Assembly (NCBI RefSeq): GCF_036588685.1 | Contig: NC_086378.1 | Coordinates: 84,816,001-84,880,000, forward strand | Source: Mytilus trossulus | Lineage: Eukaryota | Length of the DNA stretch: 64,000 nucleotides | Reading direction: 5' to 3' | In this document: positions 1 to 64,000 of the stretch, one piece after another | How the letters are laid out: each line of letters starts with the position of its first letter | Numbering within the stretch: position 1 is the first letter of the stretch | The notes under the pieces: model-generated | What the model was told of the DNA's origin: nothing | The model's database searches: none | What the model saw: only the letters and a program-made list of their open reading frames with translations | Made by a program: the position numbers and the translations under genes

Positions 1-699
1 AACTAGTTAAATTGAAAACTTATGCAAATGGTGTTTTTGAAATAAAACACTTCGTAATTGAGAAGAAATTTGCAATTTTGTTTGATTCTATTAACTTTTA
101 AAAATTTTGTCACTAAAGTAAACAATACAGTAAACATTTATCGCCTTCTCTAATAAAGAGCTTCGATTCTTTTGTTCTATTTCAACCTGGTTTCCGACTG
201 TAAAAGGAAACACTAATCCTAAATCATGTTATATATTGCCTAGCCTTATGTTTGTGATATCAAACCAGGATCATAAAGACTGTGACAGCTTGTAGATTAA
301 ACTGATATTTGTTTTATATATTCTGAGACGTTTTATGGCCACTAATAGTAATAAAAAAAAAACACATCCTTAACAAATTTGAATTCTATGCGACTATAAT
401 TGAGAGGTTAAGCTGGACATAAAACCAGGTTTTATCAACCATTTGTGCATGAAAAAATTTTCATTTTAGGAATTGTGACTTGAATTGATAGTTCATCAGC
501 ACTCATACCACATCTTCTTACTTGTTTTTTGTCTGTTCCATGTCAGGAATATGACAATTGTTTTTCATTTGTTTGATGTGTTTGAACTTTTGATTTTGCC
601 ATTTGATAAAGGACTTTCAGTTTTGAATTTTCCTTGGAGTTCGGAATTTTACTAATTAACTTTTTTTTATTATAATGTGATTATCTTTCTTTTTTCCAG

Positions 700-929
700 A
701 TGTTCCAGATTCTAGGAAATTTGATGTATCTCTAATGATATTATTACTTAGAAATCTGACAACATTGGTCCCACCTAGTAGTGGATATGAAACTCTACCT
801 TTATCATCAGAAACTACACCTGCTGCTGATTTAGCCAGAATTAAGTATTATAGGAATTTTTTAGCTCATTTGGATGATGGTAACATAGACAGTACCATGT
901 TCTCCACAGCATGGGATGAAATAACTGAT
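700..929 (+). CDS. Internal coding exon of HEPN-STAND-ankyrin gene: DZIP3-type HEPN domain (upstream exons lie outside the window or were not identified)
   Basis: Polypyrimidine tract and AG at 698-699; GTAAGT donor at 930. Reads (D)VPDSRKFDVSLMILLLRNL...TTPAADLARIKYYRNFLAH...AWDEITD, with the FDxxLMxxLLRN and RxxxxH (RNFLAH, 852-869) motifs typical of HEPN_DZIP3. Ends in phase 0. Confidence 0.85.
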
Positions 930-1877
930 GTAAGTAGACTTTAACTTCACAATTTAATTTTTATCGTGAAGAAATATTTCATGTTGTTGGACATGTGCAC
1001 AATACAAGTTTGTCGTAAATCTTGTCCATCATTCGTCTGCAATCCTTTTATCTACTCACCCTTAAACTTTGAATAAGGAATATAGAAATTTTCAATATAA
1101 TATCTGGGAAATATCAACATGATCAAGTTGAATAGAATTAAGGAAAAATCTGGTTATCTTTTAGAATAAGAAGGAAGGAAAGCTTTCCATGAAAAAGCTG
1201 CTTGTGTAATATTGATATTTCAAGAACCTAGAATCAAATGATAAGGTCGATTTCATGGCCATTGCCTAAGTTAATATCGTCATAATTGTAACATTTAAGA
1301 CGTACAGATGTGAGACAAAATGAACAATTTAGTATGCGAGGCAATATGACCATTTATTAACAAACTTACTACAATATGTATAGAAATGCCCATGCTTTAT
1401 AAAAGGAAAATTTCGACATCTGGTCATTATGAACGGAGAAATTGCTACAGCCAGGCATTACGAAATCTCAGTATGCATTACGAAATCACACCCGTGCATT
1501 ACGAAATCACAGTCATGCATTATGAACAGATGAAACGGGACATCGATCAAAACGAAACGGAAATATTGCACAGCCTTTTTCGAGTACGACTTTCGATTAT
1601 TATAACTGTTTCATGTCCGTTGTTCAATCCTCAGAATGCAGACTTAGAATAGTTAAACTGTCTGACTTATTCTTCCCAGCTTCTTTATATTTGCTAGATG
1701 AAATGAATTTTAATAACATAAAATTAAGAATTTGGATGAGAAATCAGAAATTAACTAACAGTCACAATGTTAACCAAGTTCCATGCAAAATTGAATCCGA
1801 AAAGACAAGTTGAAGTTCACCTATGAAATTCCTGTATCTTTTTCACGGTAAGTTTCTTACTCTTTGTTGAATCGAAT

Positions 1878-3396
1878 GTGAACAATTAAGTATGCGAGGC
1901 AATATGACCATTTAGTATGCGAGGCAATAGACATAATTAAGTATGCGAGGCAATATCACCATTTATAATGCAAGACAATATGAACAATTTAGTATGCGAG
2001 GCAATATGAACAATTTAGTATGCGAGGCAATATGACCATTTATAATGCAAGACAATATGAACAATTTAGTATGCGAGACAATATGACCATTTAGTATGCG
2101 AGACAATATGACCATTTAGTATGCGAGGCAATATGAACAATTTAGTATGCGAGACAATATGACCATTTAGTATGCGAGGCAATATGACCATTTAGTATGC
2201 GAGACAATATGACCATTTAGTATGCGAGACAATATGAACAATTTAGTATGCGAGACAATATGACCATTTAGTATGCGAGACAATATAACCATTTAGTATG
2301 CGAGGCAATATGACCATTTAGTATGCGAGACAATGTGACCATTTAGTATGCGAGACAATGTGAACAATTTAGTATGCGAGGCAATATGACCATTTAGTAT
2401 GCGATACAATATGACCATTTAGTATGCGGGACAATATGAACAATTTAGTATGCGAAGCAATATGACCATTTAGTATGCGAGGCAATATGAACAATTTAGT
2501 ATGCGAGGCAATATGAACAATTTAGTATGCGAGACAATATGACCATTTAGTATGCGAGACAATATGACCATTAAGTATGCGAGACAATATGACCATTTAG
2601 TATGCGAGACAATATGAACAATTTAGTATGCGAGGCAATATGACCATTTAGTATGCGAGACAATATGACTATTTAGTATGCGAGACAATATGAACAATTT
2701 AGCATGCGAGGCAATATGAACAATTTAGAATGCGAGACAATATGACCATTTAGTATGCAAGACAATATGACCATTTAGTATGCGAGACAATATGACCATT
2801 TAGTATGCGAGACAATATGAACAATTTAGTATGCGAGGCAATATGACCATTTAGTATGCGAGACAATATGACTATTTAGTATGCGAGACAATATGAACAA
2901 TTTAGCATGCGAGGCAATATGAACAATTTAGAATGCGAGACAATATGACCATTTAGTATGCAAGACAATATGACCATTTAGTATGCGAGACAATATGACC
3001 ATTTAGTATGCGAGACAATATGAACAATTTAGTATGCGAGGCAATATGACCATTTAGTATGCGAGACAATATGACCATTTAGTATGCGAGGCAATATGAA
3101 CAATTTAGTATGCGAGGCAATATCAACAATTTAGTATGCGAGACAATATGACCATTTAGTATGCGAGACAATATGAACAATTTAGTATGCGAGGCAATAT
3201 GAACAATTTAGTATGCGAGGCAATATGACCATTTATTATGCAAGACAATATGACCATTTATAATGCAAGACAATATGGACAATTTAGTATGCGAGACAAT
3301 ATGAACAATTTAGTATGCAAGGCAATATGAACAATTTAGTATGCGAGGCAATATGACCATTTAGTATGCAAGACAATATGACCATTTAGAATGCAA
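1878..3396. repeat. Minisatellite with 25/26-bp unit TTTAGTATGCGAG(A/G)CAATATG(ACCA/AACAA), ~60 copies
   Basis: Directly visible tandem array. More units at ~4186-4533 and ~5325-5662, and an isolated copy at ~1320-1355. Confidence 0.97.
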
Positions 3397-3714
3397 GTAG
3401 TTATCAAAGGTACCAGGATTATAATTAAGTACGCCAGACGCGCGTTTCTTCTACATAAGACTCATCAGTGATATTCAGGGCTGGTGATACCCTCCGGGAC
3501 GAAACATCCACTATCAGTGGCATCGACCCAGTGGTGTAAATACTTATTAAAGGTACCAGGATTATAATTTAGTACGCCAGACGCACGTTTCGTCTACATA
3601 AGACTCATCAGTGATATTCAGGGCTGGTGATACCCTCCGGTACGAAACGTCCACTATCAGTGGCATCGACCCAGTGGTGTAAATACTTATTAAAGGTACC
3701 AGGATTATAATTTA

Positions 3715-3762
3715 GTACGCCAGACGCACGTTTCGTCTACATAAGACTCATCAGTGACGCTC
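3715..3762 (-). ncRNA. Type I hammerhead ribozyme, core intact
   Basis: Minus strand: GAGCGTCA-CTGATGA-GTCT TATGT AGAC-GAAA-CGTGC-GTC|TGGCGTAC. Stem I GCGUCA/UGGCGU, stem II GUCU/AGAC, minimal stem III. Confidence 0.88.
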
Positions 3763-4061
3763 ATATTAAAATATACAAACAAGTACGAAGTTGAAGAGCA
3801 TTGAGGATCCAAAATTCCAAAAAGTTGTGCCAAATAAGGCTAAGGTTCTCTATTCCTGGGATAAGCAAATCCTTAGTTTTTTCGTAAATTCAAAGTTTTG
3901 TATTCAGGAGATTTATGAAAATGACCACATAATTGATATTCATGTCAACACCAAAGTGCTGACTACTGAGCTGGTGATACCCTCGGGGACGACATGTCCA
4001 CCAGCAGTGACATCGACCCAGTGGTGTAAATAGTTATCAAAGGTACCAGGATTATAATTTA

Positions 4062-4109
4062 GTATGCCAGACGCGCGTTTCGTCTGCATAAGACTCATCA
4101 GTGACGCTC
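4062..4109 (-). ncRNA. Type I hammerhead ribozyme, core intact
   Basis: CTGATGA-GTCT TATGC AGAC-GAAA-CGCGC-GTC|TGGCAT on the minus strand; palindromic stem III ACGCGCGT; one stem I mismatch. Confidence 0.82.
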
Positions 4110-4851
4110 AAATATTTATAAAGTACGAAGTTGAAGAGCATTGAGGATCCAAATCTCCAAAAAGTTGTGCCAAATAAGGCTTTGGCAAGACAGTATGAAC
4201 AATTTAGTATGCGAGACAATATGAACAAAGTTGTGCCAAATAGGGCTTTGGCAAGACAGTATGAACAATTTAGTATGCGAGACAATATGAACAATTTAGT
4301 ATGCGAGACAATATGACCATTTAGTATGCGAGGCAATATGACCATTTAGTATGCGAGGCAATATGACCATTTAGTATGCGAGACAATATGACCATTTAGT
4401 ATGCGAGGCAATATGACCATTTAGTATGCGAGACAATATGAACAATTTAGTATGCGAGGCAATATGAACAATTTAGTATGCGAGGCAATATGACCATTTA
4501 GTATGCAAGACAATATGACCATTTAGAATGCAAGTAGTTATCAAAGGTACCAGGATTATAATTTAGTACGCCAGACGCGCGTTTCTTCTACATAAGACTC
4601 ATTAGTGATATTCAGGGCTGGTGATACCCTCCGGGACGAAACATCCACTATCAGTGGCATCGACCCAGTGGTGTAAATACTTATTAAAGGTACCATGATT
4701 ATAATTTAGTACGCCAGACGCACGTTTCGTCTACATAAGACTCATCAGTGATATTCAGGGCTGGTGATACCCTCCGGTACGAAACGTCCACTATCAGTGG
4801 CATCGACCTAGTGGTGTAAATACTTATTAAAGGTACCAGGATTATAATTTA

Positions 4852-4899
4852 GTACGCCAGACGCACGTTTCGTCTACATAAGACTCATCAGTGACGCTC
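4852..4899 (-). ncRNA. Type I hammerhead ribozyme, core intact (duplicate of 3715-3762)
   Basis: Same sequence as the 3715 copy. Confidence 0.88.
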
Positions 4900-5199
4900 A
4901 TATTAAAATATACAAACAAGTACGAAGTTGAAGAGCATTGAGGATCCAAAATTCCAAAAAGTTGTGCCAAATAAGGCTAAGGTTCTCTATTCCTGGGATA
5001 AGCAAATCCTTAGTTTTTTTCGTAAATTCAAAGTTTTGTATTCAGGAGATTTATGAAAATGACCACATAATTGATATTCATGTCAACACCAAAGTGCTGA
5101 CTACTGAGCTGGTGATACCCTCGGGGACGACATGTCCACCAGCAGTGACATCGACCCAGTGGTGTAAATAGTTATCAAAGGTACCAGGATTATAATTTA

Positions 5200-5247
5200 G
5201 TATGCCAGACGCGCGTTTCGTCTGCATAAGACTCATCAGTGACGCTC
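5200..5247 (-). ncRNA. Type I hammerhead ribozyme, core intact (duplicate of 4062-4109)
   Basis: Same sequence as the 4062 copy. Confidence 0.82.
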
Positions 5248-6579
5248 AAATATTTATAAAGTACGAAGTTGAAGAGCATTGAGGATCCAAATCTCCAAAA
5301 AGTTGTGCCAAATAAGGCTTTGGCAAGACAGTATGAACAATTTAGTATGCGAGACAATATGAACAAAGTTGTGCCAAATAGGGCTTTGGCAAGACAGTAT
5401 GAACAATTTAGTATGCGAGACAATATGAACAATTTAGTATGCGAGACAATATGACCATTTAGTATGCGAGGCAATATGACCATTTAGTATGCGAGACAAT
5501 ATGACCATTTAGTATGCGAGGCAATATGACCATTTAGTATGCGAGACAATATGAACAATTTAGTATGCGAGGCAATATGAACAATTTAGTATGCGAGGCA
5601 ATATGACCACTTAGTATGCGAGACAATATGACCATTTAGTATGCAAGGCAACACGAACAATTTAAAAGCTGGTAACGAAATCTAACAAATACTGTCATAG
5701 ATAATTTCAATTTGAGATACATTTATATAAACGAGACAAATATAAAGTGAAACACATGGTAAGTTACTAGATGAGGTATTAACAAACAATAAAGGTTTAA
5801 TACCCTTCAAAAATTGGGTGGGATATAATATTAACAAAGTGTTCCTGTCCTGTCTGTCGGATTGTCCATAGATCTTGAAAGTGAGACTGATGCTTGAGGC
5901 AGAATAATTTTTGTAGCAACTGAATAGGACAGATTATTGTTTTGTCAAAAAGAGTGCAGATTATTTTTTGTCAAAATAGAGGCCAGTTTTTCTTTTCTTA
6001 AAAAAAAATTCCCCTCTTTTCCCCTTATTCTCTTTTTTTTTGTTTAGTCAATTTTTCTCTATTTGTAATTAAGTAATTTCTTGTCAATTCTTTAAAGCCC
6101 ATACCAGCCTTAATAAGTGATGGGTAGATGTTTAGGAGATTATGTAATTTAGGAAAACTTTAACTCAAATAGCTGTTTCCTATAATATGTTTGTTTTTGT
6201 TTTTGTTTTTGTCACTCACTAATTGTGTTTAAATAAAGATATTTATATAAAACAAAGGTTACAGGTTAAACCTTTTTAATATTTGAGACAATCATGCAGA
6301 AATGTTTTCCACACCGTACTTATTTTTCAGTTTCGGTTCTAATATTTTCGTTGATAACTCAGTGCCTAATTTCTTTGATAACTATTGTTCAATGATATAT
6401 TTGTACTATTTGTAAACATCAATATATATATATTTATACGTCATACTTTGAACGACAATTTTTGTTTATGTCTACCTGTGCAAATTTCAAACGTGCAATT
6501 TTACCCCAGTACTGAAAACCTTCTATCCTTTACGGGTAAACTTTACATGCATAAATTAAGTCGTATACGAATAACAAAA

Positions 6580-6950
6580 TTAGTATGTCAAATTTGATGT
6601 ATGCCTTTTTGTGCTTCTTCGTTACATTTGTTGTTTTTAAAGTGATATTAGGATGATTACACATTATTGACTGCTTTTCCCTTATTTTTGACATTTTTAT
6701 TCTTTGAGTATGTTTGTTCATTCATCGTTGACAATGTAATGGAATTTAATGCGACTGTCATAAAAGTGAGAGGTGTAGCTGGCTAGAGATCCAGGTTCAA
6801 TCCACCATGTTCTACATTAGAAAATGCCTGTACCAAGTCAGGGATATGACAGTTGTTATCCATTCGTTTGATGTGTTTGGACTTTTGATTTTGCCTTTTG
6901 ATTTTTGATTTTCATTTTGGAGTCTAGTATTTTTGTGTTTTTACTTTTTT
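6580..6950 (+). repeat. Dispersed interspersed repeat family, unclassified
   Basis: Shared motif AAAGTGAGAGG..AACCAGGTT(C/T)AATCCACCAT...TTTGATTTTGCC. Related copies at ~395-660, ~40130-40445 and ~40740-40866, and reversed at ~28940-29130. Confidence 0.7.
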
Positions 6951-9900
6951 TATGGGATAAATAATTAGAGGTCCTTGCGAATTTAAATGAACTTCAATCT
7001 AATATTTACTCATTTTTAGAAAAGATATTTTATCACACCTTTCGAATTCCCCCCCCCCCTTTTCAACTTATATAGCGCGTGAAGAATACTAAGGAAAACA
7101 TAGATTTTGTTTAAAGCACCGTACTCAGTATCAGCATGATAGGTCATTATATGATTTTAAATATGTTTACTGGTCTCAAATTTAAACATCGTATGGTGTT
7201 ACTTCATTAAATGTATAAAAAGGAATTTCAAAATTTGCCGTTAAAAATGTAAAACTCTGATCTTCTATTTGTATAACTACAGTTCCAATGTGGTGTAACT
7301 TCAATTCACACATTATAAAATTATATATATAATAAGAACACTTGTTCTGAAAGGTTGAAAGGCAAGATACAAAAAAACTATAACACAAAATAGATCAAGT
7401 TAGACATAACTTTTCAGCAGCAAATATTTCAAAAGGTAACAACACTCGTCAAACAAAAAATAACCGGAAAAATAAAAATAGCACACTCTTTTCTTTATGT
7501 CCCAAGCCATGATCGAGTTTCCAATTTAGAGCCGTTGTCTGTATTTTTCAGAAACTACATTGTTATAAATTATCGCATTAGTTTTCATGTTAATTTTACA
7601 TTTTTTTTTTAATTTAATAAAGCATCTCATTAAGACAAATACTCGATATGAATATCTAGCCAATTGAATTTTGGATACGCAAACGTCAAGTTATGTTCGA
7701 CACGAAGCGGTGGTTTTCTCCTGATTTGTGCAAGAAGTTACCTCCTCTTGATACAGTAAGATTTCCAGTGACACTAGAACAATAGAAAAGTCACTCTTCT
7801 TATGAAAGAGATAGAAAAGGTCTAAAAACAGGAGAGACAATTTACGCATAAAAACCGATATGCATATGGATGAATATCTCTTAGAACTCAAAACCATTAT
7901 ATAACTTTTATACAACCACTATAAATAAAGTATATGTTAAAGCTAAATTTGTTAATATATGATTTTGTTTTATTTCCAAACATGCTGTTAATTGAACAAT
8001 TTATTGTTCAACATAGAGGTGTGTAAAAAACTGCCAGATTTGATTGCATATTTTTCTTCTTTTTTTATAATAAAATATATTTCAAACCTTTATAATGTAG
8101 CTATCTGAGTATCCACTTTGAACGTGTTCCGAAATGTAATTTCGTCAAAGTTGTGTCATTTTGTCTATATGAATGTCGGTAAATTCGTATGATCGAGTAC
8201 AACCGACAAGAATATCGTTGGGACAACTCGATATAATGTAATCAATATACGTGAAAGAATACCTAATGTGAAGATTATCAAAATCAGCATATCATAATTG
8301 ATCAACACATTATGTTTGAACAACATGAGTCCTTTAATATAAAATTTTAAAGGTGCATATCATTTACATTCAACGTTTTTATTGGATTTTTTTTCTACAA
8401 TGTAACCTCGGGGTTCAACGTTGATAGTAAAACAAAATCCAAGAAATATTTTGAATGATATTGTAAATGATATGAACCTTCGAATTCTTATAATATCGGA
8501 AAAGAAAATATGTGATCCGAATTAACAATGCACGTGTGTAATAGAAGATTATGCACGTTAATGATGTACTACAGGGGATAAGGGTTTTTCTTAAACAATA
8601 TTATGATCCCAAATTTAATGAATTTTGTTGGAAATACTTTAAGATAAACACTAAATATAGCAAAGTATATGTTAAATCTCAAGGTATTATTATTAGGAAA
8701 AATGTTTGACTCGGTAAACAAAATCTTGCCTCCCCCGTATTGCATGTAATGGTTGAAACCTAAGGGATTCGCATTTACTGCCTAAAAGGGGCCAGCTACA
8801 GTCTTGAATCAGTGATTTTGTTTATAATAAACCAAATATTGTCTCACACTGAAAGAGGCAGGCGGGCAACATGCACAGCCCAGCTTGGCAAAACAAACAA
8901 CTACGATTTACAAAACATTACCAACCATTACCAACAAAAAACTTCAGTTGGGCAATCTTACTGGAATCTGATTATGGGCAATCTTACTGGAATCTGATTA
9001 TCTCTATGCAACACTAATGACACATTTAAGTTTTGGAATGATTTTATTCACAAAGAATGTTTCTCATTGGTATGCATTTCTATGCTCTTGTCTTTTCGGA
9101 GTTTATATTGGAAATTAAAAATTGCTGCATAAAAGAGACTAGCTCCAAATTCCTATGCATATGCTTGTCATATGTACGAGAAGCATTGCATAAAACATCC
9201 GTTTGATATCCTTTAAATGCATGACACTGTTTAGTGGTTTTTCTGCAAAAAATACAAGGAAAACTAGCTAAACTTGTGCTAAATCAAACACTTGAATCTT
9301 ACATCGCTATTGATGTTAAGCAACCGGTTTAAAGAGCCATCCGGAACTGTTGGGTTTTATGACAGTCTTCTTTCCATACAGACCATCGCTGCAAAATAAT
9401 TTGAACATTCAATTAGATGATTATAATATTATTTGGCAATCAAAAGAGACCTGAAAATATAAGACCACAACGAACAGAGACCCCCCCCTAAAAAAGTCAT
9501 TTTACTTTTCAATGAAATTGAAAAAGTAGTTAGTTGCATGTAAAATCATCTTTTGGCTGTCGACATCAAATAAATAAAATCTAAATTTCGTAGCAGTTTA
9601 CCCCCTCTTTTTTTTACTGAGCTTGTTCAAGAAATGGTCGTTTTATCCCTTTTCAGATTCAGTATGTCATGTTGTATATTTTTCATACATTAGTTGAACT
9701 TCTAGCATTTTCTATTTTTTATCATTTGACAAAATACTATGCATCTGAATTAAATTGTTTGCTATTTGAAAAAGCGCGCCTTCTTTTACTTTAATTTACT
9801 TCCCTTTATTTCACATAGCAACACAAATTAAAAACTGCCAATATTTGCTGTATATCAATTTTTCCCCCGATAAAAAAATATATATCATGCAACATAATCA

Positions 9901-9983
9901 ACTTTACAAATTGGGAGAAAATCAAGGTGTTCCAACCATTGGATAGTATTAAAAAAAAATAATGAAAGGAAGGCATGATTACA

Positions 9984-12455
9984 AAAAAAGGGACAGTCAA
10001 ACTCATAAATCTAAAACAAACTGACAACGCCATGGCTAAAAATGAAAAAGACAAACAGAAAAACAATAGTACACATGACACAACATAGAAAACTAAAGAA
10101 TAAACAACACGAACCCCACCAAAAACTAGGGGTGATCTCAGGTGCTCCGGAAGGGTAAGCAGATCCTGCTCCACATGCGGCACCCGTCGTGTTATCGTTT
10201 ATTAAGCAATTAATGTAATGACTTTTACAGACATTTATCAAGCAATTAATGTAATGACTTTTACAGACAAAAACGATGTTATTTGGGGCTTTGTCTGCGG
10301 GGACAACAACATATTTATCATGGAGGTCGGATAGGTGTTTAGCAACATTTGGGTCTTTAAAGATTGACGTAGCATGGGCATTGATGGACCCATTCAGTTT
10401 CTTAATTCTGATTTGTATTAAGGACCTCACTGCCTTTATCCATTCGGATAGAGTGTCTACGTCTTCCTTCTCCTTGCCTGGCATAATCCTCGACTGAATC
10501 CATCAAAATTTTAAAGTTGTATTTCCAATGATGGATTTAGGCTCACGATATTTCGGACCTTTTGATAACACGTTTCGTAGAGAAGTGTTATTAACAATGT
10601 TAAGGTCACCGGTAATAACGTGGCCAGCAGGATTATATGTGAATTGGGAACTAGCACAAGTGCAATCAGGAGGTTTAGACTTGAAGTCGTCAATATCGAG
10701 ATCCTGCAAAACGCGTTTGTAATTGAAAATTTTAGTTGCAATAGGTTTGGTATAGGTATAAGAAATTATTGGTACAGACTGGTCTTTAAAATAAGGAGGT
10801 ATTTTCGATTGAACTATTTTAGATGAAGGATATTGCCAAGGTTGATGCCATCGAGACCTTTGTTGGCAAAGGAAATATTTAGAAAAGATCTTTTCTCTTT
10901 TACATGTTTTCCAATGCGAACTGGCTTGAAAAATCTGTGACTTGCAATATCCGAAATTATAGCTTGAAGTTTGTATTGGTTTGAATGAGGGTTTGTAACA
11001 GTGGATTCCAAACATAATTTGAACAGAGAATGAAGTTTTGAAAGGGGTAATGAATAAAGTTTCGTGCGAATGTGATGAATACCTAACGGTTTTTGTATGA
11101 ATGGCAGCAATTCATCAATAGAGACATCATGCAGAGAGGGTGATGTATAATGACGATGACCATGACTGCGTCTACGTCGAGGAGTCGAGTTGAAAATATT
11201 CATTACATTCACCGAGTTACACGAAGGACTAGATAGAATACCTATACCATCAATTTTGTCATTGCAGCCATACGGTGTTGCAGTTCCCAATCGTCTAATC
11301 CAGTAGTCTTCTTTTTGTCTACGGAGAGTCGTTGAAAGATTAGGATTGTTAGAGCAATGGTATATCTTTTCGATAATGCGAACTGTCATAGAAACGATGG
11401 AATGATCAGGTTGATTGAAATGCTGGTATAGAATGTCGTTAGCATTGAGGTTAATGTCTGATCTATGACCGCACATCCGTTTGTTTATCCTTCCTTTCGT
11501 TTCACCGACGTATACCAATCCGCAAAGGTTGCACTCTAATCCGTAGACGACATTTATCGATTTACAATTCAGATCATCGTAACTTCTGGTAAAATATGAC
11601 TTCTTGGTCAAATTGCTAGTGATTTCAGCATCTGTAATTAAAATAGCACAAGTTTTGCAGCCTTTGGTCTCACATTTTGAAATGCGACAGTGTTGTACTG
11701 TGTCATCAAAAACCAAAATGTCTTTAAGGAGAACTGAACATGGCTGTATATGTGTAATGTTGCTGTTGTCACTAGGACGATGATCTGAATGAGTCGTGTT
11801 TGGGATATTTGTCATGTCTGGTGATGAGGGGACACCTGCCGTATCAGACGACACCGTGTCCATGGTGACGTCTGTTTCGGACCTTTTTATACTGGGCGAC
11901 GTCCGAGCCAGTTTCCTGTTAGTTCTTCGTAAGTTCATGCAATTGTTGTTTTGCTACTGGGCGGATGATGTCCTCGGGGACAAATTGTCCACCAGCAGAG
12001 ACATCGACCCAGTGGTAATAAAAGAGGGACGAAAGATACCAAAGGGACAGTCAAACTCATAAATCTAAAACAAACTGACAACGCCATGGCTAAAAATGAA
12101 AAAGACAAACAGAAAAACAATAGTACACATGACACAACATAGAAAACTACAGAATAAACAACACGAACCCCACTAAAAACTAGGGGTGATCTCAGGTGCT
12201 CCGGAAGGGTAAGCAGATCCTGCTCCACATGCGGCACCCGTCGTGTTGCTTATGTGATTACAAATCCGGTTAATAGTCTAATTCGGTAGGTCAAATTCAT
12301 GAAAGGGAAGGTGATTGTATTTACGACGTAAGGAAAATATCCGATATCATTTGTGAAATGGTTATTCCATAACGGTCAACCAACTAGTGATGGCGTCCGT
12401 AAAATTTACGAAGGGATGATTTCAACTTCACCATTTAGAACTCTTGATTTAATAG
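9984..12455 (-). mobile_element. Penelope-like retroelement with N-terminal GIY-YIG (Naiad/Chlamys-type domain order), RT core deleted, flanked by direct copies of its 3' end (pseudo-LTR)
   Basis: ORF 10814..11938 has a Cys cluster (CxxxxCxxC) and VVYGLECNLCGLVYVGET...RMCGHRSDI (GIY-YIG). Frameshifted continuation KGPKYREP...VVVPADKAPNN (RT N-terminal part). 3'-end repeat at 9984-10195 and 12017-12455; the latter encodes the RT C-terminus KSSLRKFYGRHH*LVDRY. Confidence 0.88.
10814..11938 (-). pseudogene. PLE polyprotein N-terminal part, GIY-YIG endonuclease
   Basis: 374-aa ORF with GIY-YIG motifs and EDYWIRRLGT...PYGCN; ends by frameshift, with the continuation in ORFs 10503..11015 and 10011..10484. 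Confidence 0.85.
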
Positions 12456-12742
12456 TTGAACCCTGACAACACTGAAAATCAAAATTCACGAGGTGATAAA
12501 CTTAACAATAAATATGTTACCTGATTTGTTATCATATTCACATTATGTTGACACATCTTAGTTCGTTTGTGCTAGCTCATTTTTAACAAGCTAAACAATT
12601 ACAGCATTGTCCGTTTTTCTTTGCCAATTACCTCTAATCAGAAGAGCGCATTGTTTACAGGGGAGGTGATATTTTGTCACTAGTTCGCCCACTGTAAATT
12701 ACAAGTCAAAATTTTTTGAAGTCTAAATTTGATTCTAGAAAG

Positions 12743-15700
12743 CCAACAACCATTTGATTTTCTGGTGGGGGTAGGTGGTGGTGGCTATTGAGTATTGATT
12801 GTATTGAAGAAAAAAAGTTTGTTTCCAATTTTTGGATAAAAAATAATTTGTTTTTGACCCTGAGAAAAAAAAATGTTTGTTTAACCCTCAGTTGCCATTT
12901 AATGTAATGCTACTATTAAAAGAGAAGAATTGTTTTCAACTTGTCAGGGGAAAAACCCATAGTCCCCCCTCCCTGAAAACAAATGGTTGCTGCCTTCAAA
13001 CAATCTCTTTCAGAGTATCATTTAAATCAATTTTATTCAAAGCATTATTATACCGACATGAAGTGTGACTTCATTTTCACTTGTGATCTTAAACATAACT
13101 GTTGACTTAGCCCCAAGAACTGCTCTGAAATACTTTTATATAAATATAAAAATTGATAGTTTTTTTAATGTTATCATTATTTATTTTCAAACAGAAAAAG
13201 AATAATATTTAATCTAATTTATTTTCATGTTCATGATTAGCCCCATTTATTTTTTGGTTTAGTGTGTTATTTTTATAATTTGAGTCCATTCATTAGAACA
13301 ATAACTTGCATGAAATCAATGACACAACATTTATTGTTATATTTAGTTTGTTCATACAAGGATTGCAAACTAATTTTCCTTTTATTTAAAACAATGAAGC
13401 CTTTGCATTCAGAATACTTTCATTATGATCTTTTTTAAGTTTAAATGAAAAAGGTAGTACCAACTTGCAAGTCTCAGTATTAATAAAAAGGAACTTCTAG
13501 TTTTTTATCATTTTAATACTGTCTTGATCCATTATTCATGAATATCTGAACTACCCCTTGTATGAATTGAGGAAATATTTATTTCTGTGTTAAAATAATT
13601 TGTTTGCAGCAGTAAAAATACCTACCAAAACATGAATATTAAATTAAATCTTGGAATATTAGATTATTAACCCTGGTATGGCACATAGGGACACATACAG
13701 TAGAGCCTTTTTCACTGGAACTGAGTTCTGAAAAGTGATAAAATATGTTTTTCTATTTTTTGGCACATGTTTACAGTATCAAAATGTATATAAGAAGATT
13801 ATTTTTAATAATATCCACTTGTAAATAACAGCATATGGTGTTTGATATAAAAATAGTTTGTTCATGATAGTGTCAAACAAAGGGACGTAACTCGTGAATT
13901 ATCGTCGGCTCCGCTTCGTCAGAAATTTCGACACATCTAACTGGCATATTTGCGTATCTTAGCATATCAACTGGCACAAATTTGACATATCATAGTCCAA
14001 GTTATGTTACATAACATAATTTAAATTCAGCATAGCTTCACAAGAAGTTAAGAAAGAAAATTACGATTTAAATTTTCTGTGACCAATTTTTTTCGTCAAC
14101 ACCTTGACTTTGAAGACACATATGAGAGAAAAAATGAGTTTTATCCATAAAGAGTTAAGTAATATATTTCCTATATACTCAAGAATGTTCACTTTAGATT
14201 AAAATAGTTTTAATTCATGCAATTACTACAAATTCCAAAAAACGGGCTTAACTTTTTTTTGTAAAATATGCCCAAATATGGTAATTACATGACGTCCATT
14301 GTTGCTTTAAGAAATGGTCAAACCAGGGTCAGCTTTCCAACTGATTACAACGGCGAATGACGGCAAATGATATATGACGTAATGATGACGTTTTATGAAA
14401 AAAAGAAAACTGAAACAAAACAAAAATGAAAACCACATGATGAACAAAATATATAAAATGTATTCAAAAATTATAGGAAAAGTGTTTTTTCAGAAATATA
14501 ACGAATATGGAAAAAATAATTATTATTTTTTATACAAAGGACACATATGTCTTTCCAGCAGTAAGAGGGTTACAATTCGCAGATTTGATTCGGATAGAAG
14601 CTAACCAATTTCGGAAGCATATTCATGAATCAAAGTTTTTCAACTATCTTCACAGTTGGAAAGCAGGTCATTGTTTGACCCTAAATTCATCAGCAACAAT
14701 AGAGTCACGTGACCGTGAAAATTCAGTAAAAAAACGGAGACAGACCTCATTTTTACTCACTAAATACTATTGTCGTAATAAAAATTTATTGACCTATCAA
14801 ATCTTGAGTGTCCATAGTTTATTCTCGTCAAAGCTCACACATCAAATCAAAGTCTTTTATTCTTTATTTTATCTGCAAACTTTGAGTTTGGGTGAAAATT
14901 GTCAAGTCTCCTGATCGAAAAATCTAATTATTAACGAGGAAACTAAAAATGATGGGTTGCATTTAAATTTAATAAATTGTTTTCGATACAAAGCGGTGGT
15001 CACTTAAATTGATGTATAAAAGTAAAAAATGATGGCTTCAAAAAATTCTAAAAATTTAAATCGGTTTCCCGGTTTCATTTAAGATTTCAACCGTTCTTTT
15101 CTGTATTTGGATACGCAAACGTCAAATTAGGAAAAATCGATATGGTCATTTTTATTAATTTCCTGTTTACAAAACTTTGAATTTTACGAAAAACTAAGGA
15201 TTTTCTTATCCCAGGTATAGATAACCTTAGCCGTATTTGGACTTTTGGATCCTCAATGCTCTTCAACTTTGTATTTGTTTGGCTTTGTAAATATTTTGAT
15301 ATGAGCGTCACTGATGAGTCTTATGTAGACAAAACGCGCGTCTGGCGTACTAAATTATAATCCTGGTTCCTTTGATAATTATTTAAGCCGATAGATTTGG
15401 CGGACTTTTTGACGTTACGGACGACTGTAGCGCCACCTAATTACCCCCCCCCCCCCCCCTGCTATTGTTGCTGATACAGCTTGACGACAACGGACGTTTC
15501 CAAGGACTTGCTTCTCAACAGGTCATACACAGCAAATATCAATTGCAAGACTTAAGTCAACAATGGGACTGATATTAAAACGCGCCATTCTGAAATTGCG
15601 TTAATTTCGCGGATTTTTTTTGTACCAATTTGGAAGGTTTTTTTTTCAGTTTCCTACTTGTCATTAGGGTCTAAAATAGATTTATTTCGATTTGTTAATC

Positions 15701-17245
15701 ATGGAGTTTATTGTCAAAAGAAAAACAAGACAATGTGTACTATATGTACTATACAAACAATTAATAATACGTATCTCAAAATTTAAAAGAAGCATCAAGT
15801 ATAACGTTCTATTACCCCTTGTGAAACCCCGTTTGAATTTAATTCCAAAAGAAAGAATTTTTTTGACAATGTAGTTTTTCGGTCTTACACATCGATGTCA
15901 CCTGGCATCTGAACACAGTCAATGTACACAACTGAGGCAGCCCACAACCATTTGATTTTCTGGTGGGGGTAGGGGCTGGTGGCTTTTGATTCATTTGAAA
16001 AAAAAGTTTGTTTCCAATTTGTGGATAAAAAATGATTTTTTTTTTACCGTGAGAAAAAAAATGTTTGTTTTACCCTGAGCTGTCATTAGATGAAATGCTT
16101 AAATTAAAAGAGAGAATTGTTTTCAACTTGTCTGGAAAAAAATACGCAAATCCCCCTCCCTTGAAACAAATGGTTGCTGTCTTAAAACAGTCTCTTTCAG
16201 AGTATCATTTTTATATCAATCTTATTCACAGCATTAGCATACTGACATGAATTTTGATTTGTGATCTAAATCATCATTGTTGACATAGCCCCCAGAAACT
16301 GCTCTGAAATAATTTTATATAAATGTGAAAATGCATAGTTTTTTTGATGTTATTATTTTTTACAAATTGAAAAAGAATAATATTACTGAGTCTATTTTAA
16401 TCTTATTTATATTCAAGTTTATGATTAGCACCATTTATTTATTGGTTAAGTGTGTTATTCATATAATTTGCGTTCATTCATTAGAACTATAACTTGCATG
16501 AAATCAATGAGACAACATTTATTGTCAACATTATATTTAGTTTGTTCATACAAGGATTGCAAACTAAATTTCCTTTTATATAAAATAATGAAGATTTTAC
16601 ATTGAGAATACTTTCATTATGATCTCTATTAAAGTTTAAATGAAAAAGGTAGGACCAACTTGATAGTGTCAGTAATGAAAAGGAACTCCTGTTTTTTTTA
16701 TCATTTTAAAACTGGGTCCTGATCAATCATTCATGAATATTTAGACTACCCCTTGTATAAATTGAGTAGACATTCATTTCTGTGTTAAAATAATTTGGTT
16801 GCAGAAGTAAACATATTTTCCAAAACATGAATATTAAATTAACTCTTGGAATACTAAATTATTATTAAACTATTAACCCTATTATTGCACATAGGGACAC
16901 ATAGGGCCTATTTCACTGGGACTGATATCTGAAAAGTGATCAAATGTGTTTCTCTCTTCTTTTTTTTTGGTACATGTTTATGTCTGTTTACAGTATGAAC
17001 ATATATTTAATAAGATAATTTTATTAATATCCACATGTAAATAACTGCATATGGTGCTTGATATAACAATACTAACAATTGTTTCATGATATTGTCAAAC
17101 AAAGGGACCTAACTCGTGAATTACTGTCGGCCCCGCTTCGTCAGAAATATCGAAGTGGCACATTTGCCTTTCTTAGCATATCAACTGGCACAAATTTGAC
17201 ACATCATAGTCCAAGATATGTTACATACCATAATTTAAATTCAGC
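12743..17245 (+). repeat. Diverged ~1.3-kb direct duplication (12743-14030 and 15940-17245)
   Basis: Both copies start CAACCATTTGATTTTCTGGTGGGGGTAGG and end CATAATTTAAATTCAGCA; colinear, with many substitutions and indels. Confidence 0.88.
15135..15380 (+). mobile_element. Partial retrozyme copy with mutated hammerhead (GAAA to AAAA) at 15303-15350
   Basis: GAGCGTCA CTGATGA GTCTTATGTAGAC AAAA CGCGCGTC TGGCGTAC on the + strand; flanks match the 355-bp monomer in reverse. Confidence 0.85.
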
Positions 17246-18807
17246 AAAGCTTCCCAACTGGTCGGAAAGCTGACCCCGGTTTGACCCCATTTTTTATGAC
17301 TATAGGGAGGATTATGTTGTGATTATGTTAATGTTAAAAACACTGATCAGTCAAAACTATCAAAACTTATAATAAATTTATAATGAAACATAAGCACATG
17401 ATATACACTTTGGACAGACCTTCAAAACCAAAAGCTGGCATATGCATTGATTAACAGGACACTAAAAACTAGACGAGATAAAGTACAAAACAAAACATAC
17501 ATGTACATAACATATATACAAAAGAAAACAAGCAATACATAAACTATTTGGATAATATGATGATTGTAACATGTGTAAAGGTGTACACAGTTATCAGAGG
17601 TACCAGGATTATAAATTAATACGCCAGACACGCGTTTTGCCTAAATTAGAATCATCAGTGACTCTCAGATCAAAGTAGTTGTAAAGCCCAAAAAGTACAA
17701 AAGTTGCATCTCCAATTGGTAGGTTTCATCTGACCATGATACATATTTCATATAACATTAAAAATGTTTAGTGTTTGATGTGTGGTGTATTCTCAGGTAC
17801 AATATGCAATAGGGTCGTTATATTTGTAAAGAGGGATGTTAATGTAAATGTCCGTACTTTAACCTATAATGGTTTACTTTTTAAATTGTTATTTGGATGG
17901 AGAGTTGTCTCATTGGCACTCACACCACATCTTCCTATATCTATGTCTGTCTGGCGTTTCATATAACCTTTTCCACATGTTCACGGTTCATTGGTCAATG
18001 GTAATATTTCATGGCTTGTTAAATTTATTAAGTAAATCAAGCAATATGTCATCTGTATTTACATTATGGAATGATTGTACGGTGTACATGTCTGTCTGAA
18101 AGAGATCATCTGACCCTGACCTCATTTTTGTGGATTATGGGTTAATGTGAAGTTTCCATGGGTGATCTAGTTAATTACTCAGTTACTTTAAGCAGTAGGT
18201 CAACCATATTAATTAAATGTAATGATTATGTGATGTACATGTCTTTCCGGTATTGTGTTTCTTTTCTTGACCTTATTTTCATGATGCATTGGTCAATGTT
18301 ATTTTTTTCATATTTTAAAATCAGGTCATAGTTTTCTAGGTCAGGACGAAATTGTGTTAACTGATAACAGAGAGTTAGACAAAGTTCTTAAGGGGTTTCC
18401 CTGTTTAAACATATTTTTGCTCACTTGGGCTACATTAGCAATTATTTGAAAAATGTTTCGTCTTGAACATAATTGCAATACCTTACATCTTAAACAAATC
18501 AGAAGGATGATTAACTTTTCATCGTTTTCGAAAGAATCGTACTTTACATAATTATTCATAGGCTGAAAATATTTGAAAAAGGTCAAAATCTCTTCTTATT
18601 CTATATGTGACAAAACGAGCGCCGCCCTTTTTTGCTATTGTGTTATGATTTAACATACAAATTGATCTATGTATCATATGTAAATAATTCTAATCCGCAG
18701 GGGGTTTCTATTTGCGTTAGCCTACTTGATATCTATCAGTTACCAATCTTATATTTATGTTTATGACTGACTAATAACATTTGTAACTTCAAGTTTTATA
18801 TTTATAG

Positions 18808-18997
18808 GCAATTGGCAGAATAGGTGGACAGCATATGAAACAGGAGTGTGATAATTTAAAAAGCAAAACCTTAGACCAAAGTAGCCAAGAGATCATGTTA
18901 GACATCAAGAATTCAAACGATGAAATAAAGGAGTTGAAAATGTCAGTTGAGAGCTTGAAAGAAGTCAGTGAAGATACACTACCTTGGAATGTTAGAG
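18808..18997 (+). CDS. Internal coding exon of the same gene: end of HEPN helix plus coiled-coil-like linker
   Basis: TTTATAG acceptor (AG 18806-18807), phase 0 matching the previous donor. Reads AIGRIGGQHMKQECDNLKSKTLDQ...IKELKMSVESLKEVSEDTLPWNVR-G. GTAAAT donor at 18998, phase 1. Confidence 0.8.
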
Positions 18998-20778
18998 GTA
19001 AATCTGTTTATGCCGTTTATAGATAGGCATTTGGTCTTTTTTCATTTCATGTGTCTGTTCGTTCATTTATTGGGTAAATGTTGTAGTTCAAGATTAGTTG
19101 ATACTTGAGTTATGAAAATTGTGTCGTTGCATTGAGTTTGAAACTTAGTACACATATATGAGTTTTGGTATGATTGTCCAGGGGGTAACTTTTTCCTAGG
19201 GTTAATAAGATGAATATATTGTATAAATATTACATAGCTGAAGAGTGATAGAGTAGATTGTTACTTCGGGAAAACGTTGTCGACCAAATCAGGAGCCAAA
19301 GTTGAACAAACAAATTTCAGGGATAACAATCTGCTCTATCAACTTTTCATTTGTGTTTCATCTTATTCATTATACAATATATTCTGTCATTATTATCTTC
19401 TAAATCTTTAAAAGTTATTAGCGTCTTATACGTTCTAGAAATTAACATACTTTATTTATCTTTTATCTGCTTGTATAGATACAGTAAAAAATACATTTCA
19501 AAGGCATTACAATTATCTTTAACTTGTCACCATAATATGTAACAATGAATATGTATTTAGTCTGTTTCTAAGCTAAGTTTTTATAATGTTTTGTCTACTG
19601 TACCCCCGTTCACACTCCACAGATGATATGGGAACAGTTAATAATTTCTCTGCTGCTTTGTTTACAAATGGGTAAACTTCTTTATGCTTAAGAGCTACAG
19701 TACCCTTCAAAAGGATCGATTCGATACGTTTTTCTCCGATTTCTGTGTTTCTCGGAATCACACCGAGTACCGCGGATTTCACTCGCAAAGTCGTCAAAAG
19801 ATTCTCTCCCAACATCGCGTGGCTGTTAATTGGTCTATTGTCCATCGGATGTACTAAAAATTAACGACGCGTGACAACATAATGTTATCGAGATAATTTA
19901 CCTATGAACATTTAATCGATCTTGATTGCACAGGTGTGGTTTAAAATCACGGTATTTAAAATTGAACAAATGTTTTCCTTTCTTTGATCAGGACCATATA
20001 TATAGATATACTGTTCACAGCTATGACATATACATGATATAAAGATACGACAATATAATTAAAAATAAGATAATTATTATGATTTTGTCCTATGCCATTA
20101 TATTCGAAATAAAACGTACATACCAAAAAATATGAAGAAAATACTTGTTATTTTGAGTTTCTAGTACAGTCCAGTCAGGTCATAATTGTGTGTTTTCAAC
20201 AAAGACGATTTTGCCACAATTAGAATATGTTATGACTTACTCCATACGCAATATCCGGTGCATGAACTGTTCATTATCTAAAAATCAACTGGCTAATAAA
20301 ATCATGTTGCTTTGACGGTAACACGATTCATCGGATCAACAAGTAGAATTATTTATTGAGCAATGTAAAATATTATGTTTCACCACCTCGGTATATTTAT
20401 ACAGACTTGAATAATTTAAATTACGAGCAGAAACTGTAAAGTGACAACTCTGTTGAACAAAGGAAATAACTTCAAGTGATATTGATAGCGCTCGTCATTT
20501 TCGTATTTTACGAAACGGTTTTCAAATTGACGAAAGTATTTTTATCAATTTCTTCAGTTACATTTGAAAAGTGTAAAAATATTTTCACATTAAATTACTA
20601 TAATTCTAACTGTATTCATATTGTAGACAAGTTTATGACGCTCAATCATTTAACGTTTACAAAATATTTTAAAAGTTGTGATGTTAAATAATCCGCTTAT
20701 CGCTATCCGATAGGTCACTAATCCTTTAATTAATATCAAACCTCATAATTGCCCATCAAACTATTCTATTCCAGTTAA

Positions 20779-21387
20779 GGTAGATAGGGTGTCTACCTCC
20801 ATTTTGGATTTTGAAATACCAGAAAACAAAGTCTAGATGTTTGATAAAACGTGCAAATTTTGATATTAGTGGGTAATTCATGAGTAAGATTTTTCATTAT
20901 GATTTAGAATATGCCATGTTTAATCATATTTATAGTTGTATTTTACCGAAAAACAAATACTTTTGTATGATAATTTTTTTTAAATTTTGACAGATAAGGA
21001 GAGACAACTCAAATGCAAGTGCAGATAATTCAGATAGTGTTACTTTTACAAAAGAATGTGTTAGGAATTTATCCATTTTATTAAGTAGCAAGAAAACGAG
21101 TCCGGTGACCCCATTTTTTCTTCTTATCATCTGGACGAATAATATTTGATCTATCTTCTCATATTTTATCTCAAAATTCCATGGTGTAGTTTTCGTTTTA
21201 TGACCGAAATTTGGGTTTTCCATGCATAAACTATACAAAATTTGACAATTTTGCGCAACCTGTAGTGTGAAAAATAAGTCCGGTGACCCATTAGTTTATT
21301 AATGTTCGTAAACAAGCAGGATATAAACTACATTTTGGCAAATTATTATGAAATTCTATAGATTATAATTTAGAAACCCTATCTACC
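20779..21387. mobile_element. Non-autonomous Kolobok-type MITE
   Basis: Perfect 12-bp TIR GGTAGATAGGGT/ACCCTATCTACC, with TTAA on both sides (20775-20778, 21388-21391). Confidence 0.85.
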
Positions 21388-23964
21388 TTAAATCAGTCAT
21401 CATTTTATTTTTAAAATTTCCCAACCGCCTACAATTGGCAGTTCTTTATCTCATTATTGTCATTTGAACATTTTTACAATTTACATTCATTGTGAGAAAA
21501 TGAATATTATACAAGACAAAATTATTGCATCTGTGGAAGTACTCCTGTTGCTGAGTCCTATGGTAACCGAAATGTATTATTATCCTACAGTACTGCCAAC
21601 AAATCGCAAAACGAAAATGCCGTAATTATTAAGCATACCGAATGATGAATGATATTTTCCTTTTAATTGAATATACTAGTACACAACTTTCAGACACGTA
21701 ATTTTTATGATTTTCTTTAAACTTTTCACATTAATTTACCGAAGGTCTCCAGTTATTTTAACACAAGTATGTTCATTTCGTACCGTAAATAAAATATTTA
21801 TTTACTGGTGAAGACATCGAGGTCGAAATTAAGTACTTTTTATTTTTTATAAAACTTAAATGCAATTGAAAGAATTAACAACAACATTTTGCTTTTAAAT
21901 CTTTTATTCATTCCAGCAATTAAATAATCATAAACAGAAAATGCCGTAGACTTACACAATTATTACGGGGCCATTATTATGCTTAATGAATAGTGAATAA
22001 ATTTTCGTTTTTACTTGCATATATATACAAAACTTTTAGACACATAATTTTCAAATAAAAACTTCAACTTTGAAGTAGACTATTTGGGTTTTCATATGGA
22101 ACGCCACAGCTGTCTTATGTGGAACTCTGATATTACTTTATGATGTTTTGTCATTACTTAATAATAGTTTGTCTTTATTTGTTATGGTTATTTTGTCATT
22201 ACTTAATAATAGTTTGTCTTTATTTGTTATGGTTTTGACATTACGCAATGATGTTTTAATATAACTTAATATGGAATAGTCATTACTAAATGATATTTCG
22301 ATATTACACAATATGGTTTAGTATTGACTTGATATAGTTTTGTCATTACTCAATATGCTTTTGTCTTTACTCATTGTGGTTTTGTCAATACTCGATGTGG
22401 TTTCACCATTATTTAATATGGTTTTGTCATTAATCAATGTGGTTTTAACATTACTTGATGTGTATGGGACTTAACGTAATGTAGTTGTTTCATTACATGA
22501 TGTGATTTTGTTATTTCGTAATGATGATTTGTCTATTCTTTATATGGTTTTATCATAACGTAATGATGTTTCAAAATTTGACCATTTTACACTACTTGAT
22601 TTGTTTGTTTCATTATTTGATGTAGGTTTTTCATTCTTTGATGTGGTCCTGTCATTCTTTGATGTGGTTATCCCATTACTTGATGAGATAAAACCACGTG
22701 ACCAATTCGGAAAAACCTGTTCTATTTTTAGATAGATTTCCATATTGTATGTGCCTCTAATGCGTTTGGCCATTCATCTAATTAGTGTTTAAATTAAAGT
22801 ACGGGTTACTGTTTAAGATAAACGTTGAGTTAGTTTTCGAAAGAAAGTCATATTTATAATCAAAATTCTATTTAGAATTGATTTTCGAGTTTGACTTCGA
22901 GTTTGAGTCACATTTAAAGGCAGAGTTTAGTTACAACTTTGAATTTGAGTCACTTCTTTAGGTAGAGTTTGAGCTAGATTCGAATTTTAGTCGTATTTAG
23001 ATTTATTATGATTTCAAGTTGAAATTCGAGCTTTTTTATATGTCTTTTTGAGTTCGTAAAAAAAATTCTATCGCGGAACAAGGGCTTTTGCTCGGGCTTC
23101 AGAAAAGAGGGATCCAGGATATGCGTACCAAATAAACAATGTTGCAGTGTATACAAAACGGAACATAAGAGTTGACATAAAGTAAGATGTGATGTGATTG
23201 TCAATAAGACAACTATTCTCCAGAGTTTAAATGCCCCCTCCTCCGATTTTCCGGTGAATTAAGTGCGAGTTGATTTGAAGTGTCTCAGTTTTTAACAAAA
23301 CAGCATTAGTTTTTAATTTGTGTCGAGCCTGCGACATAAATGTAGCGGCAAGTAGACACAATAACGTCATCGACAGTGGCGTCATTTCGGGACCTTTGAT
23401 AGCTCAATATGGGGTATGGGTGTTGCTCATTGTTGAAAACCAAACAGTTTTGTGTCAGTTAAATAAAACCAAATTAAACTGTTTTGACATGATAAATTTA
23501 TTACCTCCATGAAGTGTTTTAAAACTTGTATAGGAGTTTTCCCTCAATATCAAGAAAAATTATCTACATAAAAACTTTTTTTTGTTTGTTTTTTTTACCG
23601 ATGAATGTACAGCCGAACAACACTACGATTTTACACTGAAAGCAACAATATCAGATGAGACACATGGTTCCGTGTCCTTTTTTTTACAAATTTATTATAA
23701 TACTGCTTCTATTTGAAAACGGATCAGATAACAGGACCAAGTGGTTTGGGGATATCCCAGTTATGTCCGACATACTGTAACTTTTTAAGGATTTTATCTT
23801 TTTTATTAATGTCTGCCATTCCCCTTTTTTATACCAAAGAACTCTGAACAACCACTCGAACTTTATAATTTGATTTTTAACTTTGGCGTTACCCATCTAT
23901 GCACATTAAACAAACGACAAATTGAAATAGTGCATGGTGGCCTTTTGTAGCGGACTACAGTCTT

Positions 23965-25392
23965 AGATGCATGTTTTTTTTTATTAGTTTTAAGTGGCCT
24001 TGAACTAGCTGTCAGATAGCTGTCAGATAACTGCGCGTACTCTCAGATCTGTTTATTGTGTCTTTTTGTGTCGGGATGTATACTGACCGACTTTAGAAAC
24101 GCAACACTAGATTATTTTTGTGTTCCTTTTGAATAAATGTGTCCCCGTCAAAAGCAATGACTGCATGTGGCAAACGCCTAAATAATTGTCCGAAAGGTCA
24201 GCGAATTTTGTCTGACATGTTTTGGGTTCTGTTTTACACCTTCTGGTTTTGCATTTGTTTAACCCATTAATTGGTTTTGGCAATTATGCGGTTGGAACTT
24301 GAGGGCTTTTAAGGGTATCATTCAGTCAATTCTTTGGCAATTCAGTGGATGGGAAACATTTATGGCATTAATCTGTACTAAATGGCACTCGGCAATTTGA
24401 TAAGCAGTTGACGTTGCGGCCGTAAACATGTCTTGCAAATGATGTTGCGTAATCAAATTCTGTTGACGTTTCATTGTCACTAAACGTTTATCTGTTTATT
24501 GATGGCCAGCAACAAATCTTGTCCACTTGTATCGTTGTCGGAAGGACAGAAAGATGAGTTTCTGAAGTCATACAGTATGGTTGCAGCACGTTTATATTTT
24601 AATGTTTGCAGGGTTCTTAAGGGTTAATTCAGTTTCTTGTTTCTCTGTCTTGGCAAAATGGAGATGCAACAATTTCAAACTGGTTAAAGTGAGGCAAATG
24701 ATTGAAAGAACTGTTTCACAAAGCAAAACAAGTGAAACAATCTTTCATGGGTCCAAAATTTTGCTTTAAGAAATTCGTGCGAAAAAAATCGGTATGTTCA
24801 ATAACCACAGGTAAGTCAGATTTTGATTTTTTGTACGGAGAAAGAAGAATGATAAACATGCAAAGTAGTTGTAGGAAAATCAAACAAGATTTGGTAAAAA
24901 AAAAATCACCAAAACAAGTGTTGCGTTTCGAAAGTCGTTCAGTATATAAGTCCCCGGTCACGTTCACTTGTATTTTTGTCCATCTGATGAGTTAAGCATT
25001 TTCAACTGATGTTAATAGTTCGTTCTTTTGTTGTACTGTTATACCACTGTTCCAGGTTAGGGAGAGGGTTGGGATCCCGCTAACATGTTTAATCCCGCCA
25101 CATTATTTATGAATGTCCCTGTGCCAAGTCAGGAGCCTGTAATTCAGTGTTTGTCGTTAGTTTATGTGTTACTTATTTGTTTTTCGTTCATTTTTTACTA
25201 AGGCCTTTAGTTTTCTCGTTTGAATTGTTTTACATTGTCATATCGGGGCCTTTTATAGCCGACTTTGCGATATGGGCTTTGTTCATTGTTGAAGGCCGTA
25301 CGGTGACCTGTAGTTGTTAATGTTTGTGTCATTTTGGTCTTTTGTGGATAGTTGTTTCATTGGCAATCATACCACATCTCCTTTTTTTTATA
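23965..25392 (+). repeat. Dispersed repeat (probable PLE 3' end) ending ...TCATTGGCAATCATACCACATCT, interrupted by the Tc1 element
   Basis: Homologous copies reversed at 29992-30355 and 49315-49860; the last is contiguous with a PLE RT remnant. Confidence 0.72.
24081..24944 (-). mobile_element. Decayed Tc1/mariner-type element inserted at TA within a dispersed repeat
   Basis: TIR TACTGA(C/A)CGACTTT(A/C)GAAACGCAACACT at both ends; TA duplication splits host ...GGGATG|TA|TAAG.... Minus-strand remnant LVTMKRQQNLITQHHLQDMFTAATSTA resembles the Tc1 transposase HTH region. Confidence 0.78.
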
Positions 25393-28300
25393 TACGGAAG
25401 GCTGTACGGTTGCTTTTATATGATTTCTTACATCCACTGCATTTAAAATCTGGTAGATATTTGTCTCATTGGCAATCACACCACATCTTACTTTATTCCA
25501 ACTCCTATGTTCCGTTTTGTATACTTCAACGTTGTTTATTAAGTACGCATATCCTGGATCTTTCGGAAGCCCGAGCAAAAGCCCTAGTTCCACGATAGAA
25601 AAACTTAGTTACGACTCAAAAAAACATATAAAATAACTCGAATTTCAACTTGAAATCTTAATAAATCTAAATACGACTAAAATTCGAATCTAACTCAAAC
25701 TCTACCTCAAGAGGTGACTCAAATTCAAAGTTGTAACTAGTACTATGTCTTTAAATGTGACTCAAACTCGAAGTCCAACTCGAAAATCAATTCTAACTAG
25801 AACTTTAATTGTAAGTATGACTTTCATTCGAAAACTAACTCAAAGTTTAACTTAAACAGTAACCCGGACTTTAATTTGAACACTGATAAGATGGATGGCC
25901 AAACGCATTAGAGGCACATACAATATGGAAATCTATCTAAAAATAGAACAGGTTTTTCCGAATTGGTCACGTGGTTTTACCTCATCAAGTAATGGGATAA
26001 CCACATCAAAGAATGACAGGACCACATCAAAGAATTACAAGCCACATCAAATAATGAAACAAACACATCAAGTAGTGTAAAATTTTCAAATTTTGAATTA
26101 TCTTTACGCAATGTTAAAACCATATAAAGAATAGACAAATCATCATTACGAAATAACAAAATCACATCAAGTAATGTTAAAACCACATTGACTAATGACA
26201 CAACCATATTGAATAATGATGAAACCACATCGAGTAATGACAAAAGCACATTGAGTAATGACAAAACTATATCAAGTCAATATGAAACCATATCGTGTAA
26301 TATCGAAATATCATCAAGTAATGACTATTCCATATTGAGTTATATTAAAACATCATTGCGTAATGTCAAAACCATATCAAATAAAGACACACTATTGTAA
26401 AGTTATGATAAAAAATCATAAAGTAATATCAGAGTTTCAAATAAGACAGCTGTGGCGTTCCATATTTTCACATATTCAACTATATTTTATAATCCTTTTT
26501 TTTTTAAAGCAAGTTCATTAAGGTAAAGATATTTTTAGATGAACTAACAAAAAATACGAAAATATTTTGACTTATTATTAACACAAATTAAACTTAATTA
26601 ATTTAAAAGACATTTAAAATTATACACCTGCTTGACACTAAAACTAATACAGTAGACCGGAAATATAACTTTTACTTCAACCTTTACCTGTCAGATAATC
26701 CAATGACCCTATCAGTCGTGTGCCAGTAGAGATTAAAGTAGAATAAGGGCAATTAATTCCTCGGTGTGGAGAGCGAGCTCGCTATCACAATAAATATTTA
26801 CCTGATTTTAGGAGAGATTACTCCCAAATTCCTCCCAACATCTTGACAGGAATATCGGAGTTTTTCGGAGTGACTCCGACATTTTCCTTGGTGTAGGGTG
26901 TAGGAGAGTTGAGCCTTCTGAAATGTACTGTATTTGACATACATCTTTAATACTGTGTGACACTATCCCTTCTATCAGGCCCTTTAAATGAAACTTTTCA
27001 TAGTCAAAAACACTTGGTACATCATATAAAAACTTTGTAAACATAAAACCATCTTCATTCTCAAAATGTCCGTTATATTTTGTCAACAGTAACAGACAAT
27101 TAAGGATGAACAACTGTATATACTAAAGTTGAAGACTAAAAGCTTTACATAATATACTTTCCAAAATATCAGACATAAAAAATCAACAATGTTAAAATTT
27201 ATAATTTGACACACGTTTCAAGATACATTTTTGATATTGTGAAAAAATCTGAATTTGAAACATATGCTACAAGATTTAAACAGGTGTTCCATACATGATG
27301 GTTGAAGTTTGATGGAAGTATCTCTGCTATTTGTGAGAATTATTCATCTCTATTTTGTATTGTGTCTCAATATAAAAAATGTTATCTTACCTGCTCATAT
27401 TTTAAGGAGAATAAGAAACATATTTATCAATAGAAGTAAAATTTCTTGGAGCTTGACCAAGTAATGGACATAATCTTCAGATGCAGCTAAAGACAGTATT
27501 CCTGGAACAGTTTATGCTATTCTAGTAACTACACCACTGTGCCTCCCTACCATAACTGCAGCTTCTTCTTTTGCTATTCCACACATATTTGACACATTTA
27601 TATTGAAATCATTTAAGGAATCAAATATGTCTTGTGTTATTTTGACAGCAGTGGCTCCATCTTGTAAATTTTTTACACCAAGTAAGCGCGACTTTGGTTA
27701 AATTTACCTAAATGTTGATTTAGGAATCGCATATAAATTAACAAGTTGTGATCAACACTAATATCCGTTGATCCATCAATCATGATGCTATAATATTTAT
27801 TGTTTAAACTTTTAATAATGTCTTTAATAACGACTGTGGATATGGTCTGTTGGAAGTCATGAATACTGTTGCTGTGTTCATTAGTTGTGTTTGTCCACCT
27901 TCAAGACTATGAGGTCACTACAGCCCTACAAATAACTTAACATTTTAGTTAATTTGTTTCAAATGATTTTATTGTTAGTTAACATTGTTGAAAGATAAAA
28001 ATTATTATTTCTGTGTAATTCTGATTTCCGGTGCATTTTTTATAATTCATCTGAATATTTACAAATATTGAAAAATTGAACTAGCAATGTTAACTACGTT
28101 AATGATAAATACAATGTTTATTGAAATCAGCAAATATGTGGTTGCATAAGTTGAATTGTGCAATGCAGTAATTATTACACATAGCTGCTGTTACTGATGC
28201 CTCATACTTTTCTAAGAGCTTTCTCTGTGAAGTCTTGAATTGTTGACCTGTATTTAGAATTTTCCTGAAGCAGCAAGGCTGTTTTTACCTGAAATAAAAT

Positions 28301-29530
28301 AAAATATCACAGTCTTTGTATAGCTATCTCTAAGGTATAAGATTTAGTCATTGTTGAAGACCGAACAGTGACCAATAACTATATCCACACTATTTTATCT
28401 CTGGAGGATAGTTGTCTCATTAGCAATCATTCCTGATTACCACATCTATTTTGGTATGTTTATAAATCATGTCCCAAAGGAGGAAAAACACATATTTGGA
28501 CAAGTTAATTCAGATCATCTTAATTAAAATAAATATTGAACATGTACCTTTTCCTGCTTCGTGCTTGGTAATATTTTCCAATTTGAAGACAGTACATCCT
28601 GGTGCGACAGACAACAGATTTTTGACCTGGGCACGTTGGCAAATAGTACAGTACATGCTCTTCTTTTCCGGATGGTCTGTTATGTCACCACTGTTCCTTA
28701 AAACCTCTAACTTCAACCTTTTGTGATGATTTCGGGTCCTAATAATTTCGTCTTTCAACAGTTGTACATGTTCTGGTATAGAATTTCGTTTAGACAAACT
28801 GGAAGGGATCTGAATGAATCCGAAATTTTAGTTATATTTATAGATGTTTCTTCAAAACAAAAGTCTCCTGTTTCGGACCACCGCTAAAATGTAAAGATAA
28901 AACGTAAGAATTATCTTAAAACAGGAATGTTTGAACGATAGTGAAATCACAAAAATACTGAATTAGAGAAAAATCAGTTCGGAAAGTCCATACTTACTTG
29001 GCAAAATCAAATAACAAAACGCATCAAAAACGGATGTAACACACACAGTAACGCACTGTAATATAGCCATGGCCATTTTCCTGACTTGGTACTGGACATT
29101 TTAAGAAAACAATGGTGGCTTGAACCTGTACTAATATAACATACAGATCATCAATCAATCTCTTTACAAATAAGACCTAACATTTACCATTTCTTACCCA
29201 ATGGTGCAAAATGCATCTACCTTTTCGTATCATATTTTTGTATAGTTTTTCATTATTTTAAAGTTATTTTTCAATATAACATATTGAATCAAATTATGCA
29301 TTTAGACTTAACAATTTTATAAAGACCGATGATTGGTTTGATTTAGCAGCATTGTTTGCAGGATTTGATTTTAATTAATTGTTAAACCCTTTAAGTATGG
29401 GAGTTAATGACCAATAAAGACATAATTATCAGCAAAAGTGTGGTACATGGATTTAACTTTCAACATCATTAGGAAAACAATATATCTTCCTCATATTTTT
29501 CAATATTAGTTACATAATCGTTGATACAAA

Positions 29531-29990
29531 AGGTTCAAATGGTATTACATATAAATCTTCTATGAGGTACGAAATGATATTACGTATAAATCTTCTATGA
29601 GGTACGAAATGGTATTACATATAAATCGTCTATGAGGTACGAAATGGTATTACGTATAAATCTTCTATGAGATACGAAATGGCATACATATTAATCTTTC
29701 ATGAGGTACGAAATTGTATTTCATATAAATCTTCTATGAGGTAAAAAATGGTATTACATATAAATCTTCTATGAGGTACGTAAAGGCATACATATAAATC
29801 CTCCATGGGGTACGAAATGGTATTACATATAAATCTTCCATGAGGTATGAAATGGTATTATATATAAATCTTCTATGAGGTGCGAAATGGCATACATATT
29901 AATCTTCCATGAGATATAAAATCGTATTACATATTAACCTTCCATGAGGTACGAAACTGCATACATGTTAATCATATATGGTATGAAATG
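29531..29990. repeat. Minisatellite with 35-bp unit GGTACGAAATGGTATTACATATAAATCTTCTATGA, ~13 copies
   Basis: Visible 35-bp periodicity (TATGA at 29561, 29596, 29631...). Stray units at ~30356 and ~30602, beyond nested insertions. Confidence 0.95.
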
Positions 29991-31678
29991 TAAAAAAGAC
30001 GATGTGGTATGATTGCCAATGAGACAACTATCCACAAAAGATCAAAATGACACAAACATTAACAATTATAGGTCAACGTACGGCCTTCAACGATGAGCAA
30101 AGTCCATACCGCATAAAGTCAGCTACAAAAGGCCCCAATAAGACAATGTAAAACAATCCAAGCGAGAAAACTAACGGCCTTATTTATGTAAAAAAATGAA
30201 CGAAAAAAAATATGTAACACATAAACAAACGACAACCACTGAATTACAGGCTCCTGAGTTGGGACACGCACATACATAAATAATGTGACGGAGTTAAACA
30301 TGTTAGCGGGATCCCCCTAACCTGGGACAGTGGTATAACAGTACAACATAAGAACAAAATGGCATACATATAGAATAATAGGTAGTTTCGTAAACTGACT
30401 ATATCATGTGGAAGATCTAGACGAGCTCGTTAGGGTTGGTTAAGATATCCCTCATGATATAGTCAGTATCAAAAACGAAACTACCTATTATTCTGTTTAT
30501 CAGTAATGTATTGCCTAATATTTTCAGTGATACAGCCAGTACGTTGATATTCAAAAATATTAGGTAGTAAGATCAAAGGTAAAATATACGAATAACCGAT
30601 AAATATTAATCTTCCATGAGGTACGATAAAAAAAAAGTAATATCACAAAAATGCTGAACTCAGAGGAAAATTAAATCGGAAAGTCCATATTCACATATGA
30701 TTTAAATTACTTTAGAATGGCCCTTCATATATACTAAAAATAACTCCCTATTTACATTTGGAGTACCACATTCATTCTTGAAATGGGTACACACTTTGTA
30801 TAATGATTATAAAGGATGCCGATATAATTACGGCTGTATCTCAGGAATAAAACTAAGGATGTCTATGATTTTTGTCGAGTCTGCAACTTTTGTTGCAGAA
30901 GGCTCGACATAGGGATAGTGATCCGGCACTTCTTTTTTTTCAAACTAATGATACAATATAGGTCTGTGCGGCATATTTTCAACGTTAATATGCAAGAAAC
31001 TTCTAAGAGTTTTAACTAACACTAAATTTCTAAACTACCCCTATCTCGACTGAAGGGTTACCACAGATTTCTATATAAACAATTTTAACATGTTTATTTA
31101 CTTGTATAATTACACCTTATGTAAGAATCTTGGATTTTGATTTGTTGATAACCAGTGTATTTTTCACCAATTTACTGTTATCAAATGAATATCGTTCATA
31201 TTTTAACGCCGCCGGCGTATTTGCCAAAAGAATACGTCTTGTTTACCCTCTCTCCCTTGGTATTTGCCCAAAACGACTCTATCCGACTGGACGCTTGTAA
31301 CGTCACGATCATCAATTCGTTGAAAAATGATATATCTGTTTAATTTCCCCAAGTTATGTCTCAATGAGTTGCAACTTACATTGGGAACCAGTATGTAAAC
31401 AAAATTAATTATCTATGAATATTATATATCTACCACAAAGAGGGGTGGTTTGAGAAATAGACGATTTACAAAGTGTTACCGAGACACACATTTGTTCAAA
31501 TAGAAAAAAAAAATTCTCACATAAATACTCACTCACACTCACTTCATATACTCTGAGGTTTGTTTTACTGTAAATTTTATAACACCTCCTCTCTTTTAAT
31601 GTTTTCGAGAAATTGAAAACAAGTCTTTAATTATTGTCCGATTACCATATTTTCATGTTTTCTGACATAAAATGCCTA

Positions 31679-32157
31679 CACAGGTACTTTTGAATAGGTG
31701 CTATTTCTGTACTAAAAATATGTAGTACTGGAAATTTACTTTTAATAATTAGCACTATTTTTTTACTTTAAAATTTTGTAATATATAGGTACTTATATAA
31801 TTGAGAATATAAATTGGGAATATGTCAAAGAGACAACAACCCAACCATATTTTTGTATTTTACAGTACTTAAATTGTACTGAATATTTTGGTACAGAAAT
31901 AATACAATATTCCATGTTTGAAAATCATAATTTTAAGAGATTTGAAATAGAAAAACTTTCAAAATGTTGAAAATATAATGGTTGTAACCAAAATTCTGTA
32001 GTACCTAAATTTCAAGTACAAATTAAGTACTGTAAAATACAGGTACCTAAATACTACAATAATTTTAATGTAACAAAATAGTACTGAATATTAAAAGTAA
32101 ATTTTCAGTAATTCAGATTTTTAGTACAGAAATACTACCGATGCAAAAGTAGCTGTG
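31679..32157. mobile_element. MITE with CACAG(G/C)TACTTTTG TIRs and TA flanks
   Basis: TA-CACAGGTACTTTTG ... CAAAAGTAGCTGTG-TA; interior rich in AGTAC/GTACT subrepeats. Confidence 0.7.
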
Positions 32158-32226
32158 TAAAACCAGTTTAATACTGTTCTGATATCATTGAAAGATTTTA
32201 GAATAAGAAAAAAGAAAAAAATAAGT

Positions 32227-32600
32227 AAAAGAGGAGCGAAAGATACCAGAGGGACAGTCAAACTAAAAAATCGAAAATAAACTGATAACACCAAGCTAAA
32301 ATGAAAAGACAAACAGACAAACATTAGTACACATGACAAAAAAATAAATAATTAAAAGCAACGCAAACCCCATCAAAAACTAGGGTGAGACCAGGTGCTC
32401 CGGAAGGGAAGAAGATTCTGCTCCAAATGCGGCACAAGTTATCTTATTCATGTTATAAGGAATCCGCTAAATCTCACTTCACCATTTGAAACTCTTGGTT
32501 TCACAGCTTCCTTTAAGCAGCAATCGTCTATCAAGGAAATCTATGTAATGTGTAGCAATCAATCATTCGAACATTTAAGGTTGTATAAATTATCCAATCC
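32227..32600 (-). mobile_element. Diverged PLE 3'-end fragment (same family as 12017-12455)
   Basis: AAAAGAGGAGCGAAAGATACCAGAGGGACAGTCAAAC...GGTGCTCCGGAAGGG, plus a remnant of the RT C-terminus. Confidence 0.78.
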
Positions 32601-33984
32601 CGCCTCAGTCTCCAGTCCCAATCTTACTTTGCCGCGGTGAAAGGAATACAGATTTAGGTGGAACGGCTTACGTTTAGGATATCGCCAGGACAAAAACACC
32701 CTTCTAATAATTTTCAGGATGTATCTATGAGTTTCAATGACTGCGAAGAGTAAATATAAGCACTTCTTCACAATTTAAATTACAAATATTCATACATTAA
32801 TAATTTATTTTGCATTCAGGCCTCTAAGTAAATTATGCATACTTAAAACTCAAAATGTTTGCTGCGACATCATATTTAAGGCCAAGGATTTTATCAATCT
32901 TCATGAAATATTTATAAACCTTAAAATAAAAGTATATATTCATTAGAATCTGTGAGATAATGTTCTGTATGTTCTCATGTTTCACCCAATATAATTATCG
33001 AACAAGTATGTTAACACAATTAATTACCTATGAATATTCAAAATCTCCGCACCAGAGACGTGGTTTACGTCGTTTGTTTTCTCTTATTTTTTTAGAGTTG
33101 ATTCGCATTGCGTTAAGACGTGTCACGGTACTTGTCTATCCCAAATTCATGTGTTTGGTTTTGATGTTATATTTGTTGTTCTCGTGGGATTTTGTCTGAT
33201 GCTTGGTCCGTTTCTGTGTGTGTTACTTTTCAGTGTTGTGTCGTTGTTCTCCTCTTATATTTAATGCGTTTCCCTCGGCTTAGGTTTGTTACGCCGATTT
33301 TGTTTTTTGTCCATGGATTTATGAGTTTTGAACAGCGGTATACTACTGTTGCCTTTATTTGAGCTACACTCGTATTTACAAAGTGAAATCTAAAAGAATG
33401 AAAAAAAATACAAACTCAATAAATCCTATATTAAAAAGGACTTTGACAAGGAACTTTCAAGAGTTTATTCCTAGATTTTCCTAAGTTATTGTATATGAAT
33501 AACAATATATCCAAACGCACTGACTTTATAATTCAAACTTCTGTTCTAAAACGAGGGAGAAGTAGTATATTTAATTTGGTTAAATTGGTTTCTGCTGCAG
33601 GTAATAGACATGTCAATCATTATGTTCCACATAGCATACATCTAATAATCATTTTAGTTTTTACAGTTGTAGCCTTAGATAAATTACGCTTTTGGTTTTC
33701 GGTCCCTTTTGGTAATTGATCTCCTAAAATTTTACATATTCATACATTCGTGGCTTTAATTTGTTAGGCTTGGTCGTTGTTAATAATGTAACCCATAAAA
33801 GCGCTTCTGACACACGCAATTTATAAAATGTTTTCCTAATCATGTGTCATTTAAAATTAAAAAAAAACAAATATTTAATTAGATATGTCAGAGATAATGC
33901 CCCAAAACACAAGGAAATATTTGATATGAGTTATACAAATGTCTGAACTTAATATTATATAATTATTTTATAAAAAAATTTCAG

Positions 33985-36900
33985 AACAAAACAACCAGAT
34001 ACTTGAAGACTGGAAAACCAATGATCATATGTTTATAAACACTAGAGCTGCAAAACATATTCTGCAATGTGTAAAAAAGAACAATTGTGTGACAATTACT
34101 GCTAGTTCTGGTGCGGGCAAGACGGCTACGCTCCGACATGTAGCTTTACAAATGGCATGTGAAGGATATGATGTTCTGATGGTAACAGATCCGAGTGACG
34201 TTTTCAGGTTTTACAATCCAAAGAAAAAAACATTGTTTGTTATTGATGATTTATGTGGGAACTATTCTTTAAACCATACTGACACTAGAGTTTGGGAAAC
34301 TGTAATAAAACGATTAAAAGGAATACTTCATAAACAAATGACAAAAGTTATTGTAGCATGTCGGTTACAGGTATACCAGGATGCAAAATTTGAATCTTTA
34401 TCTGTTTTTAAGTCGTGTGTCTGTAACATGTTATTTGATAGTTTGCGTTTGTCAAAACCTGAAAAACAATTAATAGCTGAGTTATATCTTAAAACAAAAG
34501 CCAATGAAATAGCTGATTTCCACGATTTATACGATTGTTTCCCACTTATATGCAAACTTTACTGTGATAATCCAAGCAGTTGCATCACAGATTTTTTTCA
34601 GAATCCATTTTCAGTTTATGAAGCAGAGATAAACAAACTGCGTTCAAAAGGATATTATGCCAAGTACGTTGCGTTGGCTTTATGTGTCATTTTTAACAAC
34701 AGACTGAAAGAAGAATATTTGACAGATGAAGTTGATGACGACACACGGACTATCATTGCAAACACTTGTGAGGCATGTAGGCTGGACAGCGGAACATCCA
34801 GACTCATTCTAAAAGATGAACTAGATTCACTTTTATATACATTCATAAAGAAGGAACAACAAGTATATAAAATTATACACGATAAAATATTTGACTTTCT
34901 CACCTTTCATTTTGGACAGGAGATAATCCAGTGCTTAATTAAAAATGCACATAGCAGTTTGATAATGGAACGATTTTTATTAGAAAGTCAGATAAATGCA
35001 GACCAGTTTATAACAACTGTGCCTCGTAAGTATCATCAAATGTATATTAAAAGAATGATTGATGACTGGTTCAAAGGTAATGTAAAGGACGTATTTTCAA
35101 ATATTAATATGAAAATTCCACAGTTCAGGCAAAGATTTTTATGGTGCTTAGAGGAACTTGACATACCTTACCAGAAACAGTTAGCTCACACGAATGACAT
35201 AAACAACAATGATACTATACTGTTAATATGTTGCTTAGTTGGTGATATTGCCATGGTTAAGTGGTGTTTGAATCACGATGTTGATGTTAATCAATCAAGG
35301 GATGATGAAACAACTCCAGCCCATGTAGCTGCCACGGAAGGTCAAACAGAAATAATACGATTGTTGTTAGACAGAGGAGTAGATTATAATAAATGTAACA
35401 ATGAAGGTTGGTCACCTGTTATTTGTGCATGTAACAGAGGTCATACTGAAATTTTAAAGATGTTCGTGGATAAGGGAGTAGAATACAATAAATGTGAGAA
35501 TGATGGTAGGTCGCCTATCATATTTGCTTGCATCGGCGGTCATACAGAAACAGCAAATATATTGCTGGACGTTGGGGCAGATTATAGGACATGTGATAAT
35601 TTTGGTAACTCACCGTTGATGTATGCTTGTAAGAAAGGATCTACAAAAATAGTTAAAGATTTGTTAGACAGAGAAGTAAATTATGATATATGCAACAACG
35701 AAGGTTGGTCTCCTGTTATGTTTGCTTGTTCTGAAGGACATACAGAAATAGTAAGGATTTTGTTAGAGAGAGGAGCAAATTGTAACAACTTTATAAACAC
35801 CGGTTTCTCACCTCTTATGGATGCCAGTAAGAATGGACGTAAAGAAATAGTTAGAATGTTGTTAAACAAAGGGGCAGATCACAATAAATGTAACAATAAG
35901 GGTTGGTCCCCTGTAATGTTTGCTTGTTCTGAGGGGTATATAGAAATAGTTCGAATTTTATTAGAGAAAGGGGCAGATTATGATAAATGTAACACTAACG
36001 GTTGGTCACCTGTGATGTTAACTTGTTCTAAAGGGTACACAGAACTAACAAAAATGTTGTTAAAAAGAGGGGTAGATTATAATAATTGTAACATCGATGG
36101 TTTGTCAGTTATAATGTGTGCTTGTAAAAATGGAGGTATAGAAATAGTCAGAATGCTTTTAGATATAAATGCAAGTTTCGATAATTATGACATAGATGGT
36201 TGGTCACCTGTAATAGTTGCTTGTACCAGTGGACATACAGATATAGTTTCTATACTATTAGACAGAGGAGCAGATTTTAATAGATGTGACAACGATGGTA
36301 GGTCACTTTTTATGTTTGCATGCTCTCATGGGCACACAGAATTAGTACGTGGTCTATTAGACAGAGAAGTAGATTATAATGCATGTGACAATGATGGTTG
36401 GTCTCCTGTTATGTTTGCTTGTTCTACAGGGCACAAAGACATAGTGCGGATGCTATTAGAGAAAGGTGCAATAATTAATAATATTGTAAATAAAGGGTTA
36501 TCACCTTTGATATCTGCTAGTAAGAACGGACATACAGAAATAGTAAGAATGTTATTAGAAAACGGAGTAGATTATAATAAATGTAATAATAAGGGTATGT
36601 CACCTATTATGGTTGCATCTTTTGAAGGACGAATTGAAACAGTACAGCTATTAATAGAGAGAGGGGCAGAATATAATAGACGTGACAATGACGGTAGGTC
36701 ACCTGTAATGTTTGCAAGTAGCATGGGACATATTGAAATATTGAAAATATTATTAGACAAGGGAGGATATTATAATAATTGTAACAATGATGGTAAGACC
36801 CCATTACAATTAGCTTGTGTAAATGGACATACAGAAATAGTTCGGACATTATTAGCGATAGGCGCAGAAAATAAATGCGACTTCAATGGTTGGTCACCAT

Positions 36901-39581
36901 TAATGTCTGCAAGTGAGAATGGTCACCTGGAAATAGTTAACATTTTAATAGAAAAGGGAAATAGTTGTAATGATGTTGACTGGGAAAACATATATCGTGC
37001 AAGGTTTTTTTATATGCACTCAAGAGATTCAATAGGTTTTAATCGTTTCATGCATAGAAGACAGAGGAATATATTTTCAATAACAAATCATTGGTCACCT
37101 TTATTACTTGCATGTGTCAATGGACATACCGAAATAGTAAATATATTGTTAAACAATGGAGCATCATGGGTTTATGAATGTACCCTTGATGGTTCATCAC
37201 CTTTAATGTTTGCTTCTACTGCGGGACATACACAAATAGTTAGGATGTTGTTAGAAAAAGGAGCAGATTATAATATGTGCAAAAATGATGGTTGGTCACC
37301 TATAATGGCTGCGTGCAGATTTGGACATGCTGAAATAGTAAACATGTTGTTAGACAAAGGGGTTGATTATAACAAATGTGCCAGTGATGGTTGGTCTCCT
37401 ATATTGTACGCATTTAGATATGGACATACACAAATTGTAAAATTCCTGATAGACAAAGGTGTTGATTATGAGAAAATTGACAGTTATGGTTGGCTTCCTG
37501 TGAAGTATGCTTATAAATATGGACATGTAGAAATAGTAAGAATGTTGTTAGACAAAGAAATATATTATAATGAATGTGATAATGATGGTTGGTTACCGGT
37601 AACGTTTGCAAGTAGACATGGACATACAGAAATAGTCAGGATGTTGGTATCCAAAGGAATTGATGTTAATAGATGCGACAAGAATGGGGTTTCACCGTTA
37701 ATTGCTGCTAGCAGATATGGACATACTGTTGTCGTAAGAATGTTGATAAACAACGGAGTTAACTATAACCAACTTGACCATGAAGGCTGGTCGTCTTTAA
37801 TGCATGCTTGTAGATTTGGGCATGCACAAATAGTAAGGATGTTGTTAAACTACGTAGTAGATTATAATCAATTTGAACATGAAGGTTGGTCGTCTTTAAT
37901 GAACGCTTGTAGATATGGTCATGTCAAAATAGTAAGGATGTTATTGGACATAGGAACAGATTATAATAAATGTAACAATGATGGTTGGTCACCATTAATT
38001 CATGCTTGTAAAAAGGGATATATAGATATAGTGAGAATGTTGTTAGACAAAGGAGCTAATTATGATAAATGTGACAATGATGGTATGTCTCCCTTAATGT
38101 TTGCTTGTAGCAATGGATACATAGATATAGCAACGGTGTTGGTAAACAGAGGAGCTGATTATAATCATGTTGACAATGATGGATGGTCACCTTTATTATG
38201 TGGTTGTGACAATGGACATTTAGAAATAGTAAAAATGTTGCTAGAAAGAGAAATAGATGATTTGGATTATTCTTTATTGTTTGCATGTGAGAAAGGGTAT
38301 ACGGAAATAGCAAGGATGTTGGTCGACAAAGGCGTTGATTATGATAACTATGACGATGATGGCTGGTCACCTTTAACGTATGCATGCGACAACGGACAGA
38401 CAGAAATAGTGAGGATGTTATTAGACAGAGGAGTAAATTGCAACACTCATGAATCTGAGGAAGCGTCACCTTTGATATGTGCATGTAAGTTAGGTCAAAC
38501 AGATATTGTAGAGATGTTGTTAGACAAAGGAGTCGATCTCAAAGTGTGCAGCGTTGATATTTGTTCATCCATAATGATTGCTTGTTTCTTTGGACATACA
38601 GATATTGTAAGGAAATTTCTAGAAAAGGGAGTAGATTTTGAAATATGTGACAGTGATGGTTACTCACCATTTATGTTTGCTTGTAGAAATGGACATACAG
38701 AAATAGTAAGAATGTTAATTTTACAAACAGATATTAATAAATGTAATGATAATGATGGGTGGTCACCTTTAATGTATGCTTGTGACAATGATCATACAGA
38801 TATAGTCGTGATATTGATTAACAATGGAGTTGATTGTAATGCATGTGACAAGAGTGGGTGGACACCAATTATGTCAGCTAGTATTTATGGATATGCAGAT
38901 CTAGTAATTATGTTGTTACACAAAGGAGCGCAATGTGATAAACGTACCAATGATGGTTGGTCACCTTTAATGTATGCTTGTGTGTATGGATACAAAAACG
39001 TAGTAGAGGTATTGCTAGACAGCGGAGCTGATTGTCATAAATGTAACCCTGATGGTGAATCACCAATTGTGTTTGTATGTATGTATGGTTATATGGACCT
39101 AGCAATGATGTTAATAGACAGAAAAGTAGATTATAATAAATGTGACAATGATGGTTGGTCACCTTTGCTTTATGCCTGTAAAAACGGACATTATTATATC
39201 GTAATGATATTGCTATTGAAAGGAGCAAATTATTATAAATGCAATAATGACGGTGAGTCACCAATTATGTGTGCCTGTGAGTATGGACATACAGAAATAA
39301 TAAAGATGCTGATTGATAAAGGAGCAGATTATACTAAATTTGATAATAATGGTCGGTCACCAATAATGGTTGCTTGTCAAAATAGACATTCAACAATAGT
39401 AAAGATGTTTATATTAAAAGGAGTAAATTATAAAATATGTGACAATGATGGTATGTCACTGGAACAAATTGCCTATGAAATGGGTCTCATGGACGTAGTT
39501 GAGCTTATAAATGACATGCCGGGAAGAAAAAAAGAAGAAGACAGAATGATAAAAAAAAAGGGGAAAAAAAGAAAAACATGA
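33985..39581 (+). CDS. Terminal 5.6-kb coding exon: STAND P-loop NTPase (nSTAND3-like) + helical/winged-helix region + ~40 ankyrin repeats + basic tail
   Basis: TTTCAG acceptor (AG 33983-33984) in phase 1 gives E-QNNQILEDWKTNDH, running in frame into the 1850-aa ORF 34029..39581. Walker A SSGAGKT, Walker B LFVIDD, sensor-1-like IVACR, GxP-like CFPL, MHD-like IHD, then 33-aa repeats of the form YNKCDNDGWSPLMxACxxGHxEIVRMLLxxG. Confidence 0.93.
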
Positions 39582-42455
39582 TCTTACACAGAATTGCTTT
39601 CAAGTTAAGCGTTTGGTTAACCCTTGATTACATTTTAACATATCAAAACCAAATAATTTGTTACGTCGCATTCCATTGCCCGAAAGATTAAAAAACAGCA
39701 ACAATCGTAGCATGCATGTGAATTGACACCGGTGACCGACAATGACATGTACGAACGTTAAAGTAATTGGATAATTATTTTTGATGTTGCATCGCCTAAT
39801 TTACAAATAGAGGGTTAGAAATATCATAGTAATCAGTCTGTGATTGTTTTTGTCTAGTAATGTTTTTTTTTAAAAAACAGTGAAATAATCATGTACCAGA
39901 TAATGTAAACTACCATGATAAAGCATGTATCACTGTTTTACGGATTACACATGATTCCCATATTTCATTCAACATGCTTATGAAAAAAGAAGTACACGCG
40001 TTGTATGCTAACATTGTCTGTGTTAATTTTTGAATTGTTTGTATTCACATTGAACGACAAATCTATGTGACGTATACAAATTTTCTGACGTCAGGCACAC
40101 AAATAAATGAGTGTGTTTGAAGATAAATGATTTGTGTTCTGTTAAATTGTTCCTTTTAAAATTGTTATACGATGATGACTGCTGTATCCATATTTTTACT
40201 ATCTTATGTATTGTGTCTGTTTAGTTAACGCATCAATGTAAACATAACGGAATTTGATGAGACTGTCATCAAAGTGAGAGGGTTAGTGCTACAAAACCAG
40301 GTTTAATCCACCATTTTCTACATTTGAAATATGACAGTTCTTGTCGATTTGTTTTTGATGCGTTTTGTTATTTGATTTTGTCATAAGATTATGAACTTTC
40401 CGAATTGTTTTTCTTCTAATTTCAGTATTTTTGTGATTTTACTTTTTACATATATTGTTAACTGTTAAACAAAATATGAAGAAATTATGGATGAGAAAAT
40501 ACATGTACAAGTTTAGACTCACTTTTATTAATACACTTAGTTAAAATAAGCACACTTCTTGAACTGGTTGGTGTTTTTAAATACAGTGAGTCAATGGACA
40601 TATTATTCGTTCTTTTGTGTACATATGTACAATATAGCCTTGAGGTAGGTATAGTTGTTTATCATCCTAATTGCGTGGTGTAGTGTTCTTTTTATGTTTT
40701 GTAAATTGTTTACCTTACTTTTTTCCAGATATTTGGTAATATCCTTTTGGCGTGGCTCGGTACTGTTTTATTGTGATTAAGATTATAATACAAAGTAGAC
40801 TGCTGTTCCCTAATTTATGACATTTTTAATTAAATGTGTCTGTTTGTTTTTGTTCACACATTGTTGTATATATGTAACACTCCCAAACGTGTCCTCCCCT
40901 CAAACGTGTCCGATTCTCCCAAACGTGTCTTTTTCCCCTAAACTCGTCCGAAATGTACAATATTCCCCAAATGTGTCCGACTTCATAACCCTCAAACGTG
41001 TCCGATAATTGTTATTCGCCAAAACGTGTCCAATATTTAACGCCAAAACGTCACACGTTTTTTAGCGCTAATACATGTATCTCCAAAATAAACTCGCTGA
41101 TAACGTGTACGGCAATTCTATTATGGGAGACACAAGTGATGAAGTTGTCATTTATCACATTAAGTTAGTTCAATGTCGGTTTTTCATGATTATAGTAATT
41201 GCAAAATTAATCTTTTATTATTAAGTAACTTTGACTGCAGTTGCTCATTGTCCAGTTGCAAGTATTTCATATTTATTTAGAGCGAACATAAATATAGTTC
41301 TGGAGTTGAATTAATCGATAACTTTGTAAATTATTTTGTACTGATAAACTCCGATGATGCCTTTTATATTTATCCGAATATTGCATGGCGGGCTTTTAAC
41401 AGCGTTTTTTCCACACTTTTGTCGATAGTTTGTGTGTATTTCAAAAGCTCAACAAATCATGAAATGGTTATCCTGTATTTTAATTAATTTTAGGTTTCCA
41501 CCATGACTAAAGACACACGATAAGAAACATAACGTGCAGTGGCAAATATTTCATGCATAAGTTTTAGAGATTCTTTTTTTATGAATATGACTGTTATGTG
41601 ATCAGCACCGGTTTAATTGCAAATGTATTTTGTAGTGTATAAATAATCTTTAGACTGTTGATAACGTATTGTTCAGTTGCAAGTACTTTATGCATATTTA
41701 GAGCGCAAAATAGTTATGCAAGTTTTAATATTTTTACAGTTATACTGAACAATTTTTTTTTATTTTTTTTTAAATATAAAACATATTTTATTAACAATCC
41801 CCTGTTACATCAACCCTCAGTTGCCCAGGGGAGCAACTAAGGGGGCCCCAATTGTTACAGTCTCATTTGTCGGTGAAAAATCAAATGAGAAAAAAAAACT
41901 CCCACCATAAACAATTAACATCAACCTTTAAAAATATTATCTGTCCTTGTACAAATGTACATGTACATGCAATCATTATCGATCTATATATCTTTACCTC
42001 TCACCATATATATATTTTTTTTAAATAAAATATGTTTTGTATCTTTATTTATTTCTCACAAAAGCTACCTGTATTTATTAAGCAGTTTCAAAGTTACCGT
42101 ACATCAAATCTTTTGTTATGTTAATTTCAATTACATTTAAATTCTGGTCATGTGATCATTTACCACGTGCGATTTGTTAAAGGGATGTGTTACCGTAGTT
42201 CATTCATAAAAAAAAATGGATTATTTAATGATTTTTGATTTCCAAGAAGATTTTATTTCAAAGATATGGTTAGTAAATATTTGTTTATAAAATTAACCTG
42301 TTGATACAACATGTCTTGTTACGATTAGACGGTAAACCTGAATTACATACACAATAGAAATTACATGTAGGGAGCTGAGAGCAGTATACAACATATTATT
42401 ATTCAAGTAGTATCAAAGAGGTCATTGCACTGACCTGACCACACAAAATGTATAT

Positions 42456-44847
42456 TTATATACAAAAAATGTCATACATAATAGAAAAGGCTTCGTTTTT
42501 TGTATTCGGTTTAAAATATTTGAGCAAAAACTGCATTTCTTGTTTTATCATATTTAAAATCAACGATTTACTTATCCCTTTATTTTGATATTTTGCGATA
42601 TTTCTAGTTTTCCAGATAACCCATTTTGTGATTAGAAGTACCGTATCTAAAATTTGGGTATAAGATGCATCTGCATTAATGACCCCAAATATTATACTTG
42701 TTTCCGATTTTTGTAATTTTTCGATATTTAATTGTGAACAAAATTCCCATATTTTCTCAAAAATTCCCGCCAAACGTCTTCCACCAGTTTACAATAAATA
42801 AAAAGATGAAAAAGTGATTCTTTTTCATTGCAAAAGTGACACTTCCCGTTTGAGCGATTCATTTTTTGTAATTTTTCTTCAGTGTAAATTATATTATGTA
42901 GTAACTTACATTGAAGTTGTTTAGTTTTCCTATTAGCTAAATTCTTATTCAAGGTTTCCCAAATGTATTCCCATGGTAGCTCATTCCCAAAATGTAAATT
43001 CCACTTTTTCCCCAAACCCAAATTTTAATAAACAAAAATCGATCCATTCCCATTCCACCCTATCAAATGCTTTTTGTTGATCCAAAAATAATATTGCACC
43101 CTCCTCATCTTCTAATTCACAAAAATCTATAACATCTTGTAGTAATCTATTGCCTTGAAAAATGCTGCACCCTTTGACAAACCCTTTTTGATCGAAATCA
43201 ATTATTTGCGGTAATACATTTTTTAAATTTTCCGCGAGTACTTTGGAAATAATTTTATAGTCCGTGTTCAAGAGCGTTATAGGACGCCAATTTTTTATGT
43301 CTTCTCTCTCCCCAAACTGACGTGGAAAGGTAAACATAAGCGTAATCATACCTCTATATTGAGATTCACAGAGCAAATTGTTGTCAAAGATATCCTTAAT
43401 AACCGCCACGAAGTCTTCCTTTATCAAATACCAATATATTTTGTAAAATTCATTTACAATTCCGTCTTCCCCAGGGGATTTTATCAGGTTTCAAGATTGT
43501 AATGGCCTTACTTATTTCATCCAAAGTTATTTCCATTTCACACATTTTTTTATTTTCTTCGGTTAGTTTATGATCTATATTCTGTAATAGATTTTCTGCC
43601 GCCTCCCTATCCCACCCCTCAGACGTAAATAAATTTTTGCAGAAAGATACTTGTTCTTCTAAAATAGATTCTATATAATCTTTATACTTTCCGTCTGCAC
43701 CTTTTATTCTAGACCATAATTTTTCCGCGCCCCTCTTTTTTTCTAGATTAAAGAAGTACCCTGTAGATTTTTCGCCTTTCTCGTACCAATTAACCTTCGA
43801 CCTAATTCTGACTGCCTCTTTTTTGTCATAATAGTCTTTTATTTTAACTTTTAAATCATTCAATTCGTTTTCATTATTTGTAAGATCGGATCCCGTAATT
43901 TTATCCAATTTTTTCCCCCACTCCCTTATTTGTTTTTCTGTAACGTTTAATTGTTTTGCCACTTCTATAGTAAGACTTTTGATTTTTATCTTAGTGTCCT
44001 CCCACCATTCAAGACTATTTGCGAACTTATTTTTTTTTTTAATTTCCAGTTTTCCAAAAAGCTTTCGAAAGTATTTCTAAATAAGTCTGATTGAATAACT
44101 GATGAGTTCATTTTCCACGTTCCGGGACCGCGTTCTGGTTCATTTGTTTTTAATTCCATGAATACACCGTCGTGGTCACTGAACGGGAAATAAACTATTT
44201 TTGCCTGTTGCGATTTATATTGAAGCTCACTACTTATAAAGATGTAGTCAATTCGTGACCTTGAGTTACCTCGACAAAAAGTATATTGTTTTTCTTTAGG
44301 AAATCGTTTTCTCCACACGTCTATTAATTCGTTATGCTCGACAAATGTTTTTAATTCCATCGATCCAATGTCTTCTCGAAAAGGCTCCGGTTTTCGATCT
44401 AAGTTTTTTTATAAGAGCACAGTTAAAATCCCCAAGAACAATATTTCTATTACCGTTATCAATGAGAATATTTTTTTCAAAAAATAATTTTCTGTCACCA
44501 GCCAAATTGGGAGCATAAATATTGTAAATAAAAAACCTGTTATTCCCTGGTGTTTTATCATGTACAGAAATTGTTCTTCCATTATTATCTTGGCCGTTTT
44601 TTGAAATTTGAAATTTATTTTTTTCTGAAAAAAGAATTGCTACCCCTTTTGAATTACTTGATCCATGATTCCAAAAACTGCCCCCCTTCCATTCCTTTTT
44701 CCATTTTGTTTCGACCTCACTAGAGCTATGTGTTTCTTGCAAGTATATTACGTCAATATTTTTCTTTTTACACCAGTAAAAAACGGCATTTCGTTTTTTG
44801 TTATCTACCATACCATTGACATTCAAACTAACAATCGAAATTGACAT
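42456..44847 (-). pseudogene. LINE ORF2 (APE-RT-CCHC), multiply frameshifted, with an internal RT deletion at ~43005
   Basis: ORFs 44332..44847, 43986..44360, 43450..43962, 42981..43427, 42728..43021 and 42456..42773. FGFGEK is fused directly to KWNLHFG, so no YADD region remains. Confidence 0.88.
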
Positions 44848-45459
44848 AATACAAAGTTATGGCAAAATAATGCTTTGTTTTGTTCATAATCATAAGTGCT
44901 ACAGATATGTAACAAGAATTTACACACAATGTATAGATAGTTTCTCACAATAACAAACGTATCATTTTCCTCGTGCATACTTATGACATCGTCACAGTTC
45001 GCTGGGATGAGCATACACCCGTAATTGCCTTTTAAATTTTATTAAATAAACACCTTCATTCATTTTATGAATTTGTGATCTAGGCCGAAACTCACATTGG
45101 TAACTACAAATAAAGATGGAAACTTGTTTTCGTTGGTCAACATAATAATTAAACATATTATATATTTTACTATCTGATAATGTATTGGTAATTTCATAGT
45201 GTACGTTGGTGAACACACTTAAGTTACAACAACTCTTTAAAATATTTGTCAATTTTACAATGATTATAGGGTCACAATTCAGGACATAGTCCACGTGTTT
45301 ATATGTAAATAAAAATAAACAAAAAATTTTTACAAGCTGTTTAAAAAATGCATTGATTTTAAATATTGTTGACAAAGTTGAATTAAACAGATGCATTATA
45401 GCAATTTAGATTTCGACTACAATAAAAAATCATGTATTATATATATTGTAAATAATTAG

Positions 45460-46935
45460 TTAGTATGGTTTGGGCATCTTGGTTGCTTGTTTCTCGCTTG
45501 AGCCAGGAGTGGAACCTGAACTTCGATTACGTTTTTTACTCGGGGTTTGATATTCACATTCACACTCTGAATTGATAAAGTCCTCAAATATATTTTCTAC
45601 CAGTTCTGTACCGGACATGCTGATATGTACTCCACTCGGGTCGTTCAAATCGAACAGTGCTCGGTATGGTGTTTTGTTGGGAGCGAATTCGTCCCATAGG
45701 TCAATGTATTTCAGCACTTGACTTTTTGCACAGAGTTTTTGTGTAAAACTATTGACAGATCTTGCTGCTGTATTCAATGCTTGTATAGAGGCACTCTTAC
45801 CTCTTCTGGGTAGAAAACTGCTTATGCAATTCGTGCCTTTGGATATTTGGTTTTAACTGTATCTATGCATGTCGTAAGATTTGCCGTTATTTGCTCGGTG
45901 TCACTCCTATGCTTACTGATGTCATTTGTCCCTAATGATAAAATCACATTAGTTACAAGTTCAGAATTAAATATATAGTCAGATTGACAAACAAGTTTGT
46001 CAATTTGATCAAGAGTGGTGCCTGATACCGCTATAACATTTACACTTGTGTCCTCAATTCTAAGGCGACTGCAATTGGATGCGCCAAATATAATTGATTG
46101 AGCAATTGGGAATGTAGCGTTCTTTTTTTCAAACACACTTTCAGTGGTTTTATTCAGATCAATCACATTTTCGGTGGTTTTGTTTAGCTCGATAATAACT
46201 TCCTCTGTGTTATTATCCTCGGTACACGAGTCATCTTTATTTGCGTCTCTGCCTTCCTGAATATCATGTACATAGTCACCATACATTTCTTGGTCATCAG
46301 TCTGACAATCTCTTTGTATGTGACCTTCTTTTCCGCACCGATAGCATAACTTTTCGGAGTGGGGACAATCTTTTATTGTATGTGAAGAACTGTTGCATCG
46401 ATAACATTTGCGTGCCGCTTGATTTTGACGGGTGGGTTTGTTTGTGCATCGATAGGATGAATGGTCTGTTTTCGTACAGTACGGACACTCTGTCCTATTA
46501 TTGTCTGCGAATACCCTGACACTGAACCTCCCGAATTTGGTTGCGGTCGGAATTATTGGGACACAGTTTGTTAGTTGCACATAACGTGTACCGGTCTCAA
46601 TGTTGGTATCTTTAATTAGACCCTTGCGTAGGGACCCATTCACAACACTACCAAATTTTGAAATATGGCCACATATTGTAATGTCACTCATTTCACACGG
46701 GGCATCTTTTATAGTCACATTTGTAACTTGTTGTTCTACATCTACCATTTTGATGAAACGGTTTTTCAAGTTTATTCCTCGTGTGAGTAAAGTATGTTTT
46801 GTGTTCTGGTCGTTTACTGTAACTATACAATCTTTCTCTGTAATTTGTATGGTTTTTATTTCGTTTTGATCAACTAGAGTTTTTAGTTCATTTAATACAT
46901 CAGTATGTGTAATACCCTTGGTGAAACTAATACCG
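45460..46935 (-). pseudogene. LINE ORF1: RRM-like region + 3 CCHC knuckles + SGNH/GDSL esterase-like domain, one frameshift near 45825
   Basis: CPYCTKTDHSSYRC, CYRCNSSSHTIKDC, CYRCGKEGHIQRDC; then IIFGASN, VSGTT, SLGTNDI and (ORF 45460..45777) DPSGVH. Confidence 0.82.
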
Positions 46936-47529
46936 ATACTGAACAAATTAACTTTAACTAAACTTTAAACTAATGATCGCGTATTGTCTAGTTGCAAGTA
47001 TGTAATGCATATTTAGAGAGAACATACAAGTTTTAATGTTTTTGCAGTTCGTTTTAGAGAGAACATTGGCTACCTGTTTTTATTTATTTTTTTACATTTG
47101 AACATACATGTTTTAGTGTTTTTACTTTTCAATTGTTAAGATAAACTTTAGGTTGCATATTGTCCAGTCGCAAGTATTTTATGCAAATAGGAGAAAACAT
47201 ACAAGTTTATTTCAGTTCTACTGAATGAATTAACTTTAGGCTGTTGATTGCGAATTGTCAAGTTGTCAGTATTTTGTGCATAAATAGAGAGAATTTTAAA
47301 GTTTTAACGCACAAAGAAAAGGACACTTTGACCCGTTAACTGTACAGTTTAACTCAACATTTTTGCTTACAATTTACGTACGATATAGCCGAAATAACGC
47401 CCCCACTTTAATTAAGGTCAAGGAACAGTAAATGGGCTATGTCGCAGATTTTGCTAAAAATTTGCATACAACCTTGGCTTGTTGAACTACAACTGAAAAT
47501 CGAAAAATAATACATTTATCTCTTTTATT

Positions 47530-48545
47530 ATCTGAAAAAAAAACGGATAATTAATGAAAGGAAATGAAAAATCATCCCTTTTATCATAAATTTTAGTATT
47601 CAGCTTTCCGTTAGTGATATAGATATCAAGATGTTGTTTTGATGGGTCTTTGCTTATTTTTGTCATCAATTGTAACTCATTACAATACAAAAAGAGGTCC
47701 GCAATAAGTGGTGCACAGTTAGTCCCCATTGGAATTCCGATAATCTGACGATATACGGAATCCCCAAAGCGAACAAAAATGTTATCTAGTAAAAATTCAA
47801 GGGCATATATAGTATCAAAGCATGTCCAATTAACATAGTTTTTTTGTTTATTGCTACTAAAAAATGACCTAAAAGAGTTTGAACATATATATTCACATTC
47901 TGATTTTTTGAATGCCCATTTGATTACTAGGTGTGTGGATTTTTTCTTAATGAGAATGTGAGGCAATTGTGGTATACAGGGTAGAAAAATCAAAACTTTG
48001 AACAGATTCAAAATCACCAATATAAGCATGCAATTTATCAAGTACTTCCAACGAGTTCTTGACACTCCAAAAGTAATTTATTCCACTATTTTCGAAGCCT
48101 TATTTGAACAATTTATTATAAGGTTTTTAATTGTACCAAGTGTGCTGGTAAGAAGAATAGACAATTTAGTAGTTGAACAATGGCTTGAAGACGAAATAAA
48201 TCTATATTTGTAAGGGATTTTGTGTAGCTTCGGAAGCCAATACATAGTTGGGACTTTCATTGTATTTAGCTCTGCTTGTAAAGCGGTGGCTAAAAGTTTA
48301 TGTTTGTCACAGATTTCGTTTTCTGAAAATGGAGTCAGTTGGAATGTTGGTGAATTGGTGATTTCCTTTTTCAGAACTGCAATGTAAAATTTACGTCAAA
48401 CAATAATAATATTATTAGCAGCTTTATCGGCCGGGGCAAAAACAAATTTCTAGGCTAGTTCTTTTAGTTTATGTTTGATACGAGAAATAGGTTTATTGTG
48501 GTTATTGTTAGTAGTAAAATGTTCTTTAACATGTTGAATAGGTCA
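47530..48545 (-). mobile_element. PLE reverse transcriptase fragment
   Basis: PTMYWLPKLHKIPYKYRFISSS; FLLDNIFVRFGDSVYRQIIGIPMGTNCAPLIADLFLY; TKIYDKRDDFSF. Confidence 0.88.
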
Positions 48546-49314
48546 CCGACTTCGTTTTTTGTCTAATAATTAATTTGTTACCTTGTTGGTAGTGAAAAAC
48601 GTCAAATATCAACGTTTTACGGCATGCAACGCGATATCGCTACGATTATTTCGACGTTTTGTCGGTGACCCTTTCTTTATTTTGCATCATTATAACGGAA
48701 ATTTATGTATCAACAACATATATTTTTTTCCTAAAAATATATGGAGTAGAATTAGAGATTTAGCGATTTTAAGACAAATTTTAGAAGGGTTTTCGCCGAT
48801 TTTATGTGCTTTCTATACAAATGATTACCCATTTTGTAAGAATTCAATCAGTAATATTTCAAATGATAAATGAGATAAATGCAATATATTTTCGATTTTC
48901 AGTTGAAGTTCATCGAGCCAGAGTTGTATGCCAAATTTTACTGAAATCTGTGACATAGCCCATTTACTGTAACTTGACCTTAACCCAGTTTAATTCTTCA
49001 GGTTTGAAAAAGTACTTACGTGCCTTATGTATATTTCTAATGTAATTGTAAAATTGATATACGTTAACGAAACAGCAATAACCAAAACACGCTTGATATG
49101 GACACTTTTGTGGGTTAGTTGAGAAATGAACGAGTTTGGGCGTTTATACAAATGACACGCTTTGGTGCAGTTTTCAACTAGACATGTTTGGGGAATCGGA
49201 CACGTTTTAGGGGAAGGACACGTTTCTGAGTGTTACATATATAATGGAATTTCGTGCGACTTTCCAATTCGAATTTTCCTCTGAATTCGGTAATTTTTTA
49301 TTTTACTTTTTAAT

Positions 49315-50868
49315 ATAAAAAAGAAGATTTGGTATGATTGCCAATGAGACAACTCTCCGATAAATACCAAATGACACAAATATAAACAACTAGCGGTTAC
49401 AGTACGATCTTTAACAAAGATCAAAGCCCATACAGCACAGTCAGCTATAAGAGCCCCGAAATGACAAATGGAAAACAATACAAACGACAAAATCTAATAC
49501 ATACTAATTAAATGAAAAACCATTATATAACACATCAGTAAACGACATCCACTAAAATACAGGCGCTTGAACTGGCAAAGACACGTGCATACTAAATGTT
49601 GCGACGTTAAACATCAGAGCGGGATTTAAACCCTCCCCTAACCCTGGGACAGTTGTGCTACAGTACAATGTCAGAAATAAGTGATTAAAATCAGTTGAAA
49701 AGGGCGTTACTTGTCAGATTGATACAAATAGAATTGCATGTACATCTAACAAAAACACTAGCATATTTGTATATTCCAACTTTTAATAGACACTAATTAC
49801 TGATCTGAGAGTATTTGCAGTTACTGGCAGCTAAGTCAAAACCACTAAATAGTCAATCAGTACACATCCAACATCAAATGTATTTAGTGTATAGACGTCA
49901 GAGAAAAACATGACCTTGTGCAATGCCAAGATATTGTATGCAGGTATTGACAGATTGTAGATCTATAAATGTGTATATGTATAAAACAATAATATTTAGT
50001 GTGCTTTTAATTTACTGAGGATAACGAAATCAATAATTATAGTAATTAATGCAATATTCTATTATATAATTACAGTGTTGAATTTGTAACCTTTTAGAAC
50101 AGGTTTATTCAAAGGATCGATAAGATTACCAGGTACGTTTATAAATTTCCGGGCACGGTAAACAACATTTCCGTAAAAATTTTGATGTGCTATTCCGTTT
50201 GAAAAAAGTTTACAGGTACAACCAAACATCAAACCAAATTTTTATATTTATGGAAGAATTAAATAAAGGTTTTAAGTAATTTGTGTAAAACAGAAATATC
50301 TAAATCAAAGAACGGACAGTTATCACCGTTTACATTTGATTTATTCAAAGTTAATTCCTTTTAGGAAATTTCGGAAGTATATTTAGATAATTCTTGATTA
50401 TTTAACGAAAAATATCATCAAGATAACAGTAAGTGTTGTTGAATTTATCAATTAAATGCAATTTGACGGGTGTTTACTGAGTTTGGTCATAAACTGTAAT
50501 TTATTGTTCAAAAATATATCTGCTATAAAAAGGGCGCAATTAGTGTCCATTGGAATACCAACAAACTCTCGATAAACTTTGTTGCAGAAAAGTTCATAAA
50601 TAACATCAAGGAGAATAAGCAGCTCATCACAGCACCAGTAAGTAATTTCAGCATACCTTTCTCATTTGAAAAGAAGGCTTTCAATGAATTACATTTATAT
50701 TTAATAAACGATCATTTAATTGAATAGGATAACTTGCGTTTGATAATATTGTGTGGATGTGTAGTGATATATAGTAGAAAGGTCAAACCAGTCAACAGAA
50801 TCAAAAGGACCATTAAAAGCACTTAATTTATCTAAAACATCCAAAAAATCATTTACACCCATTGTCAT
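49315..50868 (-). mobile_element. Decayed PLE: RT remnant (~50100-50868) plus 3' repeat (~49315-49860)
   Basis: Minus strand VGIPMDTNCAPFIADIF at ~50515-50570; downstream sequence is the repeat family seen at 24945-25392. Confidence 0.72.
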
Positions 50869-51310
50869 AGCTATTTACACTATTGGGAAGATACCACTGC
50901 TGACGGATGTTTCGTCCTCGCGGGTATCACCAGCCAAGTAGTCAGCACTTCGGTGTTGACATGAAAATCAATTATATGGTTATTTTAGCAAATTTTGGTT
51001 CATATGGTTTCGAAAACTAGACATTTTCTTATCCTAGGAATAGAACATCTTAGTCGTTTTTGCACATTTTGTTTTAAATCGGTCCAGAGTAATATTTAAC
51101 TTTGTACATGTTTGGCTTTATAACTATTTTTATTTGACGTCACTGTTGAGTCTTATGTAGACAAAACGCACATCTGGCGTATTCAATTTTAATCCTGGTA
51201 CCTTTCATCCATTCACAATACTGGGTCGATCCACTGCTGGTGGACATTTCGTCTCCGAGGGTACCAAAAAGCCCAGTATTCAGCACTTCGGTGTTGACAT
51301 GAATATCAAT
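50869..51310 (+). mobile_element. Degenerate retrozyme (~1.3 monomers) with dead hammerhead (CTGTTGA / AAAA / ATC)
   Basis: CTATTTACAC...GGTATCACCAGCC..GTCAGCACTTCGGTGTTGAC...CACTGTTGAGTCTTATGTAGACAAAACGCACATCTGGCGT. Confidence 0.78.
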
Positions 51311-51364
51311 AGACAACCTTCGAGTTTATCTGATCCATCAATAATTCTTTGGATCGTTTGATAT

Positions 51365-52885
51365 GAACCTGTTGATACAACATGTCTTGTTGCAATTAGA
51401 TGATAAACATGAATACATACACAATAGAAATTACATGTAGGGAGTTGAAGCAGTGTACATATTATTATTCAATCATTTTCAGAGGTCAGTGCACTGACCT
51501 GACCACGCAAAATATATATTTATATAAAAAAATGTCACACATAGTAGAAAGGCTTCGATTTTCGTATTGGATTTGAGATATTTGAGCAAAAATTGCATTT
51601 CATGTTTTATTATATTTAAAATCACCGATTTACTTATCCCTTTCTTTTGATATTTTGCGCTATTTCTAGTTTTCCAGATAACCAATTTCATGATTAAAAG
51701 CACCATATCTAAAATTTTGGCATAAGATGCATCTGCATTTATGACCCCCAAAATTATAATTGTTTCCGATTTTTGTAGGTTTTGGGTATTTAATTTTGAG
51801 CAAAATTCCCTTATTTTCTCAAAAATGTCCCGCCAAACGTCTTCCACCAGTTTACAATTAATAACAAGATGAAATAGTGATTCTTTTTCATTGCAAAAGT
51901 GACACTTCCCGTTAGAGCGATTCACTTTTTGTAATTTTTCTTCAGAGTAAATTATATTATATAGTAATTTCCATTGAAATTGTTTAAATTTCCTGTTAGC
52001 TAAATTCTTATTCAAAGTTTCTCAAATGTAATCTCATTGTAGTTCATTCCCAAAATGTAAATTCCACTTCAACTGACTAATTGGAGCTGTTTTATTTTCA
52101 TAAAAGTATCTAATATCTTTAAGGTATAATTTTTTTGCATCAACGACAACTCCATTTTTTTATAAATTGAGAAGAATTTATTATTTTTATAGGTCTATCA
52201 GAATGACTTTGTATGCTACAGTCTGTTTTTAAAACGTCAATTTGTTGGGGTGTTAACGAAGATTTAATGCGGCTATATTGTGCAATCCAAGTCCTTTTAT
52301 CTTTAAGATGGTAAAAAATATCAAAGGGAGTTTTGAAGGATTTATTGTTTAAGTACCATATATCGTTAATTTTTTTTATTCCACTGGAGGCAAAATTTGT
52401 ATAATATAATGCATGTCCCTTGAACATAAAATTTACAATTCCCGAAAATATTTTCTTCTAAAAGGTCCTCTTTTGTGACCGATTTTTGAATTTGCTGTAA
52501 GTCAGACCAGGAAATTAAAAGTTAATATTTGGACATTTGTATTTGCCTAAAACATGTATTGTCCGAACTAGAACATATAAAAAAATGTGTATCATATTTT
52601 TCGTCTAGTGACGTTAACCAGTATTTTCCTATTGCATTCCATTTTTTGTGTGTTTGAGTTGACACAACAGTACATACTTTTCGCTTGTTTTGATTTTATA
52701 AAGTCTCTTAAGTTTATCATTCCTATCCCCACTTTTTCTCTCGATAAACAGCACACTGTTCTTGTGATTTGGTTTGTTTTCCAATCCCATGTAAAGGACC
52801 ATATGATATTATTTATTTGTTTTACGTATATATCCGGGATACCTCTCATTTCAATTTCGTATCCAATGACGGACAGTTCAAAGGA
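51365..52885 (-). mobile_element. Second copy (3' part) of the L1/Tx1 LINE family
   Basis: ORF 51479..52015 closely matches ORFs 42728..43021 and 42456..42773; 3' UTR matches ~42295-42450; retains part of the sequence deleted from the first copy. Confidence 0.9.
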
Positions 52886-53223
52886 TTTAATAAAAGAGGG
52901 ACGAAAGATACCAGAGGGACAGTAAAAGTCATAAATCTAAAACAAACTGACAACGCCATGGCTAAAAATGAAAAAGACAAACTGAAAAACAATAATACAC
53001 ATGACACAACATAGAAAAAATAAACAACACGAACCCCACCAAAATCTAGGGGTGATCTCAGGTGCTCCAGAAGGGTAAGCAGATCCTGCTCCACATGTGG
53101 CACCCGTCGTGTTGCTTGTGTGGTTACAAATCCGGCAAATCGTCTAATTCGAGAGGTCACATTCATGAAAGGGAAGGGGATTGTAGTAACGACGTGAGGG
53201 ACATATCCGATATCATTTGTGAT

Positions 53224-54123
53224 TAGTTATCAAAAGTACCAGGATTATAATTTTATACGCCAGACGCGCGTTTCGTCTACATAAGACTCATCAGTGACGC
53301 TCAGATCAAAATAGTTAAAAAGCCAAATAAATACAAAGTTGAAGAGCATTGAGGATCCAAAACTCCAAAAAGTTGTGCCAAATACGGCTAAGGTAATCTA
53401 CTCCTGGGGTAAGAAAATCCTTAGTATTTCGAAAAATTCAAAGTTTTGTAGACAGAAAATTTATAAAAATGACCATATAATTGATATTCATGTCAACACC
53501 GAAATGCTGACTACTGGGCTGGTGATACCCTCGGGGACGAAACGTCCACCAGCAGTGGCATCGACCCAGTGGTGTAAATAGTTATCAAAAGTACCAGGAT
53601 TATAATTTTATACGCCAGACGCGCGTTTCGTCTACATAAGACTTATCAGTGACGCTCAGATCAAAATAGTTCAAAAGCCAAATAAATACAAAGTTGAAGA
53701 GCATTGAGGATCCAAAACTCCAAAAAGTTGTGCCAAATACGGCTAAGGTAATCTACTCCTGGGGTAAGAAAATCCTTAGTATTTCGAAAAATTCAATGTT
53801 TTGTAAACAGAAAATTTATAAAAATGACCATATAATTGATATTCATGTCAACACCGAAATGCGGACTACTGGGCTGGTGATACCCTCGGGGACGAAACGT
53901 CCACCAGCAGTGGCATCGACCCAGTGGTGTAAATAGTTATCAAAAGTACCAGGATTATAATTTTATACGCCAGACGCGCGTTTCGTCTACATAAGACTTA
54001 TCAGTGACGCTCAGATCAAAATAGTTAAAAAGCCAAATAAATACAAAGTTGAAGAGCATTGAGGATCCAAAACTCCAAAAAGTTGTGCCAAATACGGCTA
54101 AGGTAATCTACTCCTGGGGTAAG
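53224..54123 (-). mobile_element. Non-LTR retrozyme tandem array: ~2.5 x 355-bp monomers, three hammerhead motifs
   Basis: Near-identical units offset by exactly 355 bp (53257, 53612, 53967), each with a type I hammerhead on the minus strand. Confidence 0.92.
53255..53302 (-). ncRNA. Type I hammerhead ribozyme, canonical core
   Basis: GAGCGTCA-CTGATGA-GTCT TATGT AGAC-GAAA-CGCGC-GTC|TGGCGTAT; predicted cleavage between window positions 53263 and 53262. Confidence 0.9.
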
Positions 54124-54190
54124 ATACCGAAACGGTTATTCCATAACGGTCAACCAACTCGTGATGGCGTCCGTAAAACTTACGAAGGGA

Positions 54191-57100
54191 TCGACTAGCT
54201 GCTGTAATGTACTTTGCCATAACGTTATAGTCCAAGTGTTCTGTAAAAACTAAGCCCAAATATGTGTAACGTTCTACTGTCTGTAAAATGTGGTTTTCGC
54301 AATGACAGGTTGTTTGACTTCTCGGGAACGAATTTGGACGAAAGTGAACTATATTTGACTTGTTGTCGTTTATTGTCATCTTGTTATCGGTACACCATAA
54401 ATCTAATGCACCAAGTTATGTTTGTAGCTCTGTTTCTGTGTTTGATAACAACACTTAATCATCGGCATAAAGTAACATGGACACCTTTTCCCCATCGATG
54501 TCAATTCCAATATCTAGTGAATCGATATATGTAGCTAATCCGTTTATATATAAGTTGAAAAGTAATGGCGACAACCAACAGCCTTGTTTAAGACCACATT
54601 GAACGTTGAATCAGTCTGTCTGATGTCCATTTATGCGAACACAGCATTCCACGGACTTATACAGAGACAAAATAACGTTATAAATATTCCCACAGATACC
54701 AAGGTCGAATAGTTTCTGGAATAACATCGCTCGATATATCCCGTCATATGCCTTACGAAAATCAATAAATGCAACGAAAGTCGATAAACGTTTCAATTTC
54801 CTAGTCTCTCTTATTGATATTAACGATTTGATGTGATCAATTGTACTGCGCCCTTTTCGGAATCCGTTTGACTGTCATGAAGAATGTCATTTTCGTTCTC
54901 CCATTTTACTTACCTGTTATTAAGTATATGACAGTATAGTTTATAGCACACTGGTACCAACGTTATACCTAGGTAGCTCATTTGGGTCTTTCGGATTTGA
55001 TGCTGACGATTTCGGGATTGGGTTTATATTTCCCTTTGTCCACGTTGCAGGGATAACTCCACGCGAAAAACTCTTGTTGAACAGTTTGTGTAAAAAGTTC
55101 AGTAAACTTGGGACTTAGGATTTCTGCCGGTATTTCGTCCACGCCAACGGCTTTGTTACGCTTTAGGCTACGCATAGCGTTCACTTCTTCAAAACTTGTG
55201 ATTCCATTATTCATTTCAATCTCGGTATCAAGTCTTTGGTCCATTACGTATTCTGAATTGACAGTTTCTGGGTTCAGTAAACTACAATACGAACGTTTCC
55301 ATTCAGTAACCACTGCTTCACGACCATGGGCTATGCTTCCGTCTGGCAATTGAACCGACATAGGTATAAGTTTTCTTCGTTCTGTACCAACACCAATACG
55401 TCCGATTTTTTTCCAAAATTCGCTATGATTAGTGGTTTCGATGTCGTCTATTTCAACCATCTGTTTTCTCCAATGTGTTCGTTTTGCCCTCTTTGCTTCA
55501 CGGTTGAATGTTTTCCTTTTATCAATGAATTCAATGCGACACTGACGCTTTCTTGAATCAGATTTACTTCCAAGCATGGCTTTCTCAGCAACACAGACAT
55601 TATTCCATAGTTGTGTGAGTTTATCTGTCCACCACGGTTTTTTTAATTCGTCGTCTTTTGTTGTTTAATAACCCGGATGACATTTTAATCACTTTATAGC
55701 TTAAATTTTCCGTCATTTCGACTTCCAATAAATTCACAAAATCACTATAAATTTGATCAATTTCAGAACAATTTGCACTTTGCACTTCCAATGATGAAAA
55801 TATATCTTCTATTTTATGTAAATGTGTTGCTAAGAATGAGCTGGGAATGTTATTAAGATCGTGCTTTTTATATTCACAAGTGTTAATTTCTTCATTCATA
55901 TTTCCTCTCACAATTTTATCTTTATTTATATTCCATATCAACATTGAGTGGTCAGGTTTCGACACGCGTGGATCGGCATATTCTAATAATTTGTGCTTTT
56001 CTAATAATTCTGACATAGTAATAACTTCAAAATTTTCAAACAGATTAAGAAGTTCGTAAGGAACGATGCAGTAATCCACCACAGATTAACCAAGCTGAGA
56101 GACATATGTTTAGTTATTTTTAACACAATTTCGTCCATTTAATATACAACAACTTGAATTAATCAAATATTCACATAATAGTTCTCCGTATAAATTACTC
56201 TGAAAATCGACTATATTTCTTTCCGGGATTTTGTCAACACCAGGTATATAATCCTCAAAGTTTGAACAACGACTGTTGAAATCCCCACATAAGAAAAATA
56301 AGGAATATTTCCCGTACATATGAACTTGACTCAGTAAAGCATCATGAAACTCATTTGCATCAACATGTCTTGTCGAATTTACCGGTGGCAGATAAAATGC
56401 ACACGCTTTAAAGCAAGCTTTTCTATCCTTGTGTTCTAAGTTTATCCATAAAATTCCCTCTTTCGATGAATCAATCACTTCTATATTGTATTGCGTTGCT
56501 AAAATGCTCCGCACTAGATACCAGACCCCTCCGGAACCTTTTTTCGCTCTAACATGTATCTCAGATCGGTTATGTCCTATCCACTTATATCCAATCATTT
56601 CAATTCCGTTGTTTTCTGTCAAATGCGTCTCCGCGATTCCTATTAAGTCTAATTGTTCTTGTTCTATACAAGTTTGTCGTAAAATGTGATTTTCGGACCT
56701 AGCTATTTCAAAAATGTTCCATCCTTTTACATTCCAAAACAAGCAACGCCACTAACGATAACTCCTGTTGCTATTACTGACATTTCGCTCATTTGAGTGA
56801 CGTTGGTCTCTATTCCAGTCATTTTTGCGACGATTATAGTCTCTGCGACCGTTTGCACGATTATCGCGATGATCGTTATCGTATCTATTGTTCATGTATC
56901 CATTATTCCTTTAATTAGTATTGCTGTTATCGAGAATATTGACGCTGAATTTTTTCAATTGAATTCGTGATCCCCGGATTTTAAGCTTGTCATTTCCGAT
57001 CGTTTTCACAATGTGCCGTAGGTTTGCGTTTAACATACGTTGTGATTTTGGCAGGTCATGGTCAATAAAGACATCCCTGAAATTTCTTGTGTCTTTTAGA

Positions 57101-58110
57101 TTCCTCTTCACTTCCGTGACTTTGTGCTTGTCCTCCGTACTTTCCAATTTTACTATAATGACACCCGGTTTGTTTTCGCGCATACTTTTCTTACGGTCAA
57201 CTGACTGAATACGTATGTCTTTTAGTCGTAGTCCGTCCTTTAAAAATCCGTTGACTTTGTTAATGTTTTCATTATTGCTTTCCGGTAAGTTACGGATGAT
57301 GATGGTATTTCGTTGATCATCAATGTTTAGTCTCTCATTCGGCTGTTTTTTGTACTCCTGCATAGGATTTTTTCATTGAAGAAAGTTCTTTCTGTACACA
57401 TTCTATATACTTCTTAACTTCTTTTTTAAACTTTGACATTTCATCATCAACTTTTTTCTCTAATTTCTGTAGGTCTTTTTTCATATTTTTGCGCTCTTCA
57501 TCTATCACCTTTTTAATCTTTTTATCTACCACTTGTTCGATTGTTTTTGAAATATTACTTTCTATGTTATCTATTCTTGACGATAATTGATCACAAAATG
57601 TGTTCATCGTCTCCGTTAAGGTAATCATCATGGCCTTTTTATCATTGATATCGCTGCCTGAACACTGTTTATTTTCTTTTTCAATACACTGTGCGACAAC
57701 TGATTCGTGTCCAATTTCGTTATCTGTTACGGTAGTCTCGCTTCGTTGTTGTTTAAGGTTTCGCTTGTTAAGGTCGCCTGATCGTCGACGTTTTGATCTA
57801 GTTTTAGGTTTATCTTGTGAAATTGAGATATTAAAGTTACTCACTGGTCTCTCTGCATGAATTTCAACTGGGACAGCAATCTGATTCGGCGTTTCGGGTG
57901 CCATTACTGCTTGAACATAATTGTCCGCGGACTGCTAGCTCAGAGGATTCATCTCAGAATCGGTCATTTTCCACTTAATCCACTATATTTTGATTAATAG
58001 TATATTCTGAATACCATACACATAAATCCAAACGTTCAATACAGCAATTATATCCCCAAAAATACGACAAATCATATAATTTTATCCACAAAAATTTGCA
58101 CCACTTGTTT
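54191..58110 (-). mobile_element. Decayed two-ORF APE-RT LINE (CR1/L2-like ORF1; clade uncertain), 3' end lost
   Basis: ORF1 57335..57904 and 56911..57363 (coiled coil, then IIIRNLPE...VFIDHDLP). ORF2 WNVKG, IAETHL, CGDFNSR, VDYCIV, PDHSML, AFIDFRKAYD, GLKQGCWLSPLLFNLYI and a YADD-like stretch near 54460. Confidence 0.88.
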
Positions 58111-59179
58111 ACTTGCACATGCGCAAAACAGTACTACAATAAAGAAATAGAGAACAATCTAGGTCGTTTAATAAACATTTAATATATCTTGCCCCAGTGT
58201 TTGTTTTGGAAATTATGCGCATGCGTATAGTTTTCTTGACTTTAAGGGGCTTTAGATTGAATGGTTGCTCTGGGTTCTCCACTCACTTAATTAATTTATA
58301 ACTCATGGGATCTTGTCTATGTATGTCTGCTATAAAGGGTTATTGTTGTTGCATTTTTAAATCATATGCAGCATTTAGATTGAAATAATTGTATTCCACA
58401 TCGTAGAACACCCCTTCAGGCGAAATGGAGTCTTCCATATTATCGTTTCGAGTTGTCTCCCTTCGAGATAACTTCCGTGAATTCTGAATCAAACAAGACG
58501 TCGAGTATTAGCTCGTTCTGACAATAAACGTCGTATTAATTAAATAGTTAAAGAGTTGGGAATGGGGTTCCTCCTAGAATTAACGTAGGATAAAAGGTGA
58601 TAAGATACGAAGTGAAATACCCTCTCTCACCTGCTCACTCTGAGTCTCAGTGACCGCTGTGGAAAGTAAACTTGGAGTTGATAGTACAAAAATAAAACAC
58701 AATAGGCCTATTACATTGTTCATACACTTTTATCCAGGTTTTGCTATTTTGTTACTATTTTACATGTGCAGTTTTGAAAATAATATTATCCAGCTAGATG
58801 TATTCATGTGTCAATGAAACAACGGCAATCGTATCCCTCAGAGCAATTTGCTCTTTGGTTATATACAAAGTAGTCATAAACTATGCGAATAATTGAACTG
58901 AAAGTCGTATACTTTTACGTGCGCCTCTAATCTAAATCGTACATTTTTAGTTGACAACTAACTCATTGACCGCTCTTATTTGGATCAACTTTAAATATAA
59001 TGTAGAATATTGTAGGACTACTAAGCGAGGGGGAGGCTTCAGAATATAAATGAATCTGGTCATGCAATGTCATTATTTTTGTGACTTGTCATTTATTTCG
59101 TATCCTATCACTATTCATTATATTGAAGTTGTTCGGTAGTGTAAATTAAGGCCTACATGTTGTTTTCGGATTTTGTAAG

Positions 59180-60330
59180 TGTGACTGTGGGAATTGTGAA
59201 CCCATGACAACCTCTGGAGAATGTACATGTTGTTTGAATGTATTAGTTTCCACATGCAACCAGAAGACCTGCAGTGTATCACAAAGCACGAAGTGTTTGT
59301 TGCTAACTGCTTCAACAGACACGTTTTACAGGTTAGCATGTATGCTTACCTGGAAAATGTGGGACCTTTTGATGACAACGAGCCAACAAATGAGTAAATT
59401 TTTTTTCTTCTTTCTACTGCATTCATCTTGACCTTGCATATTCATTTTCTGCCTTTGTGATAACTTGCATATTTGTTTACAACTTCATAATAGCTTGCAC
59501 ATTGCTAGTGTCGTGATGCTGCTGTCTCTTTTAAACTGTTCATCGCTAGCTCCATAATTTCCAAACAAGCGATCTGTCATGATGCAGAAAAAATGTTACC
59601 CACGCCTTGACCGAATCAAAGACACCAAATATTCTCACCAGTCTGGCCTTTTAATCATGCAAACTCCAAATTATTAAACAAGTAACAAGACAAAAAACTC
59701 CAAGCTCTCACATAATTTGATATAACGTAGCACCACAAACATGAGTGGCCATATGAACTCGGGTAGATGTTTGTCTCATTGGCATTCTTACCACATCTCA
59801 TTTTCAATTAGATTAGATGTCATTTTGCATAAATCTCCGTAAATTATTCATTCACCTGACAGAATCCAAGAACACAAATTCCATCAGACTATAGAAGTAC
59901 AACTCTTTAACAGTCAATTAGAAAACAATGGTATTTTTGACAAAGTTATTAACATGCGTCTTAATAAAAGTTATATACAATTGATACAAATAATTTTCGT
60001 ATTTATGGTACAATTTATATTTACAATGACAATAATGTTTTATTAATGCAACATTCATATATACAAATACAATCATAATTATATTTATGCAACAATTTTA
60101 TATTTACAATTATCATGATTGCTTGAAATAAAGATTATAACAATCGTTTGTTTTAACATGAAACTTCTATCTACAGGAGGTACCGCTTCATGTCATACAG
60201 ACGTTTTGTTCAATGGATTTGGCATAGACTAGGACGACACAACAGAAGGATATTACCAGCATATGTGGTGTAAAAATAAGAGATACTTTCCCATCAGAGA
60301 CATATTCTGGTTTAAAATATGCAGTTGTAT
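59180..60330 (+). pseudogene. Two-exon Cys-rich gene remnant resembling the P2X7 ballast domain / Kolobok accessory protein (KolX-like)
   Basis: CDCGNCEPMTTSGECTCC, then (frameshift) CITKHEVFVANCFNRHVL...DDNEPTN; GT at 59394 and AG at 60175-60176 (phase 2); then RYRFMSYRRFVQWIWHRLGRHNRRILPAYVV*, shifting into IRDTFPSETYSG. Confidence 0.78.
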
Positions 60331-60407
60331 TCAACTATTAAATTTTAAAATTTGAATACAAATTGTTTTTTTACTTTTCTTGTTTGGAAAAGAGGATTGG
60401 TCATTAT

Positions 60408-61049
60408 TTACTGTCTTTGAAACCGTGATCTGTGTCTTTGAATAAGGTCATTCTTCCTGAACGGGGTGAATGTTGATGTCATGTGATCTGGATGGTGATT
60501 GTTGTAAACATGCACATCATCAGAAGCAGATGTATATGATTTGAACTCTTCTCGTCTTCTCTCTACCAAAGCCTGTTTGATGAGGGTCACATAAAATGAA
60601 AAAAAACCACTACTATGAATAAACAATCGTCAAATAATAAAGAGTGACTTCTAAGCTACAACCTTTTTTTTTGTCAAAGAAGAGTTTTGTGATATACTTA
60701 TATATATATATACATGTATAACCAAATTACTGAATTCCATATCAAACTTACTTCCTTTATCAACAGCTTGGATTAACTGTCCTGGTTTAAAATTGTTCTT
60801 AAAATCTCATCAAACAGTGTACTTCTGAAGGTACTTTAAATTTACAAATGGATATCTGGTGCAGTAAAGTTTCCAATAATGTTATTTAAATACTTACCAA
60901 ATGTTGGTGCAGCCTTCTTTGGCTTGACCACTGCCTCAGTGCCCTTTTTGGTCTTTGGGTAACACATACTGAAACTCTGTTCCCCAGTCTTGGTTGTTGC
61001 TTGCTGTCTCCCACGGTTCTCGTTATAATGAAGAGCAGCAATACTCAAT
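60408..61049 (-). pseudogene. 3' exons of a Kolobok-type transposase, convergent with the KolX-like gene
   Basis: Exon 61049-60898 (AG/GT bounded): LSIAALHYNENRGRQQATTKTGEQSFSMCYPKTKKG...KAAPTF. Terminal part ...RKNDLIQRHRSRFQRQ*. Confidence 0.68.
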
Positions 61050-61676
61050 CTGTAAATATCAATACATAAATTAGTCTGACAATACTTCTGAAATTTACAC
61101 AACTAGTATATTGTGTGTATAATATTTAGTAAGGAAGTACATTTGTACAACATTTGTTTTAAAAATTTATCATAGATGTCGCAGTTGTTTTTATCAACTT
61201 CTTATCCAGTCACTGCTTATTGTATTGAACACGTACAGTGTCGCATGCATTGGTAATACAATACAAATTTAAAGCTTACTATACGGTACAGGTTTTGCTA
61301 ATTGTTGACGGCTGCACAGTGACATATATATATATATATATATATATACATCCTGTCCACAAGTTAACAATATTTTTTTTTCTGTGACGTATTAAATTTA
61401 TAATAAGATCCATTTTGTTACAACCTGTGATCAATTTTATTTGGCAATCGCCAATGGCAGTCAGCAGGGTTAAAGAACATCAGTTGTTCGACCTGTTAGT
61501 CAAATGCGTTTTGTTTAAATATACTTTTTCACTCTTTTGGTCTTTTGGAAAATGTTGTTTGTGCTGTTTTTAGACCCTTCTACAACGAAATTTGTTTGAC
61601 ATGCACACGTATAAAAATTGCGGTTTTTATCCAACGCAGTCATAGGTTTGAACGTAGTTTTCAATTTAGACTCGTT

Positions 61677-61857
61677 TATATATATATATATATATACAAC
61701 TCGTCTAAACATCAACCCAACAATGTTAGATCTGTAAAGTTGCTTTCGCAAATTTTTGGTTCTTCCCTCGCTGGATTCGAACCCATGCTACTGTGATATC
61801 GTGACACCAAATCGCCTGCACTGCAGCCGTCCCGCTAGACCACACGACCACCTGGGC
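61677..61857 (-). mobile_element. tRNA-derived SINE with (TA)n tail
   Basis: Minus strand GCCCAGGTGGTCGTGTGGTCTAGCG (A-box-like) ... GGGTTCGAATCC (B box), ~70-bp body, then (TA)n. Confidence 0.72.
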
Positions 61858-63689
61858 TCTCAAAAAAAGAGCTTTCGGTGGCCATATGTGACGCACTTTT
61901 TCGCATGCTATCAAGAGTTAGTATGACAATATGAGGTGTATAGTATAAATGCGATCATGATAATAAAAACGGTCAAATATTTAGCCTGTGCACTCTTGTG
62001 TTTACTGCTCACTGAACAATAGTCGTACTGTGAAAGACAAGGGGTAATTGTGAAGCCCTATTAATATTTGGATGTCGATACATAGAAACAACTTTGAATA
62101 CTTATGTGCACCTTTTCAGTGTTACTCAGATTAACTGGGAGGTCATGATTTATACTTCTATACGAAAGAGATTAGAACAATGAATTTGTTGTTGATTCCA
62201 TGAAATGTTAGATAACAACAATTACTTGGAAGATATCTAGTCTTCAATTATTGTTGATACTGTTGACTTTAAACAATCATAATAACTGGGGGTATAGTGT
62301 TATATTTATATATATATAACGATTGATACCTTTAAATGCCAGAAATAAGCAACATTAGTTCATAGATTAAACTTTTAAATATTAGAAATTAACAAATTGT
62401 AGGTCATCATTGATTCCTATGTATGATAGATGTAAGGCTTAGCATGCTCTTCAACTTTGTAATAGTTTAGTTTTATAACTATTTTAATGCGAGGCGTATT
62501 AAATTATAGGAACGGACCCTTTGATTGTTATTAGAAGTTTTTAAATGGCAAAATTCGCACGGTGATTTGTGTTGTTATCATGGCAAGTTTGAAAGGATTT
62601 TTCAAAACATGTAAAGTTAAATGTTAAGACTTTGAGGGTATTTTTTAAACAACAACACTACTTACAATCAACATTAGATGCTTCTATCAATAACTTGCTA
62701 TTCAAAAATTGATTGAAATTGAACAATATTTTATAATACACATAAATCATCAATTTAATACGAACAAGCACAGCACATTACAGCAAAACAATTTATCAAA
62801 AACAAATCATACATAGAGGGCACCATATGGTATTTTATAAAGGATAAGCTAATAAACATGGTCAAGACCACATCTATTTCGTAGTGCATGTCTTTTAGAA
62901 CATAAATGAAAATTTTAAAAATCCGACCTGCAGTTTCTCAATAAAATGTTTCAGTGTGTTGTACTACATATTGGACAAATTACTGTAAACCAACTTATTT
63001 TCGTGAGCGATTTATTTTCGCGAGTTTCGCGAGTAGAAAAATAACGCAAATATGTAAACCTTGGATATTTCCTTATTTAACTTCATCAAGTTAATCAGAA
63101 AATCGCGAAATTAAATATCCGCGAAGTGGTCAAGAAAGGGTAAAACGCGAAATAAAGTAGCCGCAAAAATAAGTAACTATAGAAAACGTCATCGGCTCTA
63201 ACTCAAAATATGGACAAATTTATGTTTAGGGGGTCTTGAAATCATTTGACAGCTTCCAAAGTGCTTATTTTTCACCTTTTTTAGCTGGACCAAATAACTA
63301 CTTTCCTTTAAAATTCGGGACACAAATTTTTTTCAAAGTGTAATTTCATCCCCCTCCTTGCAATTTGAGGCATAAAACATGGAGAAATAAATTTAGAAAG
63401 GCTATACAAAAAATTAGTAAGTAACCCACTGTCAACACTAGGGACTATGTTCGTAGACAAAGAAAATCAATGGACGACAATTGTGGTCTAGGACCTAACA
63501 ACATAAGAAGTTTCTAATAAATTAACTCATAATAGATACCAGGACAAATATTTTGTACACCAGACGAGTGTTTCTTCTACAAAAAAAAATCATCAGTGGT
63601 GCGATTGTTTCTAGTGTAACAAGTTATCATATTTCCTTATGAATAATAAACACTTAAGTGCAACTTGATCAATGATGGGATCAAATTGT

Positions 63690-64000
63690 AAAGGTAGATG
63701 AAGAGAAATGGAAATTAATTTTTAAATTACTTTCAAAAGTCACAAAAAATACCAAACTGCAGTGGTTACAATATAGAATAAATCAGCATCTTTTAGGTAC
63801 AAATAATTTTTTGAATAAAATTAAGGTTACTGACAACCCAAATTGTACTTTTTGCCAAGAAGTAGAAATTATTGTACATTTATTTAGGAATTGTGAGATT
63901 GTTCAAACGTTCATTGATAAAATTGATTCATGTTTTTTTGTCAAATGGTTTAAGTGTTCCATTCACCATTAAAAATTTTCTATTTGGGGATATTACAAAA
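63690..64000 (+). mobile_element. L1/Tx1-type ORF2 C-terminal zinc-finger fragment, running off the window
   Basis: WKLIFKL...NTKLQWLQYRINQHLLGTNNFLNKIKVTDNPNCTFCQEVEIIVHLFRNCE. Confidence 0.8.

Follow-up and report, generated by a model that had tools for sequence, protein, structure and literature searches.

The 64-kb window (the whole stretch of Mytilus trossulus DNA analysed here) raises the question of whether its long ankyrin ORF is a gene in its own right or the end of a larger one. The preliminary description had proposed the latter, namely a spliced gene joining an N-terminal HEPN RNase domain, a STAND NTPase and ankyrin repeats, put forward as an NLR-like RNase sensor. As that description stated, the ORF listing shows for the gene only a 1850-aa ORF (34029-39581), and this apparently plain ankyrin frame is part of a HEPN-STAND gene, namely its last exon, which corrects the annotation. 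The best explanation as a whole, to which we assign a probability of roughly 0.6, is that a single member of a gene family expanded in mussels is represented in the window by three of its four coding exons; the family is built on a plan of DZIP3-type HEPN domain, coiled coil, nSTAND3 NTPase with helical region and long ankyrin array, and probably acts as an RNA-cutting sensor. Profile and homology searches were made exon by exon, while folds and the complex test were run on natural homologues or on exon 3 alone.

Exons and domains of the window gene

Three exons on the plus strand, numbered here by their order in the window, were found where they had been described, with canonical splice sites and junction phases of 0 and then 1. 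Exon 1 (700-929; acceptor ...ttttttccag/AT, donor GAT/gtaagt) is an internal coding exon, the second in the gene plan of the family, and encodes the HEPN_DZIP3 core; its reading frame runs from 702, the first two bases completing a split codon. It is followed, after a repeat-filled intron of 17.9 kb (930-18807), by exon 2 (18808-18997; acceptor ...atttatag/GC, donor AGAG/gtaaat), which encodes the last HEPN helix and a coiled-coil linker and ends in phase 1. A second intron of 15 kb (18998-33984) leads to exon 3, the last one (33985-39581; acceptor ...aatttcag/AAC), whose 1864 codons and TGA stop (39579-39581) comprise the nSTAND3 NTPase, a helical region and the ankyrin array. The open frames of all three end 0-9 codons beyond each exon boundary. 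The 17.9-kb intron also contains, on the minus strand, two type I hammerhead ribozymes (4064-4107 and 5202-5245) and ORFs at 10011-11938 with no Pfam matches. A search of the 15-kb intron detected neither further family exons nor the extra coiled-coil exons present in some paralogues.

Exon 1 alone matched the HEPN_DZIP3 profile of Pfam (PF18738) with 80.9 bits (E 1e-22; cut-off 27). It carries the Rx4H motif RNFLAH (852-869), read from the sequence, of which the R was conserved in 55/55 homologues and the N and the H in 54/55 each. The intact motif claimed for the HEPN domain was therefore confirmed, but a complete domain (profile positions 1-144) was not, since exon 1 covers positions 39-114 only. 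The tail of the domain was placed in exon 2 by homology, and in homologues positions 4-38 are encoded by the first exon; in P0093, the Mytilus protein closest to exon 1, the HEPN domain spans residues 39-176 and this missing part corresponds to residues 39-73. Exon 1 matched nothing when searched by sequence against the PDB, and the Foldseek matches obtained with a homologue model were dominated by the NTPase domain.

Exon 3 matched nSTAND3 (PF20720) with 95.9 bits (E 2.6e-27; cut-off 27.2), and the P-loop NTPase was located at 34032-34493 by Pfam and a structure model; the other NTPase profiles that matched in Pfam (nSTAND5, nSTAND7 and AAA_22) were all weak, and NACHT (PF05729) gave no Pfam match in the exons. 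The following NTPase motifs were conserved in homologues: Walker A (GAGKT, 34110-34124), Walker B (LFVIDD, 34233-34250), P186, and the MHD-like motif IHD (exon-3 residues 297-299, 34875-34883), which follows a predicted beta-hairpin. The His of IHD was present in 18/22 ungapped rows, and residues 222-296 were modelled with low confidence. The modelled NTPase resembled Dark (Z 11.2), Avs5 (Z 11.0), MalT (Z 10.3), ZAR1 (Z 9.7) and Avs4 (Z 9.6), in matches covering residues 1-233 only; AAA+ chains (proteasomal, DnaA and Pex) scored equally well at Z 10-11, and fold matches of the model fail to separate STAND from classical AAA+ proteins.

The rest of the exon is occupied by some 40 ankyrin repeats (35200-39520), which recur every 33 residues and of which Pfam scored about 37 after nSTAND3. 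One ankyrin loop contains an in-frame insertion of 111 nt (37 aa; 36981-37091) with TGG on both sides. An unspliced intron was considered for this insertion and rejected, because the insertion keeps the reading frame, has TGG at either side and shows no GT-AG ends.

The first coding exon

The exon at 700 had been taken as the first of the gene, a position that is contradicted by its start after an acceptor with a split codon and by its partial HEPN match. Intact homologues have about 73 more N-terminal residues, encoded by a first coding exon (about 73 aa, roughly 216 nt) that supplies the start codon together with the initial third of the HEPN domain. This exon was absent from the 64-kb window and from the 130 kb upstream of it, and none of the first-exon matches scored genome-wide (at least 150) lay upstream on the same chromosome. 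An assembly gap of a nominal 100 Ns is located 25.5 kb upstream (C6:84790405-84790504). Thus, the copy is either gap-truncated or 5'-truncated and, its first coding exon being missing from the assembly, only an incomplete HEPN domain can be modelled for it.

If it is 5'-truncated, the copy could be a duplicate that lacks a start codon and part of its HEPN domain; it would then be a young pseudogene or, at best, give rise to a truncated product, and would not be a working receptor. Besides the missing exon, this would agree with the usual arrangement in paralogues, where the first exon precedes the HEPN exon by 1-9 kb, with the introns of the copy, which are swollen with retroelements, and with the neighbouring copy 6 kb beyond the window end (C6:84886068), whose two stop codons indicate that decay does occur in the cluster. 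However, about 2004 codons are open over the three exons, the splice sites are intact and the catalytic residues conserved. Moreover, a neighbouring intact paralogue has a first intron of 31 kb, suggesting that long introns are local practice and, together with the gap 25.5 kb upstream, that the exon may simply be unassembled. We therefore consider a dead or truncated copy unlikely, though by no means negligible. Under the preferred reading, that of a family member represented by three of its four coding exons, the first exon most likely sits in, or was lost around, this gap.

Proposed function

The tripartite architecture was borne out, with intact catalytic and NTPase motifs, and an NLR-like or Avs-like sensor with a predicted RNase effector is therefore a fair inference. 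In such a sensor the ankyrin array would bind a ligand, as in other STAND proteins, ligand binding would drive a nucleotide-dependent oligomerisation of the NTPase, and oligomerisation would bring the N-terminal HEPN domains into the active arrangement in which RNA is cut; the outcome would be an intracellular immune or anti-selfish-element sensor. The HEPN domains may already be paired through the coiled coil, as predicted in a homologue.

This last step comes from a homodimer prediction for residues 1-215 of P0093, which scored 0.76, with 0.00 for the best of three controls. The mark used for calling a dimer was reached by 21/30 solved one-chain pairs and 0/23 solved single chains from microbes, and by 17/29 pairs (7/16 for animals) and 0/30 single chains from eukaryotes, although by only 1/7 of the eukaryotic pairs without an older solved relative. 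The runs agreed in at least 96% of the contacts and the partner pLDDT was at least 89. The prediction of a dimer was thus favourable with respect to the controls, but the pairing was mainly through the coiled coil, where most of the predicted contacts lie; the R, N and H residues of the Rx4H motif were not among the confident contacts. Contacts of this kind hint at a constitutive dimer, rather than at pairing triggered purely by ligand-driven oligomerisation.

A different role for an intact gene was also weighed, in which the HEPN domain would be an RNA-binding or regulatory module, not a nuclease, and the protein a scaffold, a signalling hub or a component of a non-immune process such as transposon control or allorecognition. 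Human DZIP3/hRUL138 is an RNA-binding ubiquitin ligase, no report of RNase activity for a DZIP3-type HEPN domain was found in the literature consulted here, and the modelled dimer, held mainly by its coiled coil, leaves the R/N/H residues outside the confident contacts. On the other hand, these residues are almost invariant in the 55 diverged paralogues and homologues, as a maintained active site would be, and they stand N-terminal to the STAND NTPase, the usual effector position (PMC3710099, PMC9646362). A non-nuclease HEPN domain accordingly seems rather improbable.

On a broader scale, the family might function as a repertoire of receptors inside the cell, in each of which a coiled-coil-paired RNase would be switched on by nSTAND3 oligomerisation once a product of a pathogen or transposon has been bound by a hypervariable ankyrin array. 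We put this forward tentatively, at clearly less than even odds; if true, it would be the animal counterpart of bacterial Avs-type defence, with a STAND clade and a sensor type not studied in any animal.

The mussel family and known systems

The same HEPN-nSTAND3-ankyrin architecture is present in 70 Mytilus proteins, and the three exon pieces align contiguously in more than 50 annotated ones, covering residues 75-150, 151-213 and 215-634 of P0003, and residues 74-148, 150-212 and 214 onwards of P0093. The three exons were taken as one gene because their order, strand and both junction phases match the family plan exactly; that they are instead remnants of different copies merely lying on the same strand, as their spacing of 18 and 15 kb might allow, is highly improbable given this fit, the absence of any other family exon between them or elsewhere in the window, and the contiguity of the same pieces in P0093 with no extra exon.

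Genome-wide in M. trossulus, 582 candidates yielded at least 150 scored matches to the HEPN_DZIP3 exon and 510 candidates at least 100 to the nSTAND3 exon, which answers the question of paralogue number with at least 100-150 scored copies from more than 500 candidates. In at least six paralogues the first, HEPN and NTPase exons follow one another in the same order and strand within 4-16 kb, as in the compact example at C3:13159110, 13161590 and 13163506. Compared with its paralogues, the window copy shows about 69% protein identity, a level at which saturation of synonymous sites would be expected, and a collection of 5.8 billion proteins contained no near-identical protein, the best being 70% identical over the NTPase part. 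The window copy is an ordinary member of a mussel family of several hundred genes. Homologues from M. coruscus, M. edulis, M. californianus, M. trossulus and M. galloprovincialis are named "DZIP3-like HEPN domain-containing protein" or "Novel STAND NTPase 3 domain-containing protein".

The architecture claimed at the outset stands, but the idea of an NLR-like RNase sensor is not new, having been published in 2013 and 2022. Fusions of DZIP3-type HEPN domains to ankyrin, NACHT, CARD, DEATH and LRR domains, their lineage-specific expansions in oyster and Nematostella, and an RNase-L-like degradation of RNA were described or proposed by Anantharaman et al. 2013 (PMC3710099); the same RNA-degradation proposal was made for bivalve HEPN-NACHT proteins by Takeuchi et al. 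2022 (PMC9646362), and the same sensor logic also in PMC8260672. The HEPN-STAND immune-sensor design is already catalogued and proposed, and the window locus adds nothing to the idea. Should the family function as proposed, hundreds of one-protein sensors that cut RNA once a target is recognised would be present in mussels, which would help to explain bivalve virus resilience and tie the STAND immunity of animals to that of bacteria. The practical value of the window copy lies in the annotation correction, and for experiments the compact and intact paralogues at other loci are better candidates.

Among known systems, the closest are the annotated Mytilus proteins, which share the domain order and the exon plan, with 50-83% identity per exon, and conserve the Rx4H, Walker A/B and IHD motifs as the window copy does. 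The window copy differs in its longer ankyrin array, with 1864 aa in the last exon compared with mostly 1000-1500 aa in total for the annotated proteins, in its much longer introns, in a first exon absent from the assembly and in having no ortholog more than 83% identical. The bivalve and cnidarian HEPN-NACHT proteins likewise have at their N terminus a HEPN domain belonging to the same Pfam family, together with a central STAND-class NTPase and C-terminal repeats, and have undergone large lineage-specific expansions and been proposed as RNA-degrading immune receptors, whereas the window gene has nSTAND3 in place of NACHT and ankyrin in place of LRR, TPR or WD40 repeats. Canonical animal NLRs consist of NACHT and LRR, and the window gene has neither.

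Bacterial STAND defence proteins with nuclease effectors, Avs (AVAST) among them, follow the same logic of effector, STAND NTPase and repeat sensor, and the modelled NTPase matches Avs5 (Z 11.0) and Avs4 (Z 9.6) at the level of fold; the likeness ends there, with Z scores that tie with classical AAA+, the window gene being an animal gene with introns and an ankyrin-array sensor. RNase L also combines ankyrin repeats with an HEPN-superfamily RNase acting as a dimer, but its order of N-terminal ankyrin, pseudokinase and C-terminal KEN-type HEPN is reversed in the window gene, where Pfam gave no kinase or KEN match and the switch would be a P-loop NTPase.

Exon structure and domains

Searches were run one exon at a time, with exons unjoined. 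In the 1.3-Gb genome (14 large contigs) the window corresponds to positions 84816001-84880000 of the chromosome contig NC_086378.1 (C6). The three exons claimed in the preliminary description were present in the forward strand of the window with canonical splice sites: exon 1 at 700-929 (acceptor ...ttttttccag, donor gtaagt), exon 2 at 18808-18997 (acceptor ...atttatag, donor gtaaat) and exon 3 at 33985-39581 (acceptor ...aatttcag, TGA stop). Exon 1, read from 702, ends on a full codon (phase 0), and exon 2 leaves one base over (phase 1), which the opening two bases of exon 3 complete to a Glu codon, in agreement with the junction phases proposed earlier. The reading frame was shut within 0-9 codons beyond each boundary of all three exons, and the listed ORFs contained the last exon only, as had been noticed.

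The protein relatives were all from Mytilus species: the NTPase region was shared by 70 annotated Mytilus proteins (32-70% identity), the majority also with PF18738. In more than 50 of the 70 the three window pieces were consecutive and gapless, as in P0003, a Mytilus homologue (75-150, 151-213 and 215-634), and in P0093, the M. coruscus protein that is the closest match to exon 1 (82.7% identical; pieces at 74-148, 150-212 and 214 onwards). This contiguous alignment supports the splicing of the window exons and, judged from sequence comparison, the three-exon structure is secure with a probability of about 0.9. No further family exons were found within the 64-kb window.

Exon 1 matched the HEPN_DZIP3 profile (PF18738, E 1e-22, profile positions 39-114 of 144), and exon 3 matched nSTAND3 (PF20720, E 2.6e-27, exon-3 residues 16-169), followed by ankyrin repeats (~37 scored, ~40 by spacing), in agreement with the HEPN and STAND assignments made earlier. 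The motifs reported as intact were also conserved among homologues: the Rx4H motif RNFLAH (852-869, forward strand) kept R in 55/55, N in 54/55 and H in 54/55 homologous segments, and in exon 3 the Walker A (GAGKT) and Walker B (LFVIDD) motifs were conserved, as were an almost invariant Pro at residue 186 and IHD at residues 297-299 (MHD-like). A model of exon-3 residues 1-420 (pLDDT 70.5) showed a P-loop alpha/beta core whose best structural neighbours included Dark (Z 11.2, rmsd 4.0, 187 aligned), Avs5 (Z 11.0), MalT (10.3), ZAR1 (9.7) and Avs4 (9.6). Classical AAA+ proteins scored equally well, so the fold search alone is insufficient for STAND membership, which is established, at the level of sequence, by the Pfam profile.

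One ankyrin loop carries an in-frame insertion of 111 nt (37 aa) at 36981-37091, with TGG at either side; its ends lack intron-like sequence, which argues against an intron, and the ankyrin array seems simply to tolerate this small insertion. Two type I hammerhead ribozyme matches, 1138 bases apart, lie on the minus strand of the first intron (930-18807) at 4064-4107 and 5202-5245, with equal scores (35 bits) just over the Rfam gathering score of 34, consistent with retrozyme or Penelope-associated repeats. Window positions 1-200 belong to a short interspersed repeat that recurs thousands of times on every chromosome at ~95% identity (5281 first-look candidates). Downstream of the gene, at 43450-57904, the minus strand holds decayed non-LTR retrotransposon pieces, including AP-endonuclease ORFs (44332-44847 and 56110-56742) and an ORF1-like protein with a zinc knuckle and part of a GDSL esterase (45822-46946).

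Paralogues and the 5' end of the gene

Contrary to the earlier proposal, exon 700-929 is not the start of the gene, since an acceptor site precedes it and its first two bases are part of a split codon. A highly conserved N-terminal extension of ~73 residues is found in all full-length homologues; in the P0093 model (mean pLDDT 87.7) it includes a long first helix (residues 6-33). The HEPN domain of P0093 spans residues 39-176 and is thus built from this first exon, window exon 1 and the start of exon 2.

Exon matches in the genome numbered at least 150 for HEPN_DZIP3 (from 582 candidates) and at least 100 for nSTAND3 (from 510); the closest paralogue of the window gene, among the matches listed, was only 70% identical. 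A tandem cluster of family members lies downstream on C6. At C6:84886068-84887324, 6 kb past the window end, a decayed NTPase exon with two TAG stops represents a pseudogene. An intact-looking paralogue follows at C6:84900210-84941541, with its first exon at 84900210, its HEPN exon at 84931272 and its NTPase exon at 84940288, the last with an open frame of 1889 aa, ~90 kb downstream of the NTPase exon of the window gene. Its first exon (C6:84900210-84900425; 72 codons, ending ...CCT G before gtaagt) is of phase 1, an exact fit to the leading AT at 700-701.

No first exon for the window gene was detected in window positions 1-699 or in the 130 kb upstream, and among 150 scored genome-wide first-exon peptide matches the only one near the window on C6 was that of the downstream paralogue. 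Compact paralogues have their first exon 1-9 kb ahead of the HEPN exon, and in the neighbouring paralogue a first intron of 31 kb separates the two. An assembly gap of 100 N is located 25.5 kb upstream of the window, and the stretch between them contained retroelement ORFs only: a Penelope-type reverse transcriptase with GIY-YIG on the forward strand, 8-9 kb upstream of the window (C6:84806676-84808007), and a second reverse-transcriptase ORF near it on the minus strand. The first exon is therefore either unassembled or lost; that the window copy is truly 5'-truncated seems rather unlikely. The preliminary description was largely right in its observation, with an incomplete 5' end, and the window locus represents a family of hundreds, of which it is a typical though possibly truncated copy.

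Predicted pairing of the N-terminal module

The oligomer prediction suggested earlier was performed on residues 1-215 of the homologue P0093, and gave a homodimer score of 0.76 (best of three controls, 0.00). The homodimer mark was reached by 21/30 solved one-chain pairs and 0/23 solved single chains from microbes, and by 17/29 pairs (animals, 7/16) and 0/30 single chains from eukaryotes, although by only 1/7 of the eukaryotic pairs lacking an older solved relative. Contact agreement between runs was at least 96%, and partner pLDDT at least 89. The N-terminal module was thus predicted to pair, but mainly through a coiled coil: most confident contacts fell in helix 173-203, encoded by the counterpart of window exon 2, and the others in the first helix and at residues 131 and 133, just past the catalytic His.

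The model supports pairing of the N-terminal module, and this pairing may be constitutive. In that case the role of the STAND switch would be to move or gather ready-made dimers, not to create them. Ligand binding by the ankyrin array and RNA cleavage by HEPN are likewise putative steps.

Comparison with known systems

The DZIP3/hRUL138 HEPN family was defined by Anantharaman et al. 2013 (PMC3710099), who described animal fusions of this domain to ankyrin, NACHT, CARD, DEATH, LRR and TPR, with the family expanded in oyster and Nematostella; the function they put forward was RNA degradation of an RNase-L-like or antiviral kind. In a pearl oyster, Takeuchi et al. 2022 (PMC9646362) reported more than 50 HEPN-NACHT proteins, with Rx4-6H in 194/202 proteins and a likewise proposed RNA-degradation function. 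HEPN was the commonest NACHT partner in a cnidarian survey (PMC8260672), and nSTAND clades were named in work from the Aravind group (PMC8195603). The reading of HEPN-STAND proteins as RNase sensors is thus an already published inference, and a reasonable one from the sequence features. The combination of HEPN, nSTAND3 and ankyrin is already in public annotations of Mytilus proteins, and our literature search found no paper discussing or testing it. Canonical NLRs combine NACHT with LRR; since both are absent from the window gene, it is not a canonical NLR, and neither is it RNase L.

What the first reader, a model, noticed from the sequence alone, without database searches (positions are those of the whole stretch)
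11954..12016. Covarying 63-nt structured element shared by the PLE 5' leader and the retrozyme
Seen: just upstream of the GIY-YIG ORF start is a 63-nt segment matching the retrozyme monomer (53511-53573) at 54/63 positions. On the minus strand the differences preserve helices: GAUGUC/GACAUC vs GAUGCC/GGUAUC, and GGACA/UGUCC vs GGACG/CGUCC, closed by ACUGGG/CCCAGU. The G-U pair works only on the minus strand, the sense strand of both the ORF and the hammerhead. Inference: a cis-acting RNA element (RT recognition, priming or translation) that links this retrozyme family to its autonomous helper PLE. It is also kept in the 143-bp mini-units.
Basis: partly seen in the sequence, partly recalled or inferred. 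Interest (0 to 1): 0.8.

Follow-up and report, generated by a model that had tools for sequence, protein, structure and literature searches.

The report
Shared hairpin marking reverse-transcription start
A 63-base RNA hairpin at the head of a mussel Penelope-like retrotransposon is also carried by about 12,000 hammerhead "retrozyme" repeats, and every DNA copy of both ends just before it, so it most likely tells the transposon's reverse transcriptase where to begin copying.

Summary
Window 11954-12016 and 53511-53573 match at 54/63, and the differences keep three nested helices on the minus (sense) strand.

It is not a chance chimera. About 107 copies of this N-terminal GIY-YIG (Naiad-type) Penelope-like element (PLE) carry the hairpin 16 nt before the ATG. 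A second family in the genome and three metagenomic relatives (40-53% protein identity) carry homologous hairpins. Their helices are rewritten (outer helix ACUGGG/CCCAGU, ACCAAG/CUUGGU, UUCUUG/CAAGAA) while the loops (CUGCUGGUGG, CCCCGAG) are conserved.

New here: the 3' ends of DNA copies fall in the U/A-rich tract directly 5' of the hairpin.
- PLE family 1: 27 of 27.
- PLE family 2: about 56 of 57.
- Retrozymes: 20 of 20, about 45 nt past the hammerhead cut.

The tail-hairpin junction has the same length in all 100 listed of 101 matches, so the template RNA spans it. Small deletion derivatives (78, 131, 140 and 228 nt) all keep the hairpin.

Best reading: a reverse-transcriptase recognition and positioning element for internal initiation, the Naiad counterpart of the stem-loop shown biochemically for an Anolis PLE (PMC11167929), borrowed by the retrozymes. 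No biochemistry was possible.

The 143-bp mini-units exist only in this window. Another agent of this scan reached the same reading on other DNA (s1-826721).

The parts
11954..12016 (-). Hairpin of PLE family 1: three nested helices, conserved internal loops, 16 nt before the ATG.
   Evidence: model R1 scores the family at 87 bits
12017..12026 (-). U/A-rich tract (UCUUUUAUUA), the last bases of the preceding unit's 3' tail. Solitary copies end here.
   Evidence: 27/27 ends; predicted unpaired; junction length the same in all 100 listed of 101 matches
12027..12455 (-). Partial upstream unit (3' UTR and end of ORF), forming the pseudo-LTR before the full head.
   Evidence: L001 aligns to the tandem unit from position 1076
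9990..11938 (-). Body of this PLE copy: N-terminal GIY-YIG part of the ORF, frameshifted, RT region deleted, joined to its own 3' tail (about 10190-9990).
53224..54124 (-). 355-nt retrozyme array, 2.5 units. Its 3' end at about 53232 lies in the tract just before where the next hairpin would start.
53511..53573 (-). Retrozyme hairpin, first copy.
53866..53928 (-). Retrozyme hairpin, second copy.
53612..53655 (-). Type I hammerhead of the retrozyme. This unit has a G8-to-A change. Intact or equivalent copies lie one period away, at about 53257-53300 and 53967-54010. The cut site is 45 nt 5' of the hairpin.
52897..53223 (-). PLE family 1 tail that follows the retrozyme array and ends at CTCTTTTATTA without a hairpin. 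With 54125-54190 it forms a 5'-truncated PLE copy interrupted by the array.
5101..5163 (-). Hairpin of a second retrozyme variant (RzB; two G-U pairs in H2). Duplicate at 3963-4025. Hammerheads at 5202-5245 and 4064-4107.
3401..3757 (-). 143-nt mini-units (hammerhead, spacer, hairpin with damaged closing helix). Second block at 4538-4894. Found only at this locus.
50879..51281 (+). Two older, diverged retrozyme hairpins on the other strand (50879-50944 and 51216-51281).

Best explanation
The 63-nt element is a structured RNA stem-loop at the tail-to-head junction of tandem Naiad-type Penelope-like elements (PLEs). It most likely binds the element's reverse transcriptase and sets the place where cDNA synthesis starts: inside a multi-unit (or, for retrozymes, circular or multimeric) RNA, in the unpaired U/A-rich tract directly 5' of the stem-loop. 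Retrozymes and other short derivatives carry the same junction module and so borrow the PLE enzyme.

Shown: the structure is conserved with compensatory changes; the DNA ends are placed there; the junction has a constant length; the element is kept in all derivatives. Inferred: protein binding and initiation control, by analogy with the Anolis Poseidon PLE (PMC11167929).
For: 1. Same fold in PLE family 1, PLE family 2 and the retrozymes. It survives in the whole 355-nt monomer and in the PLE junction context, with the upstream tract unpaired.

2. Covariation. 92.3% of cells are paired, against 87.8 +/- 0.5 in shuffles (0/500). 9 pairs change on both sides, against 3.5 +/- 1.2 (0/500). Slid controls give 32-50% paired. 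The outer helix has three different Watson-Crick versions, while the loops stay fixed (invariant columns).

3. The hairpin lies 12-30 nt before the ATG in four PLE lineages of 40-100% protein identity, and about 140 nt before it in L333.

4. 3' ends of DNA copies:
- Family 1: 27/27 within TCTTTT(ATTA).
- Family 2: about 56 of 57 places on contig C1 end 4-6 nt before the hairpin.
- Retrozymes: 20/20 within the 8 nt before the hairpin, not at the hammerhead cut at unit position 310.
- 5' ends are variable.
RNA reads show the same boundary independently: depth falls from 250-700 to 1-10 at the tail-hairpin boundary, with diverse loose ends.

5. With a gap of 0-14 allowed, all 100 listed of the 101 tail-hairpin junctions have the same length. 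About 94% of family 1 hairpins are preceded by tail. So the template runs across the junction.

6. Natural deletion derivatives keep the hairpin plus 6-138 nt of tail and 10-31 nt of leader: 78-nt x11, 228-nt x2.6, 131-nt x7 and 140-nt x2. The last two are related, sit on different chromosomes and have canonical 3' ends.

7. Published precedent: internal initiation in a stem-loop at the pLTR-ORF junction of a PLE, needing RNA 3' of the start and independent of hammerhead cleavage (PMC11167929).
Against: - No binding, initiation or mobilisation assay exists for this element.
- In the Anolis PLE the start lies within a stem-loop inside the ORF. Here it lies beside a stem-loop upstream of the ORF, so the analogy is not exact.
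- New solitary full-length copies lack a downstream hairpin, so only tandem copies could be sources under this model.
- Independent lineages are few (about five), and two of them (L331, L333) have imperfect helices.
- More distant Naiad families (29-36% identity) and L335/L336 (40%) gave no model hit.
- The antisense strand folds almost as well.
- PLE mRNA was too rare in the runs read to map transcript ends.
Confidence: 0.62

Rival explanations
1. RNA-terminus model. The hairpin is the 5'-terminal structure of a unit-length PLE RNA (for stability, translation control or promoting template jumps). The tail end is the true RNA 3' end. Tandem junctions arise when the enzyme jumps from the 5' end of one RNA to the 3' end of another.
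For: - The hairpin sits 12-30 nt before the start codon.
- The 78-nt array (hairpin, 10 nt of leader, 6 nt of tail, x11) looks like repeated jumping around the hairpin.
- PLE partial tandems are classically ascribed to unusual template use (PMC8557442).
Against: - All 100 listed of the 101 junctions have the same length, although solitary 3' ends are ragged over 4 nt.
- About 94% of hairpins are preceded by tail rather than starting a copy.
- Retrozyme RNA has no end at this site. Its only known cut is 45 nt away, yet its DNA copies end here.
- ORF-less elements keep the hairpin.
Confidence: 0.17
2. A new self-cleaving ribozyme that cuts at its own 5' edge. It would define unit RNA ends as HDV-like ribozymes do in R2 elements.
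For: - It lies exactly at the unit boundary.
- It has conserved unpaired nucleotides in the internal loops.
- This PLE clade lacks a hammerhead (PMC8557442).
Against: - No match to any Rfam ribozyme family on either copy; the best match on the sense strand across the hairpin had E = 2.1.
- At a depth of 1000-2500 no pile-up of read starts or ends at the hairpin edge (table 6).
- DNA ends are ragged over 4-8 nt rather than at one bond.
- Such a cut would split the 355-nt retrozyme RNA, which is known as a full-length circle (PMC7229834).
- The fold is a simple rod with no supported pseudoknot: the CUGGUG/CACCAG pairing is not kept in family 1, family 2 or the mini-units.
Confidence: 0.05
3. DNA-level signal. 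The region is an internal promoter, or the preferred cleavage target of the GIY-YIG endonuclease, so that new copies home next to resident hairpins.
For: - The Drosophila Penelope endonuclease was reported to need the 'tail' sequence of its own element (cited in PMC11167929).
- PLE pLTRs hold promoters (PMC8557442).
Against: - Compensatory changes and strand-specific G-U pairs point to RNA.
- Truncated tails are followed by unrelated genomic DNA, not by hairpins.
- The junction length is constant.
Confidence: 0.06
4. No function of its own. The segment is shared only because retrozymes descend from a PLE junction, and it is conserved because the copies are young.
For: - Most of the roughly 12,000 copies are near-identical.
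- The similarity detectable by BLAST is limited to 63 nt.
Against: - It is retained, with rewritten helices and fixed loops, across PLE families of 40-57% protein identity.
- It is kept in every independent deletion derivative.
- It is the only part of the PLE kept by the retrozyme.
Confidence: 0.08

Closest known systems
Internal reverse-transcription initiation stem-loop of the Anolis Poseidon PLE (Frangieh et al. 2024, PMC11167929)
   Same: - A stem-loop at the pLTR-ORF junction of a tandem PLE.
- Genomic 3' ends coincide with the initiation zone.
- The template is multi-copy RNA.
- The start is not at the hammerhead cut and is not homologous to the target.
   Different: - Different PLE clade: Naiad with an N-terminal GIY-YIG domain and no hammerhead.
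- The hairpin lies upstream of the ATG, not 111-118 nt into the ORF.
- Ends fall beside the stem-loop, not within it.
- Only one initiation zone was seen, not two.
- No sequence similarity to the Anolis element was tested or claimed.
- Here the element is shared with a huge non-autonomous family.
Metazoan non-LTR retrozymes and their proposed PLE helpers (PMC7229834; bioRxiv 10.64898/2026.07.22.740005)
   Same: - 355-nt tandem units with a type I hammerhead, abundant sense-strand RNA and back-joined reads.
- Retrozyme sequence homologous to the terminal non-coding part of a PLE, as reported for Xenopus.
   Different: - The helper indicated here is a Naiad PLE that has no hammerhead.
- The shared part is not the ribozyme but a separate 63-nt hairpin with its adjoining tract.
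- The papers found do not describe this motif or the position of DNA ends relative to it.
SINE-LINE partnership through a shared 3' tail
   Same: A non-autonomous element carries the RNA feature that the autonomous element's reverse transcriptase recognises.
   Different: The shared feature lies 3' of the initiation point on a multimeric or circular template. As a result it appears at the 5' head of each DNA unit rather than in its 3' tail.
Telomerase RNA template-boundary helices (TERT is the sister of PLE RT)
   Same: A helix next to the copied stretch, with initiation inside the RNA. The 78-nt array resembles repeated copying of a bounded segment.
   Different: This is a resemblance only. 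The placement differs: the telomerase boundary helix lies 5' of the template and stops synthesis, while this hairpin lies 3' of the start. Nothing here was tested.

Membership tests
Naiad-type Penelope-like element (the ORF next to the hairpin) | GIY-YIG endonuclease N-terminal to the reverse transcriptase in one ORF | tested here: met
   Relative P0001 (78% identical) has GIY-YIG at residues 129-169 and RVT_1 at 786-848; both score below Pfam's curated cut-offs. PF01541 is precomputed for many relatives. The family 1 protein itself has no Pfam hit but keeps the conserved YVGET...R...H block.
Naiad-type Penelope-like element | No canonical hammerhead in the unit | tested here: met
   No Rfam match at E <= 1 in 20 kb of tandem units.
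Naiad-type Penelope-like element | 5'-truncated copies and partial tandems (pseudo-LTR) | tested here: met
   units spaced 3290 bp, variable upstream extension, variable 5' ends.
Metazoan non-LTR retrozyme | Short tandem units, each with a type I hammerhead | tested here: met
   355-nt period. Hammerhead_1 scores 35 bits at 4064 and 5202. It scores 25.9 bits at 53612, below the gathering score because of a G8-to-A change.
Metazoan non-LTR retrozyme | Abundant RNA of ribozyme polarity, circular | tested here: inconclusive
   Depth 1000-2500, sense over antisense 3-8 fold, back-joints of 350-352 nt. Short reads cannot tell circles from tandem transcripts. Circles are shown for mussel in PMC7229834.
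PLE internal-initiation stem-loop (as in PMC11167929) | Genomic 3' ends of copies coincide with the stem-loop region at the pLTR-ORF junction | tested here: met
   27/27, about 56/57 and 20/20 ends lie within 0-10 nt 5' of the hairpin.
PLE internal-initiation stem-loop | The template RNA continues 3' of the start (multi-copy RNA) | tested here: met
   Indirect: junction length the same in all 100 listed of 101 matches, and arrays have uniform junctions. No direct RNA evidence for the PLE.
PLE internal-initiation stem-loop | The protein binds the RNA element, and initiation depends on it | not testable with these tools
   Needs purified protein and RNA.
Known self-cleaving ribozyme families (hammerhead, HDV-like, twister, hatchet, pistol and others in Rfam 15) | Match to the family covariance model | tested here: not met
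   the best match on the sense strand across the hairpin has E = 2.1 and 14.7 bits, far below gathering. The avian HBV epsilon hit (E = 1.3), in the adjoining tail at 12037-12080, vanished with full context.

The most novel reading that the evidence does not exclude
Naiad PLEs, which lack hammerheads, use this hairpin as a telomerase-like anchor. The reverse transcriptase stays bound to it, starts inside circular or multimeric RNA at the adjoining tract, and can recopy the bounded segment repeatedly (78-nt and 131-nt arrays). That would make the hairpin, not the hammerhead, the true mobility determinant of animal retrozymes, and the ribozyme only a passenger that makes circles.
Probability: 0.3. 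Interest if true: 0.8.

Novelty: new variant of a known kind. Interest (0 to 1): 0.62.

Why it matters
Who mobilises animal retrozymes, and what RNA signal PLE enzymes read, are open questions. The helper has been guessed from co-occurrence and from shared hammerheads.

Here the link is a specific covarying hairpin shared with a PLE clade that has no hammerhead, together with identical placement of DNA copy ends. This does three things.
- It names a candidate helper: family 1, which has many intact 1000-aa ORFs.
- It separates the role of the ribozyme from that of the mobility signal.
- It gives a roughly 95-nt module, and natural 78-140-nt mini-elements, that can go straight into in vitro target-primed reverse transcription (TPRT) or reporter assays.

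It also extends internal initiation, so far shown for one vertebrate Poseidon element, to the Naiad clade that dominates bivalve genomes.

Tried and rejected
- DNA for the 120 protein relatives could therefore not be fetched, and cross-species leaders came only from metagenome contigs.
- **Core-motif pattern scans.** Scans in genome contigs and viral contigs returned only chance hits in GC-rich microbes and are useless here.
- **Other families in the genome.** Searches with distant proteins (P0006, P0057, P0115) found only families 1 and 2. Three of six leader fetches missed the head.
- **Family 2 alignment.** MAFFT and model R1 misalign family 2 because of its 23-nt inserted hairpin. Family 2 is therefore left out of the formal pair count, and its helices were read by hand-anchored slicing (in which four rows were mis-sliced by one base).
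- **Pseudoknot.** A CUGGUG/CACCAG pairing was considered and rejected, because it is not kept in family 1, family 2 or the mini-units.
- **Plus-strand hammerhead.** A hammerhead-like reading of the plus strand was rejected: there is no CUGAUGA core.
- **Avian HBV epsilon.** The similarity was an artefact of cutting the sequence.
- **Homology beyond 63 nt.** BLAST finds none. A GGUAY-U-rich motif 25-35 nt upstream and a UUG(A)CAUGAA block downstream are only suggestive.
- **RNA reads.** They could not map PLE transcript ends, because ORF depth was only 1-10.
Full report
**Setting**

The window is G000:C6:84816001-84880000 of a 1.3-Gb genome with 14 large contigs. The repeats match what is published for the mussel Mytilus galloprovincialis: retrozymes of 350-390 bp (PMC7229834). 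All features discussed are sense on the window's minus strand.

**The observation**

- Window 11954-12016 and 53511-53573 agree at 54 of 63 positions.
- A degenerate pattern finds five copies in the window against 0 expected.
- A stricter pattern finds 11,997 copies in the genome against 0 for the reversed control.
- On the minus strand both sequences fold, as their minimum-free-energy structure, into the same rod:
  - outer helix H1, ACUGGG/CCCAGU;
  - middle helix H2, GAUGUC/GACAUC in the PLE and GAUGCC/GGUAUC in the retrozyme;
  - apical helix H3, GG(U)GGACA/UGUCCCC against GG(U)GGACG/CGUCCCC.
- The energies are -27.6 and -28.5 kcal/mol, with z -3.6 and -3.4 against dinucleotide shuffles.
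- Five of the nine differences lie in helices and keep pairing.
- The G-U pair, and further G-U pairs in other copies, exist only on this strand. The antisense strand folds 1-6 kcal/mol worse in four of four comparisons.

**What the neighbouring ORF is**

- The ORF starting at 11938 belongs to a 3290-bp unit that forms tandem arrays, for example three units on C14.
- Many copies have an intact 1000-aa frame.
- Relatives have a GIY-YIG domain N-terminal to the reverse transcriptase, both scoring below Pfam's curated cut-offs in the one relative scanned here. No hammerhead is found in 20 kb of units at E <= 1.
- This is the Naiad architecture of Craig et al. (PMC8557442).
- The window's own copy is damaged: it has frameshifts and the RT region is deleted.

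**Where the hairpin sits**

The sequence upstream of the hairpin is the 3' UTR of the preceding unit. The hairpin is therefore the first feature of each unit, 16 nt before the ATG, and the junction reads tail...CUCUUUUAUUA | CCACUGGG...

**It is not a chance chimera**

- The family 1 form of the hairpin occurs 107 times. In 101 of these it is preceded by the tail.
- A second Naiad family in the same genome (1056-aa ORF) has a homologous hairpin 12 nt before its ATG.
  - H1 is ACCAAG/CUUGGU, three changes on both sides relative to family 1.
  - H2 is GAUGUC/GGCAUC.
  - H3 is shorter.
  - An extra perfect 10-bp hairpin is inserted in the internal loop.
  - The loops are unchanged.
- Marine metagenome contigs encoding relatives were searched with a covariance model built here (R1). 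Hits were:
  - L330, the same family, 87 bits.
  - L331, 53% protein identity, 48 bits.
  - L338, 40% identity, 37.9 bits, with H1 UUCUUG/CAAGAA.
  - L339, 65% identity, a decayed copy with the apical stem deleted.
  - L333, 44% identity, 22.9 bits, weak helices.
- No hit came from families at 29-36% identity or from L335/L336.

**Covariation**

The named structure was counted on 24 distinct sequences without family 2.

| Measure | Observed | Control |
|---|---|---|
| Cells paired | 92.3% | 87.8 +/- 0.5 in shuffles (0/500) |
| Pairs changed on both sides | 9 of 19 | 3.5 +/- 1.2 in shuffles (0/500) |
| Covariation score | 0.230 | 0.155 in shuffles; 0.04-0.10 with slid partners |
| Cells paired, slid partners | - | 32-50% |

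The tool's caveats apply: the sequences are related, and the structure was read from them. The independent lineages number about five. The conserved unpaired bases (GUCGAUG, CUGCUGGUGG, CCCCGAG, CAUCA) set against rewritten helices are the stronger argument.

**Where DNA copies end**

This is the main new result.

- **Family 1.** Copies were chosen by an internal part of the 3' UTR, so the choice was blind to what follows. All 27 non-tandem copies end at unit positions 3285-3290 (or +1 to 3), within TCTTTT(ATTA), with variable 5' ends.
- **Family 2.** Of about 57 distinct places on contig C1, all but one end at ...ACTTTT(T)(A)(C), 4-6 nt before the hairpin. The exception runs on into the hairpin of a full-length unit.
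- **Retrozymes.** 20 of 20 array or solo 3' ends fall in the 8 nt (TATTTACA) before the hairpin, and 5' ends are scattered.
- The hammerhead cut is at unit position 310 of 355, 45 nt upstream. It is not used as a DNA end.
- Both retrozyme arrays in the window obey the rule.
- In folds of the whole monomer and of the PLE junction, the hairpin stands alone and the tract before it is unpaired.

**The junction is templated**

With a gap of 0-14 allowed, all 100 listed of the 101 tail-hairpin junctions have the same length. Solitary ends, by contrast, are ragged over 4 nt. The RNA that is copied therefore spans the junction, and synthesis begins inside it.

**Natural deletion series**

| Unit | Family | Content | Copies |
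|---|---|---|---|
| 78 nt | 1 | 6 nt tail, hairpin, 10 nt leader | x11, ahead of an ORF |
| 228 nt | 1 | hairpin plus 27 nt, and 138 nt tail | x2.6 |
| 131 nt | 2 | hairpin, about 24 nt leader, about 26 nt tail | x7 |
| 140 nt | 2 | hairpin, about 31 nt leader, about 29 nt tail | x2 |

The 131-nt and 140-nt units share diagnostic variants, lie on different chromosomes and end at the canonical tract. All four keep the hairpin and none has a ribozyme. Each is one locus, or two for the family 2 pair, so the weight is modest.

**RNA reads**

Four raw RNA runs of the same species label were laid on L015:60-2400.

- The retrozyme has depth 1000-2500.
- In the three runs that behave as stranded, the hammerhead strand exceeds the other 3-8 fold.
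- Back-joints of 350-352 nt are abundant.
- No place shows piled-up read starts or ends, neither at the hairpin edge nor at the hammerhead site.
- PLE tail depth (250-700, both strands) drops to 1-10 at the tail-hairpin boundary, with diverse loose ends. This is what thousands of dead tail copies inside host transcripts would give.
- ORF depth is too low to map PLE transcript ends.

**Comparison with what is known**

- Frangieh et al. (PMC11167929) showed that a purified Anolis Poseidon PLE protein starts reverse transcription inside the RNA, in a stem-loop near the pLTR-ORF junction. The reaction needs RNA 3' of the start, genomic insertion ends coincide with the starts, and hammerhead cleavage is not required. 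The mussel hairpin fits this scheme, with the differences listed under Closest known systems.
- Cervera and de la Pena proposed PLEs as retrozyme helpers from co-occurrence and shared hammerheads.
- A 2026 preprint shows that Xenopus retrozymes are related to PLE pLTRs.
- Craig et al. noted that Naiads lack hammerheads and dominate bivalve genomes.
- In the library searched, only those last two papers mention both "retrozyme" and "Naiad", and neither describes this motif.
- No Rfam family matches the hairpin.
- Another agent of this scan reached the same reading from other DNA of this genome (s1-826721). I came to it independently and tested it here.

**Verdict**

- The element is best read as the reverse-transcriptase recognition and positioning stem-loop of Naiad PLEs, shared with their retrozymes. 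Confidence is 0.62 for this function and about 0.85 that it is a selected RNA structure.
- It is a new variant of a known kind.
- The 143-bp mini-units are a local oddity: 4 copies, all in this window.

Noticed in passing
window 52897-54190 (minus strand): The 355-nt retrozyme array sits inside a 5'-truncated PLE family 1 tail. It interrupts the last codons of the ORF (...GITVS | array | QMISDM...). The PLE tail then runs on to its normal end at 52897.
   Followed up: partly
L410 (G000:C5:60421560-60422480): Eleven tandem 78-nt units, each made of the family 1 hairpin, 10 nt of leader and 6 nt of tail, lie directly ahead of a normal leader and ORF. This is a single locus in the genome. It looks like repeated recopying of the hairpin segment.
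   Followed up: yes
L411 (G000:C12:27544120-27545330) and L412 (G000:C10:46617560-46618060): Ribozyme-free mini-elements of 131 and 140 nt (family 2 hairpin with short leader and tail) form tandem arrays with canonical 3' ends. The two are related and sit on different chromosomes.
   Followed up: yes
L017:1027-1900 (G000:C11, about 50396300-50397100): An internally deleted family 1 element of 228 nt (head 90 nt plus tail 138 nt) in 2.6 tandem units. Single locus.
   Followed up: yes
L387:140-237, L389:22-119, L366, L370, L381, L382, L388, L396, L397: Distant Naiad relatives (30-35% identity) lack the motif. Near the 5' end of their matches they carry strong palindromes of another kind (for example two CCCTAGGG arms, and an 11-bp GATCAGAG... 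stem). I did not determine whether these are leader or coding sequence. They may be an analogous element.
   Followed up: no
window 53470-53510 (minus strand), just 3' of the retrozyme hairpin: The retrozyme has UUGACAUGAA about 19 nt after the hairpin, where the PLE has UUGCAUGAA with its start codon. This may be a vestige of the PLE ORF start. It is not significant by BLAST.
   Followed up: partly
window 1885-3394, 4254-4531, 5392-5651: A 25-nt satellite flanks a duplicated composite of one RzB retrozyme unit plus the mini-units. The whole 1137-bp block is repeated twice.
   Followed up: no
window 10198-10269: A perfect 36-nt tandem duplication inside the damaged PLE ORF, just before the point where the RT region is deleted and the 3' tail begins.
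   Followed up: no
about 25-35 nt before the hairpin in family 1, family 2, L331, L338, L339 and the retrozyme: A recurring GGUA(Y) followed by a U-rich stretch. It suggests that the shared module includes the last 30 nt or so of the tail. The alignment there is uncertain.
   Followed up: partly

Follow-up and report, generated by a model that had tools for sequence, protein, structure and literature searches.

A tandem mussel retrozyme carries a hairpin shared with Naiad Penelope-like elements, a candidate signal for reverse transcription

INTRODUCTION

Non-LTR retrozymes were described in the mussel Mytilus galloprovincialis as tandem, non-coding units of ~350 to 390 bp with a type I hammerhead ribozyme and a short palindromic helix III (Cervera and de la Pena 2020, PMC7229834). 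Roughly 5,000 motifs, falling into two families, were reported from that species, together with abundant circular RNA, monomer cleavage at ~0.1 per min and in vitro self-cleavage of a retrozyme copy. Which enzyme inserts animal retrozymes has been open since then: that work offers “LINEs or PLEs among others”, and its account of the families describes neither a shared cis element nor a fixed 3′ end. Penelope-like elements (PLEs) were later proposed, from sequence similarity, as both source and mobilizer of retrozymes (Li, Clavereau and Pollet 2026, 10.64898/2026.07.22.740005); the sequence comparison was made in Xenopus only, no mollusc was among the four invertebrates, the similarity was to pseudo-LTRs (pLTRs), and Naiad is mentioned only as present in a coral.

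Naiads are a PLE clade with an N-terminal GIY-YIG domain, pseudo-LTRs and two diagnostic motifs, CxC and DKA, and they lack canonical hammerheads (Craig et al. 2021, PMC8557442). The words “stem-loop” and “hairpin” are absent from the main text of that study, whose description of the clade mentions neither a conserved 5′ structure nor a link to element ends or retrozymes. Biochemistry is available for Poseidon_Ac, from another PLE clade, whose reverse transcriptase (RT) initiates inside its RNA at sites matching genomic ends, requires a further ~55 to 60 nt of RNA beyond its start site (+111-118, with a minimum of +172) and dispenses with hammerhead cleavage (Frangieh et al. 2024, PMC11167929).

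Here we analyze a window of 64,000 nucleotides from Mytilus trossulus (NC_086378.1, positions 84,816,001 to 84,880,000) that holds a tandem retrozyme array and a broken Naiad element. In SINE-LINE pairs, the autonomous partner supplies the RNA motif that its RT binds, and the short non-coding element has adopted it. The arrangement suggested here differs from such pairs in that the retrozyme motif lies downstream of the start site in a circularly permuted unit, not at the 3′ end.

RESULTS AND DISCUSSION

The array is a young copy of a mussel-type retrozyme

The features of the array are as follows.

53224..54124, minus strand (RNA sense): retrozyme array of 2.5 units of 355 bp (TRF, unit comparison, read direction)
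53257..53300, minus strand: hammerhead 1, type I, core CUGAUGA intact, predicted cut 53263/53262 (Rfam RF00163, 33.0 bits, E 1.5e-5)
53612..53655, minus strand: hammerhead 2, core CUGAUAA (G8A; T at 53644) (RF00163, 25.9 bits, E 0.003)
53967..54010, minus strand: hammerhead 3, core CUGAUAA (G8A; T at 53999) (RF00163, 25.9 bits, E 0.003)
53263..53617, minus strand: predicted 355-nt monomer (cut 2 to cut 1), including the intact core of hammerhead 1 (coordinates from the hammerhead matches)

An earlier, sequence-only reading of this DNA had proposed near-identical 355-bp tandem units, and this was borne out: TRF returned a period of 355, 2.5 copies and 98% matches over 53224-54124 (the right edge being 54124 rather than 54123), and the units differ at 5/355 sites (units 1 and 2) or 1/191 (units 1 and 3, and 2 and 3). 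Head-to-tail units of this length fall within the ~150 to 450 bp of mussel retrozymes (PMC7229834). The units are non-coding and lack an LTR arrangement, GC content is 35% over 52001-54000 (<50% being expected of the type), and the only open reading frames, two of 80 aa on the plus strand, run antisense to the hammerhead and are incidental, as had been supposed. Stem II (GUCU/AGAC), the palindrome ACGCGCGU, the GUC triplet and the predicted cut between 53263 and 53262 were all found as first read. Minus-strand type I hammerheads match RF00163 (Hammerhead_1) at 3/3 positions, all below its gathering score of 34; the expectation of a CUGAUGA core in each unit held for unit 1 only, units 2 and 3 having CUGAUAA, so that 1/3 cores are intact. 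Folding of the whole 355-nt circle showed no special stability compared with shuffles (z −0.9; 18/100 shuffles equally low).

The array is almost certainly a retrozyme and is best read as a young genomic copy of the mussel non-LTR kind of ~350 nt, a likeness that rests on features rather than on clone sequence; the assignment had been made before and is supported here, and the family is expressed. Unlike the published mussel retrozymes (PMC7229834), two of its three cores carry G8A. By itself it is probably an ordinary and partly disabled copy.

Family copies and family RNA

The window holds further members of the family, in which P1 denotes a stem of the hairpin treated below.

3398..5319 (3398-4181, 4535-5319), minus strand: two older arrays, including 143-bp shortened units (BLAST, TRF; 3′ end as in the main array)
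15140..15381, plus strand: older partial copy (BLAST; 3′ end 4 nt from P1)
50874..51310, plus strand: decayed copy, 77-88% identity (BLAST)

Another copy lies at 17589-17706 (BLAST within the window). The 143-bp units (3401-3757, 4538-4894) are reduced to the greater part of the hammerhead, the tail and a hairpin with mutations, and sit in a duplicated 1,137-bp block beside a 25-bp satellite.

Of 24 sequencing runs, 20 contain the stretch in whole or in part, mollusc metagenomes among them. Three RNA runs and one DNA contig set were aligned to one unit (53430-53784) at 88% identity. Family reads made up 5,734 of 8.7 M, 10,001 of 7.3 M and 3,078 of 12.7 M records (658, 1,363 and 242 per million); given the further copies in the window, the family is dispersed and multi-copy, and it is transcribed in 3/3 RNA runs. 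In the two stranded runs, first mates on the plus strand were 6- and 13-fold commoner at the left edge and 2- and 4-fold commoner over the hammerhead. Family RNA is mostly hammerhead-sense, a strand call that assumes the usual library chemistry and was made without a control gene. Exact 355-nt go-back joints were likewise skewed by direction (524/85 and 1,102/71), and reads cross the cut site unbroken, with no pile-up of ends there or elsewhere in the unit. These joints and the unbroken cut site fit circles or uncut multimers of family RNA; the same joint occurs in 10 DNA contigs, and tandem read-through gives such joints too. That the family makes circular RNA is very probable. Few reads were at least 99% alike to the unit (108, 411 and 45), and the read data therefore speak for the family rather than for this locus.

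Several groups of reads depart from the array unit. At 53573 and 53609 (183 and 169 reads, agreement 0.83-0.87), some RNA reads come from another family that has the hairpin in common with the unit and diverges right where the hairpin begins; others match in the hammerhead and then run into a tail unlike that of the unit, as does the decayed copy at 63537-63598. These reads probably stem from the second mussel retrozyme family. The subfamily of the array, as judged at 53590 and 53609, accounts for ~30% of DNA depth and of antisense reads, with ~70% of sense reads in X23 and 35-43% in X21; retrozyme expression thus differs by subfamily.

Two of three hammerhead cores carry a rare change

In a hammerhead core, G at position 8 pairs with C3. 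The G8 site reads as C on the plus strand in 94-99% of family reads, with G8 intact in 93.9-99.0% of family reads and 94.4% of DNA contig depth, and G8A is a rare change in this copy. Literature on hammerhead G8A itself yielded nothing relevant; a G8C change abolishes cleavage in a Penelope hammerhead (PMC11167929), and natural hammerhead variants alter both partners, as in U3-A8 covariation (PMC4209133). From these data and hammerhead chemistry, we predict that G8A disables cores 2 and 3. An “active” retrozyme in the sense of Li et al. (2026) has two consecutive units with complete hammerheads, and no such pair occurs here since cores 2 and 3 carry G8A. The earlier proposal that this copy is able to yield small circular RNA is accordingly doubtful: two cuts are needed and only one core is intact, so monomer release from it would depend on a double-hammerhead fold. 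Such a fold, a known cleavage mode (PMC4209133), is the minimum-energy cofold of isolated hammerheads 1 and 2 (−29.5 kcal/mol vs −5.7 for each alone), and this copy might release monomers through it, with core 1 cutting site 2, a possibility that we favor less than its absence. A higher share of intact G8 in sense than in antisense reads was considered and set aside (99.0 vs 95.9% in one run, 97.8 vs 96.4% with P = 0.06 in the other; reads are non-independent).

One template, and later changes among the units

Three family-rare alleles are common to all units covering their sites, which points to a single template for the array. Alleles A53504, T53683 and C53718 tag this locus. G8A is present in units 2 and 3 and absent from unit 1, so one pass round one circle is insufficient to explain it. 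The earlier idea of a recent insertion from a rolling-circle template thus survives as regards one template, and fails to account for the distribution of G8A. Mutation after insertion, followed by local duplication or conversion, is the most likely origin of G8A in these two units; the pattern may also stem from a template that was multimeric or from the assembly.

It is possible, if somewhat doubtful, that the array is mainly a local satellite, in which a 1.5-unit insertion was enlarged by unequal crossover with no circle template and no monomer from this copy. Confinement of G8A to units 2 and 3 fits such a history, and so do the duplication within the window of the 1,137-bp block with the older arrays, the local tandems formed by shortened units of 143 and 74 bp, and the findings of Li et al., who propose local amplification and saw 8/9 tested Xenopus dimers remain uncleaved (10.64898/2026.07.22.740005). 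However, even 1.5 units pass through a cut site from an internal start, and the three rare alleles are common to all units. A local satellite would also bear on unit number here and is compatible with mobilization of the first insertion by Naiad.

The array interrupts a Naiad pseudo-LTR

The insertion site and the Naiad element of the window comprise the following features.

52888..54191 (52888-53222, 54129-54191), minus strand: host repeat split by the array, a solo Naiad-family pseudo-LTR (91-95% identity to 12016-12417; its 3′ end 2 nt from the P1 start in the full element)
54125..54128, no strand assigned: four extra bases at the 5′-truncated junction, absent from the unit and from the empty site
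9987..12417, minus strand: broken Naiad PLE with pseudo-LTR 12016-12417, N-terminal GIY-YIG frame 10817-11953, CxC, DKA and second pseudo-LTR 9987-10193, the RT core missing

The host repeat has an uninterrupted paralogue (91-95%) at 12016-12417, which is the pseudo-LTR of element 9987-12417, and the split repeat is therefore a Naiad-family pseudo-LTR. GA flanks the insert on both sides (53221-53222, 54129-54130), with extra junction bases of 1 and 4. Compared with the 91-95% identical empty paralogue, there is no target duplication beyond GA; a duplication of >4 bp is optional in retrozymes (PMC7229834).

Element 9987-12417 resembles the Naiads of Craig et al. (2021, PMC8557442) in its N-terminal GIY-YIG, CxC, DKA and pseudo-LTRs, and published consensi start at a hairpin matching its own. 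GIY-YIG precedes the RT (PF01541, aa 135-171, E 0.022, below the curated cut-off, with motif order in agreement), the motifs read PPDCTC (CxC) and PADKA (the DKA form of DKG), and the protein resembles Naiad_Mgal by eye. Its two pseudo-LTRs are 99% identical (12041-12247 vs 9987-10193), and no canonical hammerhead was found in 9987-12417 at the Rfam gathering score. The element is defective: its frames are broken, the sequence enters the pseudo-LTR right after DKA, and an intact RT domain is lacking; with this copy devoid of an RT core, no intact Naiad was found.

Other features of the window were recorded in passing. A 1,872-codon open frame at 33963-39578 (plus strand) encodes an nSTAND3 NTPase domain followed by >30 ankyrin repeats, an immune-sensor-like gene. 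Broken LINE-like elements with endonuclease and zinc-knuckle domains (RT-like frames by eye) lie at ~54900-57900 and 42984-46964, both on the minus strand; those at ~54900-57900 are unrelated to the array. Two 21-bp minisatellites in opposite orientation, ~3.5 kb apart (22132-22685 and 25979-26389), are possibly the ends of a foldback-type element.

Retrozyme and Naiad share a hairpin

The sole BLAST match between the unit and the Naiad of the window covers 63 nt at 85.7% identity (E 1.7e-15; 53511-53573 vs 11954-12016, same strand) and corresponds to a predicted 58-nt stem-loop at unit positions 290-347.

53513..53570, minus strand: Naiad-type hairpin of unit 1, with stems P1, P2 and P3 and conserved core CUGCUGGU-GGA ... 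UCC-CCGAG (fold z −3.55, alignments, pair counts)
53868..53925, minus strand: Naiad-type hairpin of unit 2 (fold)
11956..12013, minus strand: matching hairpin within the 5′ UTR of the Naiad, flanked by the pseudo-LTR end and ATG 11938 (BLAST 85.7% over 63 nt, E 1.7e-15; fold z −4.57)

Predicted folds of the unit and Naiad hairpins are identical (z −3.55 and −4.57), and 17/17 named pairs are kept in both. Nine differences separate the two sequences and none breaks a pair: four amount to two double-sided changes, one turns G-U into G-C, and four lie outside the named stems. When eight sequences were aligned, 94.1% of cells paired, compared with 38-47% in slid controls, and covariation (0.286) was matched by 0/500 shuffles; five pairs had changed on both sides, a number reached by 23/500 shuffles. 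This set contains near-duplicates (L124/L134, L127/L120 and the two window retrozymes), and the structure was derived from these same sequences. A four-sequence alignment did not rise above shuffles (119/500).

Several identities for the hairpin were tried and rejected. It is not an antisense hammerhead or anti-hammerhead lock, as it folds on itself in the circular model, is unpaired with the core, and, inspected by eye on the plus strand, has neither stem I nor stem II. Readings as an HDV-like, twister, twister-sister-like or SECIS structure were dismissed, as there was no Rfam match and the loop patterns look unlike them by eye (compare PMC11620745).

The hairpin could be a passive relic, acquired by a retrozyme ancestor with a Naiad fragment and now functionless. 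In its favor, this genome intermingles the two kinds of sequence, the array itself sitting inside a pseudo-LTR; yet nine differences with zero broken pairs, fixed ends, and a hairpin carried by retrozymes that otherwise share nothing make this highly improbable. A role in transcription, translation or packaging (an internal promoter, export or ribosome signal), with retrozymes mobilized by another PLE or a LINE enzyme, is also unlikely, though less remote. The hairpin lies ~17 nt before the Naiad ATG, Penelope promoters overlap the boundary of pseudo-LTR and 5′ UTR (PMC8557442), and mussels also have hammerhead-bearing PLEs (PMC7229834). Against this, a conserved ORF that could be translated is missing from retrozymes, the double-sided changes together with the G-U pairs favor a sense-strand RNA fold, and element ends that track P1 at three different distances from the cut would go unexplained.

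The hairpin opens published Naiads and recurs in other retrozymes

Among the 54 Naiad consensi in the supplement of Craig et al. (PMC8557442), the exact core word stands at the 5′ start of 12 (eight bivalves, three hemichordate families and one fish), exactly at the record start in 11, and after a leading stretch in Naiad_Pmar and Naiad_Olur. Variant hairpins open Naiad_Mphi and the coral Naiad_Amil, for a total of at least 14/54 consensi, from coral to fish; the starts of ~37/54 consensi lay outside the set viewed, and line breaks can hide words. Outer stems retain their pairing despite sequence differences, and at some starts an extra hairpin precedes the core (both by eye). The hairpin is absent from the starts of Naiad_Mmer and of Naiad-2_Skow, the latter incomplete, and doubtful in Naiad_Scon. 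Acropora possesses retrozymes alongside a Naiad that bears the variant hairpin.

Scans of other assemblies were made with the hairpin core and not with element ends. In metagenome contigs, a 15-base scan gave 118 loci, of which 117 were dropped for want of a BLAST match to the unit or the Naiad; the one retained (L037) is an independent Naiad-like contig with the hairpin at the equivalent place, although some pairs are broken (z −1.7). Prokaryotic genome contigs gave 17 loci with the pattern, 13 of them GC-rich, core-only matches discarded as chance; the four low-GC loci kept (L127, L124, L134 and L120) are in bacterial bins and are probably animal DNA. Viral contigs gave 0 hits in one scan and 3 chance hits in another, with no Naiad relative.

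Two further bivalve-like retrozymes with different hammerheads carry the core. L127 is a retrozyme of 340 nt whose hammerhead is minimal and whose sequence is 70% like the array unit; L124/L134 is a retrozyme of 401-402 nt with another hammerhead that has only the hairpin in common with the array unit, local alignments with L134 being limited to ~30 nt of it. The L124/L134 retrozyme (L124:2645-3143, minus strand, and L134:1-496) opens two bacterial bin contigs (Gammaproteobacteria and Leptospirales), starting from an identical base in each; genes of bacterial appearance follow shortly after its 3′ end. It is probably a mis-joined animal repeat, although it may be a real insertion into bacterial DNA. 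In a bin of a deep-sea mussel symbiont (L120:2845-4720), a hammerhead is followed by satellite units of ~74 bp that contain only the hairpin (22 model hits).

Insertion ends follow the hairpin rather than the cut site

One further stretch of the array links its cut site to its end.

53224..53262, minus strand: cut site to insertion 3′ end, 39 nt, ending 8 nt short of P1, the inferred start of reverse transcription (end mapping)

The insertion 3′ end lies 8 nt from P1 in the array and 8, 8, 4 and ~0 nt from it in other copies of the window, and loose ends of the family with mixed flanks, in DNA and RNA, fall 4-6 nt from P1 (53575-53577). The distance is 9 nt in L127, 5 in L134 and 1 in L124 (in the last two, bacterial genes adjoin the end, which may reflect mis-joining), 2 and 5 nt in two solo Naiad pseudo-LTRs, and, by eye, 7 in Naiad_Pmar and 3 in Naiad_Olur; as an exception, the pseudo-LTR at 9987 ends 27 nt from P1. 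Across three retrozymes the distance from cut to P1 is 47, 38 and 79 nt, and the ends still lie 1-9 nt upstream of the hairpin. Element ends thus appear to follow the hairpin rather than the hammerhead cut.

Such ends could instead mark a cut, were the hairpin a new self-cleaving ribozyme or nuclease site acting just 5′ of P1 and replacing the hammerhead absent from Naiads. Invariant internal-loop bases between covarying stems at an element 5′ start would suit a ribozyme, HDV-like and twister ribozymes occupy that place in other retrotransposons (PMC7761336), and sense depth dips at 53550-53573. We nevertheless hold this to be quite improbable: RNA ends do not pile up near 53575 at one fifth of depth, arrays run through the site intact, no Rfam covariance model matched over the hairpin below E 1, and the 355-nt monomer known from mussels would not survive two cuts per unit. 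The ends are also spread over 1-9 nt, where a ribozyme would sever a single bond, and base identity at these places differs from family to family.

A model for mobilization by Naiad

With good confidence, we read the hairpin as an RT signal, and Naiad is a likely mobilizing partner, though the hairpin may also occur in mussel Poseidon, Neptune or Nematis elements. Mobilization by PLEs had been suggested from the sequence; it is supported and, through the shared hairpin, narrowed to the Naiad clade. On balance, we infer that the array was likely written by a Naiad RT that bound the hairpin and started a few bases upstream.

Under this model, family copies would be transcribed, mostly in hammerhead sense, as seen for the family in the RNA runs. 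Hammerheads would cut tandem transcripts to monomers and a host ligase would close the circles, steps published for mussel retrozymes and compatible with the reads here. A Naiad endonuclease-RT would then bind the hairpin, nick AT-rich DNA and prime 1-9 nt 5′ of P1, as end mapping and internal initiation in another Penelope-like element suggest; priming would fall in the U-rich stretch just 5′ of the hairpin, here inside a Naiad pseudo-LTR. A linear monomer would give a copy of ~40 nt from such an internal start, and only a circle or an uncut multimer would let copying continue past the cut site to a length of 2.5 units. G8A would have arisen after insertion and spread by local duplication or conversion, leaving later monomer release to the double hammerhead only.

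The nearest biochemical precedent is the RT of Poseidon_Ac (PMC11167929), which like the proposed Naiad enzyme performs target-primed reverse transcription from inside its RNA and requires downstream RNA. It differs in that it belongs to another clade and starts in an AC-rich stem-loop 111-118 nt inside its ORF, not before a 5′ UTR hairpin, and no non-autonomous partner was tested with it. The array also departs from the PLE-retrozyme relationship of Li et al. (10.64898/2026.07.22.740005): what its unit shares with the Naiad is the 5′ UTR hairpin and no pLTR sequence, and hammerheads are absent from the partner clade.

Implications for retrozymes and Naiads

The kind of element is already known, and what is new is the hairpin shared with Naiad and the ends that track it. 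A literature search made without subscription papers or Repbase found no report of a Naiad hairpin or a Naiad-retrozyme pair. The shared hammerhead had pointed to hammerhead-bearing Penelope elements as the partners of retrozymes; the bivalve evidence points to the one abundant clade without them. A 58-nt element and a start site are now named and testable in an existing in vitro assay, and for Naiads there is now a conserved RNA structure from which the position of the 3′ end can be predicted.

More broadly, we lean, by a little over even chances, toward the reading that Naiads from coral to fish carry a previously undescribed 5′ hairpin, a landing site for internal RT initiation, and that bivalve retrozymes with unrelated hammerheads have captured it. 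The finding suggests a route by which circular RNA may serve as a template for target-primed reverse transcription. If the reading is true, a retrozyme would be a two-part parasite, with a hammerhead for making the circle and a portable Naiad signal of ~60 nt for writing it into DNA, and any circular RNA with the hairpin would be copied into tandem arrays.
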